From positions 8,221 through 72,220 of the forward strand of contig JAFQYM010000009.1 of the NCBI GenBank assembly GCA_017406465.1: a stretch of DNA of 64,000 nucleotides. The letters run 5' to 3'. A model generated the notes under the pieces. The model saw only the letters and a program-made list of their open reading frames with translations. It did no database searches and was not told where the DNA came from. Both the position numbers and the translations under genes were made by a program. Shown one piece after another: positions 1 through 64,000 of this stretch. Position 1 is the first letter of the stretch, and every line of letters starts with the position of its first letter. The DNA is from Kiritimatiellia bacterium. Lineage in GTDB: Bacteria; Verrucomicrobiota; Kiritimatiellia; RFP12; UBA1067.

Positions 1-2083
1 CGCCCGAAACTTCCCACGAATACGGAAGCGAAACAGCCGATCCATTTTCAGACAATGTGCAATCCGGACCGGAAACCTTGCTGAGTTCCAACGCCCCCGG
101 CCGGTTTCCATTGTAGGCGCACGAAAGTGTCGAGGCGAGATTCGAAGAGGCCGGAACCCAGATTCCGTCCGTCCCGAGATGAGCGTCCTCGAACACGAGA
201 ACGCGCGGCGCGGCGCCGAATTCGACAAACTGCGTGAGGTTGGTATATTCCGTATTCGCCGCGACGGAAACCTCGCCCGTCGCGCAAAGATTCCACTTCC
301 CGCTCTGGCCGTTGCCCCACAAGCACCTAACGTGCCCGGAGTTTCCATCCTGCAAGAACACTCCGGCTCGGCTGCCGTTGGCGATCGGCACGACGTTTAT
401 ATTATCGCTTGCCTCCCATGAATAACTTCCGTTTCTCACTGGTGGCGTCATCACAGCGCGCGCCGTCGCGAAACTCGCGTTCGTGAACGCGACACCCTCC
501 ACGGCAAGATAGAGCTTGCGGTGAAAATTCACAGTGTGCTGTTCGTCGGCATAATCCCAGACGACCTTCTCTTCGCCATTGGTAATTTTAACGGTTGCGA
601 ACCCCCTGTCAGCATGGGCATCGTACACAAAACCGCTGCGGCAGGGAACGGTATACGAGCCTGTTGTATTTCCTCTCTGCGCCCATGTATTGATTAATTT
701 GTTGTTTTCCTTGAATTCCACTGTTGACCCGCGCGGCACTGCAAAAGCAAACCGCAAGTAGATATTAAAGCGTCCTGAAGAATAATTGCGAACCGGCAGA
801 GGGAAGTCATATTCATCCAAGCCAAAATCGCCCGATTCCGGTGGCGGTCCAATCTTGGCGACAACACGCGAATCGTCATGAATGATCCAATGAGTTATAT
901 TCGTGACCGTCCCGTTTTCATCCGCAAGAAATACGACATCTTCCGGCAAGACCCCTTCCGGCAATTCGTCGATAGCGCCACCCTGCATGCCTATGTACGG
1001 ACCATATTGCGCTTCCTGCATATCTATAAATTTATGCACGAGGTTGAAATCGTCATCATCGTATTCTGACAGCGGATTCCGTTTTTTTTCAACCATTATT
1101 GAATACTTTTCAATTCTCACAACGTCGTTTGACAGATTCTCTACCTTTTCCCAATATTCATCATGCGCCCGCTCATAGGCATCGTCCCTGAAAAAGCATT
1201 CGACGAAGCACCACTCGTTCGTGTCGTACTCGAAGACGAGATCGCCCGATGCGTCGAGGTGGCAGATTTCGGGATAGTTCTCAAGCCACCATTCCGCGTC
1301 CTGCTCGAGATTCTTCTCAAGTTTTACCGACTGCCCCTCCGCGACGAACGGCGTCATGTCCTGCGTTTCGGAACCAATCTTGACAAAAGAAGAGAAGCCC
1401 TCTTCGGGGATGTTACCGTATGTGAACTCTACATCGCCCCACTCGTATATCGTCGCCGCGAACGAAACGAGGTTGGACGGATCGCGGTTGAAGGCGAGAT
1501 CCTTCCACACGAACGTCTTCGAGCTTTCGTTCGTGACGGCCCAGAAGTCGCTCGTACCCAGTAGGAACGAATTCGTGGCGTAGAGCGGCGCGAGCGTCGT
1601 GTGCCCGTCCTCTATCGTCTCGGGCGAGTCGATTCCCCACGGCTGTGTCGTGACGACGCCGCAGATTCCGGCGACCCATCCAGGCACGGCGACCTGAAAG
1701 TCGTCCGAGACGTTGTGACGGGTCCACATGGACGGCGTGACGGCGTTCGTAGGACGAATGAAGACGTCCGCGCCAGCGGCGAAGTTCGTCGGCGCGAAGT
1801 AGCGGTGAAGCGAGGAGAGTCGATTGTTTGATTGTTTGATTGTTTGAATTGTTTGATTGCTTGAATCGACGTCCTTTGACTTTACATTCTCTCTGCCGCC
1901 CTTTCCTCCCGCCCAGAAGGCGACAGGCGCCGACAGGGCGACGAACAGCAGTGTCTTCGCGATGCCGCGCCGTCGGACTTCAGCTGCCGCGATGCGCCAC
2001 AATCCAACGACGACAAGAACCGCCGTAAGTGCGCCGACTGCGGACAAGATAACGCAAGCATCGTGTATGTCGAACAAAGTCAT
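1..2083 (-). CDS. Hypothetical N-terminally anchored secreted protein (3' end runs off the window; start ATG at complement 2081-2083). Contains a GATTGTTT microsatellite that encodes a SNQTIQTIKQSNN linker.
   Basis: Manual translation of the reverse strand gives an uninterrupted reading frame of more than 690 codons from the ATG at 2083 to the window edge. This was not in the ORF track because there is no stop in the window. RBS AGGAAG lies upstream. The N-terminus MTLFDIHDACVILSAVGALTAVLVVVGLW is hydrophobic. No recognisable catalytic motif. Confidence 0.6.
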   Translation of the reverse strand, partial: MTLFDIHDACVILSAVGALTAVLVVVGLWRIAAAEVRRRGIAKTLLFVALSAPVAFWAGGKGGRENVKSKDVDSSNQTIQTIKQSNNRLSSLHRYFAPTNFAAGADVFIRPTNAVTPSMWTRHNVSDDFQVAVPGWVAGICGVVTTQPWGIDSPETIEDGHTTLAPLYATNSFLLGTSDFWAVTNESSKTFVWKDLAFNRDPSNLVSFAATIYEWGDVEFTYGNIPEEGFSSFVKIGSETQDMTPFVAEGQSVKLEKNLEQDAEWWLENYPEICHLDASGDLVFEYDTNEWCFVECFFRDDAYERAHDEYWEKVENLSNDVVRIEKYSIMVEKKRNPLSEYDDDDFNLVHKFIDMQEAQYGPYIGMQGGAIDELPEGVLPEDVVFLADENGTVTNITHWIIHDDSRVVAKIGPPPESGDFGLDEYDFPLPVRNYSSGRFNIYLRFAFAVPRGSTVEFKENNKLINTWAQRGNTTGSYTVPCRSGFVYDAHADRGFATVKITNGEEKVVWDYADEQHTVNFHRKLYLAVEGVAFTNASFATARAVMTPPVRNGSYSWEASDNINVVPIANGSRAGVFLQDGNSGHVRCLWGNGQSGKWNLCATGEVSVAANTEYTNLTQFVEFGAAPRVLVFEDAHLGTDGIWVPASSNLASTLSCAYNGNRPGALELSKVSGPDCTLSENGSAVSLPYSWEVSG
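1820..1862. repeat. Microsatellite (GATTGTTT)n, about 5 copies with point variants, inside the first CDS
   Basis: Sequence gattgtttgattgtttgattgtttgaattgtttgattgcttgaatcg, read directly. Confidence 0.8.
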
Positions 2084-2084
2084 T

Positions 2085-2938
2085 TCACTTCCTCAAAAAA
2101 CCATATTCGTAGACCTTCGGCTCGATTTCCTTGGCGAGACGCTTCATCGCGGCGCGGAGACTGCCGATGAGTTCGGTGTATTTCGCGTCCTTTCGAACGT
2201 GATGTAGAAGTCATTGGCAACGCGGTCGTCGGCGATGTTGGTCGTCCCGTTGTCCTCGATGTTCATCTCGGCGAGATAGAAGTCCCGGTCGTAGATGTTG
2301 TACTTCTTCTTGAGGACGTCCCACGGCGCGTCGATATGCGGCATGACGATCTCTCGCCACTGACGGTAGATGTGCGTGAAGTTGTTCTTGTTGATGAGTA
2401 TCTTCGAGATGTCGCGGCGTCCCGACTTGAAGTTGGCCTTTATGAACCGACGCAGAATATCGCCGTCCTCTGCATATCTGAAGAGAAGCTTCTCGCGTTC
2501 GATGACGCCCTTTGCAAGCGTGTAGAGCTCCTTGAACTCCTTGGTTTCGTGGTCGCTCGGCGTGACGGTCCAGTCGAAGTCGTTCTTTCCGAGGACGCCC
2601 AGCACGGCATTGTACGGGAGAAATGCGATCTTCTCCGCGTCAAATGCGCCGAGGAAGTGAGGAGGAAGGTTCTTGTCGGCTGCGCGCTGACCTCCGATTG
2701 TCAGAATAAGCTGTACAAAACTCGCGACGATGTCCTTCTTGTTCCCCGCCTTCGCCTCGGCCCACAATACCGGCTCCGCCTCGAATCCAAGAGCGAGTTC
2801 CGTCGCCGGGATATCGACGCAGAAGTCGATGTCCCCGATTATGCGCGTGCAGTCGAACGCGCCGAACCAGTCGGCCGCGACCTTGTTCTTCAGCTCCTCC
2901 TCGCGGAGCGACATAGGATATGCGCTTGGGTGTCCCAT
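2085..2938 (-). CDS. Hypothetical protein with an apparent frameshift near 2180-2195 (track ORF 2144-2938). The alternative frame continues as ...RKDAKYTELIGSLRAAMKRLAKEIEPKVYEYGFLRK to a stop at 2085-2087.
   Basis: The track ORF ends in a low-complexity tail (…NSSAVSAPR). The adjacent frame encodes a protein-like C-terminus and stops 1 nt before the next gene's ATG. Confidence 0.45.
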
Positions 2939-2987
2939 GTCAAATATTATAGCAAAATTGCCACCTTGCCGACATACCCTGTATACT

Positions 2988-3731
2988 TCATGACAGTGCC
3001 TCTTTCACGAGCTGCGACACCTGCTCGGTTGTCTTTCTGCCGCCCTCGCCGTGGTCGTCGCGCATGATCTTTCCGTCGCGCATCACGACATGCCGCTTCG
3101 CGTACGCCGCTATGTCGTCCTCGTGCGTCACCATGACGATCGTGATGCCCTCCTCGGAAAGCTCGGTGAAGAGGTTCATTATCTCGATCGAGCTCTTCGT
3201 GTCGAGGTTGCCGGTGGGCTCGTCTGCGAACACAACCGGCGGATTGTTCATGAGCGCCCGCGCTATCGCGACGCGCTGCTGCTGTCCGCCCGACAGCTGC
3301 GCGGGAGTGTGCGACTCGCGCCCCTTCAGTCCGACGCGCTCAAGGAGCTGCATCGCGCGCGACCTGCGCTCGCGGCGGGAGAGGCGGCCCATGTAGAGGT
3401 CCGGAAGCTCCACGTTCTCGAGCGCGCTCGTCCGAGGCAGGAGGTTGAAGTTCTGGAAGACGAAGCCGAGCTTCATGCAGCGGATGCGCGCAAGCTCCGC
3501 GCGCGAACGCGCCGCGACCTCGATTCCGTCGAGGAGGTACGAGCCCTTCGTCGGCACGTCGAGGCAGCCGAGGATGTTGAGCATCGTGGACTTGCCCGAT
3601 CCCGACGAACCCATTATCGCGACAAACTCGCCGTCGTCCACCGAGAGCGACACGCCGTCGAGCGCATGCACCGGCTCGTCGCCGATGGCGTAGATCTTGT
3701 ACATGTCGCGAATCTCGATAAGATGGGCCAT
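2988..3731 (-). CDS. ABC transporter ATP-binding protein, MacB/LolD family
   Basis: Walker [13 protein letters not shown] signature [15 protein letters not shown], Walker [14 protein letters not shown]-terminus resembles the MacB/LolD ATPase. Confidence 0.85.
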
Positions 3732-3734
3732 GGG

Positions 3735-5045
3735 CTACTTCTTTGGTTCGGGCGCGGTTCCTTTGTTGTTGTTGCGCTTCGGGAACTTCGGCATGAAGGG
3801 ATTCGTCGAGTCCTTGCCGTCCATCGCGGCCATGTTCGCCGTCTGGTAGCCAACGACCGCCTCGCGGCCCTCGAGCGCATCCACGCCCTCGCAGACGATG
3901 GACGTGAACGAATCGTCCGTGACGCCTTCTTCAACTCGGATATACTCAAGCGGATCGCCCTCCTTTTGCGGCTTAAGCCATATCTTGCGCCCACGCGGAA
4001 TTTCGCCGGCGATGCGGTCGCGATCCTCGTCCTTCGGGCGAAACCTGAACGCTGCCGCCGCGACGGCAAGCACGTTCTCGGCGCGCGCCGTCTCAATGGA
4101 GAGCGTTGCTGTCATCCCGGGGAAAAGCTTTTGGTCTGGGTTCTCGGCCTCGACGATTACTGGGAACGTCACGACGTTGCTTGTCGTCGTCGACGCCTTC
4201 CTAATCTGCTTCACCTTGCCCTTGAACCGCGTGCGGTACGCGTCGACGGTGAACGTGACATCCTGGCCAACCTGAATGCCGCCGATGTCGGCCTCGGGAA
4301 TGTCGGCCGCGACCCATATCGTGTCGAGGTCCTCTGCGATTGTAAGGACAGGCACAGCGTTCATCGACGAGACGACAGTCTCTCCCTCCTCGACCTTGCG
4401 GTCGATCACGATGCCATCGACAGGAGAGACGATCGTGCAGTAGTCGAGGTCGGCTTTCGCCTTGCTGGCCGAGGCCTCGGACTGCTCGACCGAGGCGTTG
4501 GCGCTGTTCAGACTCGCTTTCGCGCTTTCGAGCCCGGCCTTTGCACGTTCAAGCGCCTCCTCGGCGCTGTCGAGGTCGGCGACGGGAGCCACCTTCTTCT
4601 CCACAAGCGCCTTCTTGCGGTCGTATGTCTTCTGCGCAAGGGCGAGCTCGGCCTCGGACGAGCGGACGGCCGCTTCTCGAACGGCGACGTTCGCCTTGTT
4701 CACGTGCAGCTGCGCGACGGCGCTTTTGTAGTTGGCGTCATAGACCTGCGGGTCGATGAGCGCGACGACCTGCCCGTTGGTCACGATGTCGTTGTAGTCA
4801 ACGTAAAGCTTTATCAACTTGCCGTTGACCTGCGCACCCACGGGAATTCCCTTCGAGGAATTGCGAGGCGTGACGGAGCCAGTCGCAGAGACCGTGCGAA
4901 CGATATCCGTGCGTGCTATGGAGGCGGTGCGGTAGGACGGCGCCTTGCGGCTCGGGACGAGCGACTTGCCTTCGCCGCAGCCCGCGACGAGCGCAAGGCA
5001 ACCAAGCAGCAACGCGGCGCAAGCCGCCTCATTTTTCGTCTTCAC
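3735..5045 (-). CDS. HlyD/MacA-family periplasmic adaptor (membrane fusion protein) of a tripartite efflux pump
   Basis: Coiled-coil-rich middle and beta-barrel C-terminal region typical of MFPs. Probable GTG start at 5043-5045 preceded by GGAGGAG. N-terminus CAALLLGCLALVAGC is a lipoprotein-like signal. Confidence 0.75.
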   Translation of the reverse strand: MKTKNEAACAALLLGCLALVAGCGEGKSLVPSRKAPSYRTASIARTDIVRTVSATGSVTPRNSSKGIPVGAQVNGKLIKLYVDYNDIVTNGQVVALIDPQVYDANYKSAVAQLHVNKANVAVREAAVRSSEAELALAQKTYDRKKALVEKKVAPVADLDSAEEALERAKAGLESAKASLNSANASVEQSEASASKAKADLDYCTIVSPVDGIVIDRKVEEGETVVSSMNAVPVLTIAEDLDTIWVAADIPEADIGGIQVGQDVTFTVDAYRTRFKGKVKQIRKASTTTSNVVTFPVIVEAENPDQKLFPGMTATLSIETARAENVLAVAAAAFRFRPKDEDRDRIAGEIPRGRKIWLKPQKEGDPLEYIRVEEGVTDDSFTSIVCEGVDALEGREAVVGYQTANMAAMDGKDSTNPFMPKFPKRNNNKGTAPEPKK

Positions 5046-6459
5046 TGATCGTCTCCTCCGTGTATTCGGGCCAGCGGCCCACAACCCTGAAAAGCTTTGC
5101 CTCGGCAATCTGGCCGCGGTAGAACGCGCGTACGCGATCGCCAAGCGACGAGGCGTAGCCCGCCACGGCGTCGGCGAATTCGATGCGGCTCACGTCGCCA
5201 ACCTGGTACTGCTCGCGCACCGTGTCGAGATTCTCCTTGCCGCTCCTGACGCTCGAGCGGGCGGCCTCAAGCGCTTCAAGGGCGTTGTCGCGCTCGGCGA
5301 CGGCGAGCTCTATGTCACGCGAGAGCTCGAGTTCGGCGGCATCTACGCCGTACGCGGCGGCATCAAGCGCGACTGTCGCGCGCTCGACTGCGGCAGTCTT
5401 GCGCCAACCAGTGAAGAGCGACATCGCGCCGTTCACGCCCCAGCGCCAATACCAAAGGGGATCGGTCCAGTTAAGCGCGAGACTTGCGCTGAGAGTCGGG
5501 TAGAGATTTGCCACCGCCGCGTCAACCTCATGCGATGCGGCCTTGAGGTGCGCACGGGCGGCCTGCACCGACGGCGCGTTCGTGCATGCAGTGCCATAGA
5601 GCTCCGAGGCGCCGACGGAAGTGTCCGCAAGCGAGCGGAACATCTGCGCAAGACCGGCGTCGCGCGAGCCGAGAACAGTCCTGAAGTCGCCAGACGCGGC
5701 GTCAACCCCAAGCGCCGCCATAAGCTCGGCACCGGCGGTCACGACGTCGTTCGACGCCGCGACGACGTTCTGCACGGCCTTTGCGAGGTCGAGTTTCGCC
5801 TTGAGGACGTCGAGTTCCTTTGCCTCGCCATGCTCCTTCCTTAGCTCCGCCTGTTCGAGATGCTCGGCGTACTCGGCTTCGTTCGTGAGCGCGACTTCGA
5901 AAAGCGCCTCGTTCCTTAGGAGAGTGAAATACCCGCTCGCCACTTCCTCGAAGACTGAATATCCAGTGCTGATAAGCGTCGTTTCGGCGGCAATGACTTC
6001 CTCCGAGAGAGCTCGTGCTTCCGCAGCGTTGCGACCGAAGTCGTAGATGAGAATATCGAGAGAGAGCGACCCCGATGCGGAGCCATCGGTCCTCCCGTGA
6101 AGACTGCGTCCGGACTTGGACGCCTCCGAGCGACCAATAGAGGCCGCGGCATCCAGTGCGCCCCACGGCGTAGATGAAAGAAGCGGCGCATCTGCCGCGA
6201 CTTGCCTTAGGGCTATGCGTGCATCCTCTACCGCGAGACGCGCACGAACCATAGAAGGACGGTTTGCGAGCGCAAAGTCGACAAGCTGCGCGAGATTGCA
6301 CCCCTTGAGATCGACCTTCTCGGCTTTGGTTTCGACCCCCATGCCGCGGGCGGCATACGTCTTCTGGGCGCTCCGCGCCTCTCGAACGGCATGGAATGTG
6401 CCGCATCCCGCAAAAACGGCGGCAAGCGCAAGGACCTGAAAAATCCGCATCGTGCTCAT
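5029..6459 (-). CDS. TolC-family outer membrane efflux protein
   Basis: Two repeated halves with OEP-type coiled-coil/beta segments. Lipoprotein signal MRIFQVLALAAVFAGC, so the likely start is the internal Met at about 6459. Stop overlaps the MFP start. Confidence 0.75.
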   Translation of the reverse strand: MSTMRIFQVLALAAVFAGCGTFHAVREARSAQKTYAARGMGVETKAEKVDLKGCNLAQLVDFALANRPSMVRARLAVEDARIALRQVAADAPLLSSTPWGALDAAASIGRSEASKSGRSLHGRTDGSASGSLSLDILIYDFGRNAAEARALSEEVIAAETTLISTGYSVFEEVASGYFTLLRNEALFEVALTNEAEYAEHLEQAELRKEHGEAKELDVLKAKLDLAKAVQNVVAASNDVVTAGAELMAALGVDAASGDFRTVLGSRDAGLAQMFRSLADTSVGASELYGTACTNAPSVQAARAHLKAASHEVDAAVANLYPTLSASLALNWTDPLWYWRWGVNGAMSLFTGWRKTAAVERATVALDAAAYGVDAAELELSRDIELAVAERDNALEALEAARSSVRSGKENLDTVREQYQVGDVSRIEFADAVAGYASSLGDRVRAFYRGQIAEAKLFRVVGRWPEYTEETISEDEK

Positions 6460-6518
6460 TGGCGATATTTTACCAAAATCGTGCACTCCCGCCAATACGG
6501 CCCGCGAGAAAGCGACGG

Positions 6519-6905
6519 TCAACTCATGGTTTCTCCCATACAACGTTCAAATGCATCAAGTGTTTCGATGAAATCGGGGACAAGGAATGCATGAGCCTTA
6601 GCGCAGATATCCTGTGGAACGCCGTAGTAAGCCCCAGCCACAGCTCCGCAGATTGCGCCAATGGTATCAGAATCGCCGCCAATCGAGATTGCGTTGCGAA
6701 TCGCAAGCGTCATCACGGTGTCGTCAGTAAAGCAGCATGGCTTCGCCCCCTCGTGCTGCTCCACCAGCAACGTGAAGTCCTTTGACTTGCAGTTGCGCCA
6801 CTCAAACCGCGAGCCGGCGATGTCGCCAACTATTGCGCCTATAAGATGTGGCCTGGATCCGCAGTGTACGGCCACGCTTTTTATTCGCTCGTAGGTCTTA
6901 CTCAT
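6519..6905 (-). CDS. ADP-ribosylglycohydrolase-family protein, internally collapsed (128 aa against the usual roughly 300 aa)
   Basis: Three family motifs are present: N-terminal GAIVGDIAGSRFEW, central FTDDTVMTLA, C-terminal GGDSDTIGAICGAVAGAYYG. They sit only about 60 residues apart. RBS AAGGAGG lies 8 nt upstream of the ATG at 6905. Confidence 0.55.
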   Translation of the reverse strand: MSKTYERIKSVAVHCGSRPHLIGAIVGDIAGSRFEWRNCKSKDFTLLVEQHEGAKPCCFTDDTVMTLAIRNAISIGGDSDTIGAICGAVAGAYYGVPQDICAKAHAFLVPDFIETLDAFERCMGETMS

Positions 6906-6909
6906 AGCG

Positions 6910-7359
6910 TCACCCTCCTTTCGCAAGTTCCTGTACTTTGACGATTTCCTCGTCGGACAGGCGCTTGAACGAATGAGGAACATAGTCCTCCCCGAATACC
7001 GATGCGACCGTTTTGTCAACAGACAGAGGCCGAGGATTCAGAACCTCAAACGCGACCGCCTGCGGCTCGCTCTCATAGTAACCCGTGAGAAAGGCGTCGC
7101 GCTTCACACCATCTGCCTTGCACGTCTGTTCCCATACCTCTTCGGGCGTACCAGTGATGATTTTGCCGACTTCAAACACGGCCAGCAATACGGCGGGCTC
7201 GTCTGAACTGCACAACACCATTTCGCTTCCAGGCACAATCCATTCTGGGCAACGCTTGCGGTATTCGTACGTCTTCTCTCCTGACAGTATCTTGTCGCAA
7301 TACTTTTGATGGATCTTCAGAAGACAGGTTGGCCTTGGTCTGTCGATTACATCGCCCAC
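6910..7359 (-). CDS. ASCH (PUA-like) domain protein
   Basis: N-terminal LLKIHQKYCDKILSGEKTYEYRK matches the ASCH core. Stop lies 4 nt from the next start. Confidence 0.65.
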   Translation of the reverse strand: MGDVIDRPRPTCLLKIHQKYCDKILSGEKTYEYRKRCPEWIVPGSEMVLCSSDEPAVLLAVFEVGKIITGTPEEVWEQTCKADGVKRDAFLTGYYESEPQAVAFEVLNPRPLSVDKTVASVFGEDYVPHSFKRLSDEEIVKVQELAKGG

Positions 7360-7371
7360 AGGTTTACCCCC

Positions 7372-8634
7372 TCATTTGAAGGATTCGAGTTCTTCCCACT
7401 TGATAAATACCGACGGCGTACCGTAGCATCCCGGAAGAATCGAATATGCACCCCAAGTCCACTTTACGCCATCCTTGGATACCAGCATGTACGCTTCATC
7501 AAGATCAAGCGGATGTTTAGACATCTCTTTCGCTTCGTCCCCTTCCAGCAGTTCCTTGCAAAGCCGCTTCGTGACAAACGCCGACAGCTTCTTCAACTTT
7601 CTAGCCGCAAAATAGTCCTTCAAATCCAGTTCAATGCCATCTGGCAGACTGTACACCTTTGAGCAGTATTTTGAATGGCATCCATTACCGCCGTCATTGT
7701 CGTATCCATCGACCCAGACGCTGAGGACCGGGTGCTCGTACCACTTGGAATTCTCCTTGGTTGTAAGACCAAACGGCATGTCAATATGCTGATCTACATC
7801 GTAAGACCATTGGCTGCAACAATGCCACCAACTGTCATCCATCTTTTCCGGGAGCTCGCATTTGTAGCATGCCTGCGCATGCGCCTTAATATCAGCAAGT
7901 CCCAATTCAAGCGACTTAGTTGTAACGCGTCCGTCATCTTTTGCCGGGAGCCGCCCCGTTTCATACGACAGCGCACCACAACACAATGTTGCCCAGTCGG
8001 CAGGCTGGAGGCCAAAACCTTCCAAATCCCTGTCCTCGCCTTCCTCTGCCCATAATTCCTTGTTGCGCTTTTCAAGCGTCTCCTGAGTTTCGCCAAGTGC
8101 CTCCGGACTGACATACGGGCATGGCATTGGCACGAGTACAAAATTCATCCAAAGAATTGCTTTCCGCACCTTGGCGAGCGCATCCTTTGTCAGGCCAGAA
8201 CGCTCTTCTGGCCATTCGATGTGTACTTTGACAGACACATCAGATCCGCGACTCCCAGTATGATCCAGCCCGTATTTCCTGACGTCTGACATCTTATGCG
8301 CCGGCCCTTTGCCATTGAACTCATAAGAATACACAGAATACCGACCCTCATGCAGAACATCCGGCTCGAAACTCTCGGCGATTTGCTGTCCTATCTTGTC
8401 ATTCGGATTGGCGTATGGGTCTTTATAGAGGTCGTCTGGTCCCTCAGAATCCTGTCCATCTTGCTGGTCAACGGAATCGGAGTTTCCCGATGCCTGCGCG
8501 ACCGCATCTTCCTGATCTGCGCATAGTGCCTGATCGATTTCTTCCTGCTCTCGCGAACACGCGGCACACAACAGCAGAATAACACAGGAACAAATCCTGC
8601 CAATACGAATCTTTAGCGATGTCCTTCCTTTCAT
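7372..8634 (-). CDS. Hypothetical lipoprotein
   Basis: Lipobox LLLCAACS. Acidic low-complexity linker followed by a Cys/Trp-rich globular part. RBS AAGGAGG. Confidence 0.6.
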   Translation of the reverse strand: MKGRTSLKIRIGRICSCVILLLCAACSREQEEIDQALCADQEDAVAQASGNSDSVDQQDGQDSEGPDDLYKDPYANPNDKIGQQIAESFEPDVLHEGRYSVYSYEFNGKGPAHKMSDVRKYGLDHTGSRGSDVSVKVHIEWPEERSGLTKDALAKVRKAILWMNFVLVPMPCPYVSPEALGETQETLEKRNKELWAEEGEDRDLEGFGLQPADWATLCCGALSYETGRLPAKDDGRVTTKSLELGLADIKAHAQACYKCELPEKMDDSWWHCCSQWSYDVDQHIDMPFGLTTKENSKWYEHPVLSVWVDGYDNDGGNGCHSKYCSKVYSLPDGIELDLKDYFAARKLKKLSAFVTKRLCKELLEGDEAKEMSKHPLDLDEAYMLVSKDGVKWTWGAYSILPGCYGTPSVFIKWEELESFK

Positions 8635-8645
8635 AGTTACCCTCC

Positions 8646-9413
8646 TTATCTTTTGCGAGTTACAAAATCCTCAAGCCATATCGGCACGTCTGCATTCGCA
8701 GCCCAAAGTGAGTCCCTATAGCCAAGATAGTCGAATGAGAGCTTGCGCAGTTCAACATCAACAGCACCATCTTCTTTTACATCCACGACGGCATACGAGG
8801 CGAACGACACACTCCTAGGACAGCCGACTGTCCCGACGTTTATGACGCACCTATCGGATTCCGTCGCGCTCATTCGGTTCTCCTTGATCATCTCAACACT
8901 GCCATCGTTGCCAAGCCGCCAAAAAGCAGGCTCATGCGTATGGCCTACGAACACGATGTTCACCCCTGCGCCATCCACGGCCGACAGCGCACGCTTCACA
9001 TCGTCCGGGCGGAACATGTATCCGAATCCTGGCTTAATTGCACCTCCATCGCAACACACGTCTCCATGCGCGAACAACATCGAACCTTCCCTTAGCAAAG
9101 ACGGACACGCTCCAAGCCAATCAAAGTTCTCCTCCCCGACCATGCAACGTTGCGCGATAATAGACTTCCGAGCACGATGCGAAAAAGAGTCCATAGACAT
9201 TTCACGCAGCAGCGCAGCATCATGGTTCCCGAGTACGACGTGATTTCCGAACACCTTTCTTGAAAGCATTATCGCCTCGTCCGGAGATGGTCCGTAGCCG
9301 ACGATGTCGCCAAGGCAGAAATAGGCATCGACGCCGCACGCTTGTGCGTCGTCAACCGCCTTTGCGAGCGCCAACGGGTTGGCGTGCACATCAGACATGA
9401 CTGCATATTTCAT
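8646..9413 (-). CDS. Metallophosphoesterase (calcineurin-like, YfcE-type)
   Basis: Motifs MSDVHAN, GDIVGYGP, GNHD, GHTH. TATAAT -10 about 35 nt upstream. Confidence 0.8.
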   Translation of the reverse strand: MKYAVMSDVHANPLALAKAVDDAQACGVDAYFCLGDIVGYGPSPDEAIMLSRKVFGNHVVLGNHDAALLREMSMDSFSHRARKSIIAQRCMVGEENFDWLGACPSLLREGSMLFAHGDVCCDGGAIKPGFGYMFRPDDVKRALSAVDGAGVNIVFVGHTHEPAFWRLGNDGSVEMIKENRMSATESDRCVINVGTVGCPRSVSFASYAVVDVKEDGAVDVELRKLSFDYLGYRDSLWAANADVPIWLEDFVTRKR

Positions 9414-9615
9414 TTCGACACCTCGGTTCCTTGAACGCCGCTATTATACAATATAACAAGCCCGACAACAATGCGTCTCGCGCTCGCACTTCCATGCACG
9501 CACGGCAAAAAATTGGTCCTTTAAAACGTGCAAGACCGTGTAGAGGTTATCCGTATTGCCTTTGTGAAAAACTCATGGGAAAATATAACACGAAACGCAC
9601 AGATAAGGAGAGTCT

Positions 9616-11343
9616 ATGAACACTAACACAAAGCTGATGGCTGCTATGATCGCGCTGGCCGGGATGTGCGGTCTTATCGGAATGACAACAATCCATGCTG
9701 CAGCGCCCGCACTGACGACGAGCCACGCCATCGCATTGACGGCAGGCGTGGCGATACTTGCCTTGATAATTACAGTGGGGCAGAGGCGGCTCTCTTCAGT
9801 GGGACTTACTGCAGCACTGTGCGTAGCCGTGCTCTGCCTCTGTTGCTTCATCGAGGAATCCGATTACGGCTTCAACCGGAAACTCGTGGCGTTCGGATGG
9901 CAAGTGATGGAACCGTCGTTCTTTATAACGCCGTCACTCGTATTGCTATTCGCATGGGCGCGGCGCAGCCATCAGGGGACGATTTTCTTTGCCACCACCA
10001 CAATCGCGGCCCTTCTCCTCGCGGTATACATGCCGAGACTTTCCGAAGCGACGCTCGTGCTTGTCCTCGCCGCCACCGTGTATGGCTTCGTTGTCCGCAT
10101 CCAGAGACACAAGCGCGTTCGTTGCCTGATTGCTGCCGCAATCGCTCTCTCGCCGTTTGTGGTCCGCGAGGTTCAGATGCAGATGTCTGGGCGCAGTTGG
10201 TTCAGCCCCAATTCGCTTATTGGCAGCTACACCGAATTTTCGTGGTACATGGTTGCCAATTCCCCGTGGATTAGGACATCGGAGCTTTCACGTACACTTC
10301 CTCCTATTGGCAGCATTAACGGAAATGTTCTCGGCTTCGCATCGTATTATTGCGGAAAGTGGACGCTCGTTACTCTCGCCTGTATCCTACCACTTCTTGC
10401 GATTTGCCTCATTGTCGCAGTTCGTCGCGCACGCACATCCTCGCAAAAGATCCTTGCCGTCGGCGGAGCGGTTGCTCTTATTGCGGAAATGATCTTGGGC
10501 GCTCTTCACTTCTTCTTCCTCATCCCACGCCACACGAGCTATGTGCCTTTCGTATCCCCGGACAACAGCTATACAGTCGCGTGTTTCGCGCTGCTTGGCC
10601 TTGTCCTCGCGACATTGCGCAAGGATTTGGGCAGCTCCGAGCGAATCAGGCACAAACGCAGATTCGACGCTATCGCATTCGGGACGATCCTTGTGGCAAT
10701 CACCATGGCCGGGGCAATGCTGCTTATTCACAACGAGTCACTTCCCCAGACAAAAATTGCCCGCAGGCTACCGGAAAGCGCGTCCGGTTTCTCATTCGAT
10801 GTCAAAAACGGCATACTGACAGACGACCTCGCAATTGTCCCTGTCAAGAAGTCCACTGGCATTGGAGAACCATCAATCGTCACTGCACTCGCGACCTTTC
10901 GTGACGGCAAGCGGATTTGGAATGAAGACATCAGCCACGAGCCGCCCATAGTCAATGCCAGATGCAGAATCCGCCCTGATGGTTGCATGGCGCTAGACTG
11001 CCGCGACCTTTATGAAGACGAATTCACACTTGTCTTCAAGCCACCGACTGGCGGCAGCACCACACCAGAATCATCAGTTACTGGCGAGCGATGGAGAATC
11101 TCCCTCGATCCGCAAGGGCACCTTGGGTGCACAAATCTCTGGACAGCCGCCCGCGTCACGCAAGCCATCTCCAAAAAACTAAACCTCGACTACGGCTTTG
11201 TCAGCAATGCGATGTCACGAGCCGACTCTCGCTACATAAAGCTGAAAATAACATCCGACCCTGACGAGGTAGCTTGCGCAAGGCGAAACCGACGCTTTTG
11301 GCGCCTCGTCATCGAAAAGGAATCTGCAATAGAGAATCAATAG
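9616..11343 (+). CDS. Polytopic membrane protein with a soluble C-terminal domain, hypothetical
   Basis: About 9-10 hydrophobic segments in the first 370 aa. RBS AAGGAGAG. No recognisable motif in the C-terminal 200 aa. Confidence 0.6.
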   Translation: MNTNTKLMAAMIALAGMCGLIGMTTIHAAAPALTTSHAIALTAGVAILALIITVGQRRLSSVGLTAALCVAVLCLCCFIEESDYGFNRKLVAFGWQVMEPSFFITPSLVLLFAWARRSHQGTIFFATTTIAALLLAVYMPRLSEATLVLVLAATVYGFVVRIQRHKRVRCLIAAAIALSPFVVREVQMQMSGRSWFSPNSLIGSYTEFSWYMVANSPWIRTSELSRTLPPIGSINGNVLGFASYYCGKWTLVTLACILPLLAICLIVAVRRARTSSQKILAVGGAVALIAEMILGALHFFFLIPRHTSYVPFVSPDNSYTVACFALLGLVLATLRKDLGSSERIRHKRRFDAIAFGTILVAITMAGAMLLIHNESLPQTKIARRLPESASGFSFDVKNGILTDDLAIVPVKKSTGIGEPSIVTALATFRDGKRIWNEDISHEPPIVNARCRIRPDGCMALDCRDLYEDEFTLVFKPPTGGSTTPESSVTGERWRISLDPQGHLGCTNLWTAARVTQAISKKLNLDYGFVSNAMSRADSRYIKLKITSDPDEVACARRNRRFWRLVIEKESAIENQ

Positions 11344-11378
11344 ACGACAAAACACCCGAGAAAGAATAAAAGACAGAA

Positions 11379-14348
11379 ATGAGAAAAATCATGTGCGAAG
11401 TGCAACCATTGTATTCAGAGGCCTACTCAAAAATCCTCGCTCTCGCGACTCGCTATGCAGCGGGGACTGACGACAACGTCCTCCGCCTCAAGCACCTTCT
11501 TGCGGCATTTCTCGACACTGATGCGGACATCTTTCGCGAGATACTCGGCGTCAAGCGGCTTATACGCCCGGAGAGCCTTTTATTCGAACCGAGAGAGCAA
11601 GACGGTGAGATCTTTCTCTCTTCTCAAGTCAACCGCATCCTCTCGCTGCACGGCGGGAGAATGGACGACGTCTCAGACGCGCTCGGACCCGTAATCGAGC
11701 TGGGGCTCCCGCACCTCGCGGCGGCAATGCTGATCAAACCCCGCGGCCCCGTACTCGAACTTCTCCAGCTAAATGCCATAGTGTCGGACAACGCTTCGTA
11801 CGTTGACGCCGTAATGGCCAGGGCACAAGAACTCGCCGACACGGAGTTTCAGAAGTCCTGCGCAAAGGAACGCGCAGACAGGATGAGGACGCTCAAGCAG
11901 ATAAAGACCGATCTCTCCAAAACTTGCCGCGGGCAGGACAAGGCCATCGAGGCGCTTATTGCCCATGTCGCAACAGCGATGATCGAACCGCCGTCGGCAC
12001 GAGGCTTCCGCCCCATCTCTGCGGCCTTTATTGGCGGCTCGGGAACGGGCAAGTCCATGATGGCCACGGCCTTCCGCGACGCATGGGCGCATGCGTTCGG
12101 CGGCGGAAAGCCAGACATCGTCGATATGAGCCGCTTCTCTGTCGAACAGCTCATAACTGAGATATGCGGACGCGACCCCTGCTGGAAAGACGGCGGGAAG
12201 GAAGGACAAGTCACCAGGCTCGCCGCTAAGTTCCCGCATGGCGTCATCATCCTCGAAAACATAGACAAGGCCCATCCAGGAGCCCTCGTGCCAATAGCGA
12301 ACATGCTAACCACGGGAAGGCTTGTTGATGAATTTACAGCAAAGGAGGTCTCGTTTGCAAGGAACATCGTAATCCTGACAACCAATCAGGGAACAACCTA
12401 CATCGAATCTGGGAAGTTCGCCCATCTCTGCTCGCGCAATGGCGGGACGATTCCACGGGAAAAGCTCGTCGAGGGCATAACCGCCGCGCTTGAGACGGAA
12501 ACGCCCGAGAAGGCCGGCATCCTCGCCGAAATCCTCAAGAAGGCGGACGTCCCCATCCTCTTCAAGCGCCATGACGTCCGTTCGATGTCTGCAATCATCG
12601 GCGACGCCATCGACAATACGCTCGCGCAAGTGAAGTCACTGTTCAAGGCGGAAATCGAGGCCGACCGAGAGAAGCTCATCGCCTTCTTCATCGAGACGCT
12701 CCAGAATCTTGATTCGGCGCACGGCATTGCACAGGTGATAGAGGACACCCTCGTCACGCGCCTTGAAAGGGAACTGCTGGACACGTCAGACCCAAAAGAC
12801 CTCGACGGTGCGCGAATCTCCATTGTCGTTGACGACCTTCCCGAGCTCGACATCCCGCCCGCGCTGAAATCCAATGGCGCGCTCTCGACGCTGGAGAAGC
12901 GCACGTGGGCCAGACTTCGGCAAGCACTGCAGCTCGAATACGACATCAAAGTGACCTTCGCCGACGGCGCAACTACATTGCGCATCACAAACCTCAGGCA
13001 CACTGTCATGCCGGCCATTGAAGATGCCGGCTGGTTCAGCGTCTGTCCGCCAAACACACGGCCAGAAGACCTCGTAGGGCTGGAAGCCGCATGGGCGCGC
13101 GTACGGAAGTTCCTGGCAAGCACACACAACAACAAAGCCGAGGGTTTCAAGCCCGACCACATTCTCCTGTATGGCCCCCCAGGCACAGGCAAGACCGCCT
13201 TTGCCAAGGCAATCGCCCACACGCTCAACCGCAGCTTCATCTGCGTCAATGCGGCAAAGTTCACGACATCCCGCAACGACAACCGTGCCGTCAGGTGGAT
13301 ACAGAACCTTTTCGCAACGGCGGAAAGAACGCAGTCCATAATCTTCATAGATGAATGCGACGCCATTGGCTCGCGGGAACATTCAAATGCCTCGCAGGCC
13401 CCTGTCATCAACACGCTTCTAACTCTGCTGGACGGGTTTGAGGACAGCAATGTACTCGTAATCGGCGCAACCAATCGGCCCGACATGCTCGACCCCGCCC
13501 TGACGCGCCCAGGACGCCTCCATACCCGAATCAAGGTTGATGTCCTGCGCAGCCCCGACGACCGCCTGAAGCTCATCGACATCTTCTGTCGAAAGGCAAA
13601 GCGCACTATGCCAGAAAAGCTAAAGACCCTTATCGCGCTGGCCACGGACGGATGGGCGCCGGCAAACATCCTGAGCGTCCTGCGCGAGATGTTCGACATC
13701 GCGGGCGACGAAACGCCAACGCGCCGCATGTTCGCGCAGGCCAGGAACACGGAATTTGCAGGCGAGGAAACGCAGCGCCCGCAGCTGACGGACGAGGAAA
13801 AGCTGCATGTGGCAACCCATGAGGCGGGCCACGCGCTCGTCGCCACCCTCCGCAAGCAAAACTGGTTTCAGGTAACGATAAACGGCTTTGCAGACACCCT
13901 CGGATTCCTCGAGCACCTGGACGACGGTTGCATCGGAAAATCCATGGAGAAACTCAAGGAGAAGATTGACGTCGCTCTTGCGGGGAACGCCGCAGAACGA
14001 ATTCTCGGAACGGTCTCAGAGGGGAGCAAAAGCGACTTCGTGTCCGCGACCGGCTACGCAAGGAGGATCGTCTGCGGCGGCTTCTGCGAAGGCGACGAAC
14101 TTGCCGTGACGCCAAACTTCGCCGAAGGAGGCCGTTACTGGGAGCGCATACGCCCCAAGGTAAACGCAATCCTCGCAGACCGGATGAAGATCGTGTCCTC
14201 TCTTCTCACAAAGCACAAGACCGCGCTGAAGATCGTCGCCAACGACCTCGTCCAGTGCGGGACTCTCTTCCAGGAAGACGTTGAAGCTGCACTTCACCGC
14301 AGGAGAGGCACCGTCGTCAAAGGGAAAGGAAGTCACGGCAATGAATAA
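11379..14348 (+). CDS. Chimeric soluble AAA+ protease with four domains and no transmembrane segment: Clp_N-like N-domain, ClpA/B D2-type AAA module, FtsH-type AAA module, M41 zinc-peptidase domain
   Basis: First domain: Clp_N-like LKHLLAAFL. Second: LKQIKTDLSKTCRGQDKAIEALIAHV…FIGGSGTGKSM…VIILENIDKAHPGALVPIANMLTTGRL…NIVILTTNQG, the ClpA/B D2 signature. Third: LLYGPPGTGKTAFAKAIA…IIFIDECDAIG…ATNRPDMLDPALTRPGRLHTRI, the FtsH AAA with SRH. Fourth: THEAGHALVA, the M41 HEXXH. Confidence 0.7.
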   Translation: MRKIMCEVQPLYSEAYSKILALATRYAAGTDDNVLRLKHLLAAFLDTDADIFREILGVKRLIRPESLLFEPREQDGEIFLSSQVNRILSLHGGRMDDVSDALGPVIELGLPHLAAAMLIKPRGPVLELLQLNAIVSDNASYVDAVMARAQELADTEFQKSCAKERADRMRTLKQIKTDLSKTCRGQDKAIEALIAHVATAMIEPPSARGFRPISAAFIGGSGTGKSMMATAFRDAWAHAFGGGKPDIVDMSRFSVEQLITEICGRDPCWKDGGKEGQVTRLAAKFPHGVIILENIDKAHPGALVPIANMLTTGRLVDEFTAKEVSFARNIVILTTNQGTTYIESGKFAHLCSRNGGTIPREKLVEGITAALETETPEKAGILAEILKKADVPILFKRHDVRSMSAIIGDAIDNTLAQVKSLFKAEIEADREKLIAFFIETLQNLDSAHGIAQVIEDTLVTRLERELLDTSDPKDLDGARISIVVDDLPELDIPPALKSNGALSTLEKRTWARLRQALQLEYDIKVTFADGATTLRITNLRHTVMPAIEDAGWFSVCPPNTRPEDLVGLEAAWARVRKFLASTHNNKAEGFKPDHILLYGPPGTGKTAFAKAIAHTLNRSFICVNAAKFTTSRNDNRAVRWIQNLFATAERTQSIIFIDECDAIGSREHSNASQAPVINTLLTLLDGFEDSNVLVIGATNRPDMLDPALTRPGRLHTRIKVDVLRSPDDRLKLIDIFCRKAKRTMPEKLKTLIALATDGWAPANILSVLREMFDIAGDETPTRRMFAQARNTEFAGEETQRPQLTDEEKLHVATHEAGHALVATLRKQNWFQVTINGFADTLGFLEHLDDGCIGKSMEKLKEKIDVALAGNAAERILGTVSEGSKSDFVSATGYARRIVCGGFCEGDELAVTPNFAEGGRYWERIRPKVNAILADRMKIVSSLLTKHKTALKIVANDLVQCGTLFQEDVEAALHRRRGTVVKGKGSHGNE

Positions 14349-14787
14349 AATGTGGGAACCAGAATTCGAGGACTGGTCAGAGGGCAGGGTCTTCCTGTCG
14401 TCATGCGAACTGTCGACGCAATGCTCGGCGCGGAACGAATACGGCGTCATGATGCAGGTGGGAACGGACGACAATCCGTATCCAGTGGATGCCGCGATAT
14501 TCTGGATAGACGAAATGCACCTCTATCTCCGCTATGACTGGGGTCTGTGGTACAAGATTTCCAACGACGACCCGGACAACTGCGCCAACCTCTGCAAAAG
14601 GACCTCCGCGACGCTTCTCCTATGCACAACCTCGTCAATCAAGCACCACGCAGTAAAGGTCTATCACATCGACAGACTCCCCAAAGAGCTGTTCGGGCAG
14701 GAGGAAAGTGACGCCTCAGCCGGACTCGAGGCGATCCAGCTCGACCTTGACTTTATTTCGTCGCCGGGAGACGGCGAAATCCCTTAG
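14341..14787 (+). CDS. Small hypothetical protein translationally coupled to the chimeric AAA protease
   Basis: ATG overlaps the upstream stop (aATGAATAAAATG). Trp/Cys-rich, with no known motif. Confidence 0.45.
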   Translation: MNKMWEPEFEDWSEGRVFLSSCELSTQCSARNEYGVMMQVGTDDNPYPVDAAIFWIDEMHLYLRYDWGLWYKISNDDPDNCANLCKRTSATLLLCTTSSIKHHAVKVYHIDRLPKELFGQEESDASAGLEAIQLDLDFISSPGDGEIP

Positions 14788-14921
14788 GATGCTTTTGCGC
14801 AAGAGAAGGATCCTTCGTCCAATGTCTCGCTCGTTAAACACGACAGGGCGAGCCTGCGCGGCAGCGCGAACACGCGAACGCCATTCCAGCGGAGTGGTCG
14901 AAACTGTCGTTCTGTCGCCCA

Positions 14922-17381
14922 TCAAGGAATTCCGTCGAAGTGGGTTTTAAGGAATTTGACGCGGCGCTTGGCCAAATCCGTATCGTGATCCGCGAAATAA
15001 GCCGTCATATGGGGGCTCGAGAGGATCGCTTCGAGAATACCGCTCGCATCCGCCCGCCCAGCGAGATAGTGGGCGACGAAGGCGATGAAAAGCGCCCTTT
15101 CAGACTCGTCGAAAAACGCCCCGCCGACGATGTCGTCGACAACGTTCGTCTGTCGCGCATGGGTGCGCCCGGTGCGAAGATAGCTCGCGGACGCAATATC
15201 CAGATGCCAGGGGAACGGGAAGTCAAAATCGTGATTAGAGGCGATGAGGATGTGCGTGAAGAATGCGAAGAGGTCTGCTTTCCTCTCCCAGAGCGCGGCG
15301 TGCGCCACGGCAGTATGCACCATGAGGCGCGCGAACACGGCAATCATGACAAGAATCCGCGACTCGCCGGAAAGCTGGTTGTCTATCGTGCATGGGGGCT
15401 CAGATTTGAGCTTCGCCTTGAGTTCGTCCAGGTTGTCCGGCCAGAGTTCACGCTCTACGAGCTCCGCCTTTTCGGCCTCAAGTCGGGCAATCAATCCGCT
15501 GCGCATCTCTGGCGCACACGTCCAGGTGAGATTGGCGGCGAAGGCATGCTTGACATAGCGATTGGCGTCCATGTCGTGCAGGATTTCAAGCGCCTTGGCC
15601 ATAGACATGATCCAGCGTCCGAGGCAGATATCATCTCTCGTAAAGTAGAGATCCCAGAGCACGTCTGCCTTGTCGCAGACTTCCTTGAAATCAATGCCCT
15701 TGTACGAAATCGAGCTTACGGACGGGAATGGGGTTCGCTTCGGCGCCGCAAGAGCACCGTTCTTCTTCCGCCAGTTCTGCAGCCATTCTTCGCGTTCCAC
15801 CTGAAGTCCAGAGTTCCTTTCTTCAGCGCATTTTGCTGAAAGGCCTGCAAGATATCGCACTATCCAGTCGCGGAACTGCGGCGTCTCTTCGCCGGAGAAA
15901 GGCATCCGTTCCGGCAAGACGCGCACAGCACAGCGTTCCTCGTTCAAGAATGAAACTCGAGACATCGAGGCCTTTTTGTTCCCCGTAAGCACCTTGTCCA
16001 TCACCGCGTACTGGAGTGACGCAGCCCCCTCCAGCATAAGGGTCATCAGCGCATCGCGCACACCTGTCTTGCCGACCGATCCGGGCAGATCGGAGATGTT
16101 GCCCCTGTCGAGCACGCCACGCACGAACTGCACAGTCGAGCTCGCGTCATTGAAGGCTTCGCGGCGCTGCTGTTCCGTGTACTTTGCAACGACACAGTCG
16201 CGGTTGACATCACAAGCATAGACAAGTTCACGGAAAATCGGCATAACCGCCTCCCAAAATGCAGAAGCGTTGGCGAAGCCGCTCTTGTCAAGGTAGAAGC
16301 GGCTTTCAACAGGGCGTTCGCAGACGCCGATCTCCTTTAGCAACTTCTCCTCCTCGACTTGTGCGAATTCATCAGGGCGCGAAACGACCCAGTCGTAAAT
16401 CACATTTGCCGCCTTGAGTATCTTCTTGTGCGTCCCCAGCTTGCGAAGCTTGTTCTTGATCCGCACCATGCACTGGGCCACGGACTCCAGCATAACGCGC
16501 GTCGCGGCGGCATTTGTCGAATGTGCATCCGACTCCTTGAGTATAACGTCAGAGAGAACCGCCATCGCGACCCACTGGCGCTCGAAGCGCATATGCGTCC
16601 CAGTCACGTTCGGATCCATCGCGAATTCGTGTTCACGGGCGAATGAGAGCTGCGTAAAGCGGTCGTAGTGGTAGTACTTCAGGAGCGGATTGCGCTTTCG
16701 ATAGTCGTTATGGACATTGGAGAACCCCGAGAGCGGGAGCGTGACGTCGTCGCGTTCCTCGACGTACAGCCCAAGCTCGCCTGCGGCTACCGCTCGGGCG
16801 GCAAGCGCTAGCGCGGCAATTCGGCGGAGAGCGCCCTGTTCATCAGACTTGAGCGCCTCGTAGATGCGCAACTGGAGAAAGCGGTTCATTTCCCAGTCCA
16901 TTGCCCCCCAGACGCCACCCCCAGCGCGTTCGTAGAGGAACCTCTCGAACGCTAGCCGCAGCCCATGACCACGGCTGCGGATGTCTCTCGACGACACATT
17001 CCTCTTCGCCGCAAACCAGAAATCTGGCAGAAACGCAAGTGGTTCGAAAGTGCGCGCGAACGTCGTGAATCCGTTGGGGTTCTTCCTTATCTCGCCGTCG
17101 TTCGACTTCTTCGCCCGACTCAGAATGTAGATGTCGCGAAAGACTTCATACCACCGCATCAACGCGGTTGGCCGCCCGACCGACCTCCCGCCTTTGCCCA
17201 CACATGCAATATATTCTTCATGCGCAACCTCATTGAGCACCTCCACCTCCTGCGCGAGCGCCAATCGGCCACGAGAGGACTCAAACTTCTGGAAGAACGC
17301 CGCGACCTCGTCAGGGATGCTGTCGACAATCTCCTGGAAGCGAAGATGCGGTCTGCTACGCGATTTCAAAGTTTTTCCCAT
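14922..17381 (-). CDS. Hypothetical 819-aa protein, last gene of the giant minus-strand operon
   Basis: Long clean ORF, 24 nt after the upstream gene. No recognisable motif. Confidence 0.6.
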   Translation of the reverse strand: MGKTLKSRSRPHLRFQEIVDSIPDEVAAFFQKFESSRGRLALAQEVEVLNEVAHEEYIACVGKGGRSVGRPTALMRWYEVFRDIYILSRAKKSNDGEIRKNPNGFTTFARTFEPLAFLPDFWFAAKRNVSSRDIRSRGHGLRLAFERFLYERAGGGVWGAMDWEMNRFLQLRIYEALKSDEQGALRRIAALALAARAVAAGELGLYVEERDDVTLPLSGFSNVHNDYRKRNPLLKYYHYDRFTQLSFAREHEFAMDPNVTGTHMRFERQWVAMAVLSDVILKESDAHSTNAAATRVMLESVAQCMVRIKNKLRKLGTHKKILKAANVIYDWVVSRPDEFAQVEEEKLLKEIGVCERPVESRFYLDKSGFANASAFWEAVMPIFRELVYACDVNRDCVVAKYTEQQRREAFNDASSTVQFVRGVLDRGNISDLPGSVGKTGVRDALMTLMLEGAASLQYAVMDKVLTGNKKASMSRVSFLNEERCAVRVLPERMPFSGEETPQFRDWIVRYLAGLSAKCAEERNSGLQVEREEWLQNWRKKNGALAAPKRTPFPSVSSISYKGIDFKEVCDKADVLWDLYFTRDDICLGRWIMSMAKALEILHDMDANRYVKHAFAANLTWTCAPEMRSGLIARLEAEKAELVERELWPDNLDELKAKLKSEPPCTIDNQLSGESRILVMIAVFARLMVHTAVAHAALWERKADLFAFFTHILIASNHDFDFPFPWHLDIASASYLRTGRTHARQTNVVDDIVGGAFFDESERALFIAFVAHYLAGRADASGILEAILSSPHMTAYFADHDTDLAKRRVKFLKTHFDGIP

Positions 17382-17405
17382 GACTCTCGCATTTACGTAG
17401 AATAT

Positions 17406-19928
17406 CTATGTCAAGAACAGCGGGAACAAGTCACGTGCTTTCAGGAGCAAATCGTCCAATGCCTTGCCGTTCATATCCTTTGCTCCATGATCGACAAGCC
17501 AATCGATGAAATCGCGCCAATGCACCTTCAGGGCATCATAGGCTTCTTTGGACTCGTCTTTGGCAAGCCCCTTGGCGGCAACATAGCGATCCTTGACGAT
17601 CTGCGGCAGCTTCGCAGACATTCCGGCGATGCTTTTGTATGAATTCTCCGCCTGGATGTTCCACGTAAGCTCGATTTCGCCTTCGGCCCATGATTTATGA
17701 ACGATCTGCTTCGTGTGCTGGATGTAGTTTGTTCCGCCCTCATCGATGAACTTGCACTTGATCTCCTCGCCATTCGCCGTCGCGCGGTCGACAAGCACCT
17801 TCTGCGCCGCATCGATATTCCGTCTTGTCGCCCCGTCGTCCCAATCTCCGGGGACAAGGAGGCGCAGGTCGATGTCGAACCCACCTTTCAGCACGGCATC
17901 GTAGCCAAGCGACCCGCCGACGAAATACTCCGCTCCCGCGATGCCGCAGTCCTTCACGAGCCGTTCGCCCTCCTCCCGTGCAAGCGCCAGCAGCGCCGGC
18001 GTCTTCGGGTTGCGGAACTTCACCGCCATCCCCGCCGGATCGGCAACCGCATACTTCTTGTAGAATTCTTCAGGTGTCATAGTTATCTTATATGCTATTT
18101 GTTCTAGGAATGTCGGAGCCTCGGCAATCTGCGCCCTGTCTTTCTCCTGCGCTTCATCGTTGAAACGGTTGTTATAGTTCGCCAACTCGGGACGTATCGG
18201 ATTTGAATTGCAGTTCATCTTCACCTCGGCGATCCAACGGCGATGCGTAGCCTTTGCAAGAATCTCGCCGACAGCGCTCCCGATTGGCACGCCAAGCCCC
18301 ATTCCGCATCCATCGGCGACATCTACAAATTCCAACCCAACTGAATGGAAAAGCTCTTTGAATGAATCGACCCTCTGTTTGAATTTCTCTTTGCGGTAAA
18401 TCGACGTATATTCATTGTTGCCGACATCCCACTCCTCGCGATTCTTGAAAATTGCCCTTGCAAGCCTTTCCCTGCGCCAGGCATTGTATGCGGCGCCATT
18501 CTTAAAGCCGAAATAATACACGCTGTCGCATTCCGGCAAATCAAGGAAGTCTTCGTTGGGGCGGTTCACGCCGAATGTCTCGATATCCTGCCTGACATAT
18601 ATCCTGAAATCCGCCTTGCTCCCGTCAAGGAGGTCAAGGAGGTCTTTCATTATCTCCAATGCGGCCGTCGCATCCGTAATCGAGATCACGACGCTTGTCT
18701 GTGCGTCATCCGATACCAGGGCCTTTATTTTGTCCAAGAAGGCGGAACTGTAATATCCTTCTTTCACATCCTCGATTGACAGCTCGAGATGTGTGGTGGG
18801 CGCCTTAATCTCCGGATACTCGCGCAAGAACGCACGGCTTGGGGCCTCCGTGTTTTCTCCAATGACGCGGATTTCCGTTTTCACTTCGTCGCCGTAGTGG
18901 GCGACCCTGGCCGCTTCGACAGCCAATGCCTGCCCCATCTGCGAGAAGCCGACAATCACGACACGCACTGTTTTCTTGCAGTCATGATGCATAAACCGCA
19001 ATGCAGGATATGCCGCGCGGTCTTTTGTCGGCAACATCGCCCACAGCCGCTTGCTCCAATTGTCATAGAAGTTGAAGTAGTCAAGCAGCAACGGATAACT
19101 GTTGCTCGCCTTGCGGCTTCGCTTGAGACGACTGAATAAAAGGAAGGATGCAATCTTCACATGGGCAACAATCTGAGAATTCGGATCCGTGCATTTGCCT
19201 CCGAGCCGCTTGTTGAGCCTCGCCACGAGGTTCAACATGCGGGCATCATGCCCAGACTCCTCCGACTCGCCTACCAGATATATCTCTCGCGCCGCATCAA
19301 GGGAATAATTGGCAATGATGTCGTCCACATCATCGTAATGACCGCGGCAGACGGAAACATAGAGCTTTTCGTCCTTGCCGCAGGCCCTTATTAGCTTTCG
19401 GATTTCCGGCACGTCCTGCACGGTCACGACGGCCACTCGGCGCTCCAAGCCAAGCCGCCCCATGAATTTGTCGTACTCGCTGATTTCCTTTATCAACGTG
19501 GGGACATTGTCATCCCATCCCAGTATGATCGTATGCCCGCCCTCGCTTCGAAAGTCGTGATGTATCAGCCCGTTCCTTCTCCGTCTGCTGTAGTCCAGGC
19601 ATCGCGTCACAAGCGCCGAAAACAGCGCGCCGCTGCCGAGAAACCACGTAAAGGCAAACAGCAACGCACTCGCAAAAGCCGACACTCCGCCAGTCGCAAT
19701 CACCGTGTTTATGTCAAACAAGCTGGTGAATATCCATTTGAACACCCCCTGTTGACCATTTCTGCCAAAGGCAAACCCTAAAATGACCGCCAATATGGCA
19801 ATGCCCGCCAAGACCCACCAGAGATATTTGACAGGATTCCTCTCACCAGCCACCAAGAATCCAAGGAACCTACGGAGATTCCTTATCCTGGGCATTTCCT
19901 TAATAAAATCATTTAATTTGAAACGCAT
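17406..19928 (-). CDS. Membrane protein with a 2-TM pore-like N-terminus, two RCK (TrkA_N-like) Rossmann domains and a C-terminal Pol-beta-type nucleotidyltransferase domain
   Basis: TM1 LWWVLAGIAILAVILGFAF. Re-entrant and filter-like segment FTSLFDINTVIATGGVS. TM2 AFASALLFAFTWFLGSGALFSALV. RCK1 HTIILGWDDNVPTLIKEI. RCK2 RVVIVGFSQMGQALAVE. NTase hG[GS]x11DhDh: VGGSLGYDAVLKGGFDIDL. Confidence 0.6.
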   Translation of the reverse strand: MRFKLNDFIKEMPRIRNLRRFLGFLVAGERNPVKYLWWVLAGIAILAVILGFAFGRNGQQGVFKWIFTSLFDINTVIATGGVSAFASALLFAFTWFLGSGALFSALVTRCLDYSRRRRNGLIHHDFRSEGGHTIILGWDDNVPTLIKEISEYDKFMGRLGLERRVAVVTVQDVPEIRKLIRACGKDEKLYVSVCRGHYDDVDDIIANYSLDAAREIYLVGESEESGHDARMLNLVARLNKRLGGKCTDPNSQIVAHVKIASFLLFSRLKRSRKASNSYPLLLDYFNFYDNWSKRLWAMLPTKDRAAYPALRFMHHDCKKTVRVVIVGFSQMGQALAVEAARVAHYGDEVKTEIRVIGENTEAPSRAFLREYPEIKAPTTHLELSIEDVKEGYYSSAFLDKIKALVSDDAQTSVVISITDATAALEIMKDLLDLLDGSKADFRIYVRQDIETFGVNRPNEDFLDLPECDSVYYFGFKNGAAYNAWRRERLARAIFKNREEWDVGNNEYTSIYRKEKFKQRVDSFKELFHSVGLEFVDVADGCGMGLGVPIGSAVGEILAKATHRRWIAEVKMNCNSNPIRPELANYNNRFNDEAQEKDRAQIAEAPTFLEQIAYKITMTPEEFYKKYAVADPAGMAVKFRNPKTPALLALAREEGERLVKDCGIAGAEYFVGGSLGYDAVLKGGFDIDLRLLVPGDWDDGATRRNIDAAQKVLVDRATANGEEIKCKFIDEGGTNYIQHTKQIVHKSWAEGEIELTWNIQAENSYKSIAGMSAKLPQIVKDRYVAAKGLAKDESKEAYDALKVHWRDFIDWLVDHGAKDMNGKALDDLLLKARDLFPLFLT

Positions 19929-19958
19929 AACGACCCCTATCGCACATGCACTATCTTC

Positions 19959-21986
19959 TTAGGTTTCTTTATATGTGAGTATCATTTGTGCAACGTACTG
20001 CGAAATGTTGCCATTTGACGCAACATGCTTTAGCGTGTAAAGAAGATTTGCCCAATCCTCGCAGAATGCATTCGCCTCCTGCCGCGTCTTGGCAAGGAGC
20101 AAAAATGGCGTCGCCGTTTTGTCATTATCACAGGCAAACAGCTTAAGGTCTTTCCACTCATCGCTATTGTTGCAGTACTTCTTGATACTATAGCTGAATG
20201 ACGTCACTTCCACATCCGAATGCCTCTTGCGCAGCCAATCAAACTGCGCGGACAGCACATTGCTTGTAAATGGATCGTCTTGCGTGAAGAAATCTTCCCC
20301 ACCCTTCAAAAACACATAGAACAAATTCAATCCTGGCGAAAGCCTGCAATCTTTGCGCATAGGGCTGGAATTGCCTGTAAATTGCGCATAATCTTGAATG
20401 AAAGCCGCAACGACGGCATTCGAGTTAAGCCCCTTCAATTCTCGTGCCCAATCGTTCCCATTTCCATCTTCACTCAATGACAGTTCCTTGTTCTCCAACT
20501 CGCGCCGCTTGTCATAGAACTTGAGAAATGCCAGTTCCTCCGCCCTCGCAAGCAGGGCAGATTCGTTCGTCCCCGGCGCGGGGCCACGCGAACTCCCCCT
20601 CTTGTCGGCAAAGATGGCATTGCGCAATGCCGAATTTTTCGCGCTCCATATCTTTATGATCCGCAAGAGCGCGATTCCAATGACAAGCGCAAAAGCCATG
20701 ACAATCGATAGTATGCTTACAAAACTAGTCTGGCCGAAAGCACTATTCAACTTGGCACTTTTGGCGGCGAGATATGGCACCAGCGTACAGCCGACAATCA
20801 CGACAAACATCGGCTCAAATCCCCCGCATACGACAAGCCAGTCTCCACCGGAGAGGCCAAATTTCTCCATGTGCTTCTTCTTCATCACTGCATCATGTAG
20901 CGAAACGCCAGCCAATTGACAAACTGGCGCGACAATGGTGCCTAACACAACGACAATCCAAACCAGCCAAAAACCGTTCGACAAGAAAAACGCCCTGAAT
21001 CCCTCGGCCTTCCCAAGCCAACCATCCATATACAAAACCCATAGATCGTCAAACTCTAGAACCTTCCCTGTCGCAGTGCCCACATGCCCAGCAAGCCAAT
21101 GAGAGCCAGACCAAAACAGATATGCCAAGGCCGCAGCCCCTGAGCACATAATCAAATTCATGACAAGAGCAGCAGTAAGCGCGGCCCGGAATTGCCTTCC
21201 TGCCATGATTTTATCATCCTCGGCCGACACAAGCAGATTGCCGTTTATCTTTGCAAAAGTGTACACGGCACAAATGAAGGCGACTAATGCAGCCCAAACG
21301 GTTATTCCGCCAAGATGCTCCCAAACCCCAACTGGACAACGGGCAGACAAATTCAATATGCCACTTGCAAACACCATGAGGAGCGAGCAAATCCAGACGA
21401 GCGCTTCCACTAACGAGAAATCCTTCGGAGATTTCTTCGGAAAAAGAATAATCAAAAGCAACCCCATATAATAGCCATAGCTGCGAAGCGCTTTTGCCGC
21501 TGTTTCGGATATCACGCTATTGTCAACGGCATCTTGCGCGTAATGCAAGATGAACTTCATCTCAAAGAATCTGGCAAAAAAATATCCAGTCGGCAAAGCA
21601 ATCAACCACCACTTATATTTCCAAATCTTGCGACACGTCACCTTTAGCATTATCCAAATCCATTTCGCATCCCCCTTCATCGCACCCCAAAGGAAAAGCA
21701 CTAACAGCCAAACACCCAGCAACCCAAGTGACACTATAGACGCTAGCAGCGTTCGCATGAAGACCGTGAATATCCGTTCGGCATCAATGATGGGATTGCT
21801 GTTCAGAACATCATACCCCAATGGGAGAAGCCCCCACAGAAGCGGCGCGACAATCGCGAGACAGAGCCATCCCAACCGGCTGAATGCCGCATGCCCCAGC
21901 ACCTTGATCAAGGCGCACAGATCAACTAAACCACCCCACACGTTGACACTTGGCGGCAGACGCAGCAAAGACATTTTCTTACTCAT
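19959..21986 (-). CDS. Polytopic membrane protein with a cytoplasmic C-terminal domain, hypothetical
   Basis: More than 10 hydrophobic helices. Start chosen at the Met whose ATG overlaps the phosphatase stop (ATGAGTAAG); the track start at 22022 is also possible. Confidence 0.55.
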   Translation of the reverse strand: MSKKMSLLRLPPSVNVWGGLVDLCALIKVLGHAAFSRLGWLCLAIVAPLLWGLLPLGYDVLNSNPIIDAERIFTVFMRTLLASIVSLGLLGVWLLVLFLWGAMKGDAKWIWIMLKVTCRKIWKYKWWLIALPTGYFFARFFEMKFILHYAQDAVDNSVISETAAKALRSYGYYMGLLLIILFPKKSPKDFSLVEALVWICSLLMVFASGILNLSARCPVGVWEHLGGITVWAALVAFICAVYTFAKINGNLLVSAEDDKIMAGRQFRAALTAALVMNLIMCSGAAALAYLFWSGSHWLAGHVGTATGKVLEFDDLWVLYMDGWLGKAEGFRAFFLSNGFWLVWIVVVLGTIVAPVCQLAGVSLHDAVMKKKHMEKFGLSGGDWLVVCGGFEPMFVVIVGCTLVPYLAAKSAKLNSAFGQTSFVSILSIVMAFALVIGIALLRIIKIWSAKNSALRNAIFADKRGSSRGPAPGTNESALLARAEELAFLKFYDKRRELENKELSLSEDGNGNDWARELKGLNSNAVVAAFIQDYAQFTGNSSPMRKDCRLSPGLNLFYVFLKGGEDFFTQDDPFTSNVLSAQFDWLRKRHSDVEVTSFSYSIKKYCNNSDEWKDLKLFACDNDKTATPFLLLAKTRQEANAFCEDWANLLYTLKHVASNGNISQYVAQMILTYKET

Positions 21987-22641
21987 AGATGCTCCTTTCC
22001 GTATAAGGTTCCGTGAGAACAAAATCGTTGTCGCAAGACATTTGCCCGCTACAGCTGTTCAACATTAGTGAAATATGGCAGTTCGGCAACTGTCCCATCA
22101 CGTCAAACCACCTGACATCCCAGTGATACCACCTTGCCAAGAAGCACTTGATCGCCGTGCCGTGGGAAACGATAATGATGTTTTCAGGGCAGTCGGCGCG
22201 ATCGAAGCGGCGAAACAACGAATCCATGAACAGCGCCATGCGATCATAGACATCCGCACACGATTCGCCGTCGGGGAAGCGGTAGAAGAAATATCCGAAC
22301 TGCTCACGGAAAGCTCGATTCGCATCGTTCTCGTCCGTCGGTGGCATATTGCCGTATTCCTGCTCGCGCAATTCTGGATCTTGATAGTCAAATACCGGCT
22401 CTCGCCCTATTCCCTCCAACATCGCATTCTTGGTCTGCTCCGCCCGCACATACGGCGAACTGAACACCCCGAACGCCCCATCGCCAATCAACCCCGCAAT
22501 ACGCCGCCCCGCCTCTCGCGCCTGCGCAACGCCCGTGTCCGTCAACGCAATCTTCCAATCCGGAATCTTCGCATAGACCTCATGATCTACGTTCGCTTCC
22601 GACTCGCCGTGCCGGAGAAGTATGATGCGCTTAGGGGTCAT
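21979..22641 (-). CDS. Histidine phosphatase (phosphoglycerate-mutase-like) family protein
   Basis: N-terminal LLRHGESEAN catalytic motif and a C-terminal His (SHG). ATGA overlap with the upstream gene. Confidence 0.8.
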   Translation of the reverse strand: MTPKRIILLRHGESEANVDHEVYAKIPDWKIALTDTGVAQAREAGRRIAGLIGDGAFGVFSSPYVRAEQTKNAMLEGIGREPVFDYQDPELREQEYGNMPPTDENDANRAFREQFGYFFYRFPDGESCADVYDRMALFMDSLFRRFDRADCPENIIIVSHGTAIKCFLARWYHWDVRWFDVMGQLPNCHISLMLNSCSGQMSCDNDFVLTEPYTERSIYE

Positions 22642-25600
22642 GAGGGGTTGTCTCCACCTGATTCAAGGCGCTCTATACAAATGTGAGCAATAGCCAAGAA
22701 ACACGCCGCTGCTTGGATATTATGATCATGCTTTAAATATATTTTAAAAGTATATAGACAACAAAGCGCCGTCGTAAGAGTATACATGTCCGGTGTCATT
22801 TGTTTGTCTTTGAGCGCCGCCCTCCGTATTCGTCTCAATATCTTATAAACCAACGTAAACCGTCTATCGTTGGCAATGTAATCAGGCTCATCTTCATTAA
22901 CAGAAAACATCGCGTCGCATATGTATTTTCTGAATATGCGCACAAGGCGTGCCGCATATCGCGCACTACCACCAACACCTTCATCATTCCATAGGTCATT
23001 ATCAAACAACAAACTGATCGTCGCAGAAAACATGACATTAAAATCATGTGCGATATAGTCGCGTCTTGTCCTTGCAAAATCAATCAACCACACATCCTTC
23101 TCAGGGTTGCCATTCTTCTCATCAAGCATTATATTGGCATAATTCATATCTCCGTGAATAATACCCTGCTGACAATTAAATCGTTCTCCTGTGGTATCCG
23201 CTTGTACCAATTTATCAATCCGACCTTTTTCATCAAGCACTAATTTTCCATACCCAGAGATGTTGACAACTCCATTCCGACCTCCTTTCAACAGATTCTC
23301 GATTAACGTAATTATGCATTGTTTACATCGATTATCAGGATCTCTATTGTCGGATGAATATTTAAATTTATTATCATCGCTCGTCCTATTCTGTTCATCT
23401 CCGTTATAAAACACAACGATACTTTTACTATCGGGATAGAGTCGTTCTTTAATTGACTTCAAGATTGCACCATCTAATTTAGGCTCCACCTCGCTATTCT
23501 TGACAATCGCATATAGCGTTTGCCCTGGCATCGGATGTCGATATTTAGCCACATGCTCGGCTACTACACCTTTTAAAACAACTGTAATCTTGGAATAATC
23601 ATTCACTCCTTGTTTATTCTGTATCTCGTATGCCTCAATTGCATGGCGGCCAACATCATCCTTGCACAAACCATGAAATTCAAAGGCCTTAATCTTTGGG
23701 GCCCTACGAACACAAGCCTCTTCCTGCGAAACAAAGCACTCTACATCATAATACTTTGCGATTGGCATTCGAGACAAATAGTTGCCGACAAAACCATTTT
23801 TCGACAGCACCTTTTCCCCTAATATATGGTTGGGGAAAGACGACATGGCTTTCTCAATCTCAAGATCAAATGAAATGCCATGTATCTTTGGCAATATATC
23901 GTCAAATATTGAATCAAATACACTCGCATACTTTTCATAGTCGCAACGCGCGAAAAACTTTATGTCATTAGAAAGCTTTTCTTTCATCGTTGACAAATTA
24001 TGCGAAGGGTCGTTCTTCCCCGCGAAGGAGTACACGATAGCCGAATTGTCTTTATCGACGACTTTGTTCTTCGTCTCGATTCTTCCACATTCATTTGCTA
24101 TATATGGCCGAATAAAACGGAAGTACCGTTCGAACTCGGTCATAGTATTAAATGCCGAATCAATCTTAACGATTACAGGACTTTGCAATGGTTTTTCATG
24201 GCCCTCAATTGTTTTCCATGCCTTGAATGTCACAGCGGAACTCATGCCGCCGCCCATTGGCTTGATATGTATTCTCTTTCCGGGCAGTTTCTCTAGTACT
24301 TTATAAGTGAGATACATGCGTTCCTGCTCATGTTCGCTACAAAAACTTGCACTCCGTCCAGTCTCAATGGAAAACATGTCTCGATCACACAATCCAAGCC
24401 GTCCCAATGAATCCCATTCCTTTCCCCATTTCTGAAACGAAAGCAATGAAATCATATGACGGGGCAACTTTTCAACATCCTCTTTCCTAATAAACCAATC
24501 TGCCCCAGCTGCAAACGCACGTGAAATATGCCCCATATCATCATATCTCGAATAGATGACAACAGGGATTTGCGGAAAGAACTGCTTAATATATTTTATC
24601 AATTGATACCCAGAAGGATCGTGGCCCGGGTGATCGGCAAGTCTTAGATCCAACAATACAAAATCATAAGATTTATGTGAATCACTTATTTGCCTGAACT
24701 GAGATATAGCCTGTCGAACAACGGTATTGTCACCAGGTATATCCGCCCGAACGGAGATTGGCTCAATAGCCATCACAGGTTTTGTCCTGGCCTCAATATC
24801 TTTCTTTGCATTCTCCGCATCATCATCAATTAACAATCCTGAGAATCTGATTACTGGCGAGAAATACGCGACTTGCGAACCGCCCGGTTCATAAATCACT
24901 TCCTCGCTGAATTTCTTACCACAGTCCTCGTCGTTCAAGTTGTTGCCTTTGACGAATAGACTTGATAATGACGCCATTTCACTCTCGAAAACGACTTCCC
25001 TAAGTCGCTTGAACAACGACTTACTTTCATAGCGTCTTCTCAACTGTTCCTTGTACTTTTTCCAAACACCACCCGGATCATCCTTCAGATTCTTAACATC
25101 GATTGTCCCGTCCGTTCCATGAACATCTTCATCCAGCATGCAAAACCGCCTAAATGCACCAGCCATCCAGTCTTTTATGTCTTCAGCTGACAATCCTTCT
25201 TTCAATTTCTCATCCGACCTCCACGCTTTCATGCGCAATAGCATATCCCGCACAAGGTCGACAGTCAATGCGCCATCCGTTTTATTCGCTTTTCCCTTCT
25301 CAAACCGCAGGACAAATTCATTAGGAATCGAGAAACCAGCCCCATCTATGACACGGACTCGCTTTCCATTGCCCATCGCATATTCAAAATCAACGAAGAG
25401 CGGATAAAATTTCTCAACGCCAGAAAGCTTATCTATTTCAAGAGGGCCGTACCCAAGGCCACGACAGGCCTCTTTAATAACTTCAGCAAGCTTACCAACA
25501 GTTGATGCCGCCGTAACTGGAATAATTAACAATGGCACTATAGTAGCCACCTGTCCATCATTCGTAAGGCTTGCAAAATCTTGTGCATCATATGAGTACT

Positions 25601-26225
25601 GATACACTCGGTTGCTATGTTTTTTACTTTCCGCAGCCAATTTATCAGACAACTCCTTAACTTCAGCTTCACTACTTGGTAATTTCTTCAATCTCCATTT
25701 CGCCCCCGTCTCAACATCCGTCACATTGAAGATTTCCTTACGCATTGAACTAATTGCTTGAACATCCCATTTGACGTAATCATTATTAGCTTGTTTCCAC
25801 CTAGCGAAAACTTCTTGAAAAGCATTGTCCATATCAGAGACGCCGCCAGCATCACCCCCATCTCCCCAGTGGCAAAAAACATGGACAACATTGTCATGCG
25901 TGGGCTCGCCAACGACAACTTCCGTGATATTCTTTTCGATATAATCTTTGACAAAGGTTGTCAGACAATTATCAGCAACTCTTCCAGTGCGAATTACATC
26001 TTTTAGCTCATCAACGTCAGTACTCCTCTTAAGAATGATACAAACACTATCAATATCATCACTCCATTCCACCTTAATAGAAGCAGTGTCCCCTATGCTG
26101 TCTATGAGATCATCAGCACCATCATCACTACTATCAGAATCAAAACCCGATGACGCATCATATGGCATGCCATCATAAGCGTCAAACTCATCTTGATCTT
26201 TGGCAATAAAAACGGCGATTGTCAT
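22638..26225 (-). CDS. 1195-aa multidomain protein: acidic N-terminus, response-regulator receiver (REC) domain, RIO/Kdo-like atypical protein-kinase domain
   Basis: REC: LLIDDD acidic pocket, phospho-acceptor DFVLLDLRL, PVVIYS, FIRKE. Kinase: Gly-rich PMGGGMSSAVTFKAW, VIVKID Lys, catalytic IIHGDMNYANIML, WLIDFARTR DFG-like. Low GC. Confidence 0.65.
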   Translation of the reverse strand: MTIAVFIAKDQDEFDAYDGMPYDASSGFDSDSSDDGADDLIDSIGDTASIKVEWSDDIDSVCIILKRSTDVDELKDVIRTGRVADNCLTTFVKDYIEKNITEVVVGEPTHDNVVHVFCHWGDGGDAGGVSDMDNAFQEVFARWKQANNDYVKWDVQAISSMRKEIFNVTDVETGAKWRLKKLPSSEAEVKELSDKLAAESKKHSNRVYQYSYDAQDFASLTNDGQVATIVPLLIIPVTAASTVGKLAEVIKEACRGLGYGPLEIDKLSGVEKFYPLFVDFEYAMGNGKRVRVIDGAGFSIPNEFVLRFEKGKANKTDGALTVDLVRDMLLRMKAWRSDEKLKEGLSAEDIKDWMAGAFRRFCMLDEDVHGTDGTIDVKNLKDDPGGVWKKYKEQLRRRYESKSLFKRLREVVFESEMASLSSLFVKGNNLNDEDCGKKFSEEVIYEPGGSQVAYFSPVIRFSGLLIDDDAENAKKDIEARTKPVMAIEPISVRADIPGDNTVVRQAISQFRQISDSHKSYDFVLLDLRLADHPGHDPSGYQLIKYIKQFFPQIPVVIYSRYDDMGHISRAFAAGADWFIRKEDVEKLPRHMISLLSFQKWGKEWDSLGRLGLCDRDMFSIETGRSASFCSEHEQERMYLTYKVLEKLPGKRIHIKPMGGGMSSAVTFKAWKTIEGHEKPLQSPVIVKIDSAFNTMTEFERYFRFIRPYIANECGRIETKNKVVDKDNSAIVYSFAGKNDPSHNLSTMKEKLSNDIKFFARCDYEKYASVFDSIFDDILPKIHGISFDLEIEKAMSSFPNHILGEKVLSKNGFVGNYLSRMPIAKYYDVECFVSQEEACVRRAPKIKAFEFHGLCKDDVGRHAIEAYEIQNKQGVNDYSKITVVLKGVVAEHVAKYRHPMPGQTLYAIVKNSEVEPKLDGAILKSIKERLYPDSKSIVVFYNGDEQNRTSDDNKFKYSSDNRDPDNRCKQCIITLIENLLKGGRNGVVNISGYGKLVLDEKGRIDKLVQADTTGERFNCQQGIIHGDMNYANIMLDEKNGNPEKDVWLIDFARTRRDYIAHDFNVMFSATISLLFDNDLWNDEGVGGSARYAARLVRIFRKYICDAMFSVNEDEPDYIANDRRFTLVYKILRRIRRAALKDKQMTPDMYTLTTALCCLYTFKIYLKHDHNIQAAACFLAIAHICIERLESGGDNPS

Positions 26226-29200
26226 TTGTGTTCTCCTATTGGTAAAATGTTCATAATCGTATCGACCAGCACCATTTTCTCTGGGTATTTCTTAAAGAGC
26301 GCAGTCTCCACTACGGAAAATGGCAGTATCCGCGCTGAATCTGGAATGTTCGCAGGAGTGCCACGACCTGTCGTAATCACAACATACGGGACGAACTCTT
26401 TAAGCCTCTTGATAAAAGACTCAACCTTGCCACAATCCGTCCCCACGTGCGGCAACCACTTATCTATCAATCCTTGGTGGATAATCAAGATATCAAAACG
26501 CCAGTCGCGCAATGGGAGCTCCTCACAATTGGTCGCCGAAGACCCATTGACTATCGCATATCTCAGGAAGGCGTCGAATCTCCCTTTGTCTAATGTTATG
26601 AGCGAATCCAACCCAATCTTCTCTTCGCCAAACTTGGTCTCGTCAACGCACCAAATACCCATGCGACAAAATGTCTTGATCTCATCGGACCGATTTCGCA
26701 AAAACTTTGAAACCCGTTCGTCAACTATTAAAATACGCGAGAGCCCCGTCTCATACATCTTAGCAATAAGATGGTAATTGGTTAGTCGTTGATAGACGGA
26801 TTCATTCTGTCCAAGCATCATCATATCATTAAGATATGATTGTGTTCCGCTCAAAGGCTCCAAATACAACATTTTGTCTTGATTAAAATCATCGGATGTT
26901 GCATGCCGCATAAACGCAATGGATTTCCCTTCATTCCATTCCGCGTCTTTTTCATTATATACCAAAGATATTCCCAGTTCTTGCACAATCTTATTATCTA
27001 CACCATCTACGCCCTCCCCGCCGCTATTCCCTTTTATTTCATCATTCAAATCTTCTCCAAAACAACAAGGAAGCGTTATGATTCTCTCTTCATACTTCCG
27101 CAACATGACATCAGATTCTCTGTATGCCGAGCATAGATCCTTAACAAACATAGGCATCCCATTTGATTTATTCACTGCATTGCCTTGATACAAAGGATTG
27201 CCCTGCCTTATCTTAAAATCTGATGCATTGTTTCCAAGTGCTTCTGAAACTTTCGCGTGGTATTTCAATGCAATTGCGTAAACTGCTTCCAATCCCTTTT
27301 TATTGTCAACTGCCGCCATTCTTCTCAATTTGTATTTTTCAGCAAAGGCCGCGAACCCTTGTAAAAGACCATCCGGCGTGTCTCTTAAAATGCCCTGCAA
27401 CACAGAAAACCATCCATCCAATACCTTAAAAATCAATTCCCGTTCTGAATAATCAGCATCAGCTTTGACATCATTAATTTTTTTCCGTAATATCTCATTT
27501 TCACCAACAAAACCAAACACATTCCCATTTATATCAAGCGTTTTCGGCATAGCAACTATCAACGCCAAATACCAATAAACCTCATCTGCAATTATATTTG
27601 GGCGAAGCTCTCCATCTTTCAGTAAATTACCCACAATAGAACGGAACATTTCCTTAAAAACGAAATTCCACACATCCAGATTGCTCACCAACCCCTGCCC
27701 AGGATTCCCCGACGAACCTACTTCCGTCGTCAACACTCTCAACGCAGGCAAGCCAGAATCAAATCTCCTTCTCGTCTCACTCCAATAAGTTATCCACGCT
27801 TTAATCGCCTTGACTTTCAATTTCTTTGCGACAGCCTCTGCCGAAATCGTCCCATTCTGCAAGTCTTTCAACACATCATCATAAAATCCAGACGCATTCG
27901 GAACCATATCAACTTTGCCACTATTATCATTTGCCAAGACGCGGAATGGCAAATGAGGGTCTGCCTGTGAAGGGAACTTCGGCAAAACAACGAACGAATA
28001 GTTCCAATCCTCTTCGCTGTCATTCTTTGGCTTAACAAATCGACCGTCTTTTGGTGGTGGCACAACGAACACGCCTAATGTCCGCAGCTCTTTAATTATG
28101 TCCACATTGACACCAGTCGTATCACAGACAAAGGCAATATCTCTTGGACGAGGAATCGTGAAATGATACCCAAGATGATCTTCATTAGCACGTATTGGTG
28201 TTATTATAGGAATCCCTTTCGACATCCCTCCTATATCGGAGATAGAGCGCTTATTAAGATAACCAGCCGATATCTTCATCTCAGCAAGCCCCCAGTTCTC
28301 TCGCCGCAAAGACCCTGTCTCATCTATAAATGGCTTCTCTATCCTAATCTGCTGACAATGGTGCAATGGCATCCAAAGGCGATTGCCTAAACGTCCATCG
28401 CCAGGCACATCACCAATAAGTCGTCCCGCAATCCGCTTCAATTCATTTTCATTATATTTTAACAGACATGCATATTGCTCTTGATAAAAGACTGGCAACT
28501 GAGCCACAGAGCATTTCCCCGATAAAAACTCTGCAATGCATTCTTGCTCCGACGGTAGTAAAGAAGTCTGCAAGGCTTCTTTATACGTCTCATACCATCT
28601 TTTAAGCGACTCATCAGTTGTATGTGAAGTCCAAAGTCGTTTGCCTATGCCGCCATCGCTTGACGCCTCGCCCACAAGCCAACGCTCAATCTTCTCAATG
28701 GCATCCTTGTCCCGATTCTTTAGCAATAAATACTGTTTCTTGTAACATTCAGGCAAGGAGTCCACCGCCCCCTTCCCAGAGAGAAACTTTGAAATCTGCA
28801 TCCTTTCATCTCGCGTCAATCTCTGCAGGACATCTCTACACTCCTCGAACCACTTCAAAAGATCTTTATCAACCATCCAATAGTCATCGAACGTCGCAAA
28901 CACATTTGATATACCATCATAAACATCAACCAAAACCGCCCTTCCGTCATCGTCTGCGGCGAAATCGACATAAACATCCAGATTTGTCTTTTCTCCTTTA
29001 AACTTTGACCAACCATGCTTTGCTGCGTTTCGAATTACATTCTCAAGAATAGTAAAGAATGCATGAGAGCCGACAATGCCACCCGGCAATGCAACTGCTA
29101 AATCGCTTGAAAATTTATCATTGTCTCTCACACTCTTTTTAGCATTCGCGACATTGGATGCATTTTCAACAATAGGATCATCGCTATAGGTAATAAATTC

Positions 29201-31258
29201 AACAGACTTGCGTCCATCATTGAATCGCCTTGAGACATGCAGCTTTATAGTGTTTTCTTGGCTCCACCTAGCAGGACCTGAGACATTAGGGTCTTGGAAC
29301 TTAAATGCGTGAAGGCCTTCGCTACTTGCTATATATTCCAAGAGATGTCGTTGAGAAAGAAAGCGACGTGTCAAATCATTTACTAGTTTTGCGCTGCCAG
29401 CCCATGTAGGGAAATCTGTTGTTGCCGTCGCAGTATAATCCATTCTGTGCTGTATGTACTGATACAAAACTCTGTCATCCGGCATCGTCCCTATATTATG
29501 AGACAACGCCGCCAATACATGACTACCAATATTATGGGAACCATTGCGAGACATTATTGAGCCAATGGCAGACTTTGTATTTGCTATCTTAAGCTTATTC
29601 GTCGCTATTGCATTTCGAACTCCATCAAATACCCGATTAACTGAATTCGACACTAGTTGCAATGCTATTAAATCCAATTTCCTTTTACAACTAAAGACAA
29701 TGCAGCCCTTATCCAACGCATTAGAAGTCTCTGGAACAAGATACACCCATCTATCGTCCCCCTTTAAATAATCTTTTGTCCAATTAGTCAACGCCTCTCC
29801 TCGCTTACGCATTTTGGAAATCGCTTCTCTACTACTATTTTTAAACTTAATAGCAGCATCTTCCTGCGACCATGCCGCTACTACTGGAAATCTTTTCTCG
29901 ATTGATTGGCAATATGGTACCGCGAACTTCCTGAGATTGGAGTCGTCTGAGCACTTAAGAAATAACCTATACGAATCATTGTCACATAAATCATATTCTC
30001 GCAAATTCACTTGAATAGGCTTATCCTCTAACGCACTTAGTAGCCCCTTCTGAAATATATCGACTTCAGCAGACGTGTCAGAAAAAAGAGCCTTCTCTCC
30101 CGAAAATATCATTACATGATTAAGATCAAAGTACTGACCTAAAAGTGAATGCCTCAAAACTTCCCAAACGAAAGAACGAAGAGAACAATCTGAAATATCA
30201 ACAACTTGGATCTTCGCGCATTTATCAACAAGTGCTTCAGTATCTTTCATGAAATTAACTTGCGCAATTGGCGTTAAACGGCAAACTAGATTATCAACTC
30301 CCGCCCTCCAATTCTCATCTATGGCCGGATAGCCAAATTCATTAACGATTTTACCTACTAGACACGGTGCTAGCGACCCACCTTTTCGCAAAACTATTGA
30401 ATCCTTTTCTCCCAACAAATAAACGCCTTTGTGCAACGGCTCTTCACAAAAGACACCCGCAGAAAAACAATCAGCAATCCTATCTCTCGAAAACTTAACA
30501 AATACTTGAAATAAATTCTTCGAGTCAATATCATTGACAAGAGACAAATAGCGAACACTTTTAAATTCAGGTGGGAAATGAACCTCATTATTACCCATGT
30601 CTGTACAAAGAATTGGCAATGCAATATCAGTAAACACAACTGCCGAATTGCTTACCGCGTATTTTAATATATATTCGTAATTGTCACCGTATCCTGTTAC
30701 ATATACAAAATCTCCTTTGCTAAGTATACTTTTTATAGATGTGTTTACCGAGGTGTCCTGATATGCGCAGGGCTTATATTTATACGCAATATGCGGTATC
30801 AATTCCCTGGACAAGGTTTCAAAATGCAACTTAAAAGCATTCTGCATATCTACCTGAGACGAACTGTAAAATATCCTCACAGTAATTTCATTCTCATCAT
30901 TATTACCACTCGTATACATCCTATGTATTTCGCCAATCATTCTTCGTGCAACTAAATACGTTTGATCCGTTGCCGATATCCACCAGCGATAATACTTTAT
31001 CCCAGCGGAAAGAATGATGTCCTCGTTTGTCTGAACAGTCCCCGTGCAGAAAAGAGGGATTCTCTGCGCTTTTGCAATCTTCAAGAGTGCTTCACTCGGC
31101 GTGCCAATTGAAAGAATGCCAGACCAAGATTCACCTAAGATATCACTGCGCAGTGAAGCATCAACGAAACTCTCCCCCTTGTATTTGCCAATTATTACTT
31201 TAGATGAATTATCCAACTCATCATCAGCCATTCCCCTGTAAACCAAAATCTTATTCAT
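26222..31258 (-). CDS. 1678-aa giant protein: PBP1-like N-terminal region, doubled SHNIG His motif, GHKL/HATPase_c-like N-box, internal duplicated roughly 60-aa module, receiver-like C-terminus
   Basis: N-terminus IGTPSEALLKIAKAQRIPLF…GDFVYVTGYGDNYEYILKYA is periplasmic-binding-protein-type-I-like. RNGSHNIGSHVLAALSHNIG at residues 572-590. ENVIRNAAKHG…VDVYDGISNV at residues 738-786. Repeats FLSGKGAVDSLPECYKKQY…GIGKRLW and FLSGKCSVAQLPVFYQEQY…RLGNRLW. C-terminus ILIVDER…FDILIIHQG. ATGA-coupled to the next gene. Confidence 0.6.
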   Translation of the reverse strand: MNKILVYRGMADDELDNSSKVIIGKYKGESFVDASLRSDILGESWSGILSIGTPSEALLKIAKAQRIPLFCTGTVQTNEDIILSAGIKYYRWWISATDQTYLVARRMIGEIHRMYTSGNNDENEITVRIFYSSSQVDMQNAFKLHFETLSRELIPHIAYKYKPCAYQDTSVNTSIKSILSKGDFVYVTGYGDNYEYILKYAVSNSAVVFTDIALPILCTDMGNNEVHFPPEFKSVRYLSLVNDIDSKNLFQVFVKFSRDRIADCFSAGVFCEEPLHKGVYLLGEKDSIVLRKGGSLAPCLVGKIVNEFGYPAIDENWRAGVDNLVCRLTPIAQVNFMKDTEALVDKCAKIQVVDISDCSLRSFVWEVLRHSLLGQYFDLNHVMIFSGEKALFSDTSAEVDIFQKGLLSALEDKPIQVNLREYDLCDNDSYRLFLKCSDDSNLRKFAVPYCQSIEKRFPVVAAWSQEDAAIKFKNSSREAISKMRKRGEALTNWTKDYLKGDDRWVYLVPETSNALDKGCIVFSCKRKLDLIALQLVSNSVNRVFDGVRNAIATNKLKIANTKSAIGSIMSRNGSHNIGSHVLAALSHNIGTMPDDRVLYQYIQHRMDYTATATTDFPTWAGSAKLVNDLTRRFLSQRHLLEYIASSEGLHAFKFQDPNVSGPARWSQENTIKLHVSRRFNDGRKSVEFITYSDDPIVENASNVANAKKSVRDNDKFSSDLAVALPGGIVGSHAFFTILENVIRNAAKHGWSKFKGEKTNLDVYVDFAADDDGRAVLVDVYDGISNVFATFDDYWMVDKDLLKWFEECRDVLQRLTRDERMQISKFLSGKGAVDSLPECYKKQYLLLKNRDKDAIEKIERWLVGEASSDGGIGKRLWTSHTTDESLKRWYETYKEALQTSLLPSEQECIAEFLSGKCSVAQLPVFYQEQYACLLKYNENELKRIAGRLIGDVPGDGRLGNRLWMPLHHCQQIRIEKPFIDETGSLRRENWGLAEMKISAGYLNKRSISDIGGMSKGIPIITPIRANEDHLGYHFTIPRPRDIAFVCDTTGVNVDIIKELRTLGVFVVPPPKDGRFVKPKNDSEEDWNYSFVVLPKFPSQADPHLPFRVLANDNSGKVDMVPNASGFYDDVLKDLQNGTISAEAVAKKLKVKAIKAWITYWSETRRRFDSGLPALRVLTTEVGSSGNPGQGLVSNLDVWNFVFKEMFRSIVGNLLKDGELRPNIIADEVYWYLALIVAMPKTLDINGNVFGFVGENEILRKKINDVKADADYSERELIFKVLDGWFSVLQGILRDTPDGLLQGFAAFAEKYKLRRMAAVDNKKGLEAVYAIALKYHAKVSEALGNNASDFKIRQGNPLYQGNAVNKSNGMPMFVKDLCSAYRESDVMLRKYEERIITLPCCFGEDLNDEIKGNSGGEGVDGVDNKIVQELGISLVYNEKDAEWNEGKSIAFMRHATSDDFNQDKMLYLEPLSGTQSYLNDMMMLGQNESVYQRLTNYHLIAKMYETGLSRILIVDERVSKFLRNRSDEIKTFCRMGIWCVDETKFGEEKIGLDSLITLDKGRFDAFLRYAIVNGSSATNCEELPLRDWRFDILIIHQGLIDKWLPHVGTDCGKVESFIKRLKEFVPYVVITTGRGTPANIPDSARILPFSVVETALFKKYPEKMVLVDTIMNILPIGEHK

Positions 31259-31278
31259 AGTAAATCATCCACGCTTAC

Positions 31279-32430
31279 TTATTTGATATTTTGGCCAATT
31301 TCTTCATCCAAAACAACTTCTTGTCCATTAGAATCAAATCCAACAACTATTAATGGAAAGAAAATCTCTCCCTGAGAATCATATGAAATTTCACCCACGA
31401 TAGAATGATATTTGCTTATACGCCGAAATCCTTCTATCAATTTATCACTAGATTTGGCATTTTTATACGCCTCATTATACAACATCAGTGCTTCATATGC
31501 AAAAGCGCCAACAATTGTAGGTTCTCTCCCATAAGCACGGGAATATTCATTTACAAACGCTATCCGCTCCGGAGTATTTATTTTCACGCCAAATTCTGTA
31601 TCAAGAAAGATGATATTAGATAAATCTTTTACATGAGAACGCTGATCAGAAGCAACCAATGATATTTCTGTCAAGATCTTACCACTAAACCGACACTCCT
31701 TTAAATAGTTCAAAGAAGATATATAAGCTGGACCAAAACCTGTTATAAAAATGGCATCAGGCTTTGAATCTACCAATTTCATAATTTGAGCCTTGACATC
31801 AACATCACTAATATCAAAGCGTTCTATGGGATACACAACACCATCTTTCCCATATTGAGATTTAAATATTGAAATCGCATCATCTCCACTTTGATCATTG
31901 ATTGCGAAGACTGCAATTCTATTAATTTTCAATATGTCATGTGCATATTTAGCCATAACTTTTGCCTGAAGAGCTACAGGAATCCACGCACGAAAAACCA
32001 AATCACTTAATTTCGTTACATCAGACGCACCAGTACCAAAGGCAACCAACGGCATATGCTCCTCATTCAACCGTGGAATAAACTGCGATACAGGCGTATT
32101 CCCGAAAGCCAGAACCCCCTTTAGCCGCTTCATTTGCAAAAGGCGAGCAAATGCCAACACAGTATCTTTGGAGGTGTATCTTCCATCCTCTACAATCAGC
32201 TCAAACGGTTGTTCATTACCAAACCGTCCTTCTAATTTCTGCTCTGCTATCTTTATGGAATTAAATATTTCCTGCCCCATTACAGAAACAGAACCCGTCA
32301 ATGGCAGGATCGCTCCAATCCGAATTACATCATCTGGTGCGGACTTATTCGTTGCCTTGTACGCCAGTAACGACACAATGCCAATCAGCACGACTGCGCC
32401 AATCGCAATCAGCAACTTATTTTTCTTCAT
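31279..32430 (-). CDS. Periplasmic binding protein, type I (LivK/LivJ-like ligand-binding protein), N-terminally anchored
   Basis: Signal/anchor MKKNKLLIAIGAVVLIGIVSLLAY. PBP1 core RIGAILPLTGSVSVMGQE…GVLAFGNTPV…IAVFAINDQSGDD. RBS AAAGGAAAAC. Very AT-rich. Confidence 0.75.
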   Translation of the reverse strand: MKKNKLLIAIGAVVLIGIVSLLAYKATNKSAPDDVIRIGAILPLTGSVSVMGQEIFNSIKIAEQKLEGRFGNEQPFELIVEDGRYTSKDTVLAFARLLQMKRLKGVLAFGNTPVSQFIPRLNEEHMPLVAFGTGASDVTKLSDLVFRAWIPVALQAKVMAKYAHDILKINRIAVFAINDQSGDDAISIFKSQYGKDGVVYPIERFDISDVDVKAQIMKLVDSKPDAIFITGFGPAYISSLNYLKECRFSGKILTEISLVASDQRSHVKDLSNIIFLDTEFGVKINTPERIAFVNEYSRAYGREPTIVGAFAYEALMLYNEAYKNAKSSDKLIEGFRRISKYHSIVGEISYDSQGEIFFPLIVVGFDSNGQEVVLDEEIGQNIK

Positions 32431-32452
32431 TTTTTGTTTTCCTTTCTTGTGT

Positions 32453-32719
32453 TCAAATGATTCCCAGCGCCTTTGCGCGCCACTCGCGGGCTTTGGACAG
32501 ATCCTGCGGGACGCCGCAACCAGATTCATAGCAGGATGCAAGCTGTCGCATGCAGTTCGCGTTTCCCAATTGCGCACCACGCATGAAGCACTCAATGGCC
32601 TTCTGCACGTCGACGACATTCTCGTTGGCGTCATCAAACAGGTATCGCATACCCGCCGCCCATTCGGCATCTCCATCGGTTTTGGGCGTGAAGTTCTTAA
32701 CCCAGTTCGTATCACCCAT
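32453..32719 (-). CDS. Sel1-repeat protein (88 aa)
   Basis: Two Sel1-like repeats: AAGMRYLFDDANENVVDVQKAIECFMRGAQLGN and MRQLASCYESGCGVPQDLSKAREWRAKA. RBS GGGAGG. Confidence 0.6.
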   Translation of the reverse strand: MGDTNWVKNFTPKTDGDAEWAAGMRYLFDDANENVVDVQKAIECFMRGAQLGNANCMRQLASCYESGCGVPQDLSKAREWRAKALGII

Positions 32720-32844
32720 TGGAGGCCTCCCTCTTTTTGGAGGTCAGACAGGCCTTAAGTCCACGGCACTCAGCCATGAACTCACCCAGCACGCTTGATA
32801 TGAAGATTCGGTATTTCATCACAAGGCATTATATCCTTTTCCCC

Positions 32845-34227
32845 TTACGTCCGCCATTCTTCCTGAACCTCCTTAAGGCATCGACCCTCCGCCGTCTTCC
32901 AATCGAGACGCCCGTTAGACGGACGGCCCGAAACAACCGAGGATGCCGCAGACGGGGATGCGAATTCATAATCTCGCGCAAAAATTCTATCAACAATCAC
33001 ACCCTCCGCCTCCAATTGCTTGCGTAACCGATAATAGCTGGGCGTATGATTCCTCAACGATGGCACAGCCCTGATAGACACTCGCGATCCTGCGACAACG
33101 ATGAATCCAGACTCGCTAATCCGCCCTCGCGCCTTAGCACCGGAAATGTCGCAAGTAAAGTCCCCAGGCTGGATTTTCTTGTCGCCATCAAAAAAACGCT
33201 CCCGCACCGTATTGCAGACTTTTTCCACAGATTGAACCATGTCTCTAAACTCCACAGGAAGACGTCGCGTCGTATAGCGAGCAATCCCTATTGGTGCGCT
33301 TTCGCCTTGCAAAGCATATTTTGCCACGACAGCATCGCGCTCCTTGCATAGCAACAGCCCTATCGTCTGCCCATCCCACTCATGCTTCAACTGGTTGTCC
33401 ACAGCCGTCATGTAAAAACGCAACTGACTCAAGTTTTCTGGCTGGAACTCGCCAACCTTCAATTCAATAACAAGATAACGACGCAACCCCAAATGATAGA
33501 AAATCAGGTCGGGATAAAACTCGCGCTCTCCCACCTGGAATCGGACTTGATGGCCCACATAGGCAAAACCTTGACCAAGCTCCATTAATGTTTCCGAGAT
33601 ATGTGAGATTAGCGCCCGCTCAATGTCGCGCTCCTGTGCGGTCTCCGCTATCTCCGCAAATGCAAAATGATATGGGTCTCGTATGGTTTCGCGTATCAAG
33701 TCACTGTCGTTAGGCGGCATCGTCAATGCAAAGTTGTTTATCCCTCGCCCATACCGTTCGAAAAGATTCGTGTCCAAATGGTTCAAAAGCGCATTGCGAC
33801 TCCACCCGTGTTCAAGCGTCTTTTGAACGTAAAACAACGCCTTTGCGCTATTCCCACCGCATCTGTCGATTATGAATCTATGATGCCCCCACGGAACCTT
33901 AATCAAAATTTCCACAACTTGTGGAAGATTTGGCTGCTCGAAATACAATTCATAAAACCGCTGGCAATATCGCAGGTTTATAGGCGAAAGTCCGCTTGCA
34001 TTCTGAAGTTCCGATTGCAAATCCCTGCTTAACGTAACAAAGAAACGCGACCCATAGTACGCCGTGCCGACATAACGCTCACGAATATCCTTCCCCAACC
34101 TCCAATAAAACTCCATCAAAGCACCATTAACAGAAACTGCCGCACGAATCTGCAGCTGCCGATAGCAAGATTTCAAATCTGCTATCCAAGTTCGATATGC
34201 GTCATCCATTGCAATCAATTCACCCAT
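32845..34227 (-). CDS. YhcG-like PD-(D/E)XK nuclease (DUF1016) with a C-terminal DUF4357-like domain
   Basis: Core FYPDLIFYHLGLRRYLVIELKVGEF. C-terminal GFIVVAGSRVSIRAVPSL…YRLRKQLEAEGVI. Start at the internal Met with GAGGAGA RBS. Confidence 0.7.
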   Translation of the reverse strand: MGELIAMDDAYRTWIADLKSCYRQLQIRAAVSVNGALMEFYWRLGKDIRERYVGTAYYGSRFFVTLSRDLQSELQNASGLSPINLRYCQRFYELYFEQPNLPQVVEILIKVPWGHHRFIIDRCGGNSAKALFYVQKTLEHGWSRNALLNHLDTNLFERYGRGINNFALTMPPNDSDLIRETIRDPYHFAFAEIAETAQERDIERALISHISETLMELGQGFAYVGHQVRFQVGEREFYPDLIFYHLGLRRYLVIELKVGEFQPENLSQLRFYMTAVDNQLKHEWDGQTIGLLLCKERDAVVAKYALQGESAPIGIARYTTRRLPVEFRDMVQSVEKVCNTVRERFFDGDKKIQPGDFTCDISGAKARGRISESGFIVVAGSRVSIRAVPSLRNHTPSYYRLRKQLEAEGVIVDRIFARDYEFASPSAASSVVSGRPSNGRLDWKTAEGRCLKEVQEEWRT

Positions 34228-34240
34228 CGCTTCGGTCTCC

Positions 34241-34954
34241 TCACTCGAAATAGTTCTTTGACAGCCAGTTCGGATCGAGGAACTGGCGGGAATCGGATGT
34301 CTCGGCCTTGACCTCGCCCTGCGACAGGAACACGGCACGATCAATCCATGAAAGCAGGTCAAGGCGGTGCTCAACCATCACAATCGCGCGTTTCGCATCC
34401 TCCTTCGCGAAGCGGCGGACGCGCTCGATGATGTCCTGCGCAGACTTGGGCGAAAGCCCTGCGGACGGCTCGTCCAAGAGGTAGAGTCGTTGTGGACGCA
34501 TGAACACCATCGCGAGCGCAAGCGCCTGACGCTGCCCGCCAGAAAGAGAACCTGCACGCTGTCCGAGCTTCGGCACAAGGAAGTCGAATAGCGCGAGCAT
34601 CTCGTCCCTTGCAGCGGCGTATACCGTCTTAGGAAGTGACATCCCAGCAAGCTGCAAATTTTCCTCTACAGTCTGTCCAGGAAAGATGTTGTCCGTCTGG
34701 CGCAGATAGCCGAGTCCAAGGCGTACACGCTCCTCTACCGACTTGCCCATCAGCGATTCACCGCCCAATGCAATATCGCCCGCCGTAAGCGGCAACGCAC
34801 CTACCGTCGCCTTGAGGAGCGTCGATTTCCCGCAACCGTTCGGTCCCGCGATCAGCACAGCGTCCCCCTCGCGCACCGTAAGACTCACGTCATTCAGCAC
34901 CGGCCTCTCGCCATAGCCGCAGGAGAGATGGTCTATCTTGAGCAGTTCACTCAT
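34241..34954 (-). CDS. livF: Branched-chain amino acid ABC transporter ATP-binding protein LivF
   Basis: Walker A GPNGCGKST, LSGGQRQALALA, DEPSAGL. Typical LivF length. Operon order H-M-G-F. Confidence 0.85.
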   Translation of the reverse strand: MSELLKIDHLSCGYGERPVLNDVSLTVREGDAVLIAGPNGCGKSTLLKATVGALPLTAGDIALGGESLMGKSVEERVRLGLGYLRQTDNIFPGQTVEENLQLAGMSLPKTVYAAARDEMLALFDFLVPKLGQRAGSLSGGQRQALALAMVFMRPQRLYLLDEPSAGLSPKSAQDIIERVRRFAKEDAKRAIVMVEHRLDLLSWIDRAVFLSQGEVKAETSDSRQFLDPNWLSKNYFE

Positions 34955-35763
34955 ATCGCCATCCCTCCCGACAAGCCCATGTAGAGTTCACGCACGGCAG
35001 GGTTCTCCAGAACCTCCTTCTGCGTGCCGTGCGTATGGACGGTTCCCTCGTGCAAAAAGTAGATGTAATCCGCGAGATCGCGCACCACGCCCATGTTGTG
35101 CTCGATAAGTGCAATAGTCAGCTTCTGCTCCGCGACAAGGCTGCGGATCAAATCAACCATCTTCTTCGTCATCGCCGGCGAAAGCGCCGCCGTCGGCTCG
35201 TCCAAGAGAAGAAGCGCAGGGCGCAGCGCGACGATACGCGCAAGCGCGAGAAGCTTCTGCTGTCCGTAGGAAAGCTCGCCAGCCGGCTCGTCCGCCTTGT
35301 CCGCAAGCCCCACGAACTCCAGCCACTTCATCGCGCGTTCACGGCGATCCTTCTCGCGCGCCTCTGCACGCCACCACGCAAGCGTCGTCGCAAGCGAGTA
35401 GTCGCTACGGTGCAGGAACGCGACTTCAATGTTCTCGGCGACGGAGAGTGCGGGAAACACACGCACGTCCTGGAATAGCCGCCCGACATGCCTCCGCGCA
35501 ATCTTGTAAGGCGGCAAGCCCGTGACGTCCATACCGTTCAGAAAAACCCTGCCGGAATCCGGCGCGAGGTTCCCGCCGATTACATGGAAAAGCGTTGTCT
35601 TGCCCGCACCGTTCGGGCCAACGAGCGCTGTGACCTGTCCGACCTTGCACGTCAGATTGACGTTTTGAAGCGCGACAAAAGAGCCAAAGCTCTTCGCCAC
35701 GTTCTCGACCCGCAGTTCGACGGGCTGGATGATGCGCGGATCGCTATTTGATTGCATACGCAC
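34951..35763 (-). CDS. livG: Branched-chain amino acid ABC transporter ATP-binding protein LivG
   Basis: Walker A GPNGAGKTT, LSYGQQKLLALARIV, LLLDEPTAAL. Confidence 0.85.
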   Translation of the reverse strand: MRMQSNSDPRIIQPVELRVENVAKSFGSFVALQNVNLTCKVGQVTALVGPNGAGKTTLFHVIGGNLAPDSGRVFLNGMDVTGLPPYKIARRHVGRLFQDVRVFPALSVAENIEVAFLHRSDYSLATTLAWWRAEAREKDRRERAMKWLEFVGLADKADEPAGELSYGQQKLLALARIVALRPALLLLDEPTAALSPAMTKKMVDLIRSLVAEQKLTIALIEHNMGVVRDLADYIYFLHEGTVHTHGTQKEVLENPAVRELYMGLSGGMAI

Positions 35764-36613
35764 CTGCCAGTCCTTTGGGTTTCATGTAGATGAGAACGAT
35801 CAGCAACACGCCGTAGATGATCTCGCGAAGATTCGCCGCAATGGCGTCCGGCAGCCCCACAAACCGCAAAAGCTCGGGCAGGATGACCATGAACGCAACG
35901 CCCGCCATCGGCCCTTTCAAGTTGCCAGATCCGCCTACGAGCAGAATACAGGCAATAAAGATGGACTCTGTGAGCGTAAAGCTCGTCGGGTCGATATAAG
36001 TGATGTAGCTTGCAAAGCACACGCCAGGCACGGCCGCCACCGCCGCCGAAAAGACCATTGCGCGGATGTACTGCCCCTTCGGGCATATCGCCAGCGTCTG
36101 CGCCGCCGCCTCATCGTCGCGGAGCGCCTTGAGAGAAAGCGCGAACGGGCTATTGCAGACGAGGTGCATGAAACCCAGCACAAGCACGAAGAGAACGAGC
36201 GTAAAAAGGAAGTAGGCAGGCACCGACTCTATACCAATACCAAAGAACAACGGACGCGGAATGCCAGAAATACCATACGGCCCACGCGTTAGGTCTGTCC
36301 AGTTGTAGAGCGTGACATAAACGATCATCTGGAAACCGATGGTCGCCAGTACGAACGCTTCGTTTCTGAAGCGGAGCGCAGCATGACCGAATAGCCAGCC
36401 GACAAGCGCACAAAGCGCGATGGCCGCAGGAAGCGTCACGAAAAATGGCAAACCAAGCTTAAGCGACAGAAGTGCGTATGTGTAAGCACCAAGTCCATAA
36501 AACGCCGCCTGTGCCATCGTGAGGAGCCCACCGAATCCAATGAGCAGATTTGCCGAGAGGGCCAGCATCCCGTAGATACCCAGCATCACGCCGATGTGGA
36601 GAAGATAGTTCAT
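35744..36613 (-). CDS. livM: Branched-chain amino acid ABC transporter permease LivM
   Basis: Polytopic permease, overlapping neighbours in the H-M-G-F arrangement. Confidence 0.8.
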   Translation of the reverse strand: MNYLLHIGVMLGIYGMLALSANLLIGFGGLLTMAQAAFYGLGAYTYALLSLKLGLPFFVTLPAAIALCALVGWLFGHAALRFRNEAFVLATIGFQMIVYVTLYNWTDLTRGPYGISGIPRPLFFGIGIESVPAYFLFTLVLFVLVLGFMHLVCNSPFALSLKALRDDEAAAQTLAICPKGQYIRAMVFSAAVAAVPGVCFASYITYIDPTSFTLTESIFIACILLVGGSGNLKGPMAGVAFMVILPELLRFVGLPDAIAANLREIIYGVLLIVLIYMKPKGLAGAYAIK

Positions 36614-37494
36614 TTCGCCTCCTCCAATCGCTTGCTGACACCAAAGAGCCCCTGCGGACGAAAGAGTAGCACAAAGATCAGAACACCAAATGTGACGAGA
36701 TCAGTCCAGCGAGCCGAGAACTTCCATACGGCAAGACTCTGCAACACCGAGAGTAGCATCGCCCCTGCGCCCCACGCCCAATAGCGATCGGTTCCGCCAA
36801 AGAACACGGCGACCGAACCAAGCAGAAGATAGTGCATGCCGACATGCGGATCCATGCCGATGTCCCAAGAGATCAACATCGCGGCAATCGCGACCAGAAT
36901 TCCGCCAATGGACATCACAAGAAGACGAAGCCGCATAAGCGGCAAACCAAGGACGGGCAGCAACTCGGGCTGGTCGCCCATTGCCCACAACGCCTTGAAC
37001 CACTTGCCAAAGCGTACAGCCACACCCACGGCAGCGAACACACCGATCCCGACGAAGAACTGCAAGAGCTGGATGCGCGTAAATCTGAGCCCCGAAAATA
37101 CGATGGACGGTTCCAACTGGTTGGAGATCGTCTTCACCTCGTTTCCGAAAGCAAGAGCAATTAAGTTTTCCACGACGATCATCACGCCAAGCGAAGCAAT
37201 CATCACCACGCCTGACGAACAGCCCTTGTGGAAGAACGGACGGTACACCGCCCATTCAATCGCCGCCGCAAACAGGACCGAGAGCGCCAGCGTTCCGCAT
37301 ACGGCGAGCGCCAGCGGCAGTCTCAGCATTGTTGCGCACAGATAGAAGGCGTAGCATGAAAAGACGAACTGTGCCCCCATCGCGATGTGAAACACTCGGA
37401 ACGACCTATAGACGAAACCGAACCCGGCTGCGTAGAGCATCGCAACCGCGCCCTGCACGATCCCGTTTCCTAGTAGCTGGGCAAAAAGATTCAT
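36610..37494 (-). CDS. livH: Branched-chain amino acid ABC transporter permease LivH
   Basis: Polytopic permease, first gene of the operon. TGGTATAAT -10 about 20 nt upstream. Confidence 0.8.
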   Translation of the reverse strand: MNLFAQLLGNGIVQGAVAMLYAAGFGFVYRSFRVFHIAMGAQFVFSCYAFYLCATMLRLPLALAVCGTLALSVLFAAAIEWAVYRPFFHKGCSSGVVMIASLGVMIVVENLIALAFGNEVKTISNQLEPSIVFSGLRFTRIQLLQFFVGIGVFAAVGVAVRFGKWFKALWAMGDQPELLPVLGLPLMRLRLLVMSIGGILVAIAAMLISWDIGMDPHVGMHYLLLGSVAVFFGGTDRYWAWGAGAMLLSVLQSLAVWKFSARWTDLVTFGVLIFVLLFRPQGLFGVSKRLEEAK

Positions 37495-37511
37495 AATGCC
37501 AATGTGGTGAC

Positions 37512-37522
37512 ATTATACCATA
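37512..37522 (-). promoter_or_regulatory. Extended -10 element TATGGTATAAT upstream of livH
   Basis: Reverse complement of attataccata. About 20 nt upstream of the livH ATG. Confidence 0.5.
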
Positions 37523-37572
37523 TATATAGTTTCCGATGGTAGTAAACGAAAAACCTAATATTGCCACGGGAA

Positions 37573-37649
<77 letters not shown>

Positions 37650-37668
37650 TGTCGAAAAGACGGGTGAT

Positions 37669-37679
37669 ATTATACCATA
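37669..37679 (-). promoter_or_regulatory. Extended -10 element TATGGTATAAT upstream of tRNA-Pro
   Basis: Same 11-mer, 20 nt upstream of the mature tRNA 5' end. Confidence 0.5.
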
Positions 37680-37682
37680 AAT

Positions 37683-38087
37683 TCAGTCGTCGCTCGGAAT
37701 TGTCCTGCGAAGACGCTTGACTTCCGAATGTGCGTGCTTGTCGTCGAGCATCTTCTGCTTCTGGCGACGGCTCCTGCGGCGCTTCTGGCGACGAATTTTC
37801 TCGGCGGCCTGCCGCGCGGCGGACTTGCGGCCTTTCTCGCGCTCGAGAATGAGCTCGGCGAGCATGCGCCGCGCGAGCCAGCGGTTAGTTTCGCGGCTCC
37901 TCGTCTCACCACAGCGCACCATGAGGCCGCTCGGCTCGTGCGAAAGCCGCACGACGTTCGACGTCTTGTTCGTCTTCTGCCCTCCCGGACCGCCGCCGAG
38001 GATGAAGCTCTCCGCAAGGTCTTCCTCAAAGACCGATGCCTCTTCCATCAGCGCCTTGATGCGCTCTATCGTCTCAGGGGAGATCAT
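37683..38087 (-). CDS. arfB: Peptidyl-tRNA hydrolase ArfB (alternative ribosome-rescue factor, RF-1 domain)
   Basis: GGQ motif GGPGGQKTNKTSNVVRL and a basic C-terminal tail. Start at the internal Met (MISPETIERIK) that overlaps the upstream stop. Confidence 0.8.
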   Translation of the reverse strand: MISPETIERIKALMEEASVFEEDLAESFILGGGPGGQKTNKTSNVVRLSHEPSGLMVRCGETRSRETNRWLARRMLAELILEREKGRKSAARQAAEKIRRQKRRRSRRQKQKMLDDKHAHSEVKRLRRTIPSDD

Positions 38088-38596
38088 GGCGCGGCAGTCC
38101 CCGAAGGCGCAGCAGCAGCCTTCTCCGCCCTGCGCGCGGCACGTCTGGCACGGAACGCGCGGGCGCGAACCACAAGGCGCCTGACTATGAAGTACGCAAT
38201 CGGCGTCATAACGATTGCAAGGAGAAAGCCCCCAAGGAAGAACGACGCCATCGCCTCTGCGCCAAGACGCCGAACGGCCGCCCACGTCCACTCTGTCTCC
38301 GCAAGCCGAGAATACGTGAGCGAGCCGTCAAACAGAAGCTTGTTCACGACGAACGTCTGCGCGGGATAGATGAAGAAGATGGTAACCGGGTTCGTGATGA
38401 ACGTGCCGAGCGTCGCGCCTATCTTCGAGACACGCATCATCATGGCGAGCGGAATCGAGATGATGAGCTGTAGCCCAAACGGAATCGCGCACCCGACGAA
38501 AACGCCAAGGGCCCATCCGGCGGCTATGTCCTCAGGCGGAAGAGGGTCGCGGACCATCTTCTCGCGAAGTCGCCGGAAATAGCCGCGGACGTCCAT
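38084..38596 (-). CDS. DUF2062-family membrane protein
   Basis: MDVRGYFRRLREKMVRDPLPPEDIAAGWALGVFVGCAIPFGLQ followed by 3 TM segments. ATGA coupling with arfB. Confidence 0.6.
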   Translation of the reverse strand: MDVRGYFRRLREKMVRDPLPPEDIAAGWALGVFVGCAIPFGLQLIISIPLAMMMRVSKIGATLGTFITNPVTIFFIYPAQTFVVNKLLFDGSLTYSRLAETEWTWAAVRRLGAEAMASFFLGGFLLAIVMTPIAYFIVRRLVVRARAFRARRAARRAEKAAAAPSGTAAP

Positions 38597-38598
38597 CG

Positions 38599-39792
38599 TC
38601 AGACGGTGTGCACGAAGAGCCCCGAACGGAGCTTCGGCTCGAACCACGTGGACTTTGGCGGCATTATCGCCCCCGCGTCGGCTATCGCCATCATCTCCTC
38701 GACCGTGACCGGCTCCATCGCGAAAGCGACAGCGGCTTCGCCCGAGTCGACCTTCGCCGCAAGCGCCGCGTCGCCGCGGATCCCGCCCATGAAGGAAATC
38801 CTCTTGTCGGTGCGCGGATCCCCGATTCCGAGAACCGGCGCGAGAAGCTTGTCCTGCAAATAACTCACGTCGAGCGACGAGACAACGTCCGCGCCGGACG
38901 GAATGTCCCACGAAAGATCGGTCCAGCTGCCGTTGATGTACATGCGGCAGTTGCGCGAGCCCTTCTGCCCAATAGTGAAGTTCTCGCTGATGCGCGACAT
39001 GAATTCATACGGCGAGAGTCCGTTCAAGTCGGCGACGAGGCGGTTGTAGGCGAGGATCTTGAGCTGGCTCGCGGGGAAGGCGACGGCGAGGAACCAGCGG
39101 CTCTCGCCCTCGAAGCCGTGCTCCTTCGCGTAGCGCGACGCCGCCGCGCTGCGGTGGTGTCCGTCGGCGATGTAGGCGACGGGGATGCGCGCAAAGAGCT
39201 CCTGAAGCTCATCGGCCGCGCATGAAGAAGCGGCCGCGATCTCCCAGACCGTGTGCCCAATGCCGTCGGGCGCGACGAAGTCGTACAGGGGCTCGCGGCG
39301 ACAGGCATCGGCGACGATGAGGTCTATCGCCTTGTCGTCGCGGTATGTGAGAAACGCCGGACCCGTGTGCGCAGAAAGCGTCTCGATGTGGCGCGTGCGG
39401 TCGTCTTCCTTGTCCTTGCGCGTCTTCTCGTGCTGCTTCAGGACGCCGGCGAGATAGTCCTGGGTGTCGAACGTCGCAACGATGCCCGTCTGCGAGTGCG
39501 AGCCCATCGTCTGCCGGTAGGCGTAGAACTTCGGCTCCGCGTCGCGCACGAGGACACCGTCGGCGATAAGCTTGTCGAGGGCCTTGCGCGCCTGCGCGTA
39601 CGCCTCGGGAGACGAGCAGTCCGTTCCCTCGGGGAGGTCTATCTCGGGGCGCGAGACGTGCAGGAAGCTCTTGGGGTTGCCCGTGGCGAGGGCCTTCGCC
39701 TCGGCCGTATCGACTACATCATAAGGAACGGACGCGACAAGAGCCGCGTCCTCCCTGTTCGGCCTGACGGCCGCAAATGGCTGTATCTTCAT
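38599..39792 (-). CDS. DUF1015-family protein
   Basis: N-terminal MKIQPFAAVRPN… and overall length are typical of the conserved DUF1015 family. Confidence 0.6.
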   Translation of the reverse strand: MKIQPFAAVRPNREDAALVASVPYDVVDTAEAKALATGNPKSFLHVSRPEIDLPEGTDCSSPEAYAQARKALDKLIADGVLVRDAEPKFYAYRQTMGSHSQTGIVATFDTQDYLAGVLKQHEKTRKDKEDDRTRHIETLSAHTGPAFLTYRDDKAIDLIVADACRREPLYDFVAPDGIGHTVWEIAAASSCAADELQELFARIPVAYIADGHHRSAAASRYAKEHGFEGESRWFLAVAFPASQLKILAYNRLVADLNGLSPYEFMSRISENFTIGQKGSRNCRMYINGSWTDLSWDIPSGADVVSSLDVSYLQDKLLAPVLGIGDPRTDKRISFMGGIRGDAALAAKVDSGEAAVAFAMEPVTVEEMMAIADAGAIMPPKSTWFEPKLRSGLFVHTV

Positions 39793-39798
39793 TTTGTA

Positions 39799-40410
39799 TC
39801 AGAAGCCGATGTTGACAATCGGCATGAACTGGAATTCCGCGTCGCGGATTATGTTGATGAGGCCGATCTGGAAACCATACATCGTCTCACTGCGGTTGAT
39901 GAGGCCGATCTGGACTCCCTGCGAGTCGCCAGAGACGTTGATCGCGCCGAACTGGGCGCCACGATGGCTCTGAGACTCGTTCCACAGGCCGACCTGGATA
40001 CCGAAGAGGTCCCCGCGGGCGACCGAGTTGTAGCAGCCAAACTGGATGCCGGCGCAGGAATCCCTGACGTCGTTCCTGAGCACGTTGAACTGGACGCCCT
40101 CGAAATACTCAGACCTGCCCCAGAGGCCGAAGTCGACGCCCGTCACGTTCTCCTGCTTGGTGGAGTAGGGGACGGTAATGCGCAGGCCCACGAGATCGGG
40201 CGTCTCGGGGAAGTCCCAGATCGCGATGAAAGCCGGCCACAGCGCGACGTTCTTGCGCGGCGCGTCGACCTTGACTTCGAGCCCGTTGTCCTCGTCGACC
40301 GAGAGGTCGTCGGCGACGTCGTCGACAGTAACCATGTCAGACGACGCAGTCGCAGCACATAAGGGAAGCGCGAAAACGGCGATTGCCGCTATTGCGATAA
40401 GTTTCTTCAT
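39799..40410 (-). CDS. Secreted protein with short Gly/Gln-rich repeats (GxQxGLxN)
   Basis: Signal peptide MKKLIAIAAIAVFALPLCA. Repeats GVQFNV/GIQFGC/GIQVGLWN/GAQFGAIN/GVQIGLIN/GFQIGLIN. TTTATAAT -10 and AGGAGTG RBS upstream. Confidence 0.6.
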   Translation of the reverse strand: MKKLIAIAAIAVFALPLCAATASSDMVTVDDVADDLSVDEDNGLEVKVDAPRKNVALWPAFIAIWDFPETPDLVGLRITVPYSTKQENVTGVDFGLWGRSEYFEGVQFNVLRNDVRDSCAGIQFGCYNSVARGDLFGIQVGLWNESQSHRGAQFGAINVSGDSQGVQIGLINRSETMYGFQIGLINIIRDAEFQFMPIVNIGF

Positions 40411-40475
40411 TTGTCACTCCTGGATATTGGTGGTATGGTGGTTATTATAAACTTTCCCAGCCGACTTGGCAACCG

Positions 40476-40970
40476 TCAATCTACGACAACCTTGCGTATC
40501 ACGACGGCTTCCTCCGGCACATTCTCATAGGGGCCTACCGATCTCGTGCGCGACTTCGCGATGGCGTCGACCACGTCGAGCCCGTCGGTCACGCGGCCAA
40601 ACACGGCGTATCCGTACCCCTGTGCGGTGGGCGCCGTGAAGTCGAGGAAGCCGTTGTCCACGAGGTTGATGAAGAACTGGCTCGTCGCAGAGTTCGGGTT
40701 CATCGTGCGGGCCATGGCAATCGTACCGCGCACGTTTGAAAGCCCGTTCATCGACTCGATCATTATCGGCTCGCGCGTCTCCTTCTGGTTCATGTCGCGG
40801 GTGAAGCCGCCGCCCTGGATCATGAACCCGTCAATGACGCGGTGGAAGATGGTCCCATCGTAGAAACCGCTTTTCGCGTATTCCGCGAAGTTCGCCACAG
40901 TCGCCGGGGCCTTCTCACCGTCAAGTTCAAGGGTTATCGTGCCCTTTGAAGTCTCGATAGTAGCTTTCAT
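40476..40970 (-). CDS. ppiB: Peptidyl-prolyl cis-trans isomerase, cyclophilin type
   Basis: Cyclophilin motifs [14 protein letters not shown] and NGSQFFI-like [10 protein letters not shown]. Confidence 0.9.
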
Positions 40971-40977
40971 GGCCGAG

Positions 40978-40988
40978 ATTATACCAAA
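40978..40988 (-). promoter_or_regulatory. Extended -10 element TTTGGTATAAT placed 7 nt before the ppiB ATG (predicts a leaderless mRNA); overlaps the gatA stop codon
   Basis: Reverse strand reads ggaagTTTGGTATAATctcggccATG. Confidence 0.45.
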
Positions 40989-42394
40989 CTTCCCCGCAGT
41001 TCTTCAAATGCTTTTGATATTTTCAGGAGCTTCGCCTCCTCGAACGCGCCGCAGATGAACTGGACGCCGACCGGCATCTTCGTATCGCGAGAGAAGCCGG
41101 CGGGGATCGACGAGGCGCAGACGCCCGCGAGCGCCGACGGAATCGTGAAGAGGTCGTTAAGGTACATCGTAAGCGGGTCTTGGAGCTCCTTGAACTTGAA
41201 CGCCGGCGTCGGGGCGCAGGGCGAGAGAAGCGCGTCGCACTTCCCGAAGGCCTCGGCAAAGTCGCGCGTTATGAGCGTACGGACCTTCTGGGCGCGCCCG
41301 TAGTAGGCGTCGTAATAACCGCTCGAAAGAACATACGTTCCCATGATTATACGACGCTTCACCTCGGGACCGAAGCCCTCGGCGCGGCTCTTCGTGTAGA
41401 GGGAAAAGACATCCTTCGCCTCGGCGGAACGGTGCCCGTAGCGGACGCCGTCGAACCTTGCGAGGTTTGCGCTCGCCTCGGCCGGCGCGATGATGTAGTA
41501 GACGGCCATCGCGTACTCGGTGTGCGGGAGCGACACCTCGACGAGCTCCGCGCCCGCCTTCTCGCACTTCGAAATCGCCTCTTCGGTAATGCGCTTCACC
41601 TCGGGATCGAGCCCCTTGACGTCGAAATACTCCTTCGCGACGCCGAGCCGGACACCCTTCATCGACGCACCCTCAAGCGCAGATGCGTAGTCCGGGACGG
41701 GATCCTTTGGCGTCGTACCGTCCATCTCGTCGTGGCCTGCGAGCGCGCCAAGGAGTATCGCCGCATCCTCGACGGACTTCGTCATCGGGCCCACCTGGTC
41801 GAGCGAGCTCGCGAACGCCGTGACGCCATAGCGGCTCACGCGACCGTAGCTTGGCTTGACGCCAACGCAGTTGCAGAAGCTCGCCGGCTGGCGAATGGAG
41901 CCGCCCGTATCGGTGCCAAGCGCCGCGATGCAGAGATTCCCGCCCACCGCCGCCGCGCTGCCGCCGGAGCTACCGCCGGGGACTCGCCCGAGGTCATAGG
42001 GATTGCGCGTCACGCCAAGACCGGAGTTCTCGGTCGACGAGCCCATCGCGAATTCGTCCATGTTGACGCGCCCAGCGGGAATGAACCCATGCGCCTTCAT
42101 GTTCTTGATAACGGTCGCATCATAGGGCGATACATACCCTTTCAATATCTTCGACGCGCACGTGCAGGGCTGACCTGCGACGTTGATCAAGTCCTTAACC
42201 GCGATCGGCACCGACTTCGGGTTCTCGCGCGCGAGCGCAAGCGCCTGGTCCTCGTCGAACGTAAGGTACGCGCCAATCTCGGCGTTCTTCGCGTGGTAGC
42301 GGTCGATGATCGCCTGCGTCAGCTCGACCGACGAGAACTCGCCCTTCGCGATTCCGTCCTGCGCCGCCTTGATTCCAAGTTCGTAGAGTTCCAT
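40979..42394 (-). CDS. gatA: Glutamyl-tRNA(Gln)/aspartyl-tRNA(Asn) amidotransferase subunit A
   Basis: Amidase signature [11 protein letters not shown]. Classic GatA length. Immediately follows gatC. Confidence 0.9.
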
Positions 42395-42395
42395 G

Positions 42396-42686
42396 TCAGC
42401 TCTCCGCTCCTTCGACGATCTTGGGGAGGAGGAATTCGTCGCCCACGCGCTTGGGCGCGTTGGCTAGCGCGGTTTCGACCGCAAGCGACGGGCGCACCAC
42501 GTCTTCGCGGAACGCGTTGACGAGCGTACGGCCGTGCATCATCGGCTCCACGCCCTCGACATCGACCTCCGAAATCTTCTCGACGTACTTGACGATGTTC
42601 TCAAGCTGCGGCTGGAACACCGACTTTTCCTCGTCGGTGAGCTCGAGCCGCGCCAGCTCCGCTACATATCCCACATCGATTTTCAT
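42396..42686 (-). CDS. gatC: Glu/Asp-tRNA amidotransferase subunit C
   Basis: 96-aa protein MKIDVGYVAELARLELTDEEK… typical of GatC, 1 nt upstream of gatA. Confidence 0.85.
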   Translation of the reverse strand: MKIDVGYVAELARLELTDEEKSVFQPQLENIVKYVEKISEVDVEGVEPMMHGRTLVNAFREDVVRPSLAVETALANAPKRVGDEFLLPKIVEGAES

Positions 42687-42760
42687 TCCTGACTCCTGAC
42701 TACTGACCCCTGACTCCTGAGTACTGACTCCTGACCCCTAACTCCTGACCCCTAACTCCT
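42687..42760. repeat. Degenerate tandem repeat (units about CTGACYCCTGA / CTCCTGACCCCTAA, 5-6 copies) filling the TolB-like/gatC intergenic region
   Basis: Read directly. On the coding (minus) strand it reads TTAGGGGTCAGGAGTTAGGGGTCAGGAGTCAGTACTCAGGAGTCAGGGGTCAGTAGTCAGGAGTCAG immediately 5' of the gatC ATG. Confidence 0.7.
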
Positions 42761-43922
42761 ACCTAATCCATGTCGGAGTGATCCAGTTTCCATCGGCGCG
42801 GAACATCTGCCGCGGCTCGTCGCCGCCCTCCGAGGGCTCTACGGAGTCAACGACGAAAAGCGCCTTGTCGCGTCCCGCGACGAGGTGGCGGCTGTCGCGC
42901 GACCACACGGGATGCTCCCAGCTGCCTGGCGACGTCACGAGCTTCGCAGTGGAGTCGCCCGTCTTGGGATCCATGACAGCCACCTGGGCAAGCCCGCCGC
43001 GCTTAGTGATGTACGCGATGCGGCCGTCGGCGCCCCAGTCGGGGTCGACGTTCTGCGAGCCCTTCGCCGTGAGGCGGCGCTTGGCCTTCGTCGCGACATC
43101 GACGACGTAGATCTGCGGATGGCGGGTTTCGTCAGAGACGTACGCTATCTGCGTGCCGTCGGGGCTCCACGTCGGCTGGCCCTCGCTCGCGGTCTTGGTG
43201 TTCGTGAGCCGAGTGTAGCGCCCGCCGGATAGGATGTAAAGCTCGGGATTGCCCTGGAAGGACGCCGCAATCGCTACCTTGGTGCCGTCAGGCGAAATCG
43301 CCGCGGGGGACGATATCCCCTTCAGGTTGAACGCAACCTTGCGATCCCCGGTCTCGACGTTGTGCTCGAAAATCTGCTGGCCGCCGTTCAGGTAGCCGAT
43401 GTAGTAGACGGTCTTCGCGTCTTTCCAGCGAGGGCCGACCGCCGCCTTGCCGTCGCTCGTAAGCTGGCGGACGTCCTGTCCGTCTGGATAGCACATGCAG
43501 AGTTCGGATGACTGCGGACTCTTGCGCAACACGCACACGACGCGGTCGCACGCAAAGCCCTTCTGCCCGTTCTCGGACATCGCGGCGACCATGGCGTCAC
43601 TCATCCTGCGCGCGGCCATCCTTATCGCCTTTGCGTCGCCCGCCGGGGTCGGCGCGCTCAGAGACTTGCCGGCGCCGGACGCCGTGACGGTGCCGCCAAT
43701 CGTGCCAGACACCTTGATCGCACCGCCGTTCTCGATCTTGAAGCATCCGGAGAGCTCGAGGTTGCGCTTAAGCGTCTTCATATAAGTATCGGCGCCATTG
43801 CCGCCGACGTTGACCGAGACGGACTTCTTGTCGTGCGCACCTATGCCGGTGACGTCGACGACGGTAGCGCAGTTCCCCGCAATCGCCGCCGCGACCGCGC
43901 ATGCAAATATCCAGTTCTTCAT
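42759..43922 (-). CDS. TolB-like periplasmic beta-propeller protein
   Basis: Signal peptide followed by repeated PxWSPDG blades (AISPDGTKVA, PTWSPDGTQIAYVSD, DPDWGADGRIAYI). Confidence 0.7.
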   Translation of the reverse strand: MKNWIFACAVAAAIAGNCATVVDVTGIGAHDKKSVSVNVGGNGADTYMKTLKRNLELSGCFKIENGGAIKVSGTIGGTVTASGAGKSLSAPTPAGDAKAIRMAARRMSDAMVAAMSENGQKGFACDRVVCVLRKSPQSSELCMCYPDGQDVRQLTSDGKAAVGPRWKDAKTVYYIGYLNGGQQIFEHNVETGDRKVAFNLKGISSPAAISPDGTKVAIAASFQGNPELYILSGGRYTRLTNTKTASEGQPTWSPDGTQIAYVSDETRHPQIYVVDVATKAKRRLTAKGSQNVDPDWGADGRIAYITKRGGLAQVAVMDPKTGDSTAKLVTSPGSWEHPVWSRDSRHLVAGRDKALFVVDSVEPSEGGDEPRQMFRADGNWITPTWIR

Positions 43923-43972
43923 TTTATTGTCCTCCTTAAAGTTAACTCACAAACTTACAACTCACCAACTTC

Positions 43973-45193
43973 TCACGTCGTATAGTCGGCGTTGATGTGT
44001 ACATAGTCGAGCGAGAAGTCGCAAGTGTAGATCGTGCTCTCGGCCGAACCGAGGTGCAGATCTACGACGACCGAGAAGGCGTCCTTCTCCATGACCTTCG
44101 CGAGCCGTGCAAGTTGCTTCTCGTCCGCGACCTTCCCGAAGCGGAACGCCCATACGCCGTCGTAGAAGACTTCCGACTTCATATCTACGACTTCCGCGCC
44201 CGAGTAGCCGACGGCCGCGAGGACGCGGCCCCAGTTGGGATCCTTGCCGAACCAGCTCGTCTTTGCAAGCGGCGACTTCGCGACGGCACGAGCGGCGCGC
44301 TCGGCGTCGCGCTCCGTCTTCGCGCCCTTCACGGTGACGGTCACGAATTTCGTCGCGCCCTCGCCGTCCGTCGCCATCTGGCGGGCGAGCGAGACACATA
44401 CCGTCTCGAGCGCGGCGCGGAAAGCATCAAAGTCCTTGCCAGGCGCGTCGATTTCGCGGTTCCCCGCCTTACCCGACGCGAGGATGAAAAGAGAGTCGTT
44501 CGTCGATTCGTCGCCGTCGACGACGAGGCGGTTGAAACTGCGCCCAACGGCGAGCTGGAGGGCGCGCTTCAGCATCCGCGGCGAAACTGCCGCATCGGTC
44601 GTGAGAAAGCCGAGCATCGTCGCCATATTGGGCTCGATCATCCCGGAGCCCTTCGACATGCCGCCGACAGTCACCTTCTTGCCGCCAATAGTTACAGTCG
44701 CGCACGCCTCTTTCGAGCGCGTGTCGGTAGTCATGATTGCTTTCGCCGCCGCGAGCCCATGAGCGCCGGTGCGTCCGAGCGCTTTGGTAGCCGCTTTCAT
44801 GCCAGCAAGAAGCCGATCGACTGGAAGACGACGGCCGATAACGCCGGTAGACGCGACGAGCACGTGGTGCGGGTCAAGCCCGAGTTCGCCCGCGGTGACG
44901 AGCGCAGAGAGACGCGCGTCCTCGAGCCCCTGCTCGCCGGTGCATGCGTTCGCACAACCGGAATTGGCGAGGATCGCCTGCACCTTGCCGCCCTTCACGA
45001 CCGAGCGGTCGTAGACGACTGGCGCAGCAGCGACCTTGTTCGTCGTGAAGACTGCGGCCGCCGAGCACGGCGCGTCGGCTACGATCAGCGCGACGTCGTT
45101 GCGCCCCTTGTACTTGATCTCCGCCGCGACACCCGCCGCGCGGAATCCCTTTGCGGAACATACGCCGCCCTTTACTTTCCTGCAAACTGCCAT
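43973..45193 (-). CDS. argJ: Bifunctional glutamate N-acetyltransferase / amino-acid acetyltransferase ArgJ
   Basis: ArgJ-family sequence, including the autoproteolytic ATMLGFLTTDAA region. Confidence 0.85.
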   Translation of the reverse strand: MAVCRKVKGGVCSAKGFRAAGVAAEIKYKGRNDVALIVADAPCSAAAVFTTNKVAAAPVVYDRSVVKGGKVQAILANSGCANACTGEQGLEDARLSALVTAGELGLDPHHVLVASTGVIGRRLPVDRLLAGMKAATKALGRTGAHGLAAAKAIMTTDTRSKEACATVTIGGKKVTVGGMSKGSGMIEPNMATMLGFLTTDAAVSPRMLKRALQLAVGRSFNRLVVDGDESTNDSLFILASGKAGNREIDAPGKDFDAFRAALETVCVSLARQMATDGEGATKFVTVTVKGAKTERDAERAARAVAKSPLAKTSWFGKDPNWGRVLAAVGYSGAEVVDMKSEVFYDGVWAFRFGKVADEKQLARLAKVMEKDAFSVVVDLHLGSAESTIYTCDFSLDYVHINADYTT

Positions 45194-45214
45194 TGGTGCT
45201 ATTATATCAAAAAC

Positions 45215-46594
45215 TCACTTGCTTAGAAGACCGAGAAAGCCCTTCCTGTCGGAAAGCTTCACGTACTTGCGCGGCCTGTAGATCGGCTTGTAGGCGGGAC
45301 GGATGATCGGACCTTCGTTCACGAGTTCCTCCATCCGGTGCGCGCACCAGCTCACGCAGCGCGCGACGGCGAAGATTGGCGTGTAGAGGTCCTTCGGGAT
45401 GCCGAGCATGTCGTAGACGAGCCCCGAGTAGAGGTCGACGTTGGCGCAGATGTCCTCGGCGCGCGGATGGCGCGCCTTGATTATCGCGGGGCCGACTTCC
45501 TCGACGGTCTCGAATAGCTTCATGTCCTCCGTGCGCCCGGCCTCCTTCGCGAGCGCTCTCGCTTTCTCCTTAAGGAGTTGCGCACGCGGGTCGGAGATCG
45601 TGTAGACCGCATGGCCGAGGCCGTAGATGAGCCCCGTTCCGTCGCCGGCCTTCTTGTCGGCGATGCGCTCCAGGTAGCGGGCGACCTGCTCGGTCTTTGT
45701 CCAGTCCTTGACGTTCGCCTTGATCTCCTCCATCTGGCGCATGACGCGCAGGTTGGCGCCGCCGTGACGCGAGCCCTTCAGCGAGAGGATCGACGCCGCG
45801 ACAGACGAATAGATGTCGGAGTGGGAAGAGGTGACGACGTGCGTCGTGAACGACGAGTTGTTGCCGCCGCCGTGCTCGGCGTGGATGATGAGAGAGAGGT
45901 CAAGCGTCTCGGCCTCGAGCTTCGTGTACCTCCCATCCTCGCGCATGAGCATGAGCAGCGTCTCGGCCGTCGACTTGGCGGGGTCGGGGTTGCGGATCAT
46001 CAGCGACCCGCCGTCGTGGTAGTGGGCTTTCGCCTGGTAGGCGTAGGCGGCAATCGTCGGGATCGAGCCGATGAGATCCATCGACTGCTCGAGGCACTTG
46101 TCCAAGGACAGGTCGTCGGGAGTCCCCTCGGGATCGTACGCGTAGGCGAAGAGGACGGCGCGGGCGAGAGCGTTCATGATGTCCTTCGAGGGATGCTTCA
46201 TGATCGCGTTTTCCTTGAACCCGTCGGAAAGCTTCCTGTACGCGCCGATGCGCTGCTTCCAGTCAACGAGCTGCCGCGCGGTGGGTAGTTCTCCGAAAAG
46301 AAGGAGGTAAGCCGTCTCCTCGTATCCGAAGCGGTGCTCGCGCTTGTCGGCCTGCACGATGTCCTTGACGTTGATGCCGCGGTAGTAGAGTTCGCCAGGG
46401 ATGGCCTTGCGCTCGCCTTCGTCCATGACGTAGCCGTGGACGTTGCCTATCGTCGTGAGTCCGACGAGCACGCCCGAACCATTGTCGTTTCTAAGCCCCC
46501 GCTTGACGCCATACTTAGCGTAGAGCGCAGGGTCGATGTAGTCGGCCGCACGCGCCTTTTCCGCCTGTTTCTTGAGCCATTTCCTGTCTATTGT
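45215..46594 (-). CDS. gltA: Citrate synthase
   Basis: GLGHAVYT (GHxVY) and HGGGNN/HAEHGG motifs. Start at the internal Met MTIDRKW with GAGGAAA RBS. TGGTATAAT -10 upstream. Confidence 0.8.
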   Translation of the reverse strand, partial: TIDRKWLKKQAEKARAADYIDPALYAKYGVKRGLRNDNGSGVLVGLTTIGNVHGYVMDEGERKAIPGELYYRGINVKDIVQADKREHRFGYEETAYLLLFGELPTARQLVDWKQRIGAYRKLSDGFKENAIMKHPSKDIMNALARAVLFAYAYDPEGTPDDLSLDKCLEQSMDLIGSIPTIAAYAYQAKAHYHDGGSLMIRNPDPAKSTAETLLMLMREDGRYTKLEAETLDLSLIIHAEHGGGNNSSFTTHVVTSSHSDIYSSVAASILSLKGSRHGGANLRVMRQMEEIKANVKDWTKTEQVARYLERIADKKAGDGTGLIYGLGHAVYTISDPRAQLLKEKARALAKEAGRTEDMKLFETVEEVGPAIIKARHPRAEDICANVDLYSGLVYDMLGIPKDLYTPIFAVARCVSWCAHRMEELVNEGPIIRPAYKPIYRPRKYVKLSDRKGFLGLLSK

Positions 46595-46624
46595 CATCTG
46601 GACATTTCCTCGCTTAAAGAGGAA

Positions 46625-46635
46625 ATTATACCATA
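46625..46635 (-). promoter_or_regulatory. Extended -10 element TATGGTATAAT upstream of citrate synthase, just downstream of a murG-terminator-like hairpin
   Basis: Reverse strand reads aatccgccataggcgcgcggatTTATGGTATAATttcctctttaagcgaggaaatgtccagATG. Confidence 0.5.
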
Positions 46636-46670
46636 AATCCGCGCGCCTATGGCGGATTGAATGCGTCACC

Positions 46671-47750
46671 TTACTTTGCTGCGAGTTCGACGAGGTCGGC
46701 GACGCGGGAGGCGGCGTCGGGGGTCGCGAGGGTGCGCATCTTCGTGGACATCTCCGCAAGGCGCTCAGGGCGGTCGTAGCAGCCCATGAGATAGAGGTAA
46801 AGCTGCTTCGCCGTCAGACTGGACTGGATGCCCTCGTCGGCAGCGCCCTTCGCGACAAATGCCTCGGCATTGAAGTGCTGGTGGTTGCGCATCGCCGAGG
46901 GAAGCGGTATCAGCATCGCCGCCTTGCCGCAAGCCGCAAGCTCGAAGCACGTCGACGCTCCCGCGCGGGCAATCACAACATCCGCGGAGGCAAAGGCGTT
47001 CGCCATCTCGCGCTCAAACGCCTGGACGCGCGACTGAAGCGCCGCATGCGCGTAGGCCGCCATCACCGCCCCCTCGTCGGCTGCGCCGGTCTGGTGAATG
47101 ACGTAAAGCGGACGGACTTCCCGCCCGGAAGCCGCCCTGCGGTCTATCTCGCCCTTCATCATCGAAATCGCCTCGCTCGCGAGACGGTTCACCATGTGCG
47201 CACCCTGCGAGCCACCGGTGACAAACACGACAAAAGAGCCCGCGGGTATGAAACCGAAGCGAGTTCCAGACGCGATGTCGGCGCGGACGGGGAGCCCCGT
47301 CTTCACGGTGTCGCAGCCCGGCAAGTGCTTGGCAGTCACGTCGAAGCTGATCGCGACTTTCTTCGCAAAGCGGGAAAGAAACTCGACCGCGCGACCAGGA
47401 ATGGTGTTCGCCTCGTGAAGGACGACTGGCACGCCGCACCCTTTCGCCGCGAGAACCGGCGGAAGCGACGAATAGCTCCCCATCGCAAGCAAGACATCCG
47501 GCTTCGCGCGCCTCATCTCCTTTCGGCAGCGCAGAATCGAGCGCAGGATGGAAAAGGCGTTGCGCGCGGCGAGCTGCTTCGCGCCAGTCGAGAAGACCGC
47601 CCCCTTCCAGTTACGCATGACGCTCGACTCTATGTCGCGCCCCGAGTCCCACACCGTCACGTCGTGTCCGCGATTCTTGAGCTCCTCCGCCACCGCGAGC
47701 CCCGGAAACGCATGTCCACCGGTTCCACCACAAGCTACTACGATCTTCAT
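46671..47750 (-). CDS. murG: UDP-N-acetylglucosamine--N-acetylmuramyl-(pentapeptide) pyrophosphoryl-undecaprenol N-acetylglucosamine transferase MurG
   Basis: N-terminal MKIVVACGGTGGHAFPGL motif. RBS AAGGAG. Confidence 0.85.
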   Translation of the reverse strand: MKIVVACGGTGGHAFPGLAVAEELKNRGHDVTVWDSGRDIESSVMRNWKGAVFSTGAKQLAARNAFSILRSILRCRKEMRRAKPDVLLAMGSYSSLPPVLAAKGCGVPVVLHEANTIPGRAVEFLSRFAKKVAISFDVTAKHLPGCDTVKTGLPVRADIASGTRFGFIPAGSFVVFVTGGSQGAHMVNRLASEAISMMKGEIDRRAASGREVRPLYVIHQTGAADEGAVMAAYAHAALQSRVQAFEREMANAFASADVVIARAGASTCFELAACGKAAMLIPLPSAMRNHQHFNAEAFVAKGAADEGIQSSLTAKQLYLYLMGCYDRPERLAEMSTKMRTLATPDAASRVADLVELAAK

Positions 47751-47791
47751 TTACTGTTTGCTCCTTTATTTTTTCAAGTATCACTAAGGTG

Positions 47792-48007
47792 TCATGACTG
47801 AATATATCGTATTGTATTTGTCCACAAAACGGCCGCCACACTCGCATCTGGCACCGGAGCTCCCGCGTCATCGTGAACTTTCAGGCAAATCTTTGTCTCC
47901 GCGCCATATGCCATGGCACGTTCGACTTCGGGAGCAAGTTTTCGCGCGAACACGGCACCAGGAATCACGGCAACAACAATCAACAACAGTTTTATCTTGC
48001 GTTTCAT
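47792..48007 (-). pseudogene. Truncated 5' fragment (71 codons) of a member of the secreted paralog family
   Basis: MKRKIKLLLIVVAVIPGAVFARKLAPEVERAMAYGAETKICLKVHDDAGAPVPDASVAAVLW matches the N-termini of paralogs C and D, then diverges and stops. Confidence 0.6.
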
Positions 48008-48135
48008 TTTAGGTTTCCTTTCTCAATTGCCTTGTCGTAGAACTTGAAGTTATAGAAATACGCTACATCTTTCATATCCGAATGGCACCAACGCCCAGAA
48101 TAGTTAGGATGGTCGGGCCAACCATTGGGCAGCAA
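48008..48135 (-). other. Duplicated scar of the 3' end of gene 51235-55653. It is read in frame through the stop of paralog B and ends GNLK* overlapping the next ATG.
   Basis: Reverse-strand translation …LLPNGWPDHPNYSGRWCHSDMKDVAYFYNFKFYDKAIEKGNLK*. Compare the giant protein C-terminus …RPNGWPTRSDYQGQWCHSDLKDVAYFYAFKFYEKAIEKGNLK*. Confidence 0.65.
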
Positions 48136-49110
48136 TTACTTTGCCCCTCCAATATGTTTTGGCTCGAGATTCGTATCATTCGGAGTAGGGTTCATCGCAC
48201 CCGTTAGACGAAAACATCCAGCACCATCAGGTTCACAGGCAAAATCGACATTATGCACTATTGAATAATTAGCTTCTACAAGCAAACCATCTGAATTAAC
48301 TTTGCATCTGCTTCTGACAACCCAGCACTTGCACTTGTCAAACCAATGTCGAATCCGTTTATTGTCGCTTGATACCTCTTCATAGAATCTTGCTTCCTTC
48401 TGGAATTCTGCTTGTGGATTGGCTTTGTAAGGTCCCTTGAACTCGCTTTCTGTATTAATAGCACTGATATAATACCCAGAATAAGGCTCAACAAACCGTA
48501 TGCGCAACCCCATCCCCCTGTACTCCGGCAGCCATTTTCCATTCCAATCTATTGCCACTTGAAAATCCGTTTCTTTTCCTTTCCCGTATGGAGCAACAAA
48601 GTCATTCTTTTCGACATCGTACCCTATCCATTCGTTCAAACATTTCGTATTAACAAATCGCCCATCTATTGCAACGTCCATCTGATGCTTTATCTTCCGT
48701 AGCCTGATTTTCTCTTCCACGTCATACGGCTGCCACTTGCCGTCCTTCACGTCGCGCTCCTCGCCCATCTTGGCATAGCGGTACATCACATGCGAACCAT
48801 AGTATCCATCTTTTGCGACGAAAACCTCAATCTCGTCGCCGCAGGTCTTCCCCTCCAAAACAAACACGCCATTTGTGTCGGTCGTTCCATTGATCCAGGT
48901 TCCCAGCGGACGGAAATTCATGCCGAGGTACGCCTTTATCTTGGCGTCCGGCACAGGCGTCCCGTCATCATCCTGGATGTGCAACTCTATCTTCGTCTGC
49001 GCACCGTTGCGACGCGCGTCACGATAGACAGGGTCTTTCTTCAACGTCACCAGGGCCACGACCTGCAATGCAGACAGCGAAATCATAACAGCCATGATAT
49101 ACTTTTTCAT
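48136..49110 (-). CDS. Secreted paralog B (324 aa): signal peptide, transthyretin/CarbopepD_reg-like N-domain, conserved C-terminal NPTPNDTNLE motif
   Basis: Shares KWQPYD…WIGYD…NPTPNDTNLE blocks with paralogs C and D. ATGA overlap with the upstream mini-ORF. Confidence 0.7.
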   Translation of the reverse strand: MKKYIMAVMISLSALQVVALVTLKKDPVYRDARRNGAQTKIELHIQDDDGTPVPDAKIKAYLGMNFRPLGTWINGTTDTNGVFVLEGKTCGDEIEVFVAKDGYYGSHVMYRYAKMGEERDVKDGKWQPYDVEEKIRLRKIKHQMDVAIDGRFVNTKCLNEWIGYDVEKNDFVAPYGKGKETDFQVAIDWNGKWLPEYRGMGLRIRFVEPYSGYYISAINTESEFKGPYKANPQAEFQKEARFYEEVSSDNKRIRHWFDKCKCWVVRSRCKVNSDGLLVEANYSIVHNVDFACEPDGAGCFRLTGAMNPTPNDTNLEPKHIGGAK

Positions 49111-49199
49111 TTAAGGTTTCCTTTCTCCACCGCCTTGTCGTAGAATTTGAAGTTGTAGAAATACGCGACGTCCTTCATGTCAGTGTCTGGCCTCGGCCT
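49111..49199 (-). other. Second duplicated scar of the giant gene 3' end, forming a 23-codon mini-ORF (MKDVAYFYNFKFYDKAVEKGNLK) between paralogs C and B
   Basis: In frame after the stop of C. Its own stop overlaps the ATG of B (cttaaATGAaaaag). Confidence 0.6.
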
Positions 49200-50210
49200 T
49201 TACTCCCTCTGAGGCTCGCAGTTGCGAATGAAATGCCGCGATTGCTTGGCAATCTCCGCGTCTTCGAGATTCGTGTCGTTGGGCGTGGGGTTAAACACAT
49301 ATGAAATGCTCAATGTTGCCTGTCCTCGACTGGCTGGACTAATTCGGAAGTCATTTATCCTTGCATAGTTCGCTTGTTTCAGTTCCCCGGACTCATCAAG
49401 CACGCAGCGAGTGCGGATTACAAATGACGAATTAGGGCGAAACGGTATTTTTGTCGCCGACAAATTCGGCGGCTTCCCATTTCTATTGACTATGCGAACA
49501 TTTGTCTCCGTATATGCAGAAGTGATTTCTGCCTCATACGGATATGGAAATTCGCTGCCAGAAACATTGTCAACATAATAACCGCCGCAAGGAACACCTC
49601 TCACCCGCATTTCCCCTAGACAAAAACAACTCTTCCATGGTGGTAGTCCATCCCATTCGACATATATCTCAATGTCAGAAGTGTCCCCTTCCCCAAATGG
49701 CTGGACAAATGACTTTTTCTCCATATCAAATCCAACCCAAGAATTTGTCGAGGGGATTTTAAAGAATGTTCCGCATGACACCAGATTCTTAGGATTGTGT
49801 ATCTTCCGAAGTTCCACGGCCTCCTCTGCCCCGTACGGTTGCCATTTTCCGTCCTTAACGTCATGCTCTGCATTCATGGGAACATACGACAATTCCTTTT
49901 GGGAACCATAATATCCTTCTTTCCCGACGAGAAACCTTACCTTGTTTCCATTTGTCTTACCTATGGCGACACATACGCCATTTGCATCAGTCTTCCCATA
50001 GACCGAGTGCGGACTTGGCAACATGTCAAAAACTACCGCCACGCTCGCATTTGAAACAGGCTGTCCAAGGTCATCGTGGACTTTCAGGCAGATTTTTGCT
50101 TCTGCACCATACGCCATTGCGTGCTCTACCTCAGGTTTAATCCGCCCCGCGAACAAGGAGCCCGGGATCACAACAGCAACAGTCAACAATGTTTTTAACT
50201 TGCGATTCAT
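49200..50210 (-). CDS. Secreted paralog C (336 aa)
   Basis: MNRKLKTLLTVAVVIPGSLFA signal peptide, then KPEVEHAMAYGAEAKICLKVHDD… The 3' 100 nt are about 90% identical to the 3' end of D. ATGA overlap with D. Confidence 0.7.
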   Translation of the reverse strand: MNRKLKTLLTVAVVIPGSLFAGRIKPEVEHAMAYGAEAKICLKVHDDLGQPVSNASVAVVFDMLPSPHSVYGKTDANGVCVAIGKTNGNKVRFLVGKEGYYGSQKELSYVPMNAEHDVKDGKWQPYGAEEAVELRKIHNPKNLVSCGTFFKIPSTNSWVGFDMEKKSFVQPFGEGDTSDIEIYVEWDGLPPWKSCFCLGEMRVRGVPCGGYYVDNVSGSEFPYPYEAEITSAYTETNVRIVNRNGKPPNLSATKIPFRPNSSFVIRTRCVLDESGELKQANYARINDFRISPASRGQATLSISYVFNPTPNDTNLEDAEIAKQSRHFIRNCEPQRE

Positions 50211-51238
50211 TTCAGATTGCCTTTCCCCGGCGGCTCGCAGTGACGAATGAAATGCCGCGACTGCTTGGCGATCTCCTCGTCTTCGAGGTTCGTGTCGTTG
50301 GGCGAGGGATTGAAAGCACCTGTAACGCAAATACATGCGATACCACCTTTGTCACAGCCGAACGCAATATTATTGATAACTGAATAATGTGCAGACACAA
50401 GGTTGCCTTCAGCATCCACTTTGCATCGACTGCGAACAACCCAACACTTGTTCTTGTCAAAAACCTTTCGTTCATATCGTCGCCCATATGCATCAGGGTC
50501 AATTATAACACGTTCATAGAAATCGGCAGCTTGCTGGTATGTAGCATCAGGCAATGCAGAATATGGCCCTTTGAATTCACTAACTGCGTTGACCGCGCAT
50601 TGATAATAGCCGGAATACTTATCGGCAAATCTAATCTTCTTTCCCATCCCAGTATAATCGGGCAACCATTTCCCATCCCAGTCGAAGAATATTTCAAAAT
50701 CCACTATTTCCCCTTTTCCATGCGGTTGAACGAAATCGCGTTTCTCTAAATCAAACCCTACCCAAGCGTTAATGGCCTTTGTACTGTTGAATTCGCGCAT
50801 ATATGCGACTGCCAAATGAGCAGGGTTGCGTATCTTCCGTAATTCAATGTTCTCTATAGCACCGTATGGCTGCCATTTCCCGTCCTTGACGTCATGCTCC
50901 TCATTCATGGGAACATACGACAATTCCTTTTGGGAACCATAGTATCCTTCTTTCCCGACGAGAAACCTAATCTTGTTCCCATTTGTCTTCCCTTCGGCGA
51001 CACAGATGCCATTCGAGTCGGTCTTCACATAGACCGAGTGTGGCCTTGGCAACATGTCAAAAACGACCGCCACACTCGCATTTGTAACCGGCTGCCCCAC
51101 GTCATCGCAGACTTTCAAGCAAATCTTTGCCTCCGCGCCATACGCCATGGCGTGTTCAACTTCGGGCGCAAGTTTTCGCGCGAACACGGCAGATGGCAGC
51201 GTCAACAGCAGAAAAACAAAAGCGCTCTTTGTTTTCAT
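50207..51238 (-). CDS. Secreted paralog D (343 aa)
   Basis: MKTKSAFVFLLLTLPSAVFA signal peptide. Same domain blocks. ATG overlaps the stop of the giant upstream gene. Confidence 0.7.
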   Translation of the reverse strand: MKTKSAFVFLLLTLPSAVFARKLAPEVEHAMAYGAEAKICLKVCDDVGQPVTNASVAVVFDMLPRPHSVYVKTDSNGICVAEGKTNGNKIRFLVGKEGYYGSQKELSYVPMNEEHDVKDGKWQPYGAIENIELRKIRNPAHLAVAYMREFNSTKAINAWVGFDLEKRDFVQPHGKGEIVDFEIFFDWDGKWLPDYTGMGKKIRFADKYSGYYQCAVNAVSEFKGPYSALPDATYQQAADFYERVIIDPDAYGRRYERKVFDKNKCWVVRSRCKVDAEGNLVSAHYSVINNIAFGCDKGGIACICVTGAFNPSPNDTNLEDEEIAKQSRHFIRHCEPPGKGNLK

Positions 51239-54200
51239 TTCAGATTTCCTTTCTCAATTGCTTTCTCATAAAACTTGAACGCGTAAAAATACGCGACATC
51301 CTTCAAATCAGAATGACACCATTGTCCTTGATAGTCCGATCGTGTCGGCCAGCCATTTGGACGCTCTATTTGAACATGACAATTGCAAGATTTCTGTTCC
51401 ATCGGTTCTCCTCCAAATGCCACTCGTCCTGCCGCCGGCGACAACGCAGGGATTCCTTGAGCAAGGTGTGCGCCGCGCACAAGCAATGGGATTGTCGACT
51501 GATTCATGCTTGACGGATAGCAATAAAACACGGTGTTGGTCTTGAGGTCCGCTTCGGACATCTGCAAAGCTTGCGCAACGGAAATCTTGTTTATACCCAA
51601 TATATTTTCTTCAATATTCCAACCCGACCAATTTGTGCCACCGACCCCGCCCCGACCTTTAAACAGCTCCTGCTTGTGCCAACTGTAGTGGCCCCATGAA
51701 CTCCCGACGCCAGTCCAAGTATGCACATTATTGTTTGCAGCAAGCTCCAAAATCTCGTCACCAGTCGAGTAGAAGTTAACCGCATACTGCGAGACATTGG
51801 CGAAACGCCCCGGCCAACCAAGGAACTTCCGGTCATCGTTGGAATCGTTACGGAAGAGCCAATGCCATGTCGAGGCCCATGAATTTGTTGGGTACTCCGC
51901 CCACTCTGGATGAACAAGCTGTGGAACCCGTAGCGCCTCGTCGGTGTCATACGCCTCAGCTGGAACTGCGGAGTTGCACATTAGATAGCAATCAACATTC
52001 AGCTCGTAGTCTTGAATCATCGACGAGCAAACCATGTTGCCAAGCGAGTGGGCCATCAGGACCTTTGTGCCAGGGAGAGCCGAAACCTGTGGGGCCAGCA
52101 CGCTTGCCGTGAAGAAAGCATTCGACACGTTCTCATGGTAGTTTGCGTCGCTACCGATGTCGCTCCTCCACGTCACGCCAGTAAACTTCGCCGTCATGCC
52201 AGACTGCCACATCCGCTTGAACACCTCCGCCGACCATCCCCGCGCACGCGACTGCGTCACGTTCGCTCCATGGAGGAAAACAAGATGCTTGTCTGACGTC
52301 TCCAGGTCTGGCCTGTTCATTGGATCGCCGACTGATGGATTCCATGTCACCGTCTCGCCGGACAACCCACGCATATTCAGATGGCGATACATGTCCTCGA
52401 CACTGGAAACGCTGATATTCGCCTCGCCAGAGACGATCTTCCGACCCTCGTTGCCCGCCGTCCAACCTTCGACTACGAGATTGTCCCCCGCCGCGCATCC
52501 CTCAATCAGAAACACACCGCAATCCTGCGAACCACGAATCGCGGAAAGAATTTGCGCAGGCATCGCAGCTCCGTCAGATGCATTCGTCACCGTTGCGTTT
52601 ACCATCTCTAACACGGCGTAGGTTCCAAAATGAAAACCGAGAGATGTGCGGTGGAACAAACCAGCTTGAGTTCTCGATATGTCCGTCCACATGACATTCG
52701 CACAATCTGAACGCACCTTCCAAGTCACCGCTTCGCGGATAGCAAGTGGAGTTGTCGGCGGGAAGACGGTTGTCGTGTCAATCCAGACTGGTGTGAAGTC
52801 AAGGATGTCCCCTTTCCCGTTTACATGATTGTCGGCATAATCTGTCCCAGCGCCCGGGATGTCGTCATCCGGGCCATTGATGTTTCCAGAGTCGCTATCG
52901 TCATTCACCCAGAACCGGAAGGTTTTCGTGCCCGCCCGTGCGATTGCAGCTTCGGCGTCGGTAATCGACCCGTCGCGGTCGTAGTCGAATACGAGGACAG
53001 GGTCGCCAAGGACATATAGGTCAGCGACCTTCCCAGCCCCAGCAAAGTATGTGCTTTCCGTGTGTGTTCCGAAGAGCGACGATGGATCGTCTAAAATGAC
53101 ATTATCGGGCATGGGGGCGGCAATCGCCAGTTCGTAGTCGTAGTCTGGCCTTGGCGTATCGCCATAATTCGGACTCGTCCCTGCATGGCGAAGTCGGACT
53201 TCGTACTTCCAACCAGGCTTCAGCATCCCGGTTTTCGTCTCGCACTCGCCGTAACGCTCGTTGACCCACGAAAATGTCCTCGATGCGCCACCGACGCCAT
53301 TGACGGGGCGTATCTCAAGCTGGTATTTCTCTGAAACACTGCCGCTTGGATCACCAAAGGTGAACGGCACGGGAATGCGGCTGTTCGGCAAACCACCATC
53401 TTCGGCATCGTTCGGATCGCTATTCTGCGTGACCTCTGCACCATCGCTCACATCATCACCATCCGTATCGTAACCATCCGCAATGCCATCGTTATCCCCG
53501 TCCTGCCCACTCGGATTCGTATTCCAGTCGCACTCCTGTCCGTTCGTGAGCCCGTCGCCATCTGGATCGGCATTTATGTCGTTGTCAGCGTTAGCGTCCG
53601 TAGCATTGTCAACCAGAGGATTGAATCCTGCGGGAAAATGCCGATACTCCCATCCGTCGTTCATTCCATCCATATCCGTATCAGGCTGAAGCGGATTCGT
53701 GTGAATAACATTCTCTTCCCCATCCGAAATCCCGTCATAGTCCGAGTCTGAGTTGCAAGGGTCTGTGCCGGAAACGATCTCATCCTCGTCTTCAACCCCA
53801 TCATCGTCGGTATCCGCGAGACAAGGATTCGTCCCGAGCGAGAGTTCCTCCGAATCGGAAAGTCCATCACCGTCGGTGTCGGCGAGGCGCGGATTTGTGC
53901 CATTCCTGTATTCCTGCCAGTTCGCCAGCCCATCGTTGTCGATGTCGCCGAGCCGCCCGTTGTCGCCTTCGGCCGAGAGCGGGTTGAGCGCATATAGAAT
54001 CTCCCATCCATCTGGCAGGAGGTCGCCGTCGCTGTCGGATAGCTTTGGATTCGTGCCAATGGCATATTCCTGTACATCCGTCAGGCCATCCCCGTCACCG
54101 TCTATGCTCAGCGGATCGCTATGCGACAAACCTATTTCAAAATCATCCGACAATCCGTCACCATCGGTGTCCGACGATATCGGATTTGTAGCATAGCCAA

Positions 54201-55653
54201 GACGATACTCCCATGTCGTCTGCGGCAGAATCGGACCGAACTTCGCGAAGTCAAACGTCAAGTTGTAGTAGCCATTTGTCGTCACGATGTCCTTGTTCTG
54301 GACTCCCACGACTGCACCGTCTCCATCCAACCAGAAATCAGAGCAGAGATAGCTTATCCTCACCGTCCGGTTGCTGTCCGTCGGCACGATGACCTGCATC
54401 GTGACGCCAAGATCGGTGCCGTACTTCTTCAAGTTGCGGTATTCGACCACGTGGACGCCATTGCTCGCGACGTATCCTACACGCATGAAGGAGTTCGTGT
54501 TGCCTATCTCCAGTTCGGAAGCCATCCAATACGGGACTACGAGAAATGTACCGCAGTTGCTCGCCCATCCGCTCAGAGGGCTAGGGTCCAGGGGATCAAA
54601 ATTGTATGCAGAGCTACCAGCGCTAAAAAAGGATGCGTATCCACAATGATAGGCAAAAAGCCATGTGAGGCTCGTATCGTAAAATGAAACTGTCGGGGAC
54701 AAGGAACGATAGATCGAAGGGTACATCGGCGATCCGATTCCATTGCCGCCAAGCCATGCGTATGGATCAACGCCATACGCCGTCGTCCAGCCCGTGCTGT
54801 CATACCACTCAAAGCCATCGGTTTTTCGAATCCAGCCCACCTCGTCGCCATCGCAAAGTGCATCGCCGTCCGTGTCCGCCGAAAGAGGGCTTGTACATTG
54901 CGCGACCTCCTCACCATCGGAAAGCAAATCCCCGTCCGTGTCGTAGGCGCAAGGATCCGTCCCGTATACAAAGCGCTCGTCGGAGTCAGGGAGCCCGTCG
55001 CCGTCAGAGTCGGTCGCATCGCCGACAGAGAAGAATGCCTGCGCGTTTCCGTTTGTGCCGGAGACGGATTCGTCGGCTATCGCCACAAATGCGTTGCTGA
55101 CGCACTGCGATACGTCGAGCGTAAACAGTTTCGAGAGCTCAAGAAGGTTAGTCCCCGCGTAGAGGTCAACAAGGTCGCTTGCCGGGCGAACAGACGGCGG
55201 CCACGCGACGACGGAATACGTCGCGTTGCTACCACGCAGAATCGCGGCGACCATCAGATTCGTGGCAATGGGCATTCCGCCGAAGCCCTCGCCATCGCCA
55301 ACGTCGCAGACATCGGGCTGCAGGACGGGAGAACTGCGTAGATGAGGATGCAGGGCTTCGGCAACGCTGCGCGACCCACTTCCCGCCTCCCATTGCCCAA
55401 CTCCAATCTGCACACCAGTGCGGTCAAGGCCATTCGTGTTCTTAGTGGCTCCTGCACGGACAAAACCAAACACAATTACCGCAAGAACAGCAATCTCGCA
55501 GATTGGGCGGCGAAGGACGGACAGGTATCTGCGAACCGGAATGAAATCATACTCAAATGCAAGCACCGCAAGCCACGCCACAAGCAGGATTGCTGCGACT
55601 GCAAGAATCAAATATGCGTCACGCAAGCCAAACAGGGTTACAGCCGCCATCAC
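51235..55653 (-). CDS. 1472-aa secreted/anchored protein with an array of thrombospondin-type-3-like Ca-binding repeats and a C-terminal alpha/beta-hydrolase (lipase/esterase-like) domain
   Basis: Two N-terminal hydrophobic helices. More than 15 D-x-D-x-DG-x-x-D repeats (DTDGDGLSD, DSDGDLLPD, DTDDDGVEDEDE…). VFLHGANVT…LMAHSLGNMV nucleophile-elbow GxSxG motif. Starts with ATGA overlap on the upstream TPR gene. Confidence 0.7.
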   Translation of the reverse strand: MMAAVTLFGLRDAYLILAVAAILLVAWLAVLAFEYDFIPVRRYLSVLRRPICEIAVLAVIVFGFVRAGATKNTNGLDRTGVQIGVGQWEAGSGSRSVAEALHPHLRSSPVLQPDVCDVGDGEGFGGMPIATNLMVAAILRGSNATYSVVAWPPSVRPASDLVDLYAGTNLLELSKLFTLDVSQCVSNAFVAIADESVSGTNGNAQAFFSVGDATDSDGDGLPDSDERFVYGTDPCAYDTDGDLLSDGEEVAQCTSPLSADTDGDALCDGDEVGWIRKTDGFEWYDSTGWTTAYGVDPYAWLGGNGIGSPMYPSIYRSLSPTVSFYDTSLTWLFAYHCGYASFFSAGSSAYNFDPLDPSPLSGWASNCGTFLVVPYWMASELEIGNTNSFMRVGYVASNGVHVVEYRNLKKYGTDLGVTMQVIVPTDSNRTVRISYLCSDFWLDGDGAVVGVQNKDIVTTNGYYNLTFDFAKFGPILPQTTWEYRLGYATNPISSDTDGDGLSDDFEIGLSHSDPLSIDGDGDGLTDVQEYAIGTNPKLSDSDGDLLPDGWEILYALNPLSAEGDNGRLGDIDNDGLANWQEYRNGTNPRLADTDGDGLSDSEELSLGTNPCLADTDDDGVEDEDEIVSGTDPCNSDSDYDGISDGEENVIHTNPLQPDTDMDGMNDGWEYRHFPAGFNPLVDNATDANADNDINADPDGDGLTNGQECDWNTNPSGQDGDNDGIADGYDTDGDDVSDGAEVTQNSDPNDAEDGGLPNSRIPVPFTFGDPSGSVSEKYQLEIRPVNGVGGASRTFSWVNERYGECETKTGMLKPGWKYEVRLRHAGTSPNYGDTPRPDYDYELAIAAPMPDNVILDDPSSLFGTHTESTYFAGAGKVADLYVLGDPVLVFDYDRDGSITDAEAAIARAGTKTFRFWVNDDSDSGNINGPDDDIPGAGTDYADNHVNGKGDILDFTPVWIDTTTVFPPTTPLAIREAVTWKVRSDCANVMWTDISRTQAGLFHRTSLGFHFGTYAVLEMVNATVTNASDGAAMPAQILSAIRGSQDCGVFLIEGCAAGDNLVVEGWTAGNEGRKIVSGEANISVSSVEDMYRHLNMRGLSGETVTWNPSVGDPMNRPDLETSDKHLVFLHGANVTQSRARGWSAEVFKRMWQSGMTAKFTGVTWRSDIGSDANYHENVSNAFFTASVLAPQVSALPGTKVLMAHSLGNMVCSSMIQDYELNVDCYLMCNSAVPAEAYDTDEALRVPQLVHPEWAEYPTNSWASTWHWLFRNDSNDDRKFLGWPGRFANVSQYAVNFYSTGDEILELAANNNVHTWTGVGSSWGHYSWHKQELFKGRGGVGGTNWSGWNIEENILGINKISVAQALQMSEADLKTNTVFYCYPSSMNQSTIPLLVRGAHLAQGIPALSPAAGRVAFGGEPMEQKSCNCHVQIERPNGWPTRSDYQGQWCHSDLKDVAYFYAFKFYEKAIEKGNLK

Positions 55654-56993
55654 CAGTCCCTTTCATTGGGTGGCAATGGGGCTTTTCTCATCCGCGCCTT
55701 CTTCTCCGCCTCGTGCTCGTCGCTGCGTTCCTGCGCTTTTTTCAAAACGGCTTCGACCTCCTGATCCTCGGCGTCCTGCTGGTCGCCCTCGTCGGGCTCT
55801 TCCTTGGCCTTGTCATCCTCGCCCTCGGGCTGTTGCTGGTCCTGATTCTGTTGCTGCTGATCCTGGTTCTGCTGTTGGTCCTGATTTTGCTGATTCTGCT
55901 GTTGGTTCTGGTCGTTCTTCTGCTGCTGGTCGTTTTTCTGCTGTTGCTGCCCGCCGCCGTTCTGATCCTTCGGCAGAAGCTCGCGTATCTCGTTTATGAT
56001 GCGGACCGCCTCTTCCTGGCTCGGCGGAAGCGACTTCTCCACGCACTCCATCTGAAGCTTTTCAAGCTCCGTCGCGAGAGCCGATATCTTCGCCTGGTCC
56101 TCGGCCGTGAACGGCGGCTTGTTGGTGTCGCTCTGCGCCTGCTGCTCGTAGGCCCGCGCCCACGCCGGGAACTTCGCACGGAAGGCGCGCGTGTAGTCGA
56201 GCGCGTCCTGCTGCCAGCTGCGACCGTTGAACTGCTCGACGTCCATCCACGCGTTCGACTGCGCGACAAGGTCTTCGTCCATCGCCGCGGGCGGCATAAC
56301 CGTGAGTTTCACAAATCTCGTGAAGTCGTGCTCCACGTCAGAGAGAAGCGGATATGCCTCGGCGTCGAAGTCGGAGAGCTTCGTCGCCGCGTCCTTCGTC
56401 TTCTTCCGCGCGGCGTCGATCTGCGCGGAGATTGTCGCCGCCTGCTCCTCGTTCGTGACAGACTGCGCAATCAGTTCGCGGACGGGAATCCACGAATCGG
56501 AAAGCCGCTCCGCTCGCTTCGAAAGAGCGTCTGCGAGCGCGACCGCCTTTTCAGCGCGGTTCGTGCGGTAAACGCCCGACTCTGACATAAGAGCGCGGCA
56601 ATCCTTCGTCGCGGCGAGGAGCAAGGAACCGGGATCCTTCCCTTCCGCTGCCTTGAGGACCGACTTTAAATGCTCCTCCTCGCGGATCGCAGGCAGGCGG
56701 TCGGTCGCACGCGTGAAATTGCGATTCGCCTTCGCGTCCTCGGGTGCGGCCCTAAGTGCGATCTGCGCTGCGTTCGCCGCCTCTTCAAGATTCCCCTTTT
56801 CGTATTCGAGCTTGGCGATGACCTCGGCCGCGCGCGCGCCGTGCGTCTTGGAAAGAAGCAGTGGACGCAGCGTCTTAAGGGCGTTCGTCACATCGCCATC
56901 GCGGTAGAACGACACACCCTCGTTCCAGACCTCGCCGTCGGTCATCGCCGGCTCGGTCGCGGCAAGCAAAAATGCTGCCAGAGCCAAAATCAC
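55650..56993 (-). CDS. TPR-like protein with a Q/N-rich low-complexity segment and an acidic/basic C-terminus (BatC-like architecture)
   Basis: Signal-like N-terminus. TPR-like helices (EGVSFYRDGDVTNALKTLRPLL). Low-complexity GGGQQQQKNDQQQKNDQNQQQNQQNQDQQQNQDQQQQNQDQQQ. ATGA-coupled to pyrF upstream and to the giant gene downstream. Confidence 0.55.
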   Translation of the reverse strand: MILALAAFLLAATEPAMTDGEVWNEGVSFYRDGDVTNALKTLRPLLLSKTHGARAAEVIAKLEYEKGNLEEAANAAQIALRAAPEDAKANRNFTRATDRLPAIREEEHLKSVLKAAEGKDPGSLLLAATKDCRALMSESGVYRTNRAEKAVALADALSKRAERLSDSWIPVRELIAQSVTNEEQAATISAQIDAARKKTKDAATKLSDFDAEAYPLLSDVEHDFTRFVKLTVMPPAAMDEDLVAQSNAWMDVEQFNGRSWQQDALDYTRAFRAKFPAWARAYEQQAQSDTNKPPFTAEDQAKISALATELEKLQMECVEKSLPPSQEEAVRIINEIRELLPKDQNGGGQQQQKNDQQQKNDQNQQQNQQNQDQQQNQDQQQQNQDQQQPEGEDDKAKEEPDEGDQQDAEDQEVEAVLKKAQERSDEHEAEKKARMRKAPLPPNERDW

Positions 56994-57685
56994 AGCGCCA
57001 TCTCCGCGAGAATCGCCGCGGCCGCCGCCACAGGATCGTCAGCAGCGAGGATCGGGCGCCCAACGACAAGATGGGTCGCGCCGTCGCGCACCGCGTCTGC
57101 GGGCGTCGCAACGCGCTTCTGGTCGCCGACCGCGGCGCCAGCGGGCCTGACCCCAGGAGTCACGAAAATGGTTCCAGCGGCGAGAGACTTCGAAAGCGAG
57201 CCGACTTCCTTCGGGCTGCACACGAGCCCGTTCGCACCATTCTCGACGGCGAACTTCGCCATCGCTGCGACTTGCTCGGCTGGAGTGCGGCCAACGATTC
57301 CGACGTCAGCGAGATCGGCGCCGTCCATCGAGGTGAGCACAGTAACGGCGAGGATCTTCGGCGCGGCCGCGCCGAACTCGGCTGCGGCGTCCGCTGCGGC
57401 GCGAATCATCGCCTTGCCACCGACGGAGTGAATCGTCATGAGGTCTACGCCGAGCTTTCCGCCCGAGCGGACAGCGCGTTCGACTGTACGAGGGATATCG
57501 TGAAACTTGAGGTCGAGAAAGACCTTCTTGCCAAGATCCTTCACTGCCTTCACGACATCGGGACCCTCGGCCGTGTAAAGCTCAAGCCCGATTTTGTAGA
57601 AGCCGACGCCGTCGCCGATGGCCTTCACCTTGGCGACCGCCTCTTCTCTCGTCTGCACGTCAAGCGCAACAATCAGTTCTGCCAT
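56990..57685 (-). CDS. pyrF: Orotidine-5'-phosphate decarboxylase
   Basis: MAELIVALDV… with the FLDLKFHDIP catalytic Lys motif. TGGTATAAT -10 and AAAGGG RBS upstream. Confidence 0.9.
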   Translation of the reverse strand: MAELIVALDVQTREEAVAKVKAIGDGVGFYKIGLELYTAEGPDVVKAVKDLGKKVFLDLKFHDIPRTVERAVRSGGKLGVDLMTIHSVGGKAMIRAAADAAAEFGAAAPKILAVTVLTSMDGADLADVGIVGRTPAEQVAAMAKFAVENGANGLVCSPKEVGSLSKSLAAGTIFVTPGVRPAGAAVGDQKRVATPADAVRDGATHLVVGRPILAADDPVAAAAAILAEMAL

Positions 57686-57705
57686 TTTAAAGCCCTTTCT
57701 GCTGT

Positions 57706-57716
57706 ATTATACCATA
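57706..57716 (-). promoter_or_regulatory. Extended -10 element TATGGTATAAT upstream of pyrF
   Basis: Reverse strand reads ggagaaTATGGTATAATacagcagaaagggctttaaaATG. Confidence 0.5.
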
Positions 57717-57751
57717 TTCTCCGTTCGCCACGACACCCGTCGTCTATGCAC

Positions 57752-59335
57752 TCACGTCTGCGAGTACAGTACCTGCGAAGTGGCCGCGTCCAAAATCGAG
57801 AACGCCTCTGGATGGCGGTGAAGCTCCGAAACGAAGGTGAGCCGCGTGTTGAACTGCTTCTGCATCTGCGCGAGGATGTCGGCGTCCTCGGTCCTGAGGC
57901 GCTGCATCACCTGCGGCGCGATGACGATCTTCGGCTCGAACGGCTTCTTGTCGGCCTCGGCCTTGCGGAGAAGCGAGACGAGCTTACGCTGAAGCTCTAT
58001 CGAGACGGACATCGGAGACTTGACGAGCCCGTGGCCCGAGCAGTAGGGGCACTTCGACGTGAGCATCGAGAGGATCGAGCGGTCCTGGCGCTGGCGCGAC
58101 ATCTCGAGAAGTCCGAGCTCGGAAATCTCGAGGACGTTCGTGCGGGCGCGGTCGCGCTTAAGCGCATCCTTTAGCGCGCGGTACACCTGCTTTTGGTGCT
58201 TACGGGACTTCATGTCGATGAGGTCGAGGACTACGAGCCCGCCGATATTCCTGAGCCGGAGCTGGCGCGCGACTTCCTCGACGGCCTCGAGGTTCACTTC
58301 GAGAATCGCTTCCTCCTGGCTGCCCTTGCCCTTGTGGTGGCCGGTGTTGACGTCGACTGCGATAAGCGCCTCGGTCTCGTCGATGACAAGATACCCGCCC
58401 GACTTAAGCGGCACCTGGCGCGAGAACGCCTCGGCAAGCTGACGCTCGAGACCGTAGTGCTCAAAGACGTTGGTGACGCCGTCGTAGCGGCGAATCTTTC
58501 CCTTGGCGCGGCGCGATATGCGACCCGTCACCTCGCGCATAGACTCGTAGCTCGCCTCGTCGTCGATGACGATCGCGTCGACATCCTCTGTAAGCCAGTC
58601 GCGGACGACGCGCTCGCAGAGGTCTGGCTCCTGGAAGATGCAGCACGGCGTCCTAAGGCGCTTCGTGTTCGACTGCATCTCGCTCCAGACGGAGAGCAGG
58701 TTCCTGAGGTCGCGAGCGAACGCGCGGGAACTCGCGCCTGCGCCGACGGTGCGAACGACGAGGCCGACGTTCTCGGGAAGCGGAAGCTTGTCGAGTATCT
58801 TCTTTAGGCGCAGACGCTCCTTCGCGTCGCCGATCTTCTTTGAGACGCCGCGGATACGCGTACCAGGCATCATGACGAGATACCGCCCGGGGATCGAGAG
58901 GTTCGCGGTGACGCGAGGGCCCTTAGTCGAGATCGGGCCCTTCGTAACCTGGACGATGATCTCGCTCCCGGGAGGGAAGCGCTTCGCAATCTCGGCATCC
59001 GAGAGGCGGTTCGACTTCCTGCCGCCCTTCTGCCCCTTCTTCGGCTCGTCGTCTTCGTCCAGGAGCGCATCCGCATCGGGCGTCATGTCCCAGTAGTGCA
59101 GAAACGCGTTCTTCTTGAGCCCGATGTCGACGAACGCCGCCTGAAGGTCGTTCTCGAGGTTCTGGACGCGCCCCTTGAATATGCTCCCTACGAGGCGCTC
59201 GGCCTCGGGATGCTCGACCATGAACTCCTCGAGGCGGCCGTTTTCAAGGACCGCGACGCGGGTTTCAAGTTTTTCCACGTTTACTATTATCTCGCGCTTC
59301 AGCTTTGAGCGCTTTAGCCATCCGAACAGGTTCAT
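57752..59335 (-). CDS. rng: Ribonuclease G (RNase E/G family, S1 domain plus catalytic domain)
   Basis: N-terminal S1 domain. DNase-I-like and Mg-site region VIDETEALIAVDVNTG. 527 aa fits RNase G. ATGA-coupled to rodA. Confidence 0.8.
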   Translation of the reverse strand: MNLFGWLKRSKLKREIIVNVEKLETRVAVLENGRLEEFMVEHPEAERLVGSIFKGRVQNLENDLQAAFVDIGLKKNAFLHYWDMTPDADALLDEDDEPKKGQKGGRKSNRLSDAEIAKRFPPGSEIIVQVTKGPISTKGPRVTANLSIPGRYLVMMPGTRIRGVSKKIGDAKERLRLKKILDKLPLPENVGLVVRTVGAGASSRAFARDLRNLLSVWSEMQSNTKRLRTPCCIFQEPDLCERVVRDWLTEDVDAIVIDDEASYESMREVTGRISRRAKGKIRRYDGVTNVFEHYGLERQLAEAFSRQVPLKSGGYLVIDETEALIAVDVNTGHHKGKGSQEEAILEVNLEAVEEVARQLRLRNIGGLVVLDLIDMKSRKHQKQVYRALKDALKRDRARTNVLEISELGLLEMSRQRQDRSILSMLTSKCPYCSGHGLVKSPMSVSIELQRKLVSLLRKAEADKKPFEPKIVIAPQVMQRLRTEDADILAQMQKQFNTRLTFVSELHRHPEAFSILDAATSQVLYSQT

Positions 59336-60501
59336 CTGTCATTCTCCCTTCTATGTATTGATACGCTTTGTACGATGCCGAGGCCGGCCATCACCGTCAC
59401 GAGGAACGTCCGCCCTGCCGATATGAACGGCAGCGGCAGCCCCGTGATCGGGACGAGCCCTATCGACATCGCTATGTTTATGAAAACGTGCGCGAACACA
59501 AGGGTCGAGACGCCGATCGAAACCAACCGTCCCCTTCCATCCGCGGCGACATACGCCGTCCACACGCACGGAACGAGAAGCGTTCCGAAAAGTGCGAGCA
59601 GCACGACCGATCCGACGAACCCCGCCTCCTCCGCGTACACGCAGAAGATGAAGTCGTTCATCGAAATTGACTGCGGCAGGTACTTCAGGTGGTTCGTCTC
59701 GCCCTTGCGGAACCCCTTGCCGGAGAAACCGCCGGAGCCGATCGATATCATCGCCTGCCTTAAAGTGTATCCCGCGGCGTGAGGATCCTCGTCGGGGAAC
59801 AGGAAAATCTTGACCCGCTTCACCTGGTGCGGCCTTAGGGGCACGAACTTCAGTATCGTCGCCTTCCTTGCCTCGGTGACGCCAGGCCTCTCCGCCTCGT
59901 ATACCGCCGCGAGAACGGCCGACACGACGATTGCCGCGATGCATGCCGCCGTAAGAATCCCACGCCGCCAGACGCGCGCGACAAAGAGCATCACGAGCGT
60001 CGCGGGAAGGAGCGCGAGCATAGTGCCGAGGTCCGGCTCGAGAAGTATGAGCAGCGCAGGAACTCCTATCACCGCCAGCGCGACGAGGAAACCGTAGAAC
60101 TTCCGCAGCCACGGCCGCTCGTCGGCAGATCCGTATATCCACGCGAGCGCCGCGATAACGCAAAGCTTCGCCACCTCGCTCGGCTGGAAGAACCAGAGCC
60201 ACCGCCGCCCGCCGTAGGTCGAGGTTCCGACGATAAGGACGGCTACGAGAAGGACGAGCGAGAAGAGATACGACGGCGCGGCGAGAAGGTTCAGGTAACG
60301 GCGGTAGTCGAAGAAGGCAAGCACGAAATAGATGGCGAGCCCAAACACCGCCGTCGAGAGGTTCGCTTTCCACATTGAGTGGAACAGCTCCTCCGTCCTG
60401 GCGTTGCCAGCCGAGTATATCGCGGCCGTGCCGAGCGCCACGAGCGCCAGCATCGCCACGAACATCAGCCAGTTGAACCTCTTGAGCTTATCGATCATCA
60501 C
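59332..60501 (-). CDS. rodA: SEDS-family peptidoglycan glycosyltransferase RodA
   Basis: 10-TM SEDS protein. ATGA-coupled downstream of mrdA in the mreBCD cluster. Confidence 0.8.
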   Translation of the reverse strand: MMIDKLKRFNWLMFVAMLALVALGTAAIYSAGNARTEELFHSMWKANLSTAVFGLAIYFVLAFFDYRRYLNLLAAPSYLFSLVLLVAVLIVGTSTYGGRRWLWFFQPSEVAKLCVIAALAWIYGSADERPWLRKFYGFLVALAVIGVPALLILLEPDLGTMLALLPATLVMLFVARVWRRGILTAACIAAIVVSAVLAAVYEAERPGVTEARKATILKFVPLRPHQVKRVKIFLFPDEDPHAAGYTLRQAMISIGSGGFSGKGFRKGETNHLKYLPQSISMNDFIFCVYAEEAGFVGSVVLLALFGTLLVPCVWTAYVAADGRGRLVSIGVSTLVFAHVFINIAMSIGLVPITGLPLPFISAGRTFLVTVMAGLGIVQSVSIHRRENDR

Positions 60502-62270
60502 CTATTCCCGTTCCCCGTTTCCCGTTCCCCGAATATCGCCTTGAGCACGGCGTTCACCTTCGGCGCGGTAGTTGTGCCGCCCGACTCTCCATTCTCGATC
60601 ACCATCGCAATCGCCACCGTCGGTTTCTCTGCCGGCGCGTAGGCGATGAACCACGTGTTCTTGCGCCTCGTCGCGCCAAGGCCGACCTCGGCCGTTCCCG
60701 TCTTGCCCGCGACTGCGACTGCGACACCGTCTCCGGCAAGACGCCCGGTGCCGCCGTCCACCACCATCCTCATGCCCTCCCTAATGACGGCGAGATTCTT
60801 CGCGGAAAACGGCAGCGGAGTACGCTCGACCGGCGAATCTGCCCTCAGTCGCGGCCTCGTGAGGAAGCCTGTTCCTATCGCACCCGCGAGACGCGCCATC
60901 TGGAGAGGCGTCACGAGCAGCTGCCCCTGGCCAATCGATGCATGCGCCAGATCGCTCGCATACCACGGCAGGTCGTAGTGGCTGCGCTTGTATTCCTCCG
61001 ACGGTACTACGCCCGCGGAATCCTGCGGGAAGTCAATCCCCGTCTTCGCGCCGAGCCCCATCGCGCGCGCGGCGGAGAAAAGCGCATTCGTGCCGATGTC
61101 GCAACCAAGGTTACTGAAATACGTATTGCAGCTCTCCTTGATCGCGTGCTTCATGTCTATCGGGCCGTGCCCCCAGCGGCGCGCGCAGTGAAGCTTCATG
61201 CCGCCAAGCTCGAAAACTCCAGTGCATTCGTAGGAAACCTCTGGCGGGACACCAGCCGCAAGCCCCGCGAGAGCTGTCACTGGCTTGAACGTCGATCCCG
61301 GCGCATACGTCTCGAAGCAGGCACGGTTGCGGTAGTCATTCCTTGGATTCCTGAAGAGCCGGTCGTTTATCTCTGGCGTTAGCTGCGGGACGAGGAGGTT
61401 CAGGTCGTATGCGGGAGCGCTCGCAAGCGCAAGCACCGCGCCATTGCGCGGATCGATGACAGCGCATGCGCCGCGCTCTCCGCGAAGCTGGCGCTCGACC
61501 GCACGCTGCATCGCGACATCAAGCGAAAGCCGGAGATCCGGGCCTCGCCTCGCCTCGACGAGCACCGTCTTCTCGACGGCGAAGCCGCGCGCATCGACCG
61601 TTACCTGAAGCTCTCCCGAAGAGCCGCGCAGATAGCTGTCGTAGAACGCCTCGAGCCCTTCGCGTCCGCACATCTCCTTGTCGCGGAAGTTGAACTTCTC
61701 GCTACCCGCAGACTCCGTCTCGCGGCGGCCTACGAAGCCAATCACGTGCGCTGCAAGACGTCCCTCGGGATAGACGCGCTCTTCCGTCTCGATACAGGTG
61801 AAGCCGGGGAACTCCGCCGCGCGCTCCGCGAAGCGGGCTATTGGCTCGTCGCCGACGTCGCGCCAGACGATAAGAGGCCTCGCGAGCTGCTGGCGGACAT
61901 GGCGCGCTATCGCGTTCGTCGTGAGGGAGGAAGGAATGTCGATTGTCGCCGCCACGGCGTCCACGGCGTTCGAGATCGCGAGCACCGTGTCGTTCCACGA
62001 ACGGCGCTGGAAGCCCTCGGGGTTCACGGCGATGGACACCGACGCGCGGTTGTCGGCAAGCACCGTCCCGTCGCGCGCGAGGATTCGCCCGCGCGGACCG
62101 GCGGTCTGGACGGCGCGTATCGCCTGCCTCGCGCCGTCGTACGAGTGCTTCGCGGCGTCGACAAGCTGGACCTGCGCGAGACGGAAGCCGAGCGCCACGA
62201 GCCCGGCAACGAAGATGACGCCGACTGCGAGGACGGAGAGATCGCTCGCGATGGATGCTTCGCTACGCAT
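60498..62270 (-). CDS. mrdA: Penicillin-binding protein 2 (elongasome transpeptidase)
   Basis: N-terminal TM then transpeptidase motifs (SxxK in PGSTFKPVTALAGL, SxN, KTGT: GKTGTAEV). Start at the internal Met MRSEAS (62270) rather than the track start. Confidence 0.8.
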   Translation of the reverse strand: MRSEASIASDLSVLAVGVIFVAGLVALGFRLAQVQLVDAAKHSYDGARQAIRAVQTAGPRGRILARDGTVLADNRASVSIAVNPEGFQRRSWNDTVLAISNAVDAVAATIDIPSSLTTNAIARHVRQQLARPLIVWRDVGDEPIARFAERAAEFPGFTCIETEERVYPEGRLAAHVIGFVGRRETESAGSEKFNFRDKEMCGREGLEAFYDSYLRGSSGELQVTVDARGFAVEKTVLVEARRGPDLRLSLDVAMQRAVERQLRGERGACAVIDPRNGAVLALASAPAYDLNLLVPQLTPEINDRLFRNPRNDYRNRACFETYAPGSTFKPVTALAGLAAGVPPEVSYECTGVFELGGMKLHCARRWGHGPIDMKHAIKESCNTYFSNLGCDIGTNALFSAARAMGLGAKTGIDFPQDSAGVVPSEEYKRSHYDLPWYASDLAHASIGQGQLLVTPLQMARLAGAIGTGFLTRPRLRADSPVERTPLPFSAKNLAVIREGMRMVVDGGTGRLAGDGVAVAVAGKTGTAEVGLGATRRKNTWFIAYAPAEKPTVAIAMVIENGESGGTTTAPKVNAVLKAIFGERETGNGNR

Positions 62271-62709
62271 CGGCGCCCGCCTTTCTCCAGAGTCGCGGCA
62301 GAATCGCAAACGCCATTGCCAGGCACACGGCGCCGACCGGCACAGAAAGGAGGATGCGACCAGATGCGCCGGCAACGTCCGACACGAGCGCGAGCCATAC
62401 CTGGTACGACGGATAGGCGACGGCAATCCAGACAACCGGCTCGCGGAAGAACCTTATCGCCACGGCGATTGCGGCAAAGAACACCATAGCAGAGCCGGGG
62501 GGCAGCGAGCATATCGCCTCCTCGAAAGCGCCTGCGGCCACTGCCGCCATGATCCATATCGGCATCCGCGTCTCGACTGCAAAGAACACGGCGAGCGACA
62601 GAAGTATCGGGAACCCAAGCGAACCAATCGACGGCAACATGTCCTCCAGCGCCCCTCCGAGGACGATGGCGACGACGATGAACACAAACTGGACGATATT
62701 ATTTTTCAC
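62263..62709 (-). CDS. mreD: Rod shape-determining protein MreD
   Basis: Small 5-TM protein between mreC and mrdA. Confidence 0.7.
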   Translation of the reverse strand: MKNNIVQFVFIVVAIVLGGALEDMLPSIGSLGFPILLSLAVFFAVETRMPIWIMAAVAAGAFEEAICSLPPGSAMVFFAAIAVAIRFFREPVVWIAVAYPSYQVWLALVSDVAGASGRILLSVPVGAVCLAMAFAILPRLWRKAGADA

Positions 62710-63484
62710 GGCGGATGAAGACGTCCCTCAGCGTCGCAAAGTCGACAGCCGGCAGCACTTCACCCTCTCTTCTCGGCGAATCAGAGTCGTTTCTGACTTC
62801 GAGCAAAGTGCCAACGGCGATCCCCTTGGGATATATCCCTCCGAGACCCGACGTAAAAACCGAACTGCGCGGCGGGACCTCCGCCGCGGACAAGATGTGT
62901 TTCATGACAAGCCGCTCGTCAGTGCCGCCGGCGAGAGTACCACGAAGAACCCCGCCTCCCGGAAGCGACACTTCGCAGCCGACGCCGAGCGACGGATCGG
63001 TGACGAGACGGATTTCCGATGTGTGGGGCGTCACGGACTCGACCCGCCCGACAAGTCCTTCGGGAACGACGACTATCGCCCCTTCTCGCACACCGGCAAG
63101 AGAGCCCCTGTCGACCCTGAGCGCTCCGCGCGGCCCCGAGCCGCCGCCGACAAGCACTGCGGCAGCGAGCCACGTTTCCGGCTCCCTATCCCTGTATTCA
63201 AGAACACGCCTAAGCCGTGCGTTCTCGGCCTCGAGCCGCGCTACGTCCTCGCGCGCCAGCGCGAGCGCCGCGACCTCGCGCCTTAGGGCCACGTTTTCCG
63301 CAGAGGCCGCCGCTCCCCTGCAGGCGCCTTTCACGCGAGACCAGACATTGTCGGAAAACGCGCGGCGCGCGCGCTCGATCGGGAAAACCACCTCAAGGGC
63401 CGTTCCCCGAGAAAAAGCGACGACCGCCACGGCCATCGCCCCGAGGGCGATGAGCACGTATGCACCGGTCGTTCTTGCTTTCAT
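62699..63484 (-). CDS. mreC: Rod shape-determining protein MreC
   Basis: N-terminal TM, coiled-coil (ALALAREDVARLEAENARLRRVL), beta-rich C-domain. Confidence 0.8.
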   Translation of the reverse strand: MKARTTGAYVLIALGAMAVAVVAFSRGTALEVVFPIERARRAFSDNVWSRVKGACRGAAASAENVALRREVAALALAREDVARLEAENARLRRVLEYRDREPETWLAAAVLVGGGSGPRGALRVDRGSLAGVREGAIVVVPEGLVGRVESVTPHTSEIRLVTDPSLGVGCEVSLPGGGVLRGTLAGGTDERLVMKHILSAAEVPPRSSVFTSGLGGIYPKGIAVGTLLEVRNDSDSPRREGEVLPAVDFATLRDVFIRREK

Positions 63485-63522
63485 TCTGGCAAGTCCTCCT
63501 AAAAGCGGACTTGCCGAAGACT

Positions 63523-64000
63523 CTACGCACGCTTATTCTTCGAGAGGAAGTCGAGCTCGTTCATCACGACGCCCGTGCCCTCAGCAACAGCCGAAAGCGG
63601 ATCGTCCGCCACCGTGACGGGAAGCCCCGTCTGCTGCGCGAGAAGCTTGTCGAGGCCGCGAAGCTGCGAGCTTCCGCCCGACAGCACAAGGCCCCTGTCC
63701 ACAAGGTCAGCCGCAAGTTCCGGTTCGCACTTGTCCAGAGTGGACCTCACTGCGTCCACGATCTGGCCGACCGGCTCCTTCAGGGCTCCCCTGATTTCCT
63801 CGGAGGTTATCGTCAAAGTCTTCGGCAACCCCGCCACTATGTCTCTGCCCTTGATTTCGAGCGTCTTCTCCTCACCAGTCGGGAAGGCACTCCCTATCTC
63901 AATCTTTATCATCTCGGCCATGCGCTCGCCGATCAGCAGGTTGTAGACCCGCTGGATGTACTTCATTATGCACTCGTCCATCGCGTCGCCGCCCGCCTGG
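63523..64000 (-). CDS. mreB: Rod shape-determining protein MreB (C-terminal part only; gene continues beyond the window end)
   Basis: Actin-fold C-terminal sequence LVLSGGSSQLRGLDKLLAQQTGLPVTVADDPLSAVAEGTG. Confidence 0.85.
   Translation of the reverse strand, partial: QAGGDAMDECIMKYIQRVYNLLIGERMAEMIKIEIGSAFPTGEEKTLEIKGRDIVAGLPKTLTITSEEIRGALKEPVGQIVDAVRSTLDKCEPELAADLVDRGLVLSGGSSQLRGLDKLLAQQTGLPVTVADDPLSAVAEGTGVVMNELDFLSKNKRA

What the first reader, a model, noticed from the sequence alone, without database searches (positions are those of the whole stretch)
11379..14787. Soluble chimeric AAA+ protease (Clp_N + ClpA/B-D2 AAA + FtsH AAA + M41 peptidase) with a translationally coupled 149-aa partner
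One 989-aa protein carries sequence hallmarks of two different AAA+ lineages.

The first ATPase module has the ClpA/B D2 signature (QDKAIEALIAHV…GGSGTGKS…IILENIDKAHPGALVPIANMLTTGRL…VILTTNQG). It is preceded by a Clp_N-like repeat (LKHLLAAFL).

The second is a classical FtsH module (LLYGPPGTGKT…IIFIDECDAIG…ATNRPDMLDPALTRPGRL). It is followed by the FtsH zinc site THEAGHALVA. There is no membrane anchor.

The downstream ORF starts inside the stop (aATGAATAAAATG), suggesting a dedicated adaptor, substrate or antitoxin-like partner. Such a fusion is unusual. It sits at the edge of the atypical island, convergent with the giant operon.
Basis: partly seen in the sequence, partly recalled or inferred. 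Interest (0 to 1): 0.65.

Follow-up and report, generated by a model that had tools for sequence, protein, structure and literature searches.

The report
Soluble two-ring Clp/FtsH hybrid protease
A gut Kiritimatiellia bacterium encodes a membrane-free relative of the FtsH zinc protease that carries an extra, apparently non-hydrolysing Clp-type ATPase ring and a dedicated small partner protein; the design is common in metagenomes, but I found no published description of it.

Summary
ORF 11379-14348 (989 aa; the conserved start is probably 11391, giving 985 aa) encodes a divergent Clp_N-like domain, a Clp-D2-type AAA+ ring (D1), a beta-rich linker, an FtsH-type AAA ring (D2) and an M41 zinc peptidase, with no membrane anchor. 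It is not a mis-assembly: 65 full-length homologues (34-98% identity) exist, and all eight partner-bearing genome loci are Kiritimatiellia MAGs, mostly from ruminant gut.

New findings:
- D1 keeps its P-loop but has lost the Walker-B Glu (Asn), the Arg finger (Lys) and the sensor-2 Arg (His).
- D2 is catalytically intact but lacks the aromatic pore-1 loop. The only invariant pore aromatic is D1 Trp269.
- A ~1,100-aa sister class keeps all canonical motifs, so this clade is derived.
- The architecture occurs in at least 81 further 50%-identity clusters, so it is not rare.
- The overlapping 148-aa ORF is the N-domain-only form of a conserved 300-370-aa partner. This form recurs in several lineages and is under purifying selection.

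Best reading: a soluble FtsH-like protease with an ATP-binding scaffold and docking ring, plus a dedicated adaptor or regulator. This is a new variant of a known kind, of moderate interest.

The parts
11379..14348 (+). Gene for the two-ring AAA+ zinc metalloprotease (989 aa from ATG 11379; the conserved start is probably ATG 11391, giving 985 aa)
   Evidence: ORF list; Pfam and NCBIfam domains; 65 full-length homologues; AF2 model with mean pLDDT 83.6; start-codon context
11406..11783 (+). N-terminal all-helical, divergent Clp_N-like double-repeat domain (aa ~10-135)
   Evidence: Family profile hits Clp N-domain structures, best 3fes at E=2e-5; 6 of 21 members hit PF02861; the single sequence gives no hit; helical with pLDDT ~90
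11874..12788 (+). D1: Clp-D2-type (HCLR clade) AAA+ module, aa ~166-470. P-loop K225 is kept. Walker B is E293-N294 instead of D-E, the Arg-finger position is K388, the sensor-2 position is H448, and the pore-loop aromatic is W269
   Evidence: PF07724; alignments to ClpE, ClpC and ClpB D2 structures; alignment with ClpC/ClpV references; family conservation counts
12813..13046 (+). Beta-rich linker between the rings (aa ~479-556), with the highly conserved segment ...TNLRHTVMP(A/S)IEDAGWFSV...
   Evidence: AF2 secondary structure; invariant columns in alignment A4; sister-class proteins match from profile position ~500 onward
13059..13748 (+). D2: classical-clade, FtsH-type AAA module (aa ~561-790). 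Walker A, Walker B (D658-E659), sensor-1 N699 and SRH arginines R710/R713 are invariant. Pore loop 1 (aa 631-636, nt 13269-13286) reads S-R-N-D-N-R, with no aromatic residue
   Evidence: PF00004; conservation counts; alignment to VAT/Cdc48, where K-[YW]-[YV]-G faces R-N-D-N; D2 alone scores 96 bits to a canonical FtsH against 77-86 to Cdc48-like proteins
13785..14303 (+). M41 zinc peptidase domain (aa ~803-975). H814-E815-A-G-H818 (nt 13818-13832), D886 (third ligand position) and E873 are invariant
   Evidence: PF01434; conservation counts; alignment with an FtsH reference; D2+M41 superposes on FtsH, AFG3L2 and YME1
14341..14787 (+). Partner gene, N-domain-only form (148 aa). A conserved all-beta N-domain (~aa 1-120) is followed by an acidic tail that carries the QLDLDF motif. 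The start overlaps the protease stop by 8 nt (ATGAATAA, 14341-14348)
   Evidence: Sequence; 70% identical to residues 3-147 of the 334-aa partner in L001; ~1.08-kb deletion relative to L001; partner-family alignment; purifying selection; acidic tail
14922..17381 (-). Convergent 819-aa orphan gene that is co-conserved with the protease-partner pair. Its function is unknown, and whether it belongs to the system is inferred, not shown
   Evidence: Present next to the pair in L001-L004, L007-L016 and L018, absent from L005/L006 and L017; 73 clusters, no Pfam domain, no PDB hit
14716..14925 (-). Small Arg-rich ORF (69 aa) that starts over the stop of the 819-aa gene. Its 3' end runs antisense to the end of the partner gene
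   Evidence: The N-terminal ~45 aa are conserved in the loci tested (40-89% identity)
9616..11343 (+). Upstream 575-aa polytopic membrane protein, 36 nt before the protease gene. It is conserved in only part of the family, so it is not core
   Evidence: ORF; Kyte-Doolittle 19-residue mean up to 3.0; present in L007-L011, absent from L001, L003, L005, L014 and L018

Best explanation
The gene encodes a soluble, FtsH-derived, ATP-dependent zinc metalloprotease. In place of a membrane anchor, a Clp_N-like domain and a Clp-D2-type AAA+ ring (D1) sit on top of the FtsH-type AAA ring (D2) and the M41 chamber.

Shown: the domain order; intact D2 ATPase motifs; an intact HEXXH + Asp zinc site; no hydrophobic anchor; loss in D1 of the Walker-B catalytic Glu (Asn), the Arg finger (Lys) and the sensor-2 Arg (His), while the P-loop Lys and a pore-loop Trp are invariant; and loss of the aromatic pore-1 loop in D2.

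Inferred: the protein forms a stacked hexamer. D1 binds ATP without hydrolysing it appreciably. In that state D1 would stabilise the hexamer, a job the membrane and periplasmic parts do in FtsH, and would provide the entry pore (Trp269) and a docking platform. D2 is the only motor and the M41 domain cleaves the substrate.

The downstream protein, whose gene is translationally coupled, is most likely a dedicated adaptor or regulatory subunit. Its conserved all-beta N-domain and acidic tail would dock on the protease, plausibly on the Clp_N-like domain, as ClpS and MecA do on ClpA and ClpC. In other lineages variable C-terminal modules are attached (a restriction-endonuclease-like fold, and YbaB/EbfC-like modules). 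These would link the protease to other, possibly DNA-associated, targets. The window's lineage keeps only the N-domain and the tail.
For: - Domains.
- Structure: confident model; D2+M41 superposes on FtsH, AFG3L2 and YME1.
- Motif counts over 66 sequences: D1 K225 66/66, N294 65/66, K388 65/66, H448 62/66, W269 66/66. D2 Walker A and B, R710, R713 and N699 are invariant. H814, E815, H818 and D886 are 66/66.
- Reference alignments place EN opposite the Clp DE, K opposite the Arg finger, H opposite the GAR arginine and W opposite the pore Tyr.
- The D2 pore loop aligns as R-N-D-N opposite K-[YW]-[YV]-G.
- The sister class with the same architecture keeps DE, R, R and K[FY][ILV]GE, so the changes are derived and lineage-specific. 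Closer relatives degrade D1 further and some lose Walker A, as expected for a ring that is not catalytic.
- No membrane anchor.
- Partner: overlapping or closely adjacent starts in L001, L003, L005, L007, L008, L018 and L019. Homology holds down to loci with ~37% protease identity. dN/dS is 0.06-0.26. The N-domain is the constant part, found alone, with a nuclease-like C-domain, or fused to a YbaB-like module.
Against: - No biochemistry exists. Hexamer formation, nucleotide binding by D1 and proteolysis are all inferred.
- A motor ring without an aromatic pore-1 loop is hard to reconcile with processive translocation (review PMC7226402), so the real mechanism may differ.
- Lys in place of the Arg finger, and Glu at the first Walker-B position, could allow some residual D1 hydrolysis.
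- No contact between the partner and the protease has been shown. The partner N-domain model is only moderately confident (pLDDT 55-70) and matched no known adaptor fold.
- The partner is reduced to a 65-aa remnant in one lineage (L017), so it is dispensable there.
- The nuclease-like and YbaB-like assignments are weak (Foldseek E=0.016; Pfam 23.6 bits, below the 25.5 cut-off).
Confidence: 0.55

Rival explanations
1. The partner is a dedicated substrate, or a switch controlled by its own degradation (antitoxin-like or anti-adaptor-like), rather than an adaptor. Its disordered acidic tail would be the entry site, and its removal or stabilisation would control something else.
For: Tight translational coupling. 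A folded domain followed by a disordered acidic tail is a typical layout for an AAA+ protease substrate. The conserved QLDxD[LF] motif in the tail could be a degron.
Against: No toxin-like gene is conserved with the pair. PADLOC hits on the protease are to generic AAA models only. The partner is lost in L017 while the protease remains. The pore loops are not basic, so nothing supports an electrostatic pull on an acidic tail.
Confidence: 0.2
2. The protease, the partner and the convergent ~820-aa gene (plus the nearby TCAD9 kinase-like, TIR and giant proteins) form a biological-conflict or defence module in which regulated proteolysis triggers or restrains an effector.
For: The ~820-aa orphan gene lies next to the pair in every retrieved locus with at least ~48% protease identity except L017. 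TCAD9-domain proteins are nearby in L001, L003, L009, L014 and the window, and a TIR_2 protein in L003. TCAD domains come from the conflict systems described in PMC7159879.
Against: No PADLOC model matches the partner, the 819-aa or the 840-aa protein. No MoxR or vWA genes were found among the ORFs I scanned. The more distant homologues sit among housekeeping genes: PEPCK in L005, and amino-acid metabolism genes in L017. G+C at the locus equals that of its flanks. All named loci are in one bacterial class, which fits vertical inheritance.
Confidence: 0.2
3. Both rings are active and the enzyme is a canonical two-ring unfoldase-protease like ClpAP. D1 would hydrolyse ATP with non-standard residues (Glu293 as the base, Lys388 as the finger).
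For: The D1 P-loop, the sensor-1 Asn (56/66) and a pore-loop aromatic (W269, 66/66) are conserved. An acidic residue remains at the first Walker-B position (E 59, D 7).
Against: Three separate catalytic positions changed together and stay fixed in the family, whereas the sister class keeps all three. Close relatives go on to lose D1 Walker A.
Confidence: 0.12
4. It is a non-proteolytic remodeller or pseudo-protease, like the plant FtsHi proteins.
For: The substrate-gripping pore loop of the ring next to the protease is lost.
Against: HEXXH, D886 and E873 are invariant across 66 sequences and in all divergent relatives examined. This differs from FtsHi-type loss of the zinc site (own knowledge).
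Confidence: 0.05
5. The fusion is an assembly or gene-calling artefact that joins a Clp-like gene to an FtsH-like gene.
For: None found.
Against: The reading frame is uninterrupted. The same architecture appears in 65 full-length homologues from ENA, Logan, JGI and NCBI assemblies, including a 99.6% identical copy in an independent MAG. The linker region is conserved and confidently modelled.
Confidence: 0.01

Closest known systems
FtsH / AFG3L2 / YME1 (membrane-anchored AAA+ M41 metalloproteases)
   Same: A classical-clade AAA module fused directly to an M41 peptidase, with HEXXH and an Asp third ligand. Walker A and B, the SRH arginines and the DGF motif are intact. The D2+M41 unit superposes with TM 0.67-0.74 at ~27% identity. 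D2 alone scores slightly higher to FtsH (96 bits) than to Cdc48-like AAA domains (77-86 bits).
   Different: There are no transmembrane helices or periplasmic domain. An extra Clp-type ring and a Clp_N-like domain precede the FtsH-type module. The pore-1 loop has no aromatic residue (RNDN). The protein scores 180 bits against the 600-bit FtsH equivalog cut-off. FtsH-like proteases are described as 'uniquely membrane-anchored' (PMC7226402).
ClpA / ClpC / ClpE with ClpP (two-ring Hsp100/Clp proteases with N-domain adaptors such as ClpS and MecA)
   Same: An N-terminal Clp_N-type domain, two stacked AAA+ modules that feed a protease, and an HCLR-clade Clp-D2-type module. The small dedicated partner parallels the adaptor proteins that bind the N-domain.
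   Different: The Clp-D2-type module comes first and there is no Clp-D1-type module. In Clp proteins the order is classical D1 then HCLR D2, and here it is reversed. The protease is a fused M41 domain rather than a separate ClpP. No IGF/L-type tripeptide aligns at the position of the ClpP-docking loop (loop alignment is approximate). The D1 catalytic residues are degenerate.
Uncharacterised AAA_2-AAA-M41 proteins of ~1,100 aa from metagenomes (P0220, P0226, P0227, P0230, P0240 and others), and the Campylobacter sp. MAG 'AAA family ATPase' MBO7369750.1
   Same: The same three-module architecture. Some share the N-domain and the beta-rich linker. One sister-class member also has a downstream gene that overlaps the protease stop codon (L021).
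   Different: The sister class keeps the canonical D1 Walker B, Arg finger and sensor 2, and an aromatic D2 pore loop. Its inter-ring region is longer. Its coupled downstream gene is unrelated to the partner family.
'FtsH ternary system' component of Kaur, Burroughs, Iyer and Aravind 2020 (PMC7159879)
   Same: The logic is similar: an inactive N-terminal AAA+ domain followed by an active FtsH-type AAA+ domain. TCAD-domain proteins lie nearby.
   Different: In that protein both AAA domains are FtsH-type, the first has lost its P-loop and Walker B, and it is linked to a MoxR-vWA gene pair. Here D1 is Clp-D2-type with an intact P-loop, and no MoxR or vWA genes were found among the neighbours I scanned.
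Type II AAA+ ATPases with one degenerate ring (NSF D2, PEX1/PEX6 D1, p97 D1)
   Same: One ring binds nucleotide and holds the hexamer together while the other does the work. This is an analogy from my own knowledge.
   Different: They belong to different clades, have no fused protease, and here the pore aromatic sits on the degenerate ring.

Membership tests
FtsH (TIGR01241 / MEROPS M41 ATP-dependent zinc metalloprotease) | N-terminal transmembrane helices flanking a periplasmic (FtsH_ext) domain | tested here: not met
   No FtsH_ext hit. The maximum Kyte-Doolittle 19-residue mean is 1.61, inside a helix of the N-domain. The N-terminus is a confident helical globular domain.
FtsH (TIGR01241 / MEROPS M41 ATP-dependent zinc metalloprotease) | Classical AAA module with Walker A, Walker B and SRH arginines, directly followed by M41 | tested here: met
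   PF00004 at 595-721 and PF01434 at 803-969; invariant motifs; superposition on FtsH, AFG3L2 and YME1.
FtsH (TIGR01241 / MEROPS M41 ATP-dependent zinc metalloprotease) | Zinc site made of HEXXH and a downstream Asp | tested here: met
   H814, E815, H818 and D886 are 66/66, and D886 aligns with the TGAxND Asp of an FtsH reference.
FtsH (TIGR01241 / MEROPS M41 ATP-dependent zinc metalloprotease) | Aromatic-hydrophobic-Gly pore-1 loop (MFVG in FtsH) | tested here: not met
   The aligned positions read R-N-D-N, and no aromatic residue occurs there in the family.
FtsH (TIGR01241 / MEROPS M41 ATP-dependent zinc metalloprotease) | Score above the NCBIfam equivalog cut-off | tested here: not met
   180 bits against a cut-off of 600 for TIGR01241, and 125 against 1008 for NF008004.
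Clp/Hsp100 class I (ClpA/B/C/E/V) | Clp_N double-repeat N-domain | tested here: inconclusive
   The window sequence alone gives no Pfam hit. The family profile gives 3fes at E=2e-5 across both repeats, and every hit is a Clp N-domain. Six of 21 members hit PF02861, best E=2.4e-4. No fold search of the isolated domain was possible.
Clp/Hsp100 class I (ClpA/B/C/E/V) | Classical-clade D1 followed by HCLR-clade D2 | tested here: not met
   The only Clp-type module is D2-like and comes first. The second module is FtsH-type.
Clp/Hsp100 class I (ClpA/B/C/E/V) | Catalytic D2 residues: Walker B D-E, the Arg finger, and the GAR sensor 2 | tested here: not met
   E-N, K388 and H448 occupy the aligned positions.
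Uncharacterised AAA_2-AAA-M41 superfamily (metagenomic) | Pfam AAA_2, then AAA, then Peptidase_M41 in one polypeptide without FtsH_ext | tested here: met
   The window protein and P0219, P0220, P0222, P0226, P0229 and P0298. 81 of 143 further representatives have a Clp-D2-like ring plus HEXXH.
FtsH ternary conflict system (Kaur et al. 2020) | Adjacent MoxR-type AAA+ and vWA genes | tested here: not met
   No MoxR or vWA domain in the ORFs scanned between 2 and 36 kb, or in the precomputed Pfam lists of the related loci.
FtsH ternary conflict system (Kaur et al. 2020) | Two FtsH-type AAA domains, the first lacking its P-loop and Walker B | tested here: not met
   D1 is Clp-D2-type with an invariant P-loop; family description.
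Toxin-antitoxin pair | A small labile antitoxin coupled to a toxin with a recognisable toxic domain | tested here: not met
   No toxin domain in either gene. The partner is lost in L017 while the protease remains.

The most novel reading that the evidence does not exclude
This clade could be a natural AAA+ protease that does not use the canonical mechanism. Its only hydrolysing ring (D2) has no aromatic pore-1 loop, and its only aromatic pore loop (Trp269) sits on a ring that cannot hydrolyse ATP. Force generated in D2 would then have to reach the substrate through rigid-body movement of D1. Alternatively, the enzyme may not unfold substrates at all, and may instead be a gated, partner-licensed endoprotease. 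The partner N-domain would be the licensing subunit, and in sister lineages it would tether the machine to DNA-associated modules (nuclease-like fold, YbaB/EbfC-like). That would make it a proteolysis system directed at the nucleoid.
Probability: 0.15. Interest if true: 0.75.

Novelty: new variant of a known kind. Interest (0 to 1): 0.5.

Why it matters
FtsH-type proteases are textbook membrane enzymes. In Clp proteins the classical-clade ring always comes before the HCLR-clade ring. This family breaks both rules. It also offers a natural experiment with a built-in control. The sister class keeps canonical motifs in both rings. This clade has switched off hydrolysis in the upper ring and removed the gripping loop from the lower one, yet it keeps the zinc site and stays under selection together with a dedicated partner.

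Studying it could show how much of the 'aromatic pore loop on the hydrolysing ring' rule is really required. It could also show how a soluble FtsH assembles without a membrane, and how a new adaptor family plugs into a Clp_N-like domain.

In practical terms, it gives a working hypothesis for three orphan protein families: the protease, the partner and the ~820-aa neighbour. Every member with a named organism comes from Kiritimatiellia, mostly from ruminant gut.

Tried and rejected
- Charge match between the partner's acidic tail and the axial channel. The pore loops are not basic (mean net charge -0.55 for D1 and +0.36 for D2), so I dropped the idea.
- Promoter and terminator scan of 9.3-15.2 kb. 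It found fewer sites than in shuffled sequence, so it says nothing.
- PADLOC. Only generic AAA models (IetA, TRIP13) match the protease, and nothing matches the partner or the neighbours. This gives no support for a known defence system.
- Pfam and NCBIfam on the partner (window form and three full-length forms), the 819-aa and the 840-aa proteins. No hits.
- PDB sequence search with the 819-aa protein. Nothing.
- Foldseek of the partner model against the PDB. No hit at E<=0.001. The weak hits share a restriction-endonuclease-like theme (EndoMS, MspJI, Cap4, Cas4-like), probably from the confident C-domain, which the window lacks. The hit table gives no query coordinates. Nothing was found for the N-domain.
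- The upstream 575-aa membrane protein as a membrane anchor supplied in trans. It is conserved in only part of the family, so it is not core.
- Pseudogene reading of the 148-aa ORF. Rejected because N-only forms with three different endpoints occur in diverged lineages and dN/dS is 0.06-0.26.
- Literature searches found no description of a Clp-D2-type + FtsH-type + M41 protein. The library covers open-access papers only, so absence of a description is not proven.
- Organism names for the wider superfamily. Almost all members are unnamed metagenomic sequences.

Full report
OBSERVATION. The window has an uninterrupted 989-codon ORF at 11379-14348 on the + strand. Pfam places AAA_2 (PF07724) at residues 213-347 (E=1e-20), AAA (PF00004) at 595-721 (1e-38) and Peptidase_M41 (PF01434) at 803-969 (3e-16). 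NCBIfam aligns residues 166-470 to the D2 portion of ClpV, ClpA and ClpB, and residues 575-967 to FtsH. The FtsH score is only 180 bits against a 600-bit equivalog cut-off. The second ORF starts at ATG 14341 inside ...GGC AAT GAA TAA, so it overlaps the stop codon by 8 nt. It is 148 codons long, not 149. Homologues begin at the position of the second ATG (11391), which gives 985 aa.

Clp_N is not detectable on this sequence alone, even at E<=10. A profile of 21 family N-domains does hit Clp N-domain structures and nothing else. The best hit is 3fes at E=2e-5, covering both repeats, and all 47 hits are ClpC, ClpA, ClpB or Hsp104 N-domains. Six of the 21 members hit PF02861 on their own. The AlphaFold model of the whole protein has a mean pLDDT of 83.6 and shows an all-helical N-domain with pLDDT around 90. 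No segment looks like a membrane anchor: the highest 19-residue Kyte-Doolittle mean is 1.61, inside an N-domain helix.

NOT AN ARTEFACT, AND WHO CARRIES IT. A search of about 5.8 billion proteins returned a family with the same architecture at 34-98% identity, and 65 of these are full-length. Sources name them only 'AAA family ATPase [Kiritimatiellae bacterium]' or 'ATP-dependent Zn protease'. A scan of one genome per GTDB species with the partner profile found eight loci. All are in Kiritimatiellia MAGs, and most record titles name ruminant gut sources such as goat ileum, sheep rectum and colon, and rumen. One of them (JAZSLQ010000253.1) encodes a protease 99.6% identical to the window's. Recurrence across independent assemblies, together with a conserved and confidently modelled inter-ring region, excludes a mis-assembly.

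ANATOMY OF THE TWO RINGS. D1 aligns only to Clp/Hsp100 D2 rings in the PDB (ClpE, ClpC, ClpB, ClpA; E about 1e-15 to 1e-13). In those alignments, and in an alignment with ClpC and ClpV references, four substitutions stand out:
- The Clp Walker B '(L/F)DE(I/V)(E/D)KAHP' faces 'LENIDKAHP'.
- The Arg finger ('NRID') faces 'KKAD'.
- The sensor-2 'GARP' faces 'SAHG'.
- The pore-loop Tyr ('PGYVG') faces Trp ('PCWKD').

Over 66 family sequences these positions are N294 65/66, K388 65/66, H448 62/66 and W269 66/66. The P-loop Lys225 is 66/66 and the sensor-1 Asn is 56/66.

D2 keeps an invariant Walker A, the D658-E659 Walker B, N699, R710, R713 and the DGF motif. Its pore-1 loop is different. K-[Y/W]-[Y/V]-G in VAT and Cdc48, and MFVG in FtsH, align with R-N-D-N here, and no aromatic residue occurs there anywhere in the family.

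The M41 site is intact: H814, E815, H818, the third-ligand D886 and E873 are all 66/66. The D2+M41 half of the model superposes on FtsH, AFG3L2 and YME1 structures, with TM 0.67-0.74 normalised to the target and ~27% identity over ~440 columns. Taken alone, D2 scores 96 bits to a canonical FtsH and 77-86 bits to Cdc48-like AAA domains. It is FtsH-type, by a modest margin.

A BUILT-IN CONTROL: THE WIDER SUPERFAMILY. An exhaustive HMMER search with the family profile over 1.84 billion representatives found further full-length relatives. It also found a class of about 1,100 aa that Pfam annotates as AAA_2 + AAA + Peptidase_M41. Of the 143 additional top representatives, 81 combine a Clp-D2-like ring with HEXXH, and 26 also match the N-domain. 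One such cluster comes from Campylobacter sp. MAGs and is also called 'AAA family ATPase'.

So the fusion is not rare in sequence space, although I found no paper that describes it (open-access library only). The sister class keeps the D1 Walker B D-E, the Arg finger, the sensor-2 Arg and a canonical D2 pore loop K-[F/Y]-[I/L/V]-G-E. The window's clade has E-N, K, H and R-N-D-N. Intermediate relatives have gone further: some have lost D1 Walker A and carry a 7-residue deletion of the D2 pore loop. The degeneration of D1 and the loss of the D2 gripping loop are therefore derived, lineage-specific and tolerated. That is what one expects if D1 is no longer an ATPase.

THE PARTNER. In homologues at 80%, 66%, 48% and 37% protease identity, and in the more distant P0222, the gene that overlaps or abuts the protease stop is 300-370 aa long. 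It is homologous to the window's 148-aa ORF. The family has 47 clusters and no annotation or Pfam domain. Its alignment shows three parts: a strongly conserved ~120-aa N-domain, an acidic variable linker (29% D+E against 7% K+R) containing a QLDxD[LF] motif, and a more variable C-domain.

The AlphaFold model is confident for the C-domain (pLDDT ~90) and moderate for the all-beta N-domain (55-70). Foldseek gave only weak hits, and they share a restriction-endonuclease-like theme: EndoMS at probability 0.96 and E=0.016, then MspJI, Cap4 and a Cas4-like protein. The hit table gives no query coordinates, so assigning these hits to the C-domain is my inference.

Relative to L001, the window lacks about 1.08 kb. 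The missing stretch holds the C-domain and a following ~124-aa gene, which is a borderline YbaB/EbfC-like match (E=5.8e-5, 23.6 bits against a 25.5 cut-off). This is not a decaying fragment, for two reasons. First, N-domain-only forms with three different acidic endings occur in diverged lineages, including L014 where the protease is only 70% identical. Second, dN/dS is 0.06 for window versus L007 and 0.22 for window versus L012, the same range as between two full-length forms.

In L018 the N-domain is fused to a module resembling the ~125-aa small protein of L003. In L017 only a 65-aa remnant is left. The N-domain plus acidic tail is thus the constant module, and the C-terminal modules, possibly DNA-associated, are interchangeable. 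The sister class also has a downstream gene overlapping the stop codon, but it is unrelated to this partner family.

NEIGHBOURHOOD. The convergent 819-aa gene (14922-17381) is next to the pair in every retrieved locus except L005/L006 and L017. It belongs to a third orphan family of 73 clusters with no Pfam or PDB hit. A 69-aa Arg-rich ORF overlaps its stop codon and is conserved over its first ~45 residues. TCAD9-domain (kinase-like) proteins are often nearby, including the window's 1195-aa TCAD9 + receiver protein at 22638-26225.

This suggests a conflict system, but several things argue against it. PADLOC is silent. No MoxR-vWA pair is present, so this is not the 'FtsH ternary system' of Kaur et al., whose protein has two FtsH-type AAA domains and a first domain without a P-loop. 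Distant homologues sit among housekeeping genes. G+C at the locus (0.55-0.59) matches the flanks, and the low-G+C island starts near 23 kb.

MECHANISM. The domains, the motif states, the absence of an anchor, the coupling, and the co-conservation and selection on the partner are shown. The rest is inferred: a stacked hexamer in which D1 binds but does not appreciably hydrolyse ATP. D1 would thereby hold the ring together, as degenerate rings do in NSF, PEX1/6 and p97 (own knowledge), taking the place of FtsH's membrane tether. It would also present the entry pore (Trp269) and, with the Clp_N-like domain, a docking surface. D2 would be the only motor and M41 would cut. The partner would most likely be an adaptor or regulator that docks through its N-domain and tail, by analogy with ClpS on ClpA, MecA on ClpC, and the SspB layout of a beta-domain plus a flexible tail (own knowledge).

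The weak point is the missing aromatic pore loop on the only active ring. Reviews treat this loop as a near-universal requirement for translocation. Either D2's movement is passed to the substrate through D1's Trp loops, or the enzyme does not unfold substrates processively.

VERDICT. The additions are the degenerate D1, the non-canonical D2 pore, the true nature of the partner, the co-conserved 820-aa gene, and the fact that the architecture is widespread in sequence space but, as far as I could find, undescribed. It is a new variant of a known kind (AAA+ proteases). Interest is moderate (0.5): it is attractive to AAA+ specialists because nature supplies both the 'canonical' and the 'degenerate' versions, but everything beyond the sequence-level facts is untested.

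Noticed in passing
window 14922-17381 (-): An 819-aa orphan protein lies convergent to the partner gene. It is co-conserved with the protease-partner pair in nearly all related loci. Its family has 73 clusters, all hypothetical, with no Pfam, NCBIfam, PADLOC or PDB match.
   Followed up: partly
window 14716-14925 (-): A small Arg-rich ORF (69 aa) starts over the stop codon of the 819-aa gene. Its first ~45 residues (MGD.TTVSTTPLEWRSRVR..AQARPVVF.ERD.GRR) are conserved in the loci tested at 40-89% identity. Its 3' end is antisense to the partner's 3' end and differs on either side of the deletion junction.
   Followed up: partly
window 22638-31258 (-), low-G+C stretch (0.37-0.45): Two giant genes lie here. 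One encodes 1195 aa with TCAD9 (kinase-like, overlapping APH and EcKL hits) plus a response-regulator receiver domain. The other encodes 1678 aa with no Pfam hit. A His_Phos_1 phosphatase (21979-22641) and unannotated 687-aa and 840-aa ORFs follow downstream of them on the minus strand. Together they look like an uncharacterised signalling or conflict operon.
   Followed up: partly
L001 10951-12352; L003 10948-12297; L018 3582-4550; L019 8813-10268: Full-length partners carry a C-domain for which a restriction-endonuclease-like fold is weakly suggested. They are followed by, or in L018 fused to, a ~125-aa module that is a borderline YbaB/EbfC-like match. This whole module is absent from the window's lineage.
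   Followed up: partly
window 9616-11343 (+): A 575-aa polytopic membrane protein with no Pfam domain (faint FtsW-like hit, E=0.004) ends 36 nt before the protease gene. It is conserved upstream of the protease in only some lineages (L007-L011).
   Followed up: partly
proteins P0221, P0223, P0228, P0232, P0236, P0239, P0246, P0253: Metagenomes contain many multi-ring FtsH relatives. Some have FtsH_ext plus two or three classical AAA modules plus M41. Others, of 1,500-2,100 aa, have four or five tandem AAA modules and no HEXXH motif.
   Followed up: no
window 32845-34374 (-): A YhcG-type PDDEXK nuclease (DUF1016_N + YhcG_C + DUF4357) sits at the far edge of the low-G+C region, next to a periplasmic-binding-protein gene and ABC-transporter ATPase genes.
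   Followed up: no
L001 2338-3324; L021 10538-11326: A reverse-transcriptase (RVT_1) gene lies near the protease locus in L001. A phage-type integrase plus an HTH_17 gene lies just downstream of the sister-class locus L021. These hint that some versions sit near mobile elements.
   Followed up: no

What the first reader, a model, noticed from the sequence alone, without database searches (positions are those of the whole stretch)
14922..32719. 17.8 kb co-directional operon of giant uncharacterised sensor/kinase/channel proteins: candidate undescribed signalling or defence system
Eight minus-strand genes run with minimal spacing and several ATGA start/stop overlaps (26222/26225, 22638/22641, 21979/21986).

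- Sel1-repeat protein.
- Anchored PBP1/LivK-like binding protein.
- 1678-aa protein: PBP1-like N-terminus, doubled SHNIG His motif, GHKL-like N-box, duplicated module, receiver-like end.
- 1195-aa REC plus RIO/Kdo-like kinase.
- PGAM His phosphatase.
- 687-aa polytopic membrane protein.
- 840-aa channel/2xRCK/nucleotidyltransferase fusion.
- 819-aa orphan.

The set pairs extracytoplasmic and cytoplasmic ligand sensors with His-ATPase-like, receiver, Ser/Thr-kinase-like and phosphatase modules. It ends in a channel-type membrane effector carrying a nucleotide-transferase domain.

That is the logic of a multi-layer phosphosignalling cascade that gates membrane permeability, as in abortive-infection or nucleotide-second-messenger defence. 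I do not recognise the combination as any named system.

The locus is compositionally foreign. It is flanked by a PD-(D/E)XK nuclease (32845-34227), livHMGF and a tRNA-Pro.
Basis: partly seen in the sequence, partly recalled or inferred. Interest (0 to 1): 0.85.

Follow-up and report, generated by a model that had tools for sequence, protein, structure and literature searches.

The report
Importer-coupled giant histidine-kinase signalling operon
The eight genes are a real, conserved operon, and together with the livHMGF importer next to them they form an undescribed two-component-type signalling system built on a giant histidine kinase from a widespread unannotated family; nothing tested shows it is an anti-phage defence system.

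Summary

- **The 1678-aa protein.** It has a cytoplasmic LivJ/K-like binding domain, then a divergent histidine-kinase DHp+CA core, then a receiver-like end with His where the phospho-Asp should be.
- **Its family.** The ~975-residue core has no Pfam or NCBIfam model, yet it matches 2930 representative clusters.
- **Its partners.** In 23 of 24 related loci with enough upstream DNA, livHMGF-type ABC genes plus a binding protein precede it. The liv genes are therefore part of the system, not flank.
- **The Kiritimatiellae branch.** It adds a receiver fused to an APH-like TCAD9 kinase, a His_Phos_1 phosphatase and a polytopic membrane protein. It also adds a 2-TM/RCK (CASTOR-like) protein fused to a nucleotidyltransferase-like module.
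- **Other phyla.** They carry NtrC-type regulators instead.
- **Variation.** The binding protein, kinase core and REC-kinase are hypervariable and recombining (98% DNA identity to one relative, ending sharply inside the kinase gene). Sel1, phosphatase and NTase module are conserved.

No defence model matches the eight proteins and no viral contig carries the family.

Verdict: a new variant of two-component signalling; ligand, output and biological role are unknown.

The parts
34241..37494 (-). livH (36610-37494), livM (35744-36613), livG (34951-35763) and livF (34241-34954): a branched-chain-amino-acid-type ABC importer. It is proposed to be an integral part of the system.
   Evidence: BLASTP to the liv genes of related loci. 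ABC genes plus a binding protein precede the giant-kinase gene in 23 of 24 scanned loci with at least 6 kb of upstream DNA, including distant phyla where the liv proteins are only 30-50% identical.
32845..34227 (-). YhcG/DUF1016 PD-(D/E)XK nuclease with a C-terminal DUF4357. It is a variable insert between livF and the Sel1 gene, not a constant member.
   Evidence: Pfam YhcG_C 8.4e-51, DUF1016_N and DUF4357; PADLOC candidate PDC-S02 1e-120. Other loci carry a different gene at this site, or none.
32453..32719 (-). 88-aa Sel1-like repeat protein, highly conserved.
   Evidence: Pfam Sel1 E 7.9e-7, 29.9 bits against a cut-off of 30.7. It is 85-92% identical in L001, L005, L007, L008 and L009.
31279..32430 (-). 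Membrane-anchored LivK-like type-1 solute-binding protein (383 aa).
   Evidence: Pfam Peripla_BP_6 1.5e-27. N-terminal hydrophobic segment at residues 1-19. 99% identical to L005, 92% to L001, and 23-30% or undetectable to other relatives.
26222..31258 (-). Giant cytoplasmic sensor histidine kinase (1678 aa).
   Evidence: No Pfam or NCBIfam hit. Family of 2930 clusters. AF2 model of residues 540-1678: pLDDT 74.5, pTM 0.70.
30269..31258 (-). Giant residues ~1-330: cytoplasmic LivJ/K-like binding-protein sensor domain (boundaries approximate).
   Evidence: A profile of 13 N-terminal regions matches PDB 4gnr, a branched-chain amino acid ABC substrate-binding protein: E 1.2e-4, profile positions 25-321 against chain residues 27-341. 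The AF2 model was poor (pLDDT 50), so this rests on sequence only.
29399..29641 (-). Giant residues 540-620: DHp/H-box with invariant H575, H580 and H587 (RNGSHNIGSHVLAALSHN). A recombination breakpoint lies at about 29402.
   Evidence: Invariant in 31 diverse family members. Foldseek alignments cover DHp+CA of WalK, HK853 and CpxA. 98.4% DNA identity to L005 ends at 29402.
28139..29161 (-). Giant residues ~700-1040: GHKL catalytic (CA) domain. It has the N-box ENxxRNAAKH and the G2-like ENWGLAEMKISAG. A helical insert lies between them.
28367..28873 (-). Giant residues 796-964: tandem duplicated helical module. It lies within a ~180-aa stretch (about residues 770-975) absent from P0002 and P0003.
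   Evidence: Self-BLAST gives 36% identity, E 7e-17. Alignment A1 shows the stretch is missing in P0002/P0003.
26225..26746 (-). Giant residues ~1505-1678: receiver-like (beta-alpha)5 domain. It carries invariant IIDER, IIHQG (H1594 at the phospho-Asp position), TTGRG and LPF.
22638..26225 (-). 1195-aa protein with four parts: X domain (residues 1-245, 25491-26225), middle domain, receiver (about residues 455-590, 24456-24863) and APH-like TCAD9 kinase (residues 600-1195, 22641-24428).
   Evidence: Pfam Response_reg 35.1 bits (cut-off 30.2) and TCAD9 78.4 bits (cut-off 40). Motifs LLIDDD464, FVLLD526, VVIYS, FIRK, HGDMN1024 and IDFA1048. The X domain is a separate ORF in L001, L005, L014 and L020, and follows the giant in L023 and L015.
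21979..22641 (-). His_Phos_1 (PGAM-type) histidine phosphatase, 220 aa.
   Evidence: Pfam 1.8e-29. RHGES10 and SHGT159 are present. 72-80% identical in relatives.
19959..21986 (-). Polytopic membrane protein: about 8-9 TM segments within residues 33-441, plus a 235-aa soluble C-terminal domain.
   Evidence: Hydropathy. Homologues in L005, L007 (there fused to the 2-TM/RCK part) and L014. No Pfam hit.
18081..19928 (-). 840-aa protein, residues 1-616: two TM helices, a CASTOR/DMI1-like RCK domain (NHxxILGW) and a second Rossmann-like domain (VGFxxMG).
   Evidence: A profile of 9 homologues matches RCK1 of DMI1 (7vm8, E 6.4e-4) and CASTOR (6o6j, E 2.7e-3). Hydropathy. No conserved selectivity-filter motif.
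17406..18080 (-). 840-aa protein, residues 617-840: nucleotidyltransferase-like module. It is a separate ~220-aa gene in most relatives.
   Evidence: Motif GG(S/A)LGYDAxLxGxxDIDLRLL plus FIDEGG is invariant in 6 sequences. Weak profile match to the catalytic motif of the class I CCA-adding enzyme 1r89, E 0.047. No Pfam hit.
14922..17381 (-). 819-aa protein of unknown fold; part of the variable tail.
   Evidence: No hit in Pfam, NCBIfam, PADLOC or PHROGs. Only one homologue among the fetched loci: L007, 76%.

Best explanation
This is an ABC-importer-coupled, two-component-type phosphorelay.

1. A Liv-type ABC importer (livHMGF) works with a membrane-anchored LivK-like binding protein to take up, or at least bind, a small solute.
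2. The 1678-aa cytoplasmic protein senses that solute, or the transport state, through its own N-terminal LivJ/K-like binding domain.
3. It then autophosphorylates on one of three invariant histidines in a divergent DHp/CA kinase core.
4. It passes the phosphoryl group to Asp526 of the receiver in the next gene product.
5. In this Kiritimatiellae branch that receiver controls a fused APH-like (TCAD9) kinase. The kinase phosphorylates an unknown small molecule or protein.
6. The adjacent His_Phos_1 phosphatase reverses a phosphorylation step.
7. The output acts on membrane proteins: a polytopic protein, and a 2-TM protein with a CASTOR-like RCK ring fused to a nucleotidyltransferase-like module. 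The system therefore probably changes ion or solute flux.
8. Sister branches in other phyla wire the same sensor to NtrC-type sigma-54 regulators instead.

**Shown here:** gene order and its conservation, the domain identities, intact catalytic motifs, and the mosaic variation.

**Inferred:** every phosphotransfer step, the ligand, the kinase substrate, the phosphatase target and the membrane output.
For: - **Binding-protein-like N-terminus.** The profile matches PDB 4gnr at E 1.2e-4 over nearly the whole chain.
- **Coupling to the importer.** 44 of 50 loci have a binding protein upstream. 23 of 24 have ABC genes plus a binding protein, across Kiritimatiellae, Lentisphaeria, Ignavibacteriales, Caldithrix, Bacteroidales, Marinifilaceae and others.
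- **Receiver partners.** They are the REC-TCAD9 kinase in the Kiritimatiellae-type loci (8 of the 36 scanned loci with enough downstream DNA, plus L001-L011) and NtrC-type REC-sigma54 proteins in the other type.
- **Intact catalytic residues.** The receiver, kinase and phosphatase all keep them.
- **Translational coupling.** ATGA overlaps link giant to kinase and kinase to phosphatase.
- **Membrane end.** RCK profile hit at E 6e-4, NTase motif, TM predictions. The sister locus L001 ends in an Ion_trans channel gene.
Against: - No Pfam HisKA or HATPase_c hit reaches threshold. Only 1 of 31 members gives a weak hit, E 0.0023.
- The H-box region has pLDDT below 50 in the model, and the phospho-accepting His is not identified.
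- The giant's own C-terminal receiver-like domain lacks the Asp, so its role is unknown.
- About 450 residues between the CA domain and that end match nothing.
- The binding-domain assignment for the N-terminus rests on one profile hit, and the AF2 model failed.
- Co-variation of binding protein with sensor domain (rho 0.38) and of kinase core with REC-kinase (rho 0.27) is only modest.
- A pore was not demonstrated.
- The extreme divergence of sensor and kinase is atypical of housekeeping two-component systems: median 7-37% identity, between genomes in which the window's liv proteins are 72-91% identical to those of K-type relatives.
Confidence: 0.6

Rival explanations
1. It is an anti-phage or abortive-infection defence system. 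The phosphorelay detects infection and the RCK/NTase membrane protein collapses the membrane potential or makes a nucleotide signal.
For: - The binding protein, giant and kinase are hypervariable and mosaic, with a recent recombination tract (98.4% DNA identity ending inside the giant gene).
- GC is low over 22-33 kb.
- Occurrence is rare and patchy: 19 loci in 185,579 species genomes.
- TCAD9 was first described in vWA-MoxR-VMAP conflict systems (PMC7159879) and is listed next to CRISPR-linked genes.
- The operon tail is variable: 819 aa here; DUF4062 plus Ion_trans in L001; a 1190-aa adenosine-deaminase protein in L022.
- Defence-candidate genes (YhcG/PDC-S02) sit at the operon's upstream edge.
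Against: - PADLOC has no hit for any of the eight proteins.
- No relatives lie on viral contigs.
- A dedicated nutrient-type ABC importer and binding protein are the constant partners across phyla. I know of no defence system with that feature.
- Sister branches output through NtrC/sigma-54 transcription factors.
- The locus keeps the same chromosomal position (tRNA-Pro-liv ... FtsH-like) in several Kiritimatiellae genomes.
- The YhcG gene is replaceable and often absent.
Confidence: 0.15
2. It is a cell-cell communication or kin-discrimination ('pherotype') system. A secreted small molecule is re-imported by the ABC system, sensed, and perhaps phosphorylated by the APH-like kinase. This would resemble AI-2 uptake by Lsr followed by LsrK. 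Signal-receptor specificity would diversify by cassette exchange, as at comQXP loci.
For: - A recombination breakpoint lies inside the kinase gene, between the sensor and catalytic parts. The binding protein and sensor domain move together in window, L005 and L001.
- The sensor is extremely diverse while Sel1, phosphatase and NTase stay conserved.
- APH-family kinases commonly act on small molecules (statement in PMC7159879).
- The comparisons with Lsr and comQXP rest on my own knowledge, not on a test.
Against: - No signal-synthesis gene was identified in the operon.
- The catalytic half of the giant and the REC-kinase are also hypervariable, unlike comP/comA.
- Co-variation of sensor and binding protein is only rho 0.38.
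Confidence: 0.15
3. It is a chance juxtaposition of unrelated housekeeping genes with no functional link.
For: The liv genes, phosphatase and Sel1 protein look ordinary on their own.
Against: Gene order is kept in dozens of contigs despite 23-50% protein identity. Start/stop overlaps couple the genes. Alternative gene fusions link the components: X domain + REC-kinase, polytopic TM + RCK in L007, and RCK + NTase here.
Confidence: 0.02

Closest known systems
Transporter- or binding-protein-coupled two-component systems (BceS-BceAB, PhoR-PstSCAB, LuxQ-LuxP, TorS-TorT; review PMC8050422)
   Different: - The kinase here is soluble (no TM segment) and carries its own cytoplasmic LivJ/K-like domain.
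- Its ~975-residue core has about 640 residues beyond DHp-CA with no known counterpart.
- No Pfam HisKA or HATPase_c model recognises it.
AmiC of Pseudomonas aeruginosa, a cytoplasmic LivJ-like binding protein used as a sensor (from my own knowledge, not tested here)
   Same: A type-1 periplasmic-binding-protein fold is used inside the cell as a ligand sensor for a regulator.
   Different: AmiC is a free-standing protein that controls the antiterminator AmiR. Here the domain is fused to a histidine kinase and paired with a dedicated importer.
vWA-MoxR-VMAP 'ternary' conflict systems (Kaur et al., eLife 2020, PMC7159879), the source of the TCAD9 domain model
   Same: The kinase domain of the 1195-aa protein matches Pfam TCAD9 (78.4 bits). 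That paper describes it as an active APH-like kinase seen rarely as an effector.
   Different: No vWA, MoxR or VMAP component is in or near the operon. Only the kinase domain is shared.
RCK-gated cation channels CASTOR / POLLUX / DMI1 (PDB 6o6j, 7vm8) and MthK
   Same: A membrane segment is followed by an RCK domain with the NHxxILGW motif, then a second Rossmann-like domain.
   Different: There are only two predicted TM helices and no conserved selectivity-filter motif. The C-terminal fusion to an NTase-like module is not a feature of those channels.
Defensive two-component-like systems such as Detocs, and kinase/phosphatase defence systems such as Pgl/BREX type 2 (from my own knowledge)
   Same: The logic is similar: a kinase-type sensor feeds a receiver-coupled effector, or a kinase is paired with a phosphatase.
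   Different: No PADLOC model matches any of the eight proteins. Those systems have no ABC importer or binding protein.

Membership tests
Sensor histidine kinase (two-component system) | GHKL catalytic (CA) domain with N-box and G-boxes | tested here: met
Sensor histidine kinase (two-component system) | DHp helical hairpin bearing a conserved phospho-accepting His | tested here: inconclusive
   Foldseek alignments of about 265 columns span DHp+CA, and three His are invariant. However, this segment has pLDDT below 50, and which His is used is unknown.
Sensor histidine kinase (two-component system) | Recognition by the curated HisKA / HATPase_c profiles | tested here: not met
   No Pfam or NCBIfam hit for the window protein even at E 10 on segments. 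1 of 31 relatives gives HATPase_c at E 0.0023.
Sensor histidine kinase (two-component system) | ATP-dependent autophosphorylation and transfer to a receiver Asp | not testable with these tools
   Needs biochemistry.
Response-regulator receiver (in the 1195-aa protein) | Response_reg profile above threshold, with the acidic pair, phospho-Asp, Ser/Thr and Lys | tested here: met
   35.1 bits against a cut-off of 30.2. LLIDDD464, FVLLD526, VVIYS555 and FIRK578 are present.
APH-like / TCAD9 protein-kinase-like fold | TCAD9 profile above threshold, with the catalytic HGDxxxxN loop and DFx metal-binding motif | tested here: met
   78.4 bits against a cut-off of 40, with weaker APH, EcKL, Kdo and RIO1 hits. 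HGDMN1024 and IDFA1048 are present.
vWA-MoxR-VMAP ternary conflict system | Core triad of MoxR AAA+ ATPase, vWA protein and VMAP (PMC7159879) | tested here: not met
   None of the three is among the Pfam hits of the operon or of 11 related loci.
Type-1 periplasmic binding protein (LivJ/K-like) | Peripla_BP_6 profile match (the 383-aa protein) | tested here: met
   97.7 bits against a cut-off of 31.7.
Type-1 periplasmic binding protein (LivJ/K-like) | The same fold in the N-terminus of the giant protein | tested here: inconclusive
   The profile of 13 N-termini matches 4gnr at E 1.2e-4 over about 300 residues. But Pfam gives nothing, and the AF2 model has pLDDT 50.
Histidine phosphatase superfamily, branch 1 | His_Phos_1 profile, with the RHG catalytic His and the second His | tested here: met
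   103.3 bits. RHGES10 and SHGT159 are present.
RCK-gated ion channel | RCK (KTN/TrkA-type) domain after the membrane segment | tested here: met
   The profile of 9 homologues matches RCK1 of DMI1 and CASTOR, E 6.4e-4 to 2.9e-3. This is weak but motif-specific.
RCK-gated ion channel | Pore helix and selectivity filter between two TM helices | tested here: not met
   Two TM helices are predicted, but no conserved filter-like motif appears in the alignment.
Pol-beta-fold nucleotidyltransferase | G[GS]-x9-13-D-x-D catalytic motif plus a third acidic residue | tested here: inconclusive
   The motif is present and invariant. The only profile hit is to the CCA-adding enzyme motif at E 0.047. No Pfam hit.
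Known or candidate anti-phage defence systems (PADLOC-DB 2.0) | A match of any component to a defence-system model | tested here: not met
   No hit for the eight proteins. Only the neighbouring YhcG matches candidate PDC-S02.

The most novel reading that the evidence does not exclude
The locus is a new kind of conflict system. A dedicated importer brings in a phage- or competitor-derived small molecule. A giant hypervariable kinase recognises it. A receiver-controlled small-molecule kinase, together with an RCK/nucleotidyltransferase membrane effector, then shuts the cell down. The constant cassette exchange at the locus would be the trace of an arms race.
Probability: 0.15. Interest if true: 0.85.

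Novelty: new variant of a known kind. Interest (0 to 1): 0.6.

Why it matters
- The giant protein defines a large sensor-kinase family: 2930 clusters at 50% identity, 791 of them at E below 1e-30. Pfam and NCBIfam do not recognise it.
- The family has a fixed partnership with a dedicated Liv-type importer and a cytoplasmic copy of the binding-protein fold. If the inferred mechanism holds, this is a clear natural case of 'import, then sense inside'.
- The specificity parts are exchanged by recombination between strains in the rumen.
- The receiver-APH kinase fusion and the RCK-nucleotidyltransferase fusion are output modules with no studied example known to me.
- The family is at present seen only in uncultured MAGs and metagenomes.

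Tried and rejected
- **Pfam, NCBIfam and PADLOC on whole proteins, and Pfam on ten segments at E 10.** Nothing for the giant, the 840-aa, 819-aa or 687-aa proteins.
- **PHROGs.** Nothing informative.
- **Word-indexed homologue search.** It found only 3 giants, and repeating it with a 31-sequence profile returned the same 3, so that search was wasted.
- **Single-sequence PDB search of the 840-aa protein.** Nothing.
- **PDB profile search of the X domain.** Nothing.
- **afdb50 fold library.** Unavailable.
- **Promoter and terminator scan.** Not above chance: 18 terminator-like sites against 19.1 expected.
- **hhalign between the downstream families of the three neighbourhood types.** Only a weak REC-level link, fam10 to NtrC at 54%. 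I could not show that the ~750-aa family of Lentisphaeria corresponds to the REC-kinase or the RCK protein.
- **Co-variation of modules.** I expected strong co-variation between binding protein and sensor, and between kinase core and REC-kinase. The rank correlations are only 0.38 and 0.27, so I dropped that as a main argument.
- **Weak cREC_REC hit in L025.** E 8e-4; not pursued.


Full report
**1. Observation**

The ORF coordinates give ATGA overlaps between the giant gene and the REC-kinase gene (26222-26225), and between the REC-kinase and the phosphatase (22638-22641). An 8-nt overlap joins the phosphatase and the membrane protein (21979-21986). The remaining gaps are 20-30 nt.

GC drops to 0.375-0.45 only across about 22-33 kb. 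The distal third of the operon is close to the flanks. The source is a Kiritimatiellae MAG: the giant protein is identical to NCBI 'IJG18_01870'.

**2. Domain content**

Profile searches confirm these assignments:
- Peripla_BP_6 in the 383-aa protein.
- Response_reg plus TCAD9 in the 1195-aa protein. TCAD9 is an APH-like kinase, with weaker APH, Kdo and RIO hits.
- His_Phos_1 in the 220-aa protein.
- A borderline Sel1 repeat in the 88-aa protein.

Catalytic residues are intact in the receiver (D526), the kinase (HGDMN, IDFA) and the phosphatase (RHG, SHG). The 687-aa protein has about 8-9 predicted TM segments. The 840-aa protein has two.

For the 840-aa protein, a profile built from nine homologues matches the first RCK domain of the DMI1 and CASTOR channels (E 6e-4 to 3e-3). 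Its last 224 residues are a separate gene in most relatives. They carry an invariant GG(S/A)L-x-DIDLR nucleotidyltransferase motif, with a weak match to the CCA-adding enzyme motif. A pore was not shown.

The 819-aa protein matches nothing. Among the fetched loci it occurs only in L007.

**3. The giant protein**

It has no Pfam or NCBIfam match, even in segments. An exhaustive HMMER search with its C-terminal 975-position profile found 2930 representative clusters, 791 of them below 1e-30. The best 150 almost all match end to end, at the C-terminus of 1000-1900-aa proteins with different N-termini.

- three histidines in RNGSHNIGSHVLAALSHN;
- the N-box ENxxRNAAKH;
- the G2-like ENWGLAEMKISAG.

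The window's copy has a tandem duplicated helical insert between these boxes.

The last ~170 residues have a receiver-like (beta-alpha)5 topology. An invariant His sits where a receiver has its Asp. About 450 residues in between match nothing known.

A profile of 13 N-terminal regions matches a solved branched-chain amino-acid binding protein over its whole length (4gnr, E 1.2e-4). AF2 could not confirm it.

**4. Neighbourhood**

Eleven contigs from rumen metagenomes carry the same order: Sel1, binding protein, giant, REC-TCAD9 kinase, phosphatase, membrane/RCK genes, NTase module. They lie between livHMGF and an FtsH-like gene. The phosphatase gene is missing from L009-L011.

Scans of one genome per species and of JGI metagenomes for the family's invariant peptides gave 62 more loci. 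I mapped components onto them with HMMs:
- 44 of 50 loci with room upstream have a binding-protein gene before the giant.
- 23 of 24 loci with at least 6 kb upstream have Liv-type ABC genes as well.

This holds in Ignavibacteriales, Caldithrix, Marinifilaceae, Bacteroidales, Lentisphaeria and Kiritimatiellae. In those loci the liv proteins are only 30-50% identical to the window's. The importer therefore belongs to the system.

Downstream genes fall into three types:
- the REC-TCAD9 kinase set (Kiritimatiellae);
- a ~750-aa family (mostly Lentisphaeria);
- NtrC-type REC-sigma54 regulators with further unknown proteins (Bacteroidota-group phyla).

The first 240 residues of the window's REC-kinase are a free-standing gene directly after the giant in other loci, including distant ones. 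This 'X' domain is thus a general partner. Fusions tie the components together: X + kinase, polytopic TM + RCK in L007, and RCK + NTase here.

**5. Variation**

Median identities among 16 Kiritimatiellae-type loci:

| Module | Median identity |
|---|---|
| Giant N-terminus | 7% |
| Binding protein | 22% |
| Kinase core | 37% |
| REC-kinase | 36% |
| Phosphatase | 71% |
| NTase module | 74% |
| Sel1 | 86% |

For comparison, the window's liv proteins are 72-91% identical to those of K-type relatives L007, L008 and L011.

At the DNA level the window is 98.4% identical to contig L005 over 29402-32723. It is 98.2% identical over the YhcG gene. The first tract ends abruptly just after the H-box of the giant gene. 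Downstream the two are unalignable except for the phosphatase. This is a recent recombination that swapped the sensor cassette.

Rank correlations between modules are modest: sensor with binding protein 0.38, kinase core with REC-kinase 0.27.

**6. Defence?**

PADLOC matches none of the eight proteins. It matches only the neighbouring YhcG nuclease (candidate PDC-S02). That gene is a replaceable insert: other loci carry an ATPase_2/DUF234 gene, another DUF4357 protein, or nothing at that site. The family is absent from IMG/VR contigs.

TCAD9 was named from vWA-MoxR-VMAP conflict systems (PMC7159879), but none of their core components is here.

Several features keep a conflict reading alive at about 15%:
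- patchy occurrence (19 loci in 185,579 species);
- hypervariability;
- low GC;
- the variable tail: Ion_trans plus DUF4062 in L001, an adenosine-deaminase protein in L022.

A pherotype-like communication role is about equally possible.

**7. Conclusion**

The best-supported reading is an importer-coupled, two-component-type phosphorelay of a previously unannotated family, with lineage-specific outputs. In this genome the output is a receiver-controlled APH-like kinase, a phosphatase, and membrane proteins including an RCK/NTase fusion. The skeleton is shown by sequence, structure prediction and comparative genomics. The ligand, the phosphotransfer route, the kinase substrate, the membrane effect and the biological role are all inferred.

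Noticed in passing
window 32845-34227 (and L005 2-1417 and 1499-2629; L007 2111-3427; L008 1724-3580; L020 5477-6664): The short stretch between livG/livF and the Sel1 gene is an insertion hot spot for single defence-type genes. The window has YhcG/DUF1016 + DUF4357. L005 has two YhcG copies. L007 has an ATPase_2/DUF234 gene between livG and livF. L008, L013, L014 and L018 have ~500-600-aa proteins sharing the DUF4357-like end.
   Followed up: partly
window 11379-14348 (+): A 989-aa FtsH-like protein with two AAA modules and Peptidase_M41 lies at the distal end of the operon. It is syntenic in L001, L007 and L009; L001 has such a gene on both sides. Its relation to the operon is unknown.
   Followed up: partly
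window ~47000-52000 (ORFs 48136-49110, 49200-50336, 50207-51238, 51235-55653, all minus strand): A second low-GC patch (0.47-0.49) holds three co-directional ORFs without Pfam matches, next to a 1472-aa protein with bacterial TSP3 repeats.
   Followed up: partly
L001 21969-23175: In this sister locus the operon tail is a DUF4062 protein (136 aa) and a 256-aa Ion_trans (voltage-gated-type) channel, instead of the 819-aa protein.
   Followed up: no
L022 15577-19149 and L058 15655 onward: In Ignavibacteriales-type loci the gene after the NtrC-type regulator encodes a ~1150-1190-aa protein. In L022 its C-terminal region matches adenosine deaminase (E 3.7e-24). Its N-terminal half belongs to the ~545-aa family found in the other loci of this type.
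   Followed up: no
window 26225-27900 (giant residues ~1120-1678): There are strongly invariant motifs of unknown function outside the kinase module: R1451-H1452, EPLSGxQSY (1467-1475), IIDER, IIHQGxxDK and TTGRG. They suggest a second active site or a phosphotransfer site.
   Followed up: no
window 25491-26225 (REC-kinase residues 1-245): The 'X' domain has an invariant HWG motif (H119, G121) and nearly invariant ISS (S159, S160). It has no match in Pfam or the PDB. It is a separate gene in many relatives.
   Followed up: partly
L024 (Promethearchaeota MAG, 2.7-kb contig): One family member sits on a short contig binned to an Asgard archaeon. The contig is too short to judge context or rule out mis-binning.
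   Followed up: no

What the first reader, a model, noticed from the sequence alone, without database searches (positions are those of the whole stretch)
17406..19928. Cation-channel-like 2TM-pore plus two RCK domains fused to a minimal nucleotidyltransferase
N-terminus: TM1, a re-entrant segment with a filter-like TVIATGG, then TM2 (nt about 19600-19840). Next come two TrkA_N/RCK Rossmann motifs (HTIILGWDD…, RVVIVGFSQMGQALA).

The C-terminus (nt about 17406-18040) carries the Pol-beta superfamily hG[GS]-x11-DhDh motif VGGSLGYDAVLKGGFDIDL (nt about 17868-17918).

An ion channel covalently linked to an NTase-fold domain is not an architecture I know from characterised proteins. The NTase could be catalytic (making or tagging a nucleotide) or a ligand-sensing pseudoenzyme that gates the channel. 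As the penultimate gene of the giant operon it is a plausible effector.
Basis: partly seen in the sequence, partly recalled or inferred. Interest (0 to 1): 0.75.

Follow-up and report, generated by a model that had tools for sequence, protein, structure and literature searches.

The report
Ion channel fused to a nucleotidyltransferase
A rumen bacterium makes one protein that joins a CASTOR/BK-like ion-channel pore and its regulatory ring to a nucleotide-transferring enzyme; the same pairing recurs, fused or side by side, in an undescribed multi-gene system, which suggests a channel controlled by a nucleotide made on the spot.

Summary
The ORF at 17406-19928 (minus strand, 840 aa) is real and its domain reading holds.

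- 'TVIATGG' is not a conserved filter. The filter-equivalent is D72-I-N-T-V, and no K+ signature exists in the family.
- The NTase is not a 'minimal' MNT. It is a two-lobed, 224-aa member of a new family whose active-site residues are invariant in 136 sequences.

The protein is a true fusion of two genes that are normally separate and adjacent (ATGA overlap in L003). The channel-NTase fusion arose at least 6-8 times, and fusions of either partner with a third multi-TM protein also occur, which implies one membrane complex. The complex sits in a conserved, unannotated system of about ten genes found only in ruminant-gut Kiritimatiellia.

Best hypothesis, inferred only: the tethered NTase makes or attaches an adenine nucleotide that gates the channel, which is the output of a conflict-type system. 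No catalysis, conductance or biological role has been shown.

The parts
17406..19928 (-). Whole ORF, 840 aa: pore, RCK1, Rossmann-2, RyR and NTase in one fusion protein.
   Evidence: The ORF is listed. It has five close homologs and 492 distant ones. The domain map was made with sub-HMMs.
19836..19928 (-). N-terminal cytosolic amphipathic helices (aa 1-31), rich in K/R.
   Evidence: AlphaFold predicts helices 5-11 and 13-27. There are 9 K/R against 3 D/E in aa 1-35.
19770..19835 (-). TM1, the outer helix (aa 32-53).
   Evidence: Supported by the AlphaFold model and the hydropathy profile. It aligns with S5/M1 of Kv, KcsA and NaK.
19695..19757 (-). Re-entrant pore-helix (aa 58-71, with conserved W65) and the filter-equivalent segment F71-D72-I-N-T-V76.
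   Evidence: The model shows the helices. The family motif is W-x6-hh-D-P-G-N, with D in 86, P in 66 and G in 81 of 141 sequences. The register 'wwillhffDPGNl' matches Kv1.2 'FWWAVVSMTTVGYGD'. No T[VI]GYG occurs in the TM region of any of 141 members.
19575..19685 (-). TM2, the inner helix (aa 82-118), which continues into the cytosol. Column 94 aligns with the S6 hinge Gly of Kv1.2; it is Gly in 98 of 141 sequences and Thr in the window. G100 is conserved in 119 of 141.
19032..19571 (-). RCK1 (aa ~120-299). It begins with G120..H132-TIILGWDD and lacks a GxGxxG motif, as in MthK and Slo-type RCKs.
   Evidence: Foldseek matches the CASTOR, DMI1 and Slo gating rings. The family profile matches DMI1 at E 3.6e-8 and CASTOR at 1.5e-7. 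Slo-like_RCK is found in 32 of 66 relatives. G137 is in 138 of 138 sequences and H132 in 128.
18483..19031 (-). RCK2 / Rossmann-2 (aa ~300-482). It carries the dinucleotide-binding fingerprint G327-F-S-Q-M-G332-x-A334. The acidic residue at the end of beta2 is D357 in 127 of 138 family members; the window has G357-E358.
   Evidence: Relatives give weak F420_oxidored, Sacchrp_dh_NADP and TrkA_N hits.
18081..18482 (-). Helical linker (aa 483-547) and RyR domain (aa ~548-616). The RyR ligand contacts H562, R564, W565 and D597 are kept, and the phosphate-binding His is replaced by R579.
   Evidence: The family profile matches RyR repeats at E 6.5e-25 and B. thetaiotaomicron 3NRT at 2e-12. RyR is found in 24 of 66 relatives. 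Column counts are and ligand roles are from PMC13232231. The window sequence alone does not reach the Pfam threshold.
17406..18080 (-). NTase domain (aa 617-840, plus the stop codon). It equals the 224-aa free-standing protein of related loci and begins at internal ATG 18080, which has no Shine-Dalgarno-like run upstream.
17868..17918 (-). Catalytic strand-turn-strand, V670-GGS-x11-D685-I-D687-L. In sub-ORF numbering these are G55, G56, D69 and D71.
   Evidence: The residues are invariant in 136 of 136 domains. They align on the GS..ExD motif of the A. fulgidus CCA-adding enzyme.
19959..21986 (-). Partner gene 'TM687', a multi-TM protein with no known domains. Its likely true start is ATG 21986. 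It is fused to the NTase in L004 and to the channel in L005 and L017.
14922..17381 (-). Downstream conserved 819-aa protein (P819), the last gene of the operon. It is 70-86% identical across loci and has no known domains.
21979..32715 (-). Upstream system genes: His_Phos_1 phosphatase (21979-22641), REC + TCAD9 kinase-like protein (22638-26225), 1678-aa giant protein (26222-31258) and Peripla_BP_6 protein (31279-32715).
   Evidence: Pfam results are. The same synteny is seen in L003-L027.
9616..14787 (+). Convergent conserved operon: a 575-aa membrane protein, a double-AAA+ M41 protease (989 aa) and a ~150-aa protein. It is syntenic with the system in L005, L009, L012, L025 and L029.

Best explanation
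Shown:
- The gene encodes one polypeptide. Its first 616 residues are a homolog of the CASTOR/POLLUX/Slo type of tetrameric P-loop cation channel. The order is: N-in 2TM pore with a re-entrant pore helix, then a cytosolic tandem RCK module, here followed by a RyR adenine-nucleotide-binding domain.
- The last 224 residues are a two-lobed Pol-beta-superfamily nucleotidyltransferase (NTase) of a new family, with an active site under strict purifying selection.
- The two halves are normally separate adjacent genes. They have been fused many times independently, and each is also found fused to the neighbouring multi-TM protein.

Inferred:
- Channel, multi-TM protein and NTase form one membrane complex.
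- The NTase, held at the gating ring, uses NTP to make an adenine-containing nucleotide or to nucleotidylylate the ring. The universally conserved Rossmann-2 dinucleotide site, helped by the RyR domain where present, senses this.
- The gating ring then opens a non-K+-selective cation pore lined by the D72 ring.
- The resulting ion flux or depolarisation is the output of the surrounding system, which also holds a receiver + kinase-like protein, a His-phosphatase, a giant protein and P819. The rapidly diversifying half of that system suggests a biological-conflict (defence) role.
For: Architecture:
- Models are confident: pLDDT 87.9 for the N-module and 95.2 for the NTase.
- The pore-only profile hits Kv, KcsA and NaK pores.
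- Profile matches: RyR at 6.5e-25 and DMI1/CASTOR RCK1 at ~1e-7 to 1e-8.
- A relative annotated as POLLUX/CASTOR is hit at 2e-15.

True fusion:
- L003 has an ATGA overlap between the two genes, while the window is in frame.
- The Shine-Dalgarno-like run is lost upstream of the internal ATG.
- P0002, from another assembly and 74% identical, reads through the same junction.

Complex:
- The channel gene is fused to, or immediately upstream of, the NTase in 17 of ~21 loci.
- All three pairwise fusions among TM687, channel and NTase occur.
- Every NTase-bearing protein longer than 300 aa also carries the channel module.
- Fused NTases mostly have free-standing nearest neighbours, which implies at least 6-8 independent fusion events.

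Active enzyme: G55, G56, D69, D71, R73, N141, Y148 and K185 are 100% conserved in 136 domains.

Nucleotide sensing:
- The Rossmann-2 GxGxxG..D fingerprint is conserved at 92% or more.
- RyR domains bind ATP analogues and cADPR through the H-x-x-W and Asp contacts that are kept here (PMC13232231).

Precedent and context:
- CASTOR is a functional 2TM + tandem-RCK channel that lacks TVGYG and depends on a filter Asp (PMC6697748).
- Thoeris type X pairs a signal-making TIR enzyme with an ion-channel effector.
- Distant family members are fused to TIR or sit near TIR, SIR2 and STAND genes.
- TCAD9 is a conflict-system domain.
- The channel, TM687, GIANT and REC_TCAD9 genes are 23-54% identical between loci whose other genes are 64-86% identical.
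Against: - No catalysis, ligand binding or conductance has been shown.
- The pore similarity is weak: individual E-values are 0.003 to 0.4, and no member hits Pfam Ion_trans_2.
- The filter lacks the glycines of K+ channels, and in this subclade it reads D-I-N-T-V rather than the family's D-P-G-N.
- Oligomeric state was not modelled.
- The third catalytic carboxylate is unresolved. It could be D113/E114, at 90-93% conservation, or the position held by the invariant Asn141.
- Fold search does not assign an NTase sub-family, so signal synthesis cannot be told apart from RNA tailing or protein modification.
- The RyR domain is absent from most NTase-linked channel proteins, and the window itself has Gly in place of the Rossmann-2 Asp357.
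- No system protein matches a PADLOC defence model.
- The system is chromosomal, keeps stable synteny with an FtsH-like protease operon, and is confined to one bacterial class. A lineage-specific housekeeping or envelope role would fit those facts equally well.
Confidence: 0.4

Rival explanations
1. The direction of control is reversed. The channel-like module is the sensor, responding to membrane potential, Ca2+/K+ or a cellular nucleotide bound by the RCK ring. Its conformational change switches the tethered NTase on. The NTase is then the output: it makes a diffusible nucleotide signal for other system proteins (the receiver-kinase, His-phosphatase or P819), or it tails or modifies a target.
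For: - The NTase is the conserved core of the system (44-92% identity), while the channel part is swapped and diverges fast (23-48%). That is the pattern expected for a variable sensor feeding a constant enzyme.
- Some loci have the NTase next to TM687 with no channel gene seen (L019, L025), or carry a second free NTase (L012).
- The system holds a kinase-like protein and a phosphatase that could process a nucleotide product.
- RCK rings are ligand sensors in all known cases (PMC6697748).
Against: - Pore features are conserved across 141 members: the pore-helix Trp, the acidic filter position and the TM2 glycines. That would be unnecessary for a pure sensor anchor.
- In known signalling immune systems, membrane proteins are outputs rather than inputs.
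- The system already has a better candidate sensor and regulator in the giant protein and the REC protein.
Confidence: 0.22
2. The NTase is a protein-modifying enzyme, an adenylyl- or uridylyl-transferase in the manner of GlnE/GlnD. It covalently nucleotidylylates the gating ring or the TM687 partner to set channel activity. No diffusible signal is involved.
For: - Obligate proximity, shown by repeated fusion to either membrane partner, is what an enzyme-substrate pair would select for.
- Conserved Tyr, His and Lys residues lie around the active site.
- The His_Phos_1 phosphatase could reverse a modification.
Against: - No modification site has been identified.
- The conserved dinucleotide-binding site of Rossmann-2 suggests non-covalent ligand sensing.
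Confidence: 0.15
3. It is not an ion channel. The 2TM segment only anchors and oligomerises a cytosolic Rossmann/NTase enzyme complex, which serves a lineage-specific housekeeping task of Kiritimatiellia such as envelope or polysaccharide modification.
For: - No Ion_trans_2 hit occurs in 66 members, and no K+ filter is present.
- There are no PADLOC hits.
- Chromosomal synteny is stable, next to an FtsH-like AAA-M41 protease and a membrane protein with a weak FtsW/RodA match.
- The family is restricted to one class and is absent from viral contigs.
Against: - The TM-only profile finds cation-channel pores almost exclusively, in the correct register.
- The whole N-module aligns with full-length Slo1 over 629-741 columns, and with the CASTOR and DMI1 gating rings.
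- CASTOR shows that a TVGYG-less pore of this type conducts.
- The conserved pore-helix Trp, acidic filter residue and TM2 glycines are hard to explain for a plain anchor.
Confidence: 0.13
4. The fusion is an artefact: a frameshift or assembly error has joined two adjacent genes in this MAG.
For: - In the closest unfused locus the genes overlap by ATGA, so a 1-nt indel would fuse them.
- The source is a metagenome-assembled genome.
Against: - P0002, from an independent assembly and 74% identical, has the same in-frame junction.
- Nine further 50%-identity clusters of fused proteins exist, with different junctions.
- The Shine-Dalgarno-like run found before free-standing NTase genes is missing before the internal ATG.
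Confidence: 0.02

Closest known systems
CASTOR / POLLUX / DMI1 channels (plant nuclear-envelope Ca2+ channels) and their bacterial homologs
   Same: - Both have a 2TM P-loop pore followed directly by tandem RCK domains in one chain.
- These are the best fold matches: LjCASTOR at 2.5e-8 and MtDMI1 at 3e-7.
- RCK1 also matches by sequence profile, and a bacterial protein annotated as POLLUX/CASTOR is a family hit at 2e-15.
- Both lack TVGYG and have an acidic residue in the filter region. CASTOR's D265 is essential.
   Different: - Sequence identity is only ~10-13%.
- The filter here is D-I-N-T-V, or D-P-G-N in the wider family, rather than AD(S/A)GNHA. The alignment of P0271's ADAG is offset from D72.
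- Rossmann-2 here has a dinucleotide-binding fingerprint in place of CASTOR's Ca2+ sites.
- A RyR domain and an NTase are appended.
- Plant CASTOR has four TM helices.
- Conduction is untested here.
MthK and Slo1 (BK) / Slo2 RCK-gated K+ channels
   Same: - The pore-RCK layout is the same.
- RCK1 starts with 'H-x-h-I-h-G-W-D/S', as in MthK (own knowledge).
- Full-length Slo1 and Slo2.2 are fold hits, and Pfam Slo-like_RCK is found in 32 of 66 relatives.
   Different: - There is no K+ selectivity filter.
- There is no voltage-sensor domain.
- Both RCKs are in one chain, as in Slo and unlike MthK.
- The ligand is probably a nucleotide rather than Ca2+ or Na+.
Signal-generating enzyme + membrane or ion-channel effector immune systems (Thoeris type X: TIR + ion channel; CBASS and Pycsar TM effectors)
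   Same: - A nucleotide-making enzyme is encoded next to a membrane channel-like protein.
- Thoeris type X has been validated experimentally as anti-phage (bioRxiv 10.64898/2025.12.03.692087).
- Distant members of this channel family are fused to or sit near TIR.
   Different: - Here the enzyme is a Pol-beta NTase of a new family, not TIR, CD-NTase or a cyclase, and it is covalently fused to the channel.
- The pair sits inside a system of about ten genes rather than a two-gene operon.
- There are no PADLOC matches.
- Whether the type X effector belongs to this protein family could not be tested.
RyR (R12, PF02026) domains: animal ryanodine receptors, B. thetaiotaomicron 3NRT, phage RyDEP
   Same: - The family profile matches RyR repeats at E 6.5e-25.
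- The ligand-contact residues H-x-x-W and Asp are conserved.
- The domain binds adenine nucleotides or cADPR and is attached to a cation channel, as in RyRs.
   Different: - There is a single repeat rather than a tandem pair.
- The GW-YG loop is degenerate, and the phosphate-binding His is Arg in the window.
- The window sequence alone is below the Pfam threshold.
- The domain is dispensable in most NTase-linked relatives.
Two-lobed Pol-beta NTases (Cid1/TUTases, OAS, archaeal class I CCA-adding enzyme, CD-NTases such as CdnE, RelA/SpoT synthetases, GrpB/UPF0157)
   Same: - The domain has the NTase core with hG[GS] and DxD motifs plus a helical C-lobe.
- The catalytic strand-turn aligns with the A. 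fulgidus CCA enzyme.
   Different: - At 224 aa it is much smaller.
- Identity to any of these is below 18%.
- No single sub-family is closest.
- Pfam NTP_transf_2 is hit weakly by only 6 of 66 members.
- Substrate and product are unknown.
Eukaryotic 'chanzymes' (TRPM2-NUDT9H, TRPM6/7 kinase) and alveolate K+-channel-adenylyl-cyclase fusions (own knowledge, not tested here)
   Same: An ion-channel pore is covalently joined to a nucleotide-metabolising enzyme domain.
   Different: The pore class, the enzyme folds (Nudix, alpha-kinase, class III cyclase) and the kingdom all differ. I know of no bacterial RCK-channel-NTase example.

Membership tests
Tetrameric P-loop cation channel superfamily (K+-channel-like pore) | Two TM helices flanking a short re-entrant pore helix, with N-in/C-in topology. 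| tested here: met
   AlphaFold gives TM1 at 32-53, helices at 58-71 and 73-78, and TM2 at 82-118. There are only two hydrophobic segments, a 27-residue loop and positive-inside flanks.
Tetrameric P-loop cation channel superfamily (K+-channel-like pore) | Sequence similarity of the TM region to known pore domains. | tested here: met
   With the TM-only profile A8, 59 of the best 60 PDB sequences are Kv, KvAP, KcsA, NaK or Shaker pores, with a best E of 0.0026 and the correct pore-helix/filter register. The signal is weak: no Pfam Ion_trans_2 hit occurs in 66 members.
Tetrameric P-loop cation channel superfamily (K+-channel-like pore) | K+ selectivity signature T[VI]GYG. | tested here: not met
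   None of 141 family members has it in the TM region. The window reads D-I-N-T-V and the family reads D-P-G-N. The protein should not be called a K+ channel.
Tetrameric P-loop cation channel superfamily (K+-channel-like pore) | Homotetramer with a central ion-conducting pore; measurable conductance. | not testable with these tools
Tandem-RCK gating ring (CASTOR/DMI1/Slo type) | Two consecutive Rossmann-type RCK lobes directly after the inner helix, with fold similarity to known rings. | tested here: met
   Foldseek gives LjCASTOR at 2.5e-8, MtDMI1 at 3e-7 and hSlo1 at 3e-7. The profile matches DMI1 at 3.6e-8. Slo-like_RCK is found in 32 of 66 relatives and TrkA_N in 13 of 66. TM-scores are modest, at 0.35-0.46.
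Tandem-RCK gating ring (CASTOR/DMI1/Slo type) | Assembly into an eight-RCK ring, with ligand-driven expansion. | not testable with these tools
   No multimer modelling was available.
RyR domain (Pfam PF02026) | A match to the RyR repeat profile. | tested here: inconclusive
   The family profile A3 matches RyR repeats at E 6.5e-25 and 3NRT at 2e-12, and a sub-HMM maps the domain to window aa 548-616. The window protein on its own gives no Pfam RyR hit even at E<=10.
RyR domain (Pfam PF02026) | Adenine-ligand contact residues: H-x-x-W, the phosphate-binding His and an Asp (PMC13232231). | tested here: inconclusive
   H562, W565 and D597 are present. The phosphate His (column 579, His in 92 of 105) is Arg in the window.
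Pol-beta superfamily nucleotidyltransferase | The hG[GS] and [DE]h[DE]h motifs on beta1/beta2. | tested here: met
   V-G-G-S ... D685-I-D687-L is present, and GG and DxD are invariant in 136 of 136 domains.
Pol-beta superfamily nucleotidyltransferase | Third catalytic carboxylate. | tested here: inconclusive
   D113 and E114 at the end of beta3 are 90-93% conserved, while the beta5 positions hold the invariant N141 and Q143.
Pol-beta superfamily nucleotidyltransferase | NTase alpha/beta fold. | tested here: met
Minimal nucleotidyltransferase (MNT of HEPN-MNT toxin-antitoxin pairs) | A single-lobe protein of ~100-150 aa, paired with a HEPN partner. | tested here: not met
   The domain is 224 aa with a C-terminal helical lobe of roughly five helices (aa ~151-223). 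The best matches are two-lobed NTases. No HEPN domain is found in neighbours, and PADLOC and Pfam give no MNT hit.
CBASS (CD-NTase signalling system) | A CD-NTase family enzyme plus a Cap effector, as recognised by PADLOC models. | tested here: not met
Thoeris (TIR signalling), including type X with an ion-channel effector | A TIR-domain ThsB enzyme in the operon. | tested here: not met
   No TIR domain occurs in any gene of this locus. TIR is found only next to, or fused with, distant family members.
vWA-MoxR-VMAP ternary conflict system (source of the TCAD9 name) | MoxR AAA+, vWA and VMAP core genes. | tested here: not met
   Only the TCAD9 kinase-like domain is present, in the 1195-aa neighbour. 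No vWA or MoxR domain is found in the locus.

The most novel reading that the evidence does not exclude
The protein is a self-contained bacterial 'chanzyme': a CASTOR/BK-like cation channel that carries its own nucleotidyltransferase and is opened by the nucleotide that enzyme makes locally. It would serve as the membrane-depolarising output of a wholly undescribed conflict system of about ten genes, in which a hypervariable cassette (giant protein, receiver-kinase, multi-TM protein, channel) is plugged into a conserved backbone (phosphatase, NTase, P819, AAA-M41 protease). The wider 2TM-RCK-RyR family would then be a general class of nucleotide-gated channel effectors, used with TIR enzymes elsewhere. 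That would link the RyR domain's nucleotide sensing on channels from bacteria to animal ryanodine receptors.
Probability: 0.25. Interest if true: 0.85.

Novelty: new variant of a known kind. Interest (0 to 1): 0.72.

Why it matters
If the model is right, this would be the first bacterial ion channel with a built-in nucleotide-synthesising or nucleotide-transferring enzyme.

- It offers a compact, genetically tractable test of nucleotide gating of RCK channels.
- It adds a new Pol-beta NTase family of unknown chemistry, with more than 130 members and invariant active-site residues.
- It adds a new multi-gene system of rumen Kiritimatiellia with a sharply bipartite evolutionary rate.
- It gives context to recent findings that RyR domains recognise ADPR and ATP-type ligands, and that Thoeris type X uses an ion-channel effector. 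The family described here is fused to or adjacent to TIR elsewhere, and may be a widespread class of signal-gated channel effectors.

Even without the mechanism, the recurrent three-way gene fusions are strong and directly testable evidence for a specific membrane complex.

Tried and rejected
1. Direct family scans of the 840-aa protein (Pfam, NCBIfam, PADLOC) gave nothing significant. All domain calls had to come from homolog profiles and predicted structures.
2. The K+-channel filter idea was rejected. 'ATGG' is not conserved, no T[VI]GYG occurs in 141 members, and the register is offset by three residues.
3. The 'minimal NTase / MNT' label was rejected.
4. An assembly or frameshift artefact was rejected.
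5. The RyR domain as the obligatory sensor of the NTase product was rejected, because most NTase-linked channel proteins lack RyR.
6. Equating D72 with CASTOR D265 was left open, because P0271's ADAG aligns 7 residues downstream of D72.
7. The third word-indexed homolog search, run with a family alignment, added only one protein.
8. PDB sequence searches of P819, TM687 and the giant protein found nothing.
9. A literature search for the CASTOR filter strings found nothing. The filter was later confirmed in PMC6697748.
10. The Thoeris type X effector family could not be identified from the held supplements.
11. The viral-contig scan found no NTase relatives.
12. The GC shift at the fusion junction is only modest (GC3 0.72 against 0.64). 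The real compositional break lies further upstream, at REC_TCAD9, GIANT and PBP.
13. Two Pfam alignment scans failed on the residue limit before A7 worked.

Full report
**Observation**

The ORF 17406..19928 on the minus strand exists as described. It is 840 aa with an ATG start. It is the second-to-last gene of a tightly packed minus-strand row running from 32715 to 14922. Direct scans of the protein against Pfam, NCBIfam and PADLOC gave no significant hit, so every domain assignment below rests on homolog profiles and predicted structures.

**Homologs and the two-gene origin**

A word-indexed search found only five full-length relatives. One is the same MAG protein, from a Kiritimatiellae bacterium, annotated 69 residues too short. 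P0002 is 74% identical, and three proteins at 44-48% identity end about 220 residues early.

Searching the last 214 residues alone found 123 proteins. Nearly all are free-standing at 210-230 aa, with up to 89% identity.

The internal Met at aa 617 (nt 18080) starts a sub-ORF of exactly 224 aa. In locus L003 the 625-aa channel-like gene and the 224-aa gene overlap by ATGA. In the window the same ATG is in frame with the upstream ORF.

Free-standing NTase genes usually have a GGAGG- or GAGGA-like run upstream. The internal ATG of the window has none. P0002, from another assembly, reads through the same junction. The fusion is therefore real.

**N-terminal module (aa 1-616)**

The exhaustive HMMER search returned 492 hits. 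About 400 of them are distant 480-1100-aa relatives of the N-module.

An AlphaFold model built on a 38-sequence alignment is confident, with pLDDT 87.9 and pTM 0.86. It shows N-terminal helices, TM1 (32-53), two short helices (58-71, 73-78), a long TM2 (82-118), two Rossmann-like alpha/beta lobes (132-285, 320-473) and a helical C-terminal part.

Fold and profile evidence for the soluble part:
- Foldseek against the PDB gives the LjCASTOR gating ring (E 2.5e-8), MtDMI1 (3e-7) and full-length human Slo1 (3e-7, 629-741 aligned columns), followed by Slo2.2.
- The family profile matches DMI1 and CASTOR RCK1 by sequence (3.6e-8 and 1.5e-7).
- With much higher significance it matches RyR repeats (6.5e-25, and B. 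thetaiotaomicron 3NRT at 2e-12).
- Of 66 relatives, 32 hit Slo-like_RCK, 24 hit RyR, 13 hit TrkA_N and none hit Ion_trans_2.
- A relative that its source annotates as a POLLUX/CASTOR ion channel is hit at 2e-15.

**Is the 2TM part a pore?**

Topology fits. There are only two hydrophobic segments, K/R-rich cytosolic flanks, and a 27-residue outer loop that cannot span the membrane twice.

A profile built from the TM region alone (37 sequences) retrieves almost only pore domains of tetrameric cation channels from the PDB sequence set. Kv1.2 scores E 0.0026, with Kv4.2, KvAP, KcsA, NaK and Shaker also present; together they account for 59 of the best 60 hits. The family's 'wwillhffDPGNl' aligns on 'FWWAVVSMTTVGYGD'.

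The filter-equivalent in the window is therefore D72-I-N-T-V76. No member has a K+ signature in the TM region.

The conserved features are the pore-helix Trp (83 of 141), an acidic residue at the first filter position (D in 86 of 141), P-G after it, and glycines in TM2.

CASTOR is the relevant precedent. It lacks TVGYG, has the filter AD265(S/A)GNHA with an essential Asp, is Ca2+-selective, and works as a 2TM plus tandem-RCK construct (PMC6697748). I conclude that this is a channel-type pore that is probably cation-conducting and not K+-selective. Tetramer formation and conduction are untested.

**Ligand sites in the cytosolic part**

RCK1 lacks a glycine motif, as in MthK and Slo (the comparison is my own knowledge). 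Rossmann-2 carries G327-x-[GNS]-x-M-G332-x-A334, conserved at 92% or more, with D357 at the end of beta2 in 127 of 138 sequences. This is a classic dinucleotide-binding fingerprint. The window itself has G357-E358.

In the RyR domain, E-H562-x-R-W565 and D597 are conserved. The phosphate-binding His (His in 92 of 105) is Arg in the window. RyR/R12 domains bind ATP analogues and cADPR-type ligands through these positions (PMC13232231).

**C-terminal domain (aa 617-840)**

The AlphaFold model, built on a 66-sequence alignment, has pLDDT 95.2.
- Foldseek gives Cid1 (1e-6), OAS1, the archaeal CCA-adding enzyme, TUT7, GLD-2 and CdnC.

The domain is therefore certainly a Pol-beta-type NTase with a helical second lobe, but it is equidistant from several sub-families. 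It is not a 'minimal' MNT.

The profile aligns the GGS..DxD strand-turn on the catalytic motif of the A. fulgidus CCA enzyme. Only 6 of 66 members weakly hit Pfam NTP_transf_2, so this is a new sequence family.

In 136 domains, G55, G56, D69, D71, R73, N141, Y148 and K185 are invariant. H122 and Q143 are 98% or more conserved, and D113 and E114 are 90-93% conserved. This argues for an active enzyme rather than a decayed pseudoenzyme. The identity of the third metal ligand is unresolved.

**Recurrent fusion and the three-protein module**

Every NTase-bearing protein longer than 300 aa in the exhaustive search (nine further 50%-identity clusters) also carries the channel module, with different junctions.

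I classified the ORFs of 31 fetched loci with HMMs. Among about 21 distinct loci with upstream sequence available:
- The channel gene is fused to, or immediately upstream of, the NTase in 17.
- L001 has the order channel, TM687, NTase.
- L004 has the NTase fused to the multi-TM protein TM687 instead.
- L005 and L017 have TM687 fused to the channel.

All three pairwise fusions therefore occur.

Fused NTase domains mostly have free-standing nearest relatives. The window's is 92.9% identical to L003's free gene. P0126's is 87.5% identical to a free gene but 52% or less to other fused lineages. This implies at least 6-8 independent fusion events.

This is classic Rosetta-stone evidence that the channel, TM687 and the NTase act as one membrane complex. 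The pore, RCK1 and Rossmann-2 are universal in these partners, while RyR is present only in some. In L011 the NTase directly follows Rossmann-2.

**The surrounding system**

The gene order is conserved across loci whose NTases are only 44-53% identical. The order is: Peripla_BP_6 protein, giant protein (1500-1900 aa), REC + TCAD9 kinase-like protein, His_Phos_1, the variable pair TM687 and channel, NTase, sometimes Lon_C and other genes, and a ~819-aa protein. A convergent operon holds a 575-aa membrane protein, a double-AAA+ M41 protease and a ~150-aa protein.

TCAD9 is a domain named for its association with vWA-MoxR-VMAP conflict systems, but no vWA or MoxR is present here. No core protein hits a PADLOC model. 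The adjacent YhcG nuclease is a PADLOC candidate, PDC-S02.

Divergence is bimodal within the same loci. HisPhos, P819, AAA-M41 and P168 are 64-86% identical in all but the most divergent locus, L029. GIANT, REC_TCAD9, TM687 and the channel are 23-54% identical. The most variable genes also have GC3 of ~0.40, against ~0.70 for the backbone.

The NTase family occurs in only four of 185,579 species-representative genomes. All four are Kiritimatiellia MAGs from ruminant guts. It is absent from viral contigs. The rest of the window is ordinary chromosomal housekeeping.

**The wider channel family**

Distant 2TM-RCK-RyR members are fused to TIR (P0255) or to a SLOG domain (P0219). Others sit near SIR2/TIR and nSTAND genes (L032) or near a TIR-containing 1173-aa protein (L034).

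A 2025 preprint validates a Thoeris 'type X' system made of a TIR enzyme and a predicted ion-channel effector. Whether that effector belongs to this family could not be checked. These are anecdotes, not statistics, but they fit a picture in which this channel family is a receiver of enzyme-made nucleotide signals.

**Mechanism**

Shown: the architecture, the reality of the fusion, its recurrence, the linkage of the three membrane-module genes, and conservation of the NTase active site and of the Rossmann-2 and RyR ligand motifs.

Inferred: the tethered NTase makes an adenine-containing nucleotide or nucleotidylylates the ring. Rossmann-2, with RyR where present, senses it. The RCK ring then opens a D72-lined cation pore, and the flux is the output of a conflict-type system. 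I put this at about 0.4.

The main rivals are as follows:
- Reversed control, with the channel module as sensor and the NTase as output: 0.22.
- Covalent regulation of the ring by the NTase: 0.15.
- A non-conducting membrane anchor for a lineage-specific housekeeping enzyme complex: 0.13.
- An assembly artefact: 0.02.

**Novelty**

All four domain families are known, and pairing a signal enzyme with a membrane effector is a known design. However, a P-loop/RCK channel covalently joined to a Pol-beta NTase, the NTase family itself, the three-way fusion module and the surrounding system are all undescribed in the searchable literature. I rate it a new variant of a known kind, with a 0.25 chance of being a new self-gating channel-enzyme effector in a new system.

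Noticed in passing
window 19722-19928 (aa 1-69 of the ORF): The public annotation of this MAG protein (P0001, 'hypothetical protein IJG18_01850', 771 aa) starts at L70 and so omits the N-terminal helices and TM1. Homologs conserve the longer N-terminus.
   Followed up: partly
L004 7568-10123; L005 6665-9985; L017 3-1808: Alternative fusions of the same module occur. TM687::NTase (851 aa) is found in L004, and TM687::channel (1104-1106 aa, lacking RyR) in L005, L006 and L017.
   Followed up: yes
window 22638-32715 versus 14922-18080: The system has a bimodal evolutionary rate and composition. PBP, GIANT and REC_TCAD9 have GC3 of ~0.40 and are 28-54% identical between loci. HisPhos, NTase, P819 and AAA-M41 have GC3 of ~0.70 and are 64-92% identical in the closer loci. 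This looks like cassette replacement or diversifying selection.
   Followed up: partly
window 9616-14787 (+): A convergent operon holds a 575-aa membrane protein, a 989-aa double-AAA+ protein with an M41 peptidase domain (FtsH-like) and a ~150-aa protein. It keeps its position next to the system in L005, L009, L012, L025 and L029, so it may be part of the system.
   Followed up: partly
window 32845-34374 (-): A YhcG/DUF1016 PDDEXK nuclease with a DUF4357 tail matches the PADLOC defence candidate PDC-S02 at E 1e-120. It sits between a LivFGMH-type ABC transporter operon (34241-37494) and the system's Peripla_BP_6 gene.
   Followed up: no
window 19959-22022 (-): The TTG start listed for the multi-TM gene overlaps the His-phosphatase gene. 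An ATG at 21986, preceded by 'ggaaaggag', is the more likely start, giving ~675 aa.
   Followed up: partly
L012 10001-15008: One locus carries both a fused channel::NTase (883 aa, 28% identical to the window protein) and a second free-standing NTase (217-223 aa). A second TCAD9 protein follows them.
   Followed up: no
L032 3074-11855; L034 29-7293; L035 7712-10049: Distant 2TM-RCK-RyR family members lie beside SIR2/TIR and nSTAND1 genes (L032), near a TIR-containing 1173-aa protein (L034), or after a 101-aa stand-alone RyR protein with a His_Phos_1 gene nearby (L035).
   Followed up: partly
window 48136-55653 (-): A second low-GC patch (0.47-0.49) holds three ORFs without Pfam hits, followed by a 1472-aa protein with bacterial TSP3 repeats.
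   Followed up: no
window 17406-18080 versus 18081-19928, compared with L003: Within one gene the two halves have very different divergence from the same relative. The NTase part is 92-93% identical to L003's gene, while the channel part is 48% identical.
   Followed up: yes
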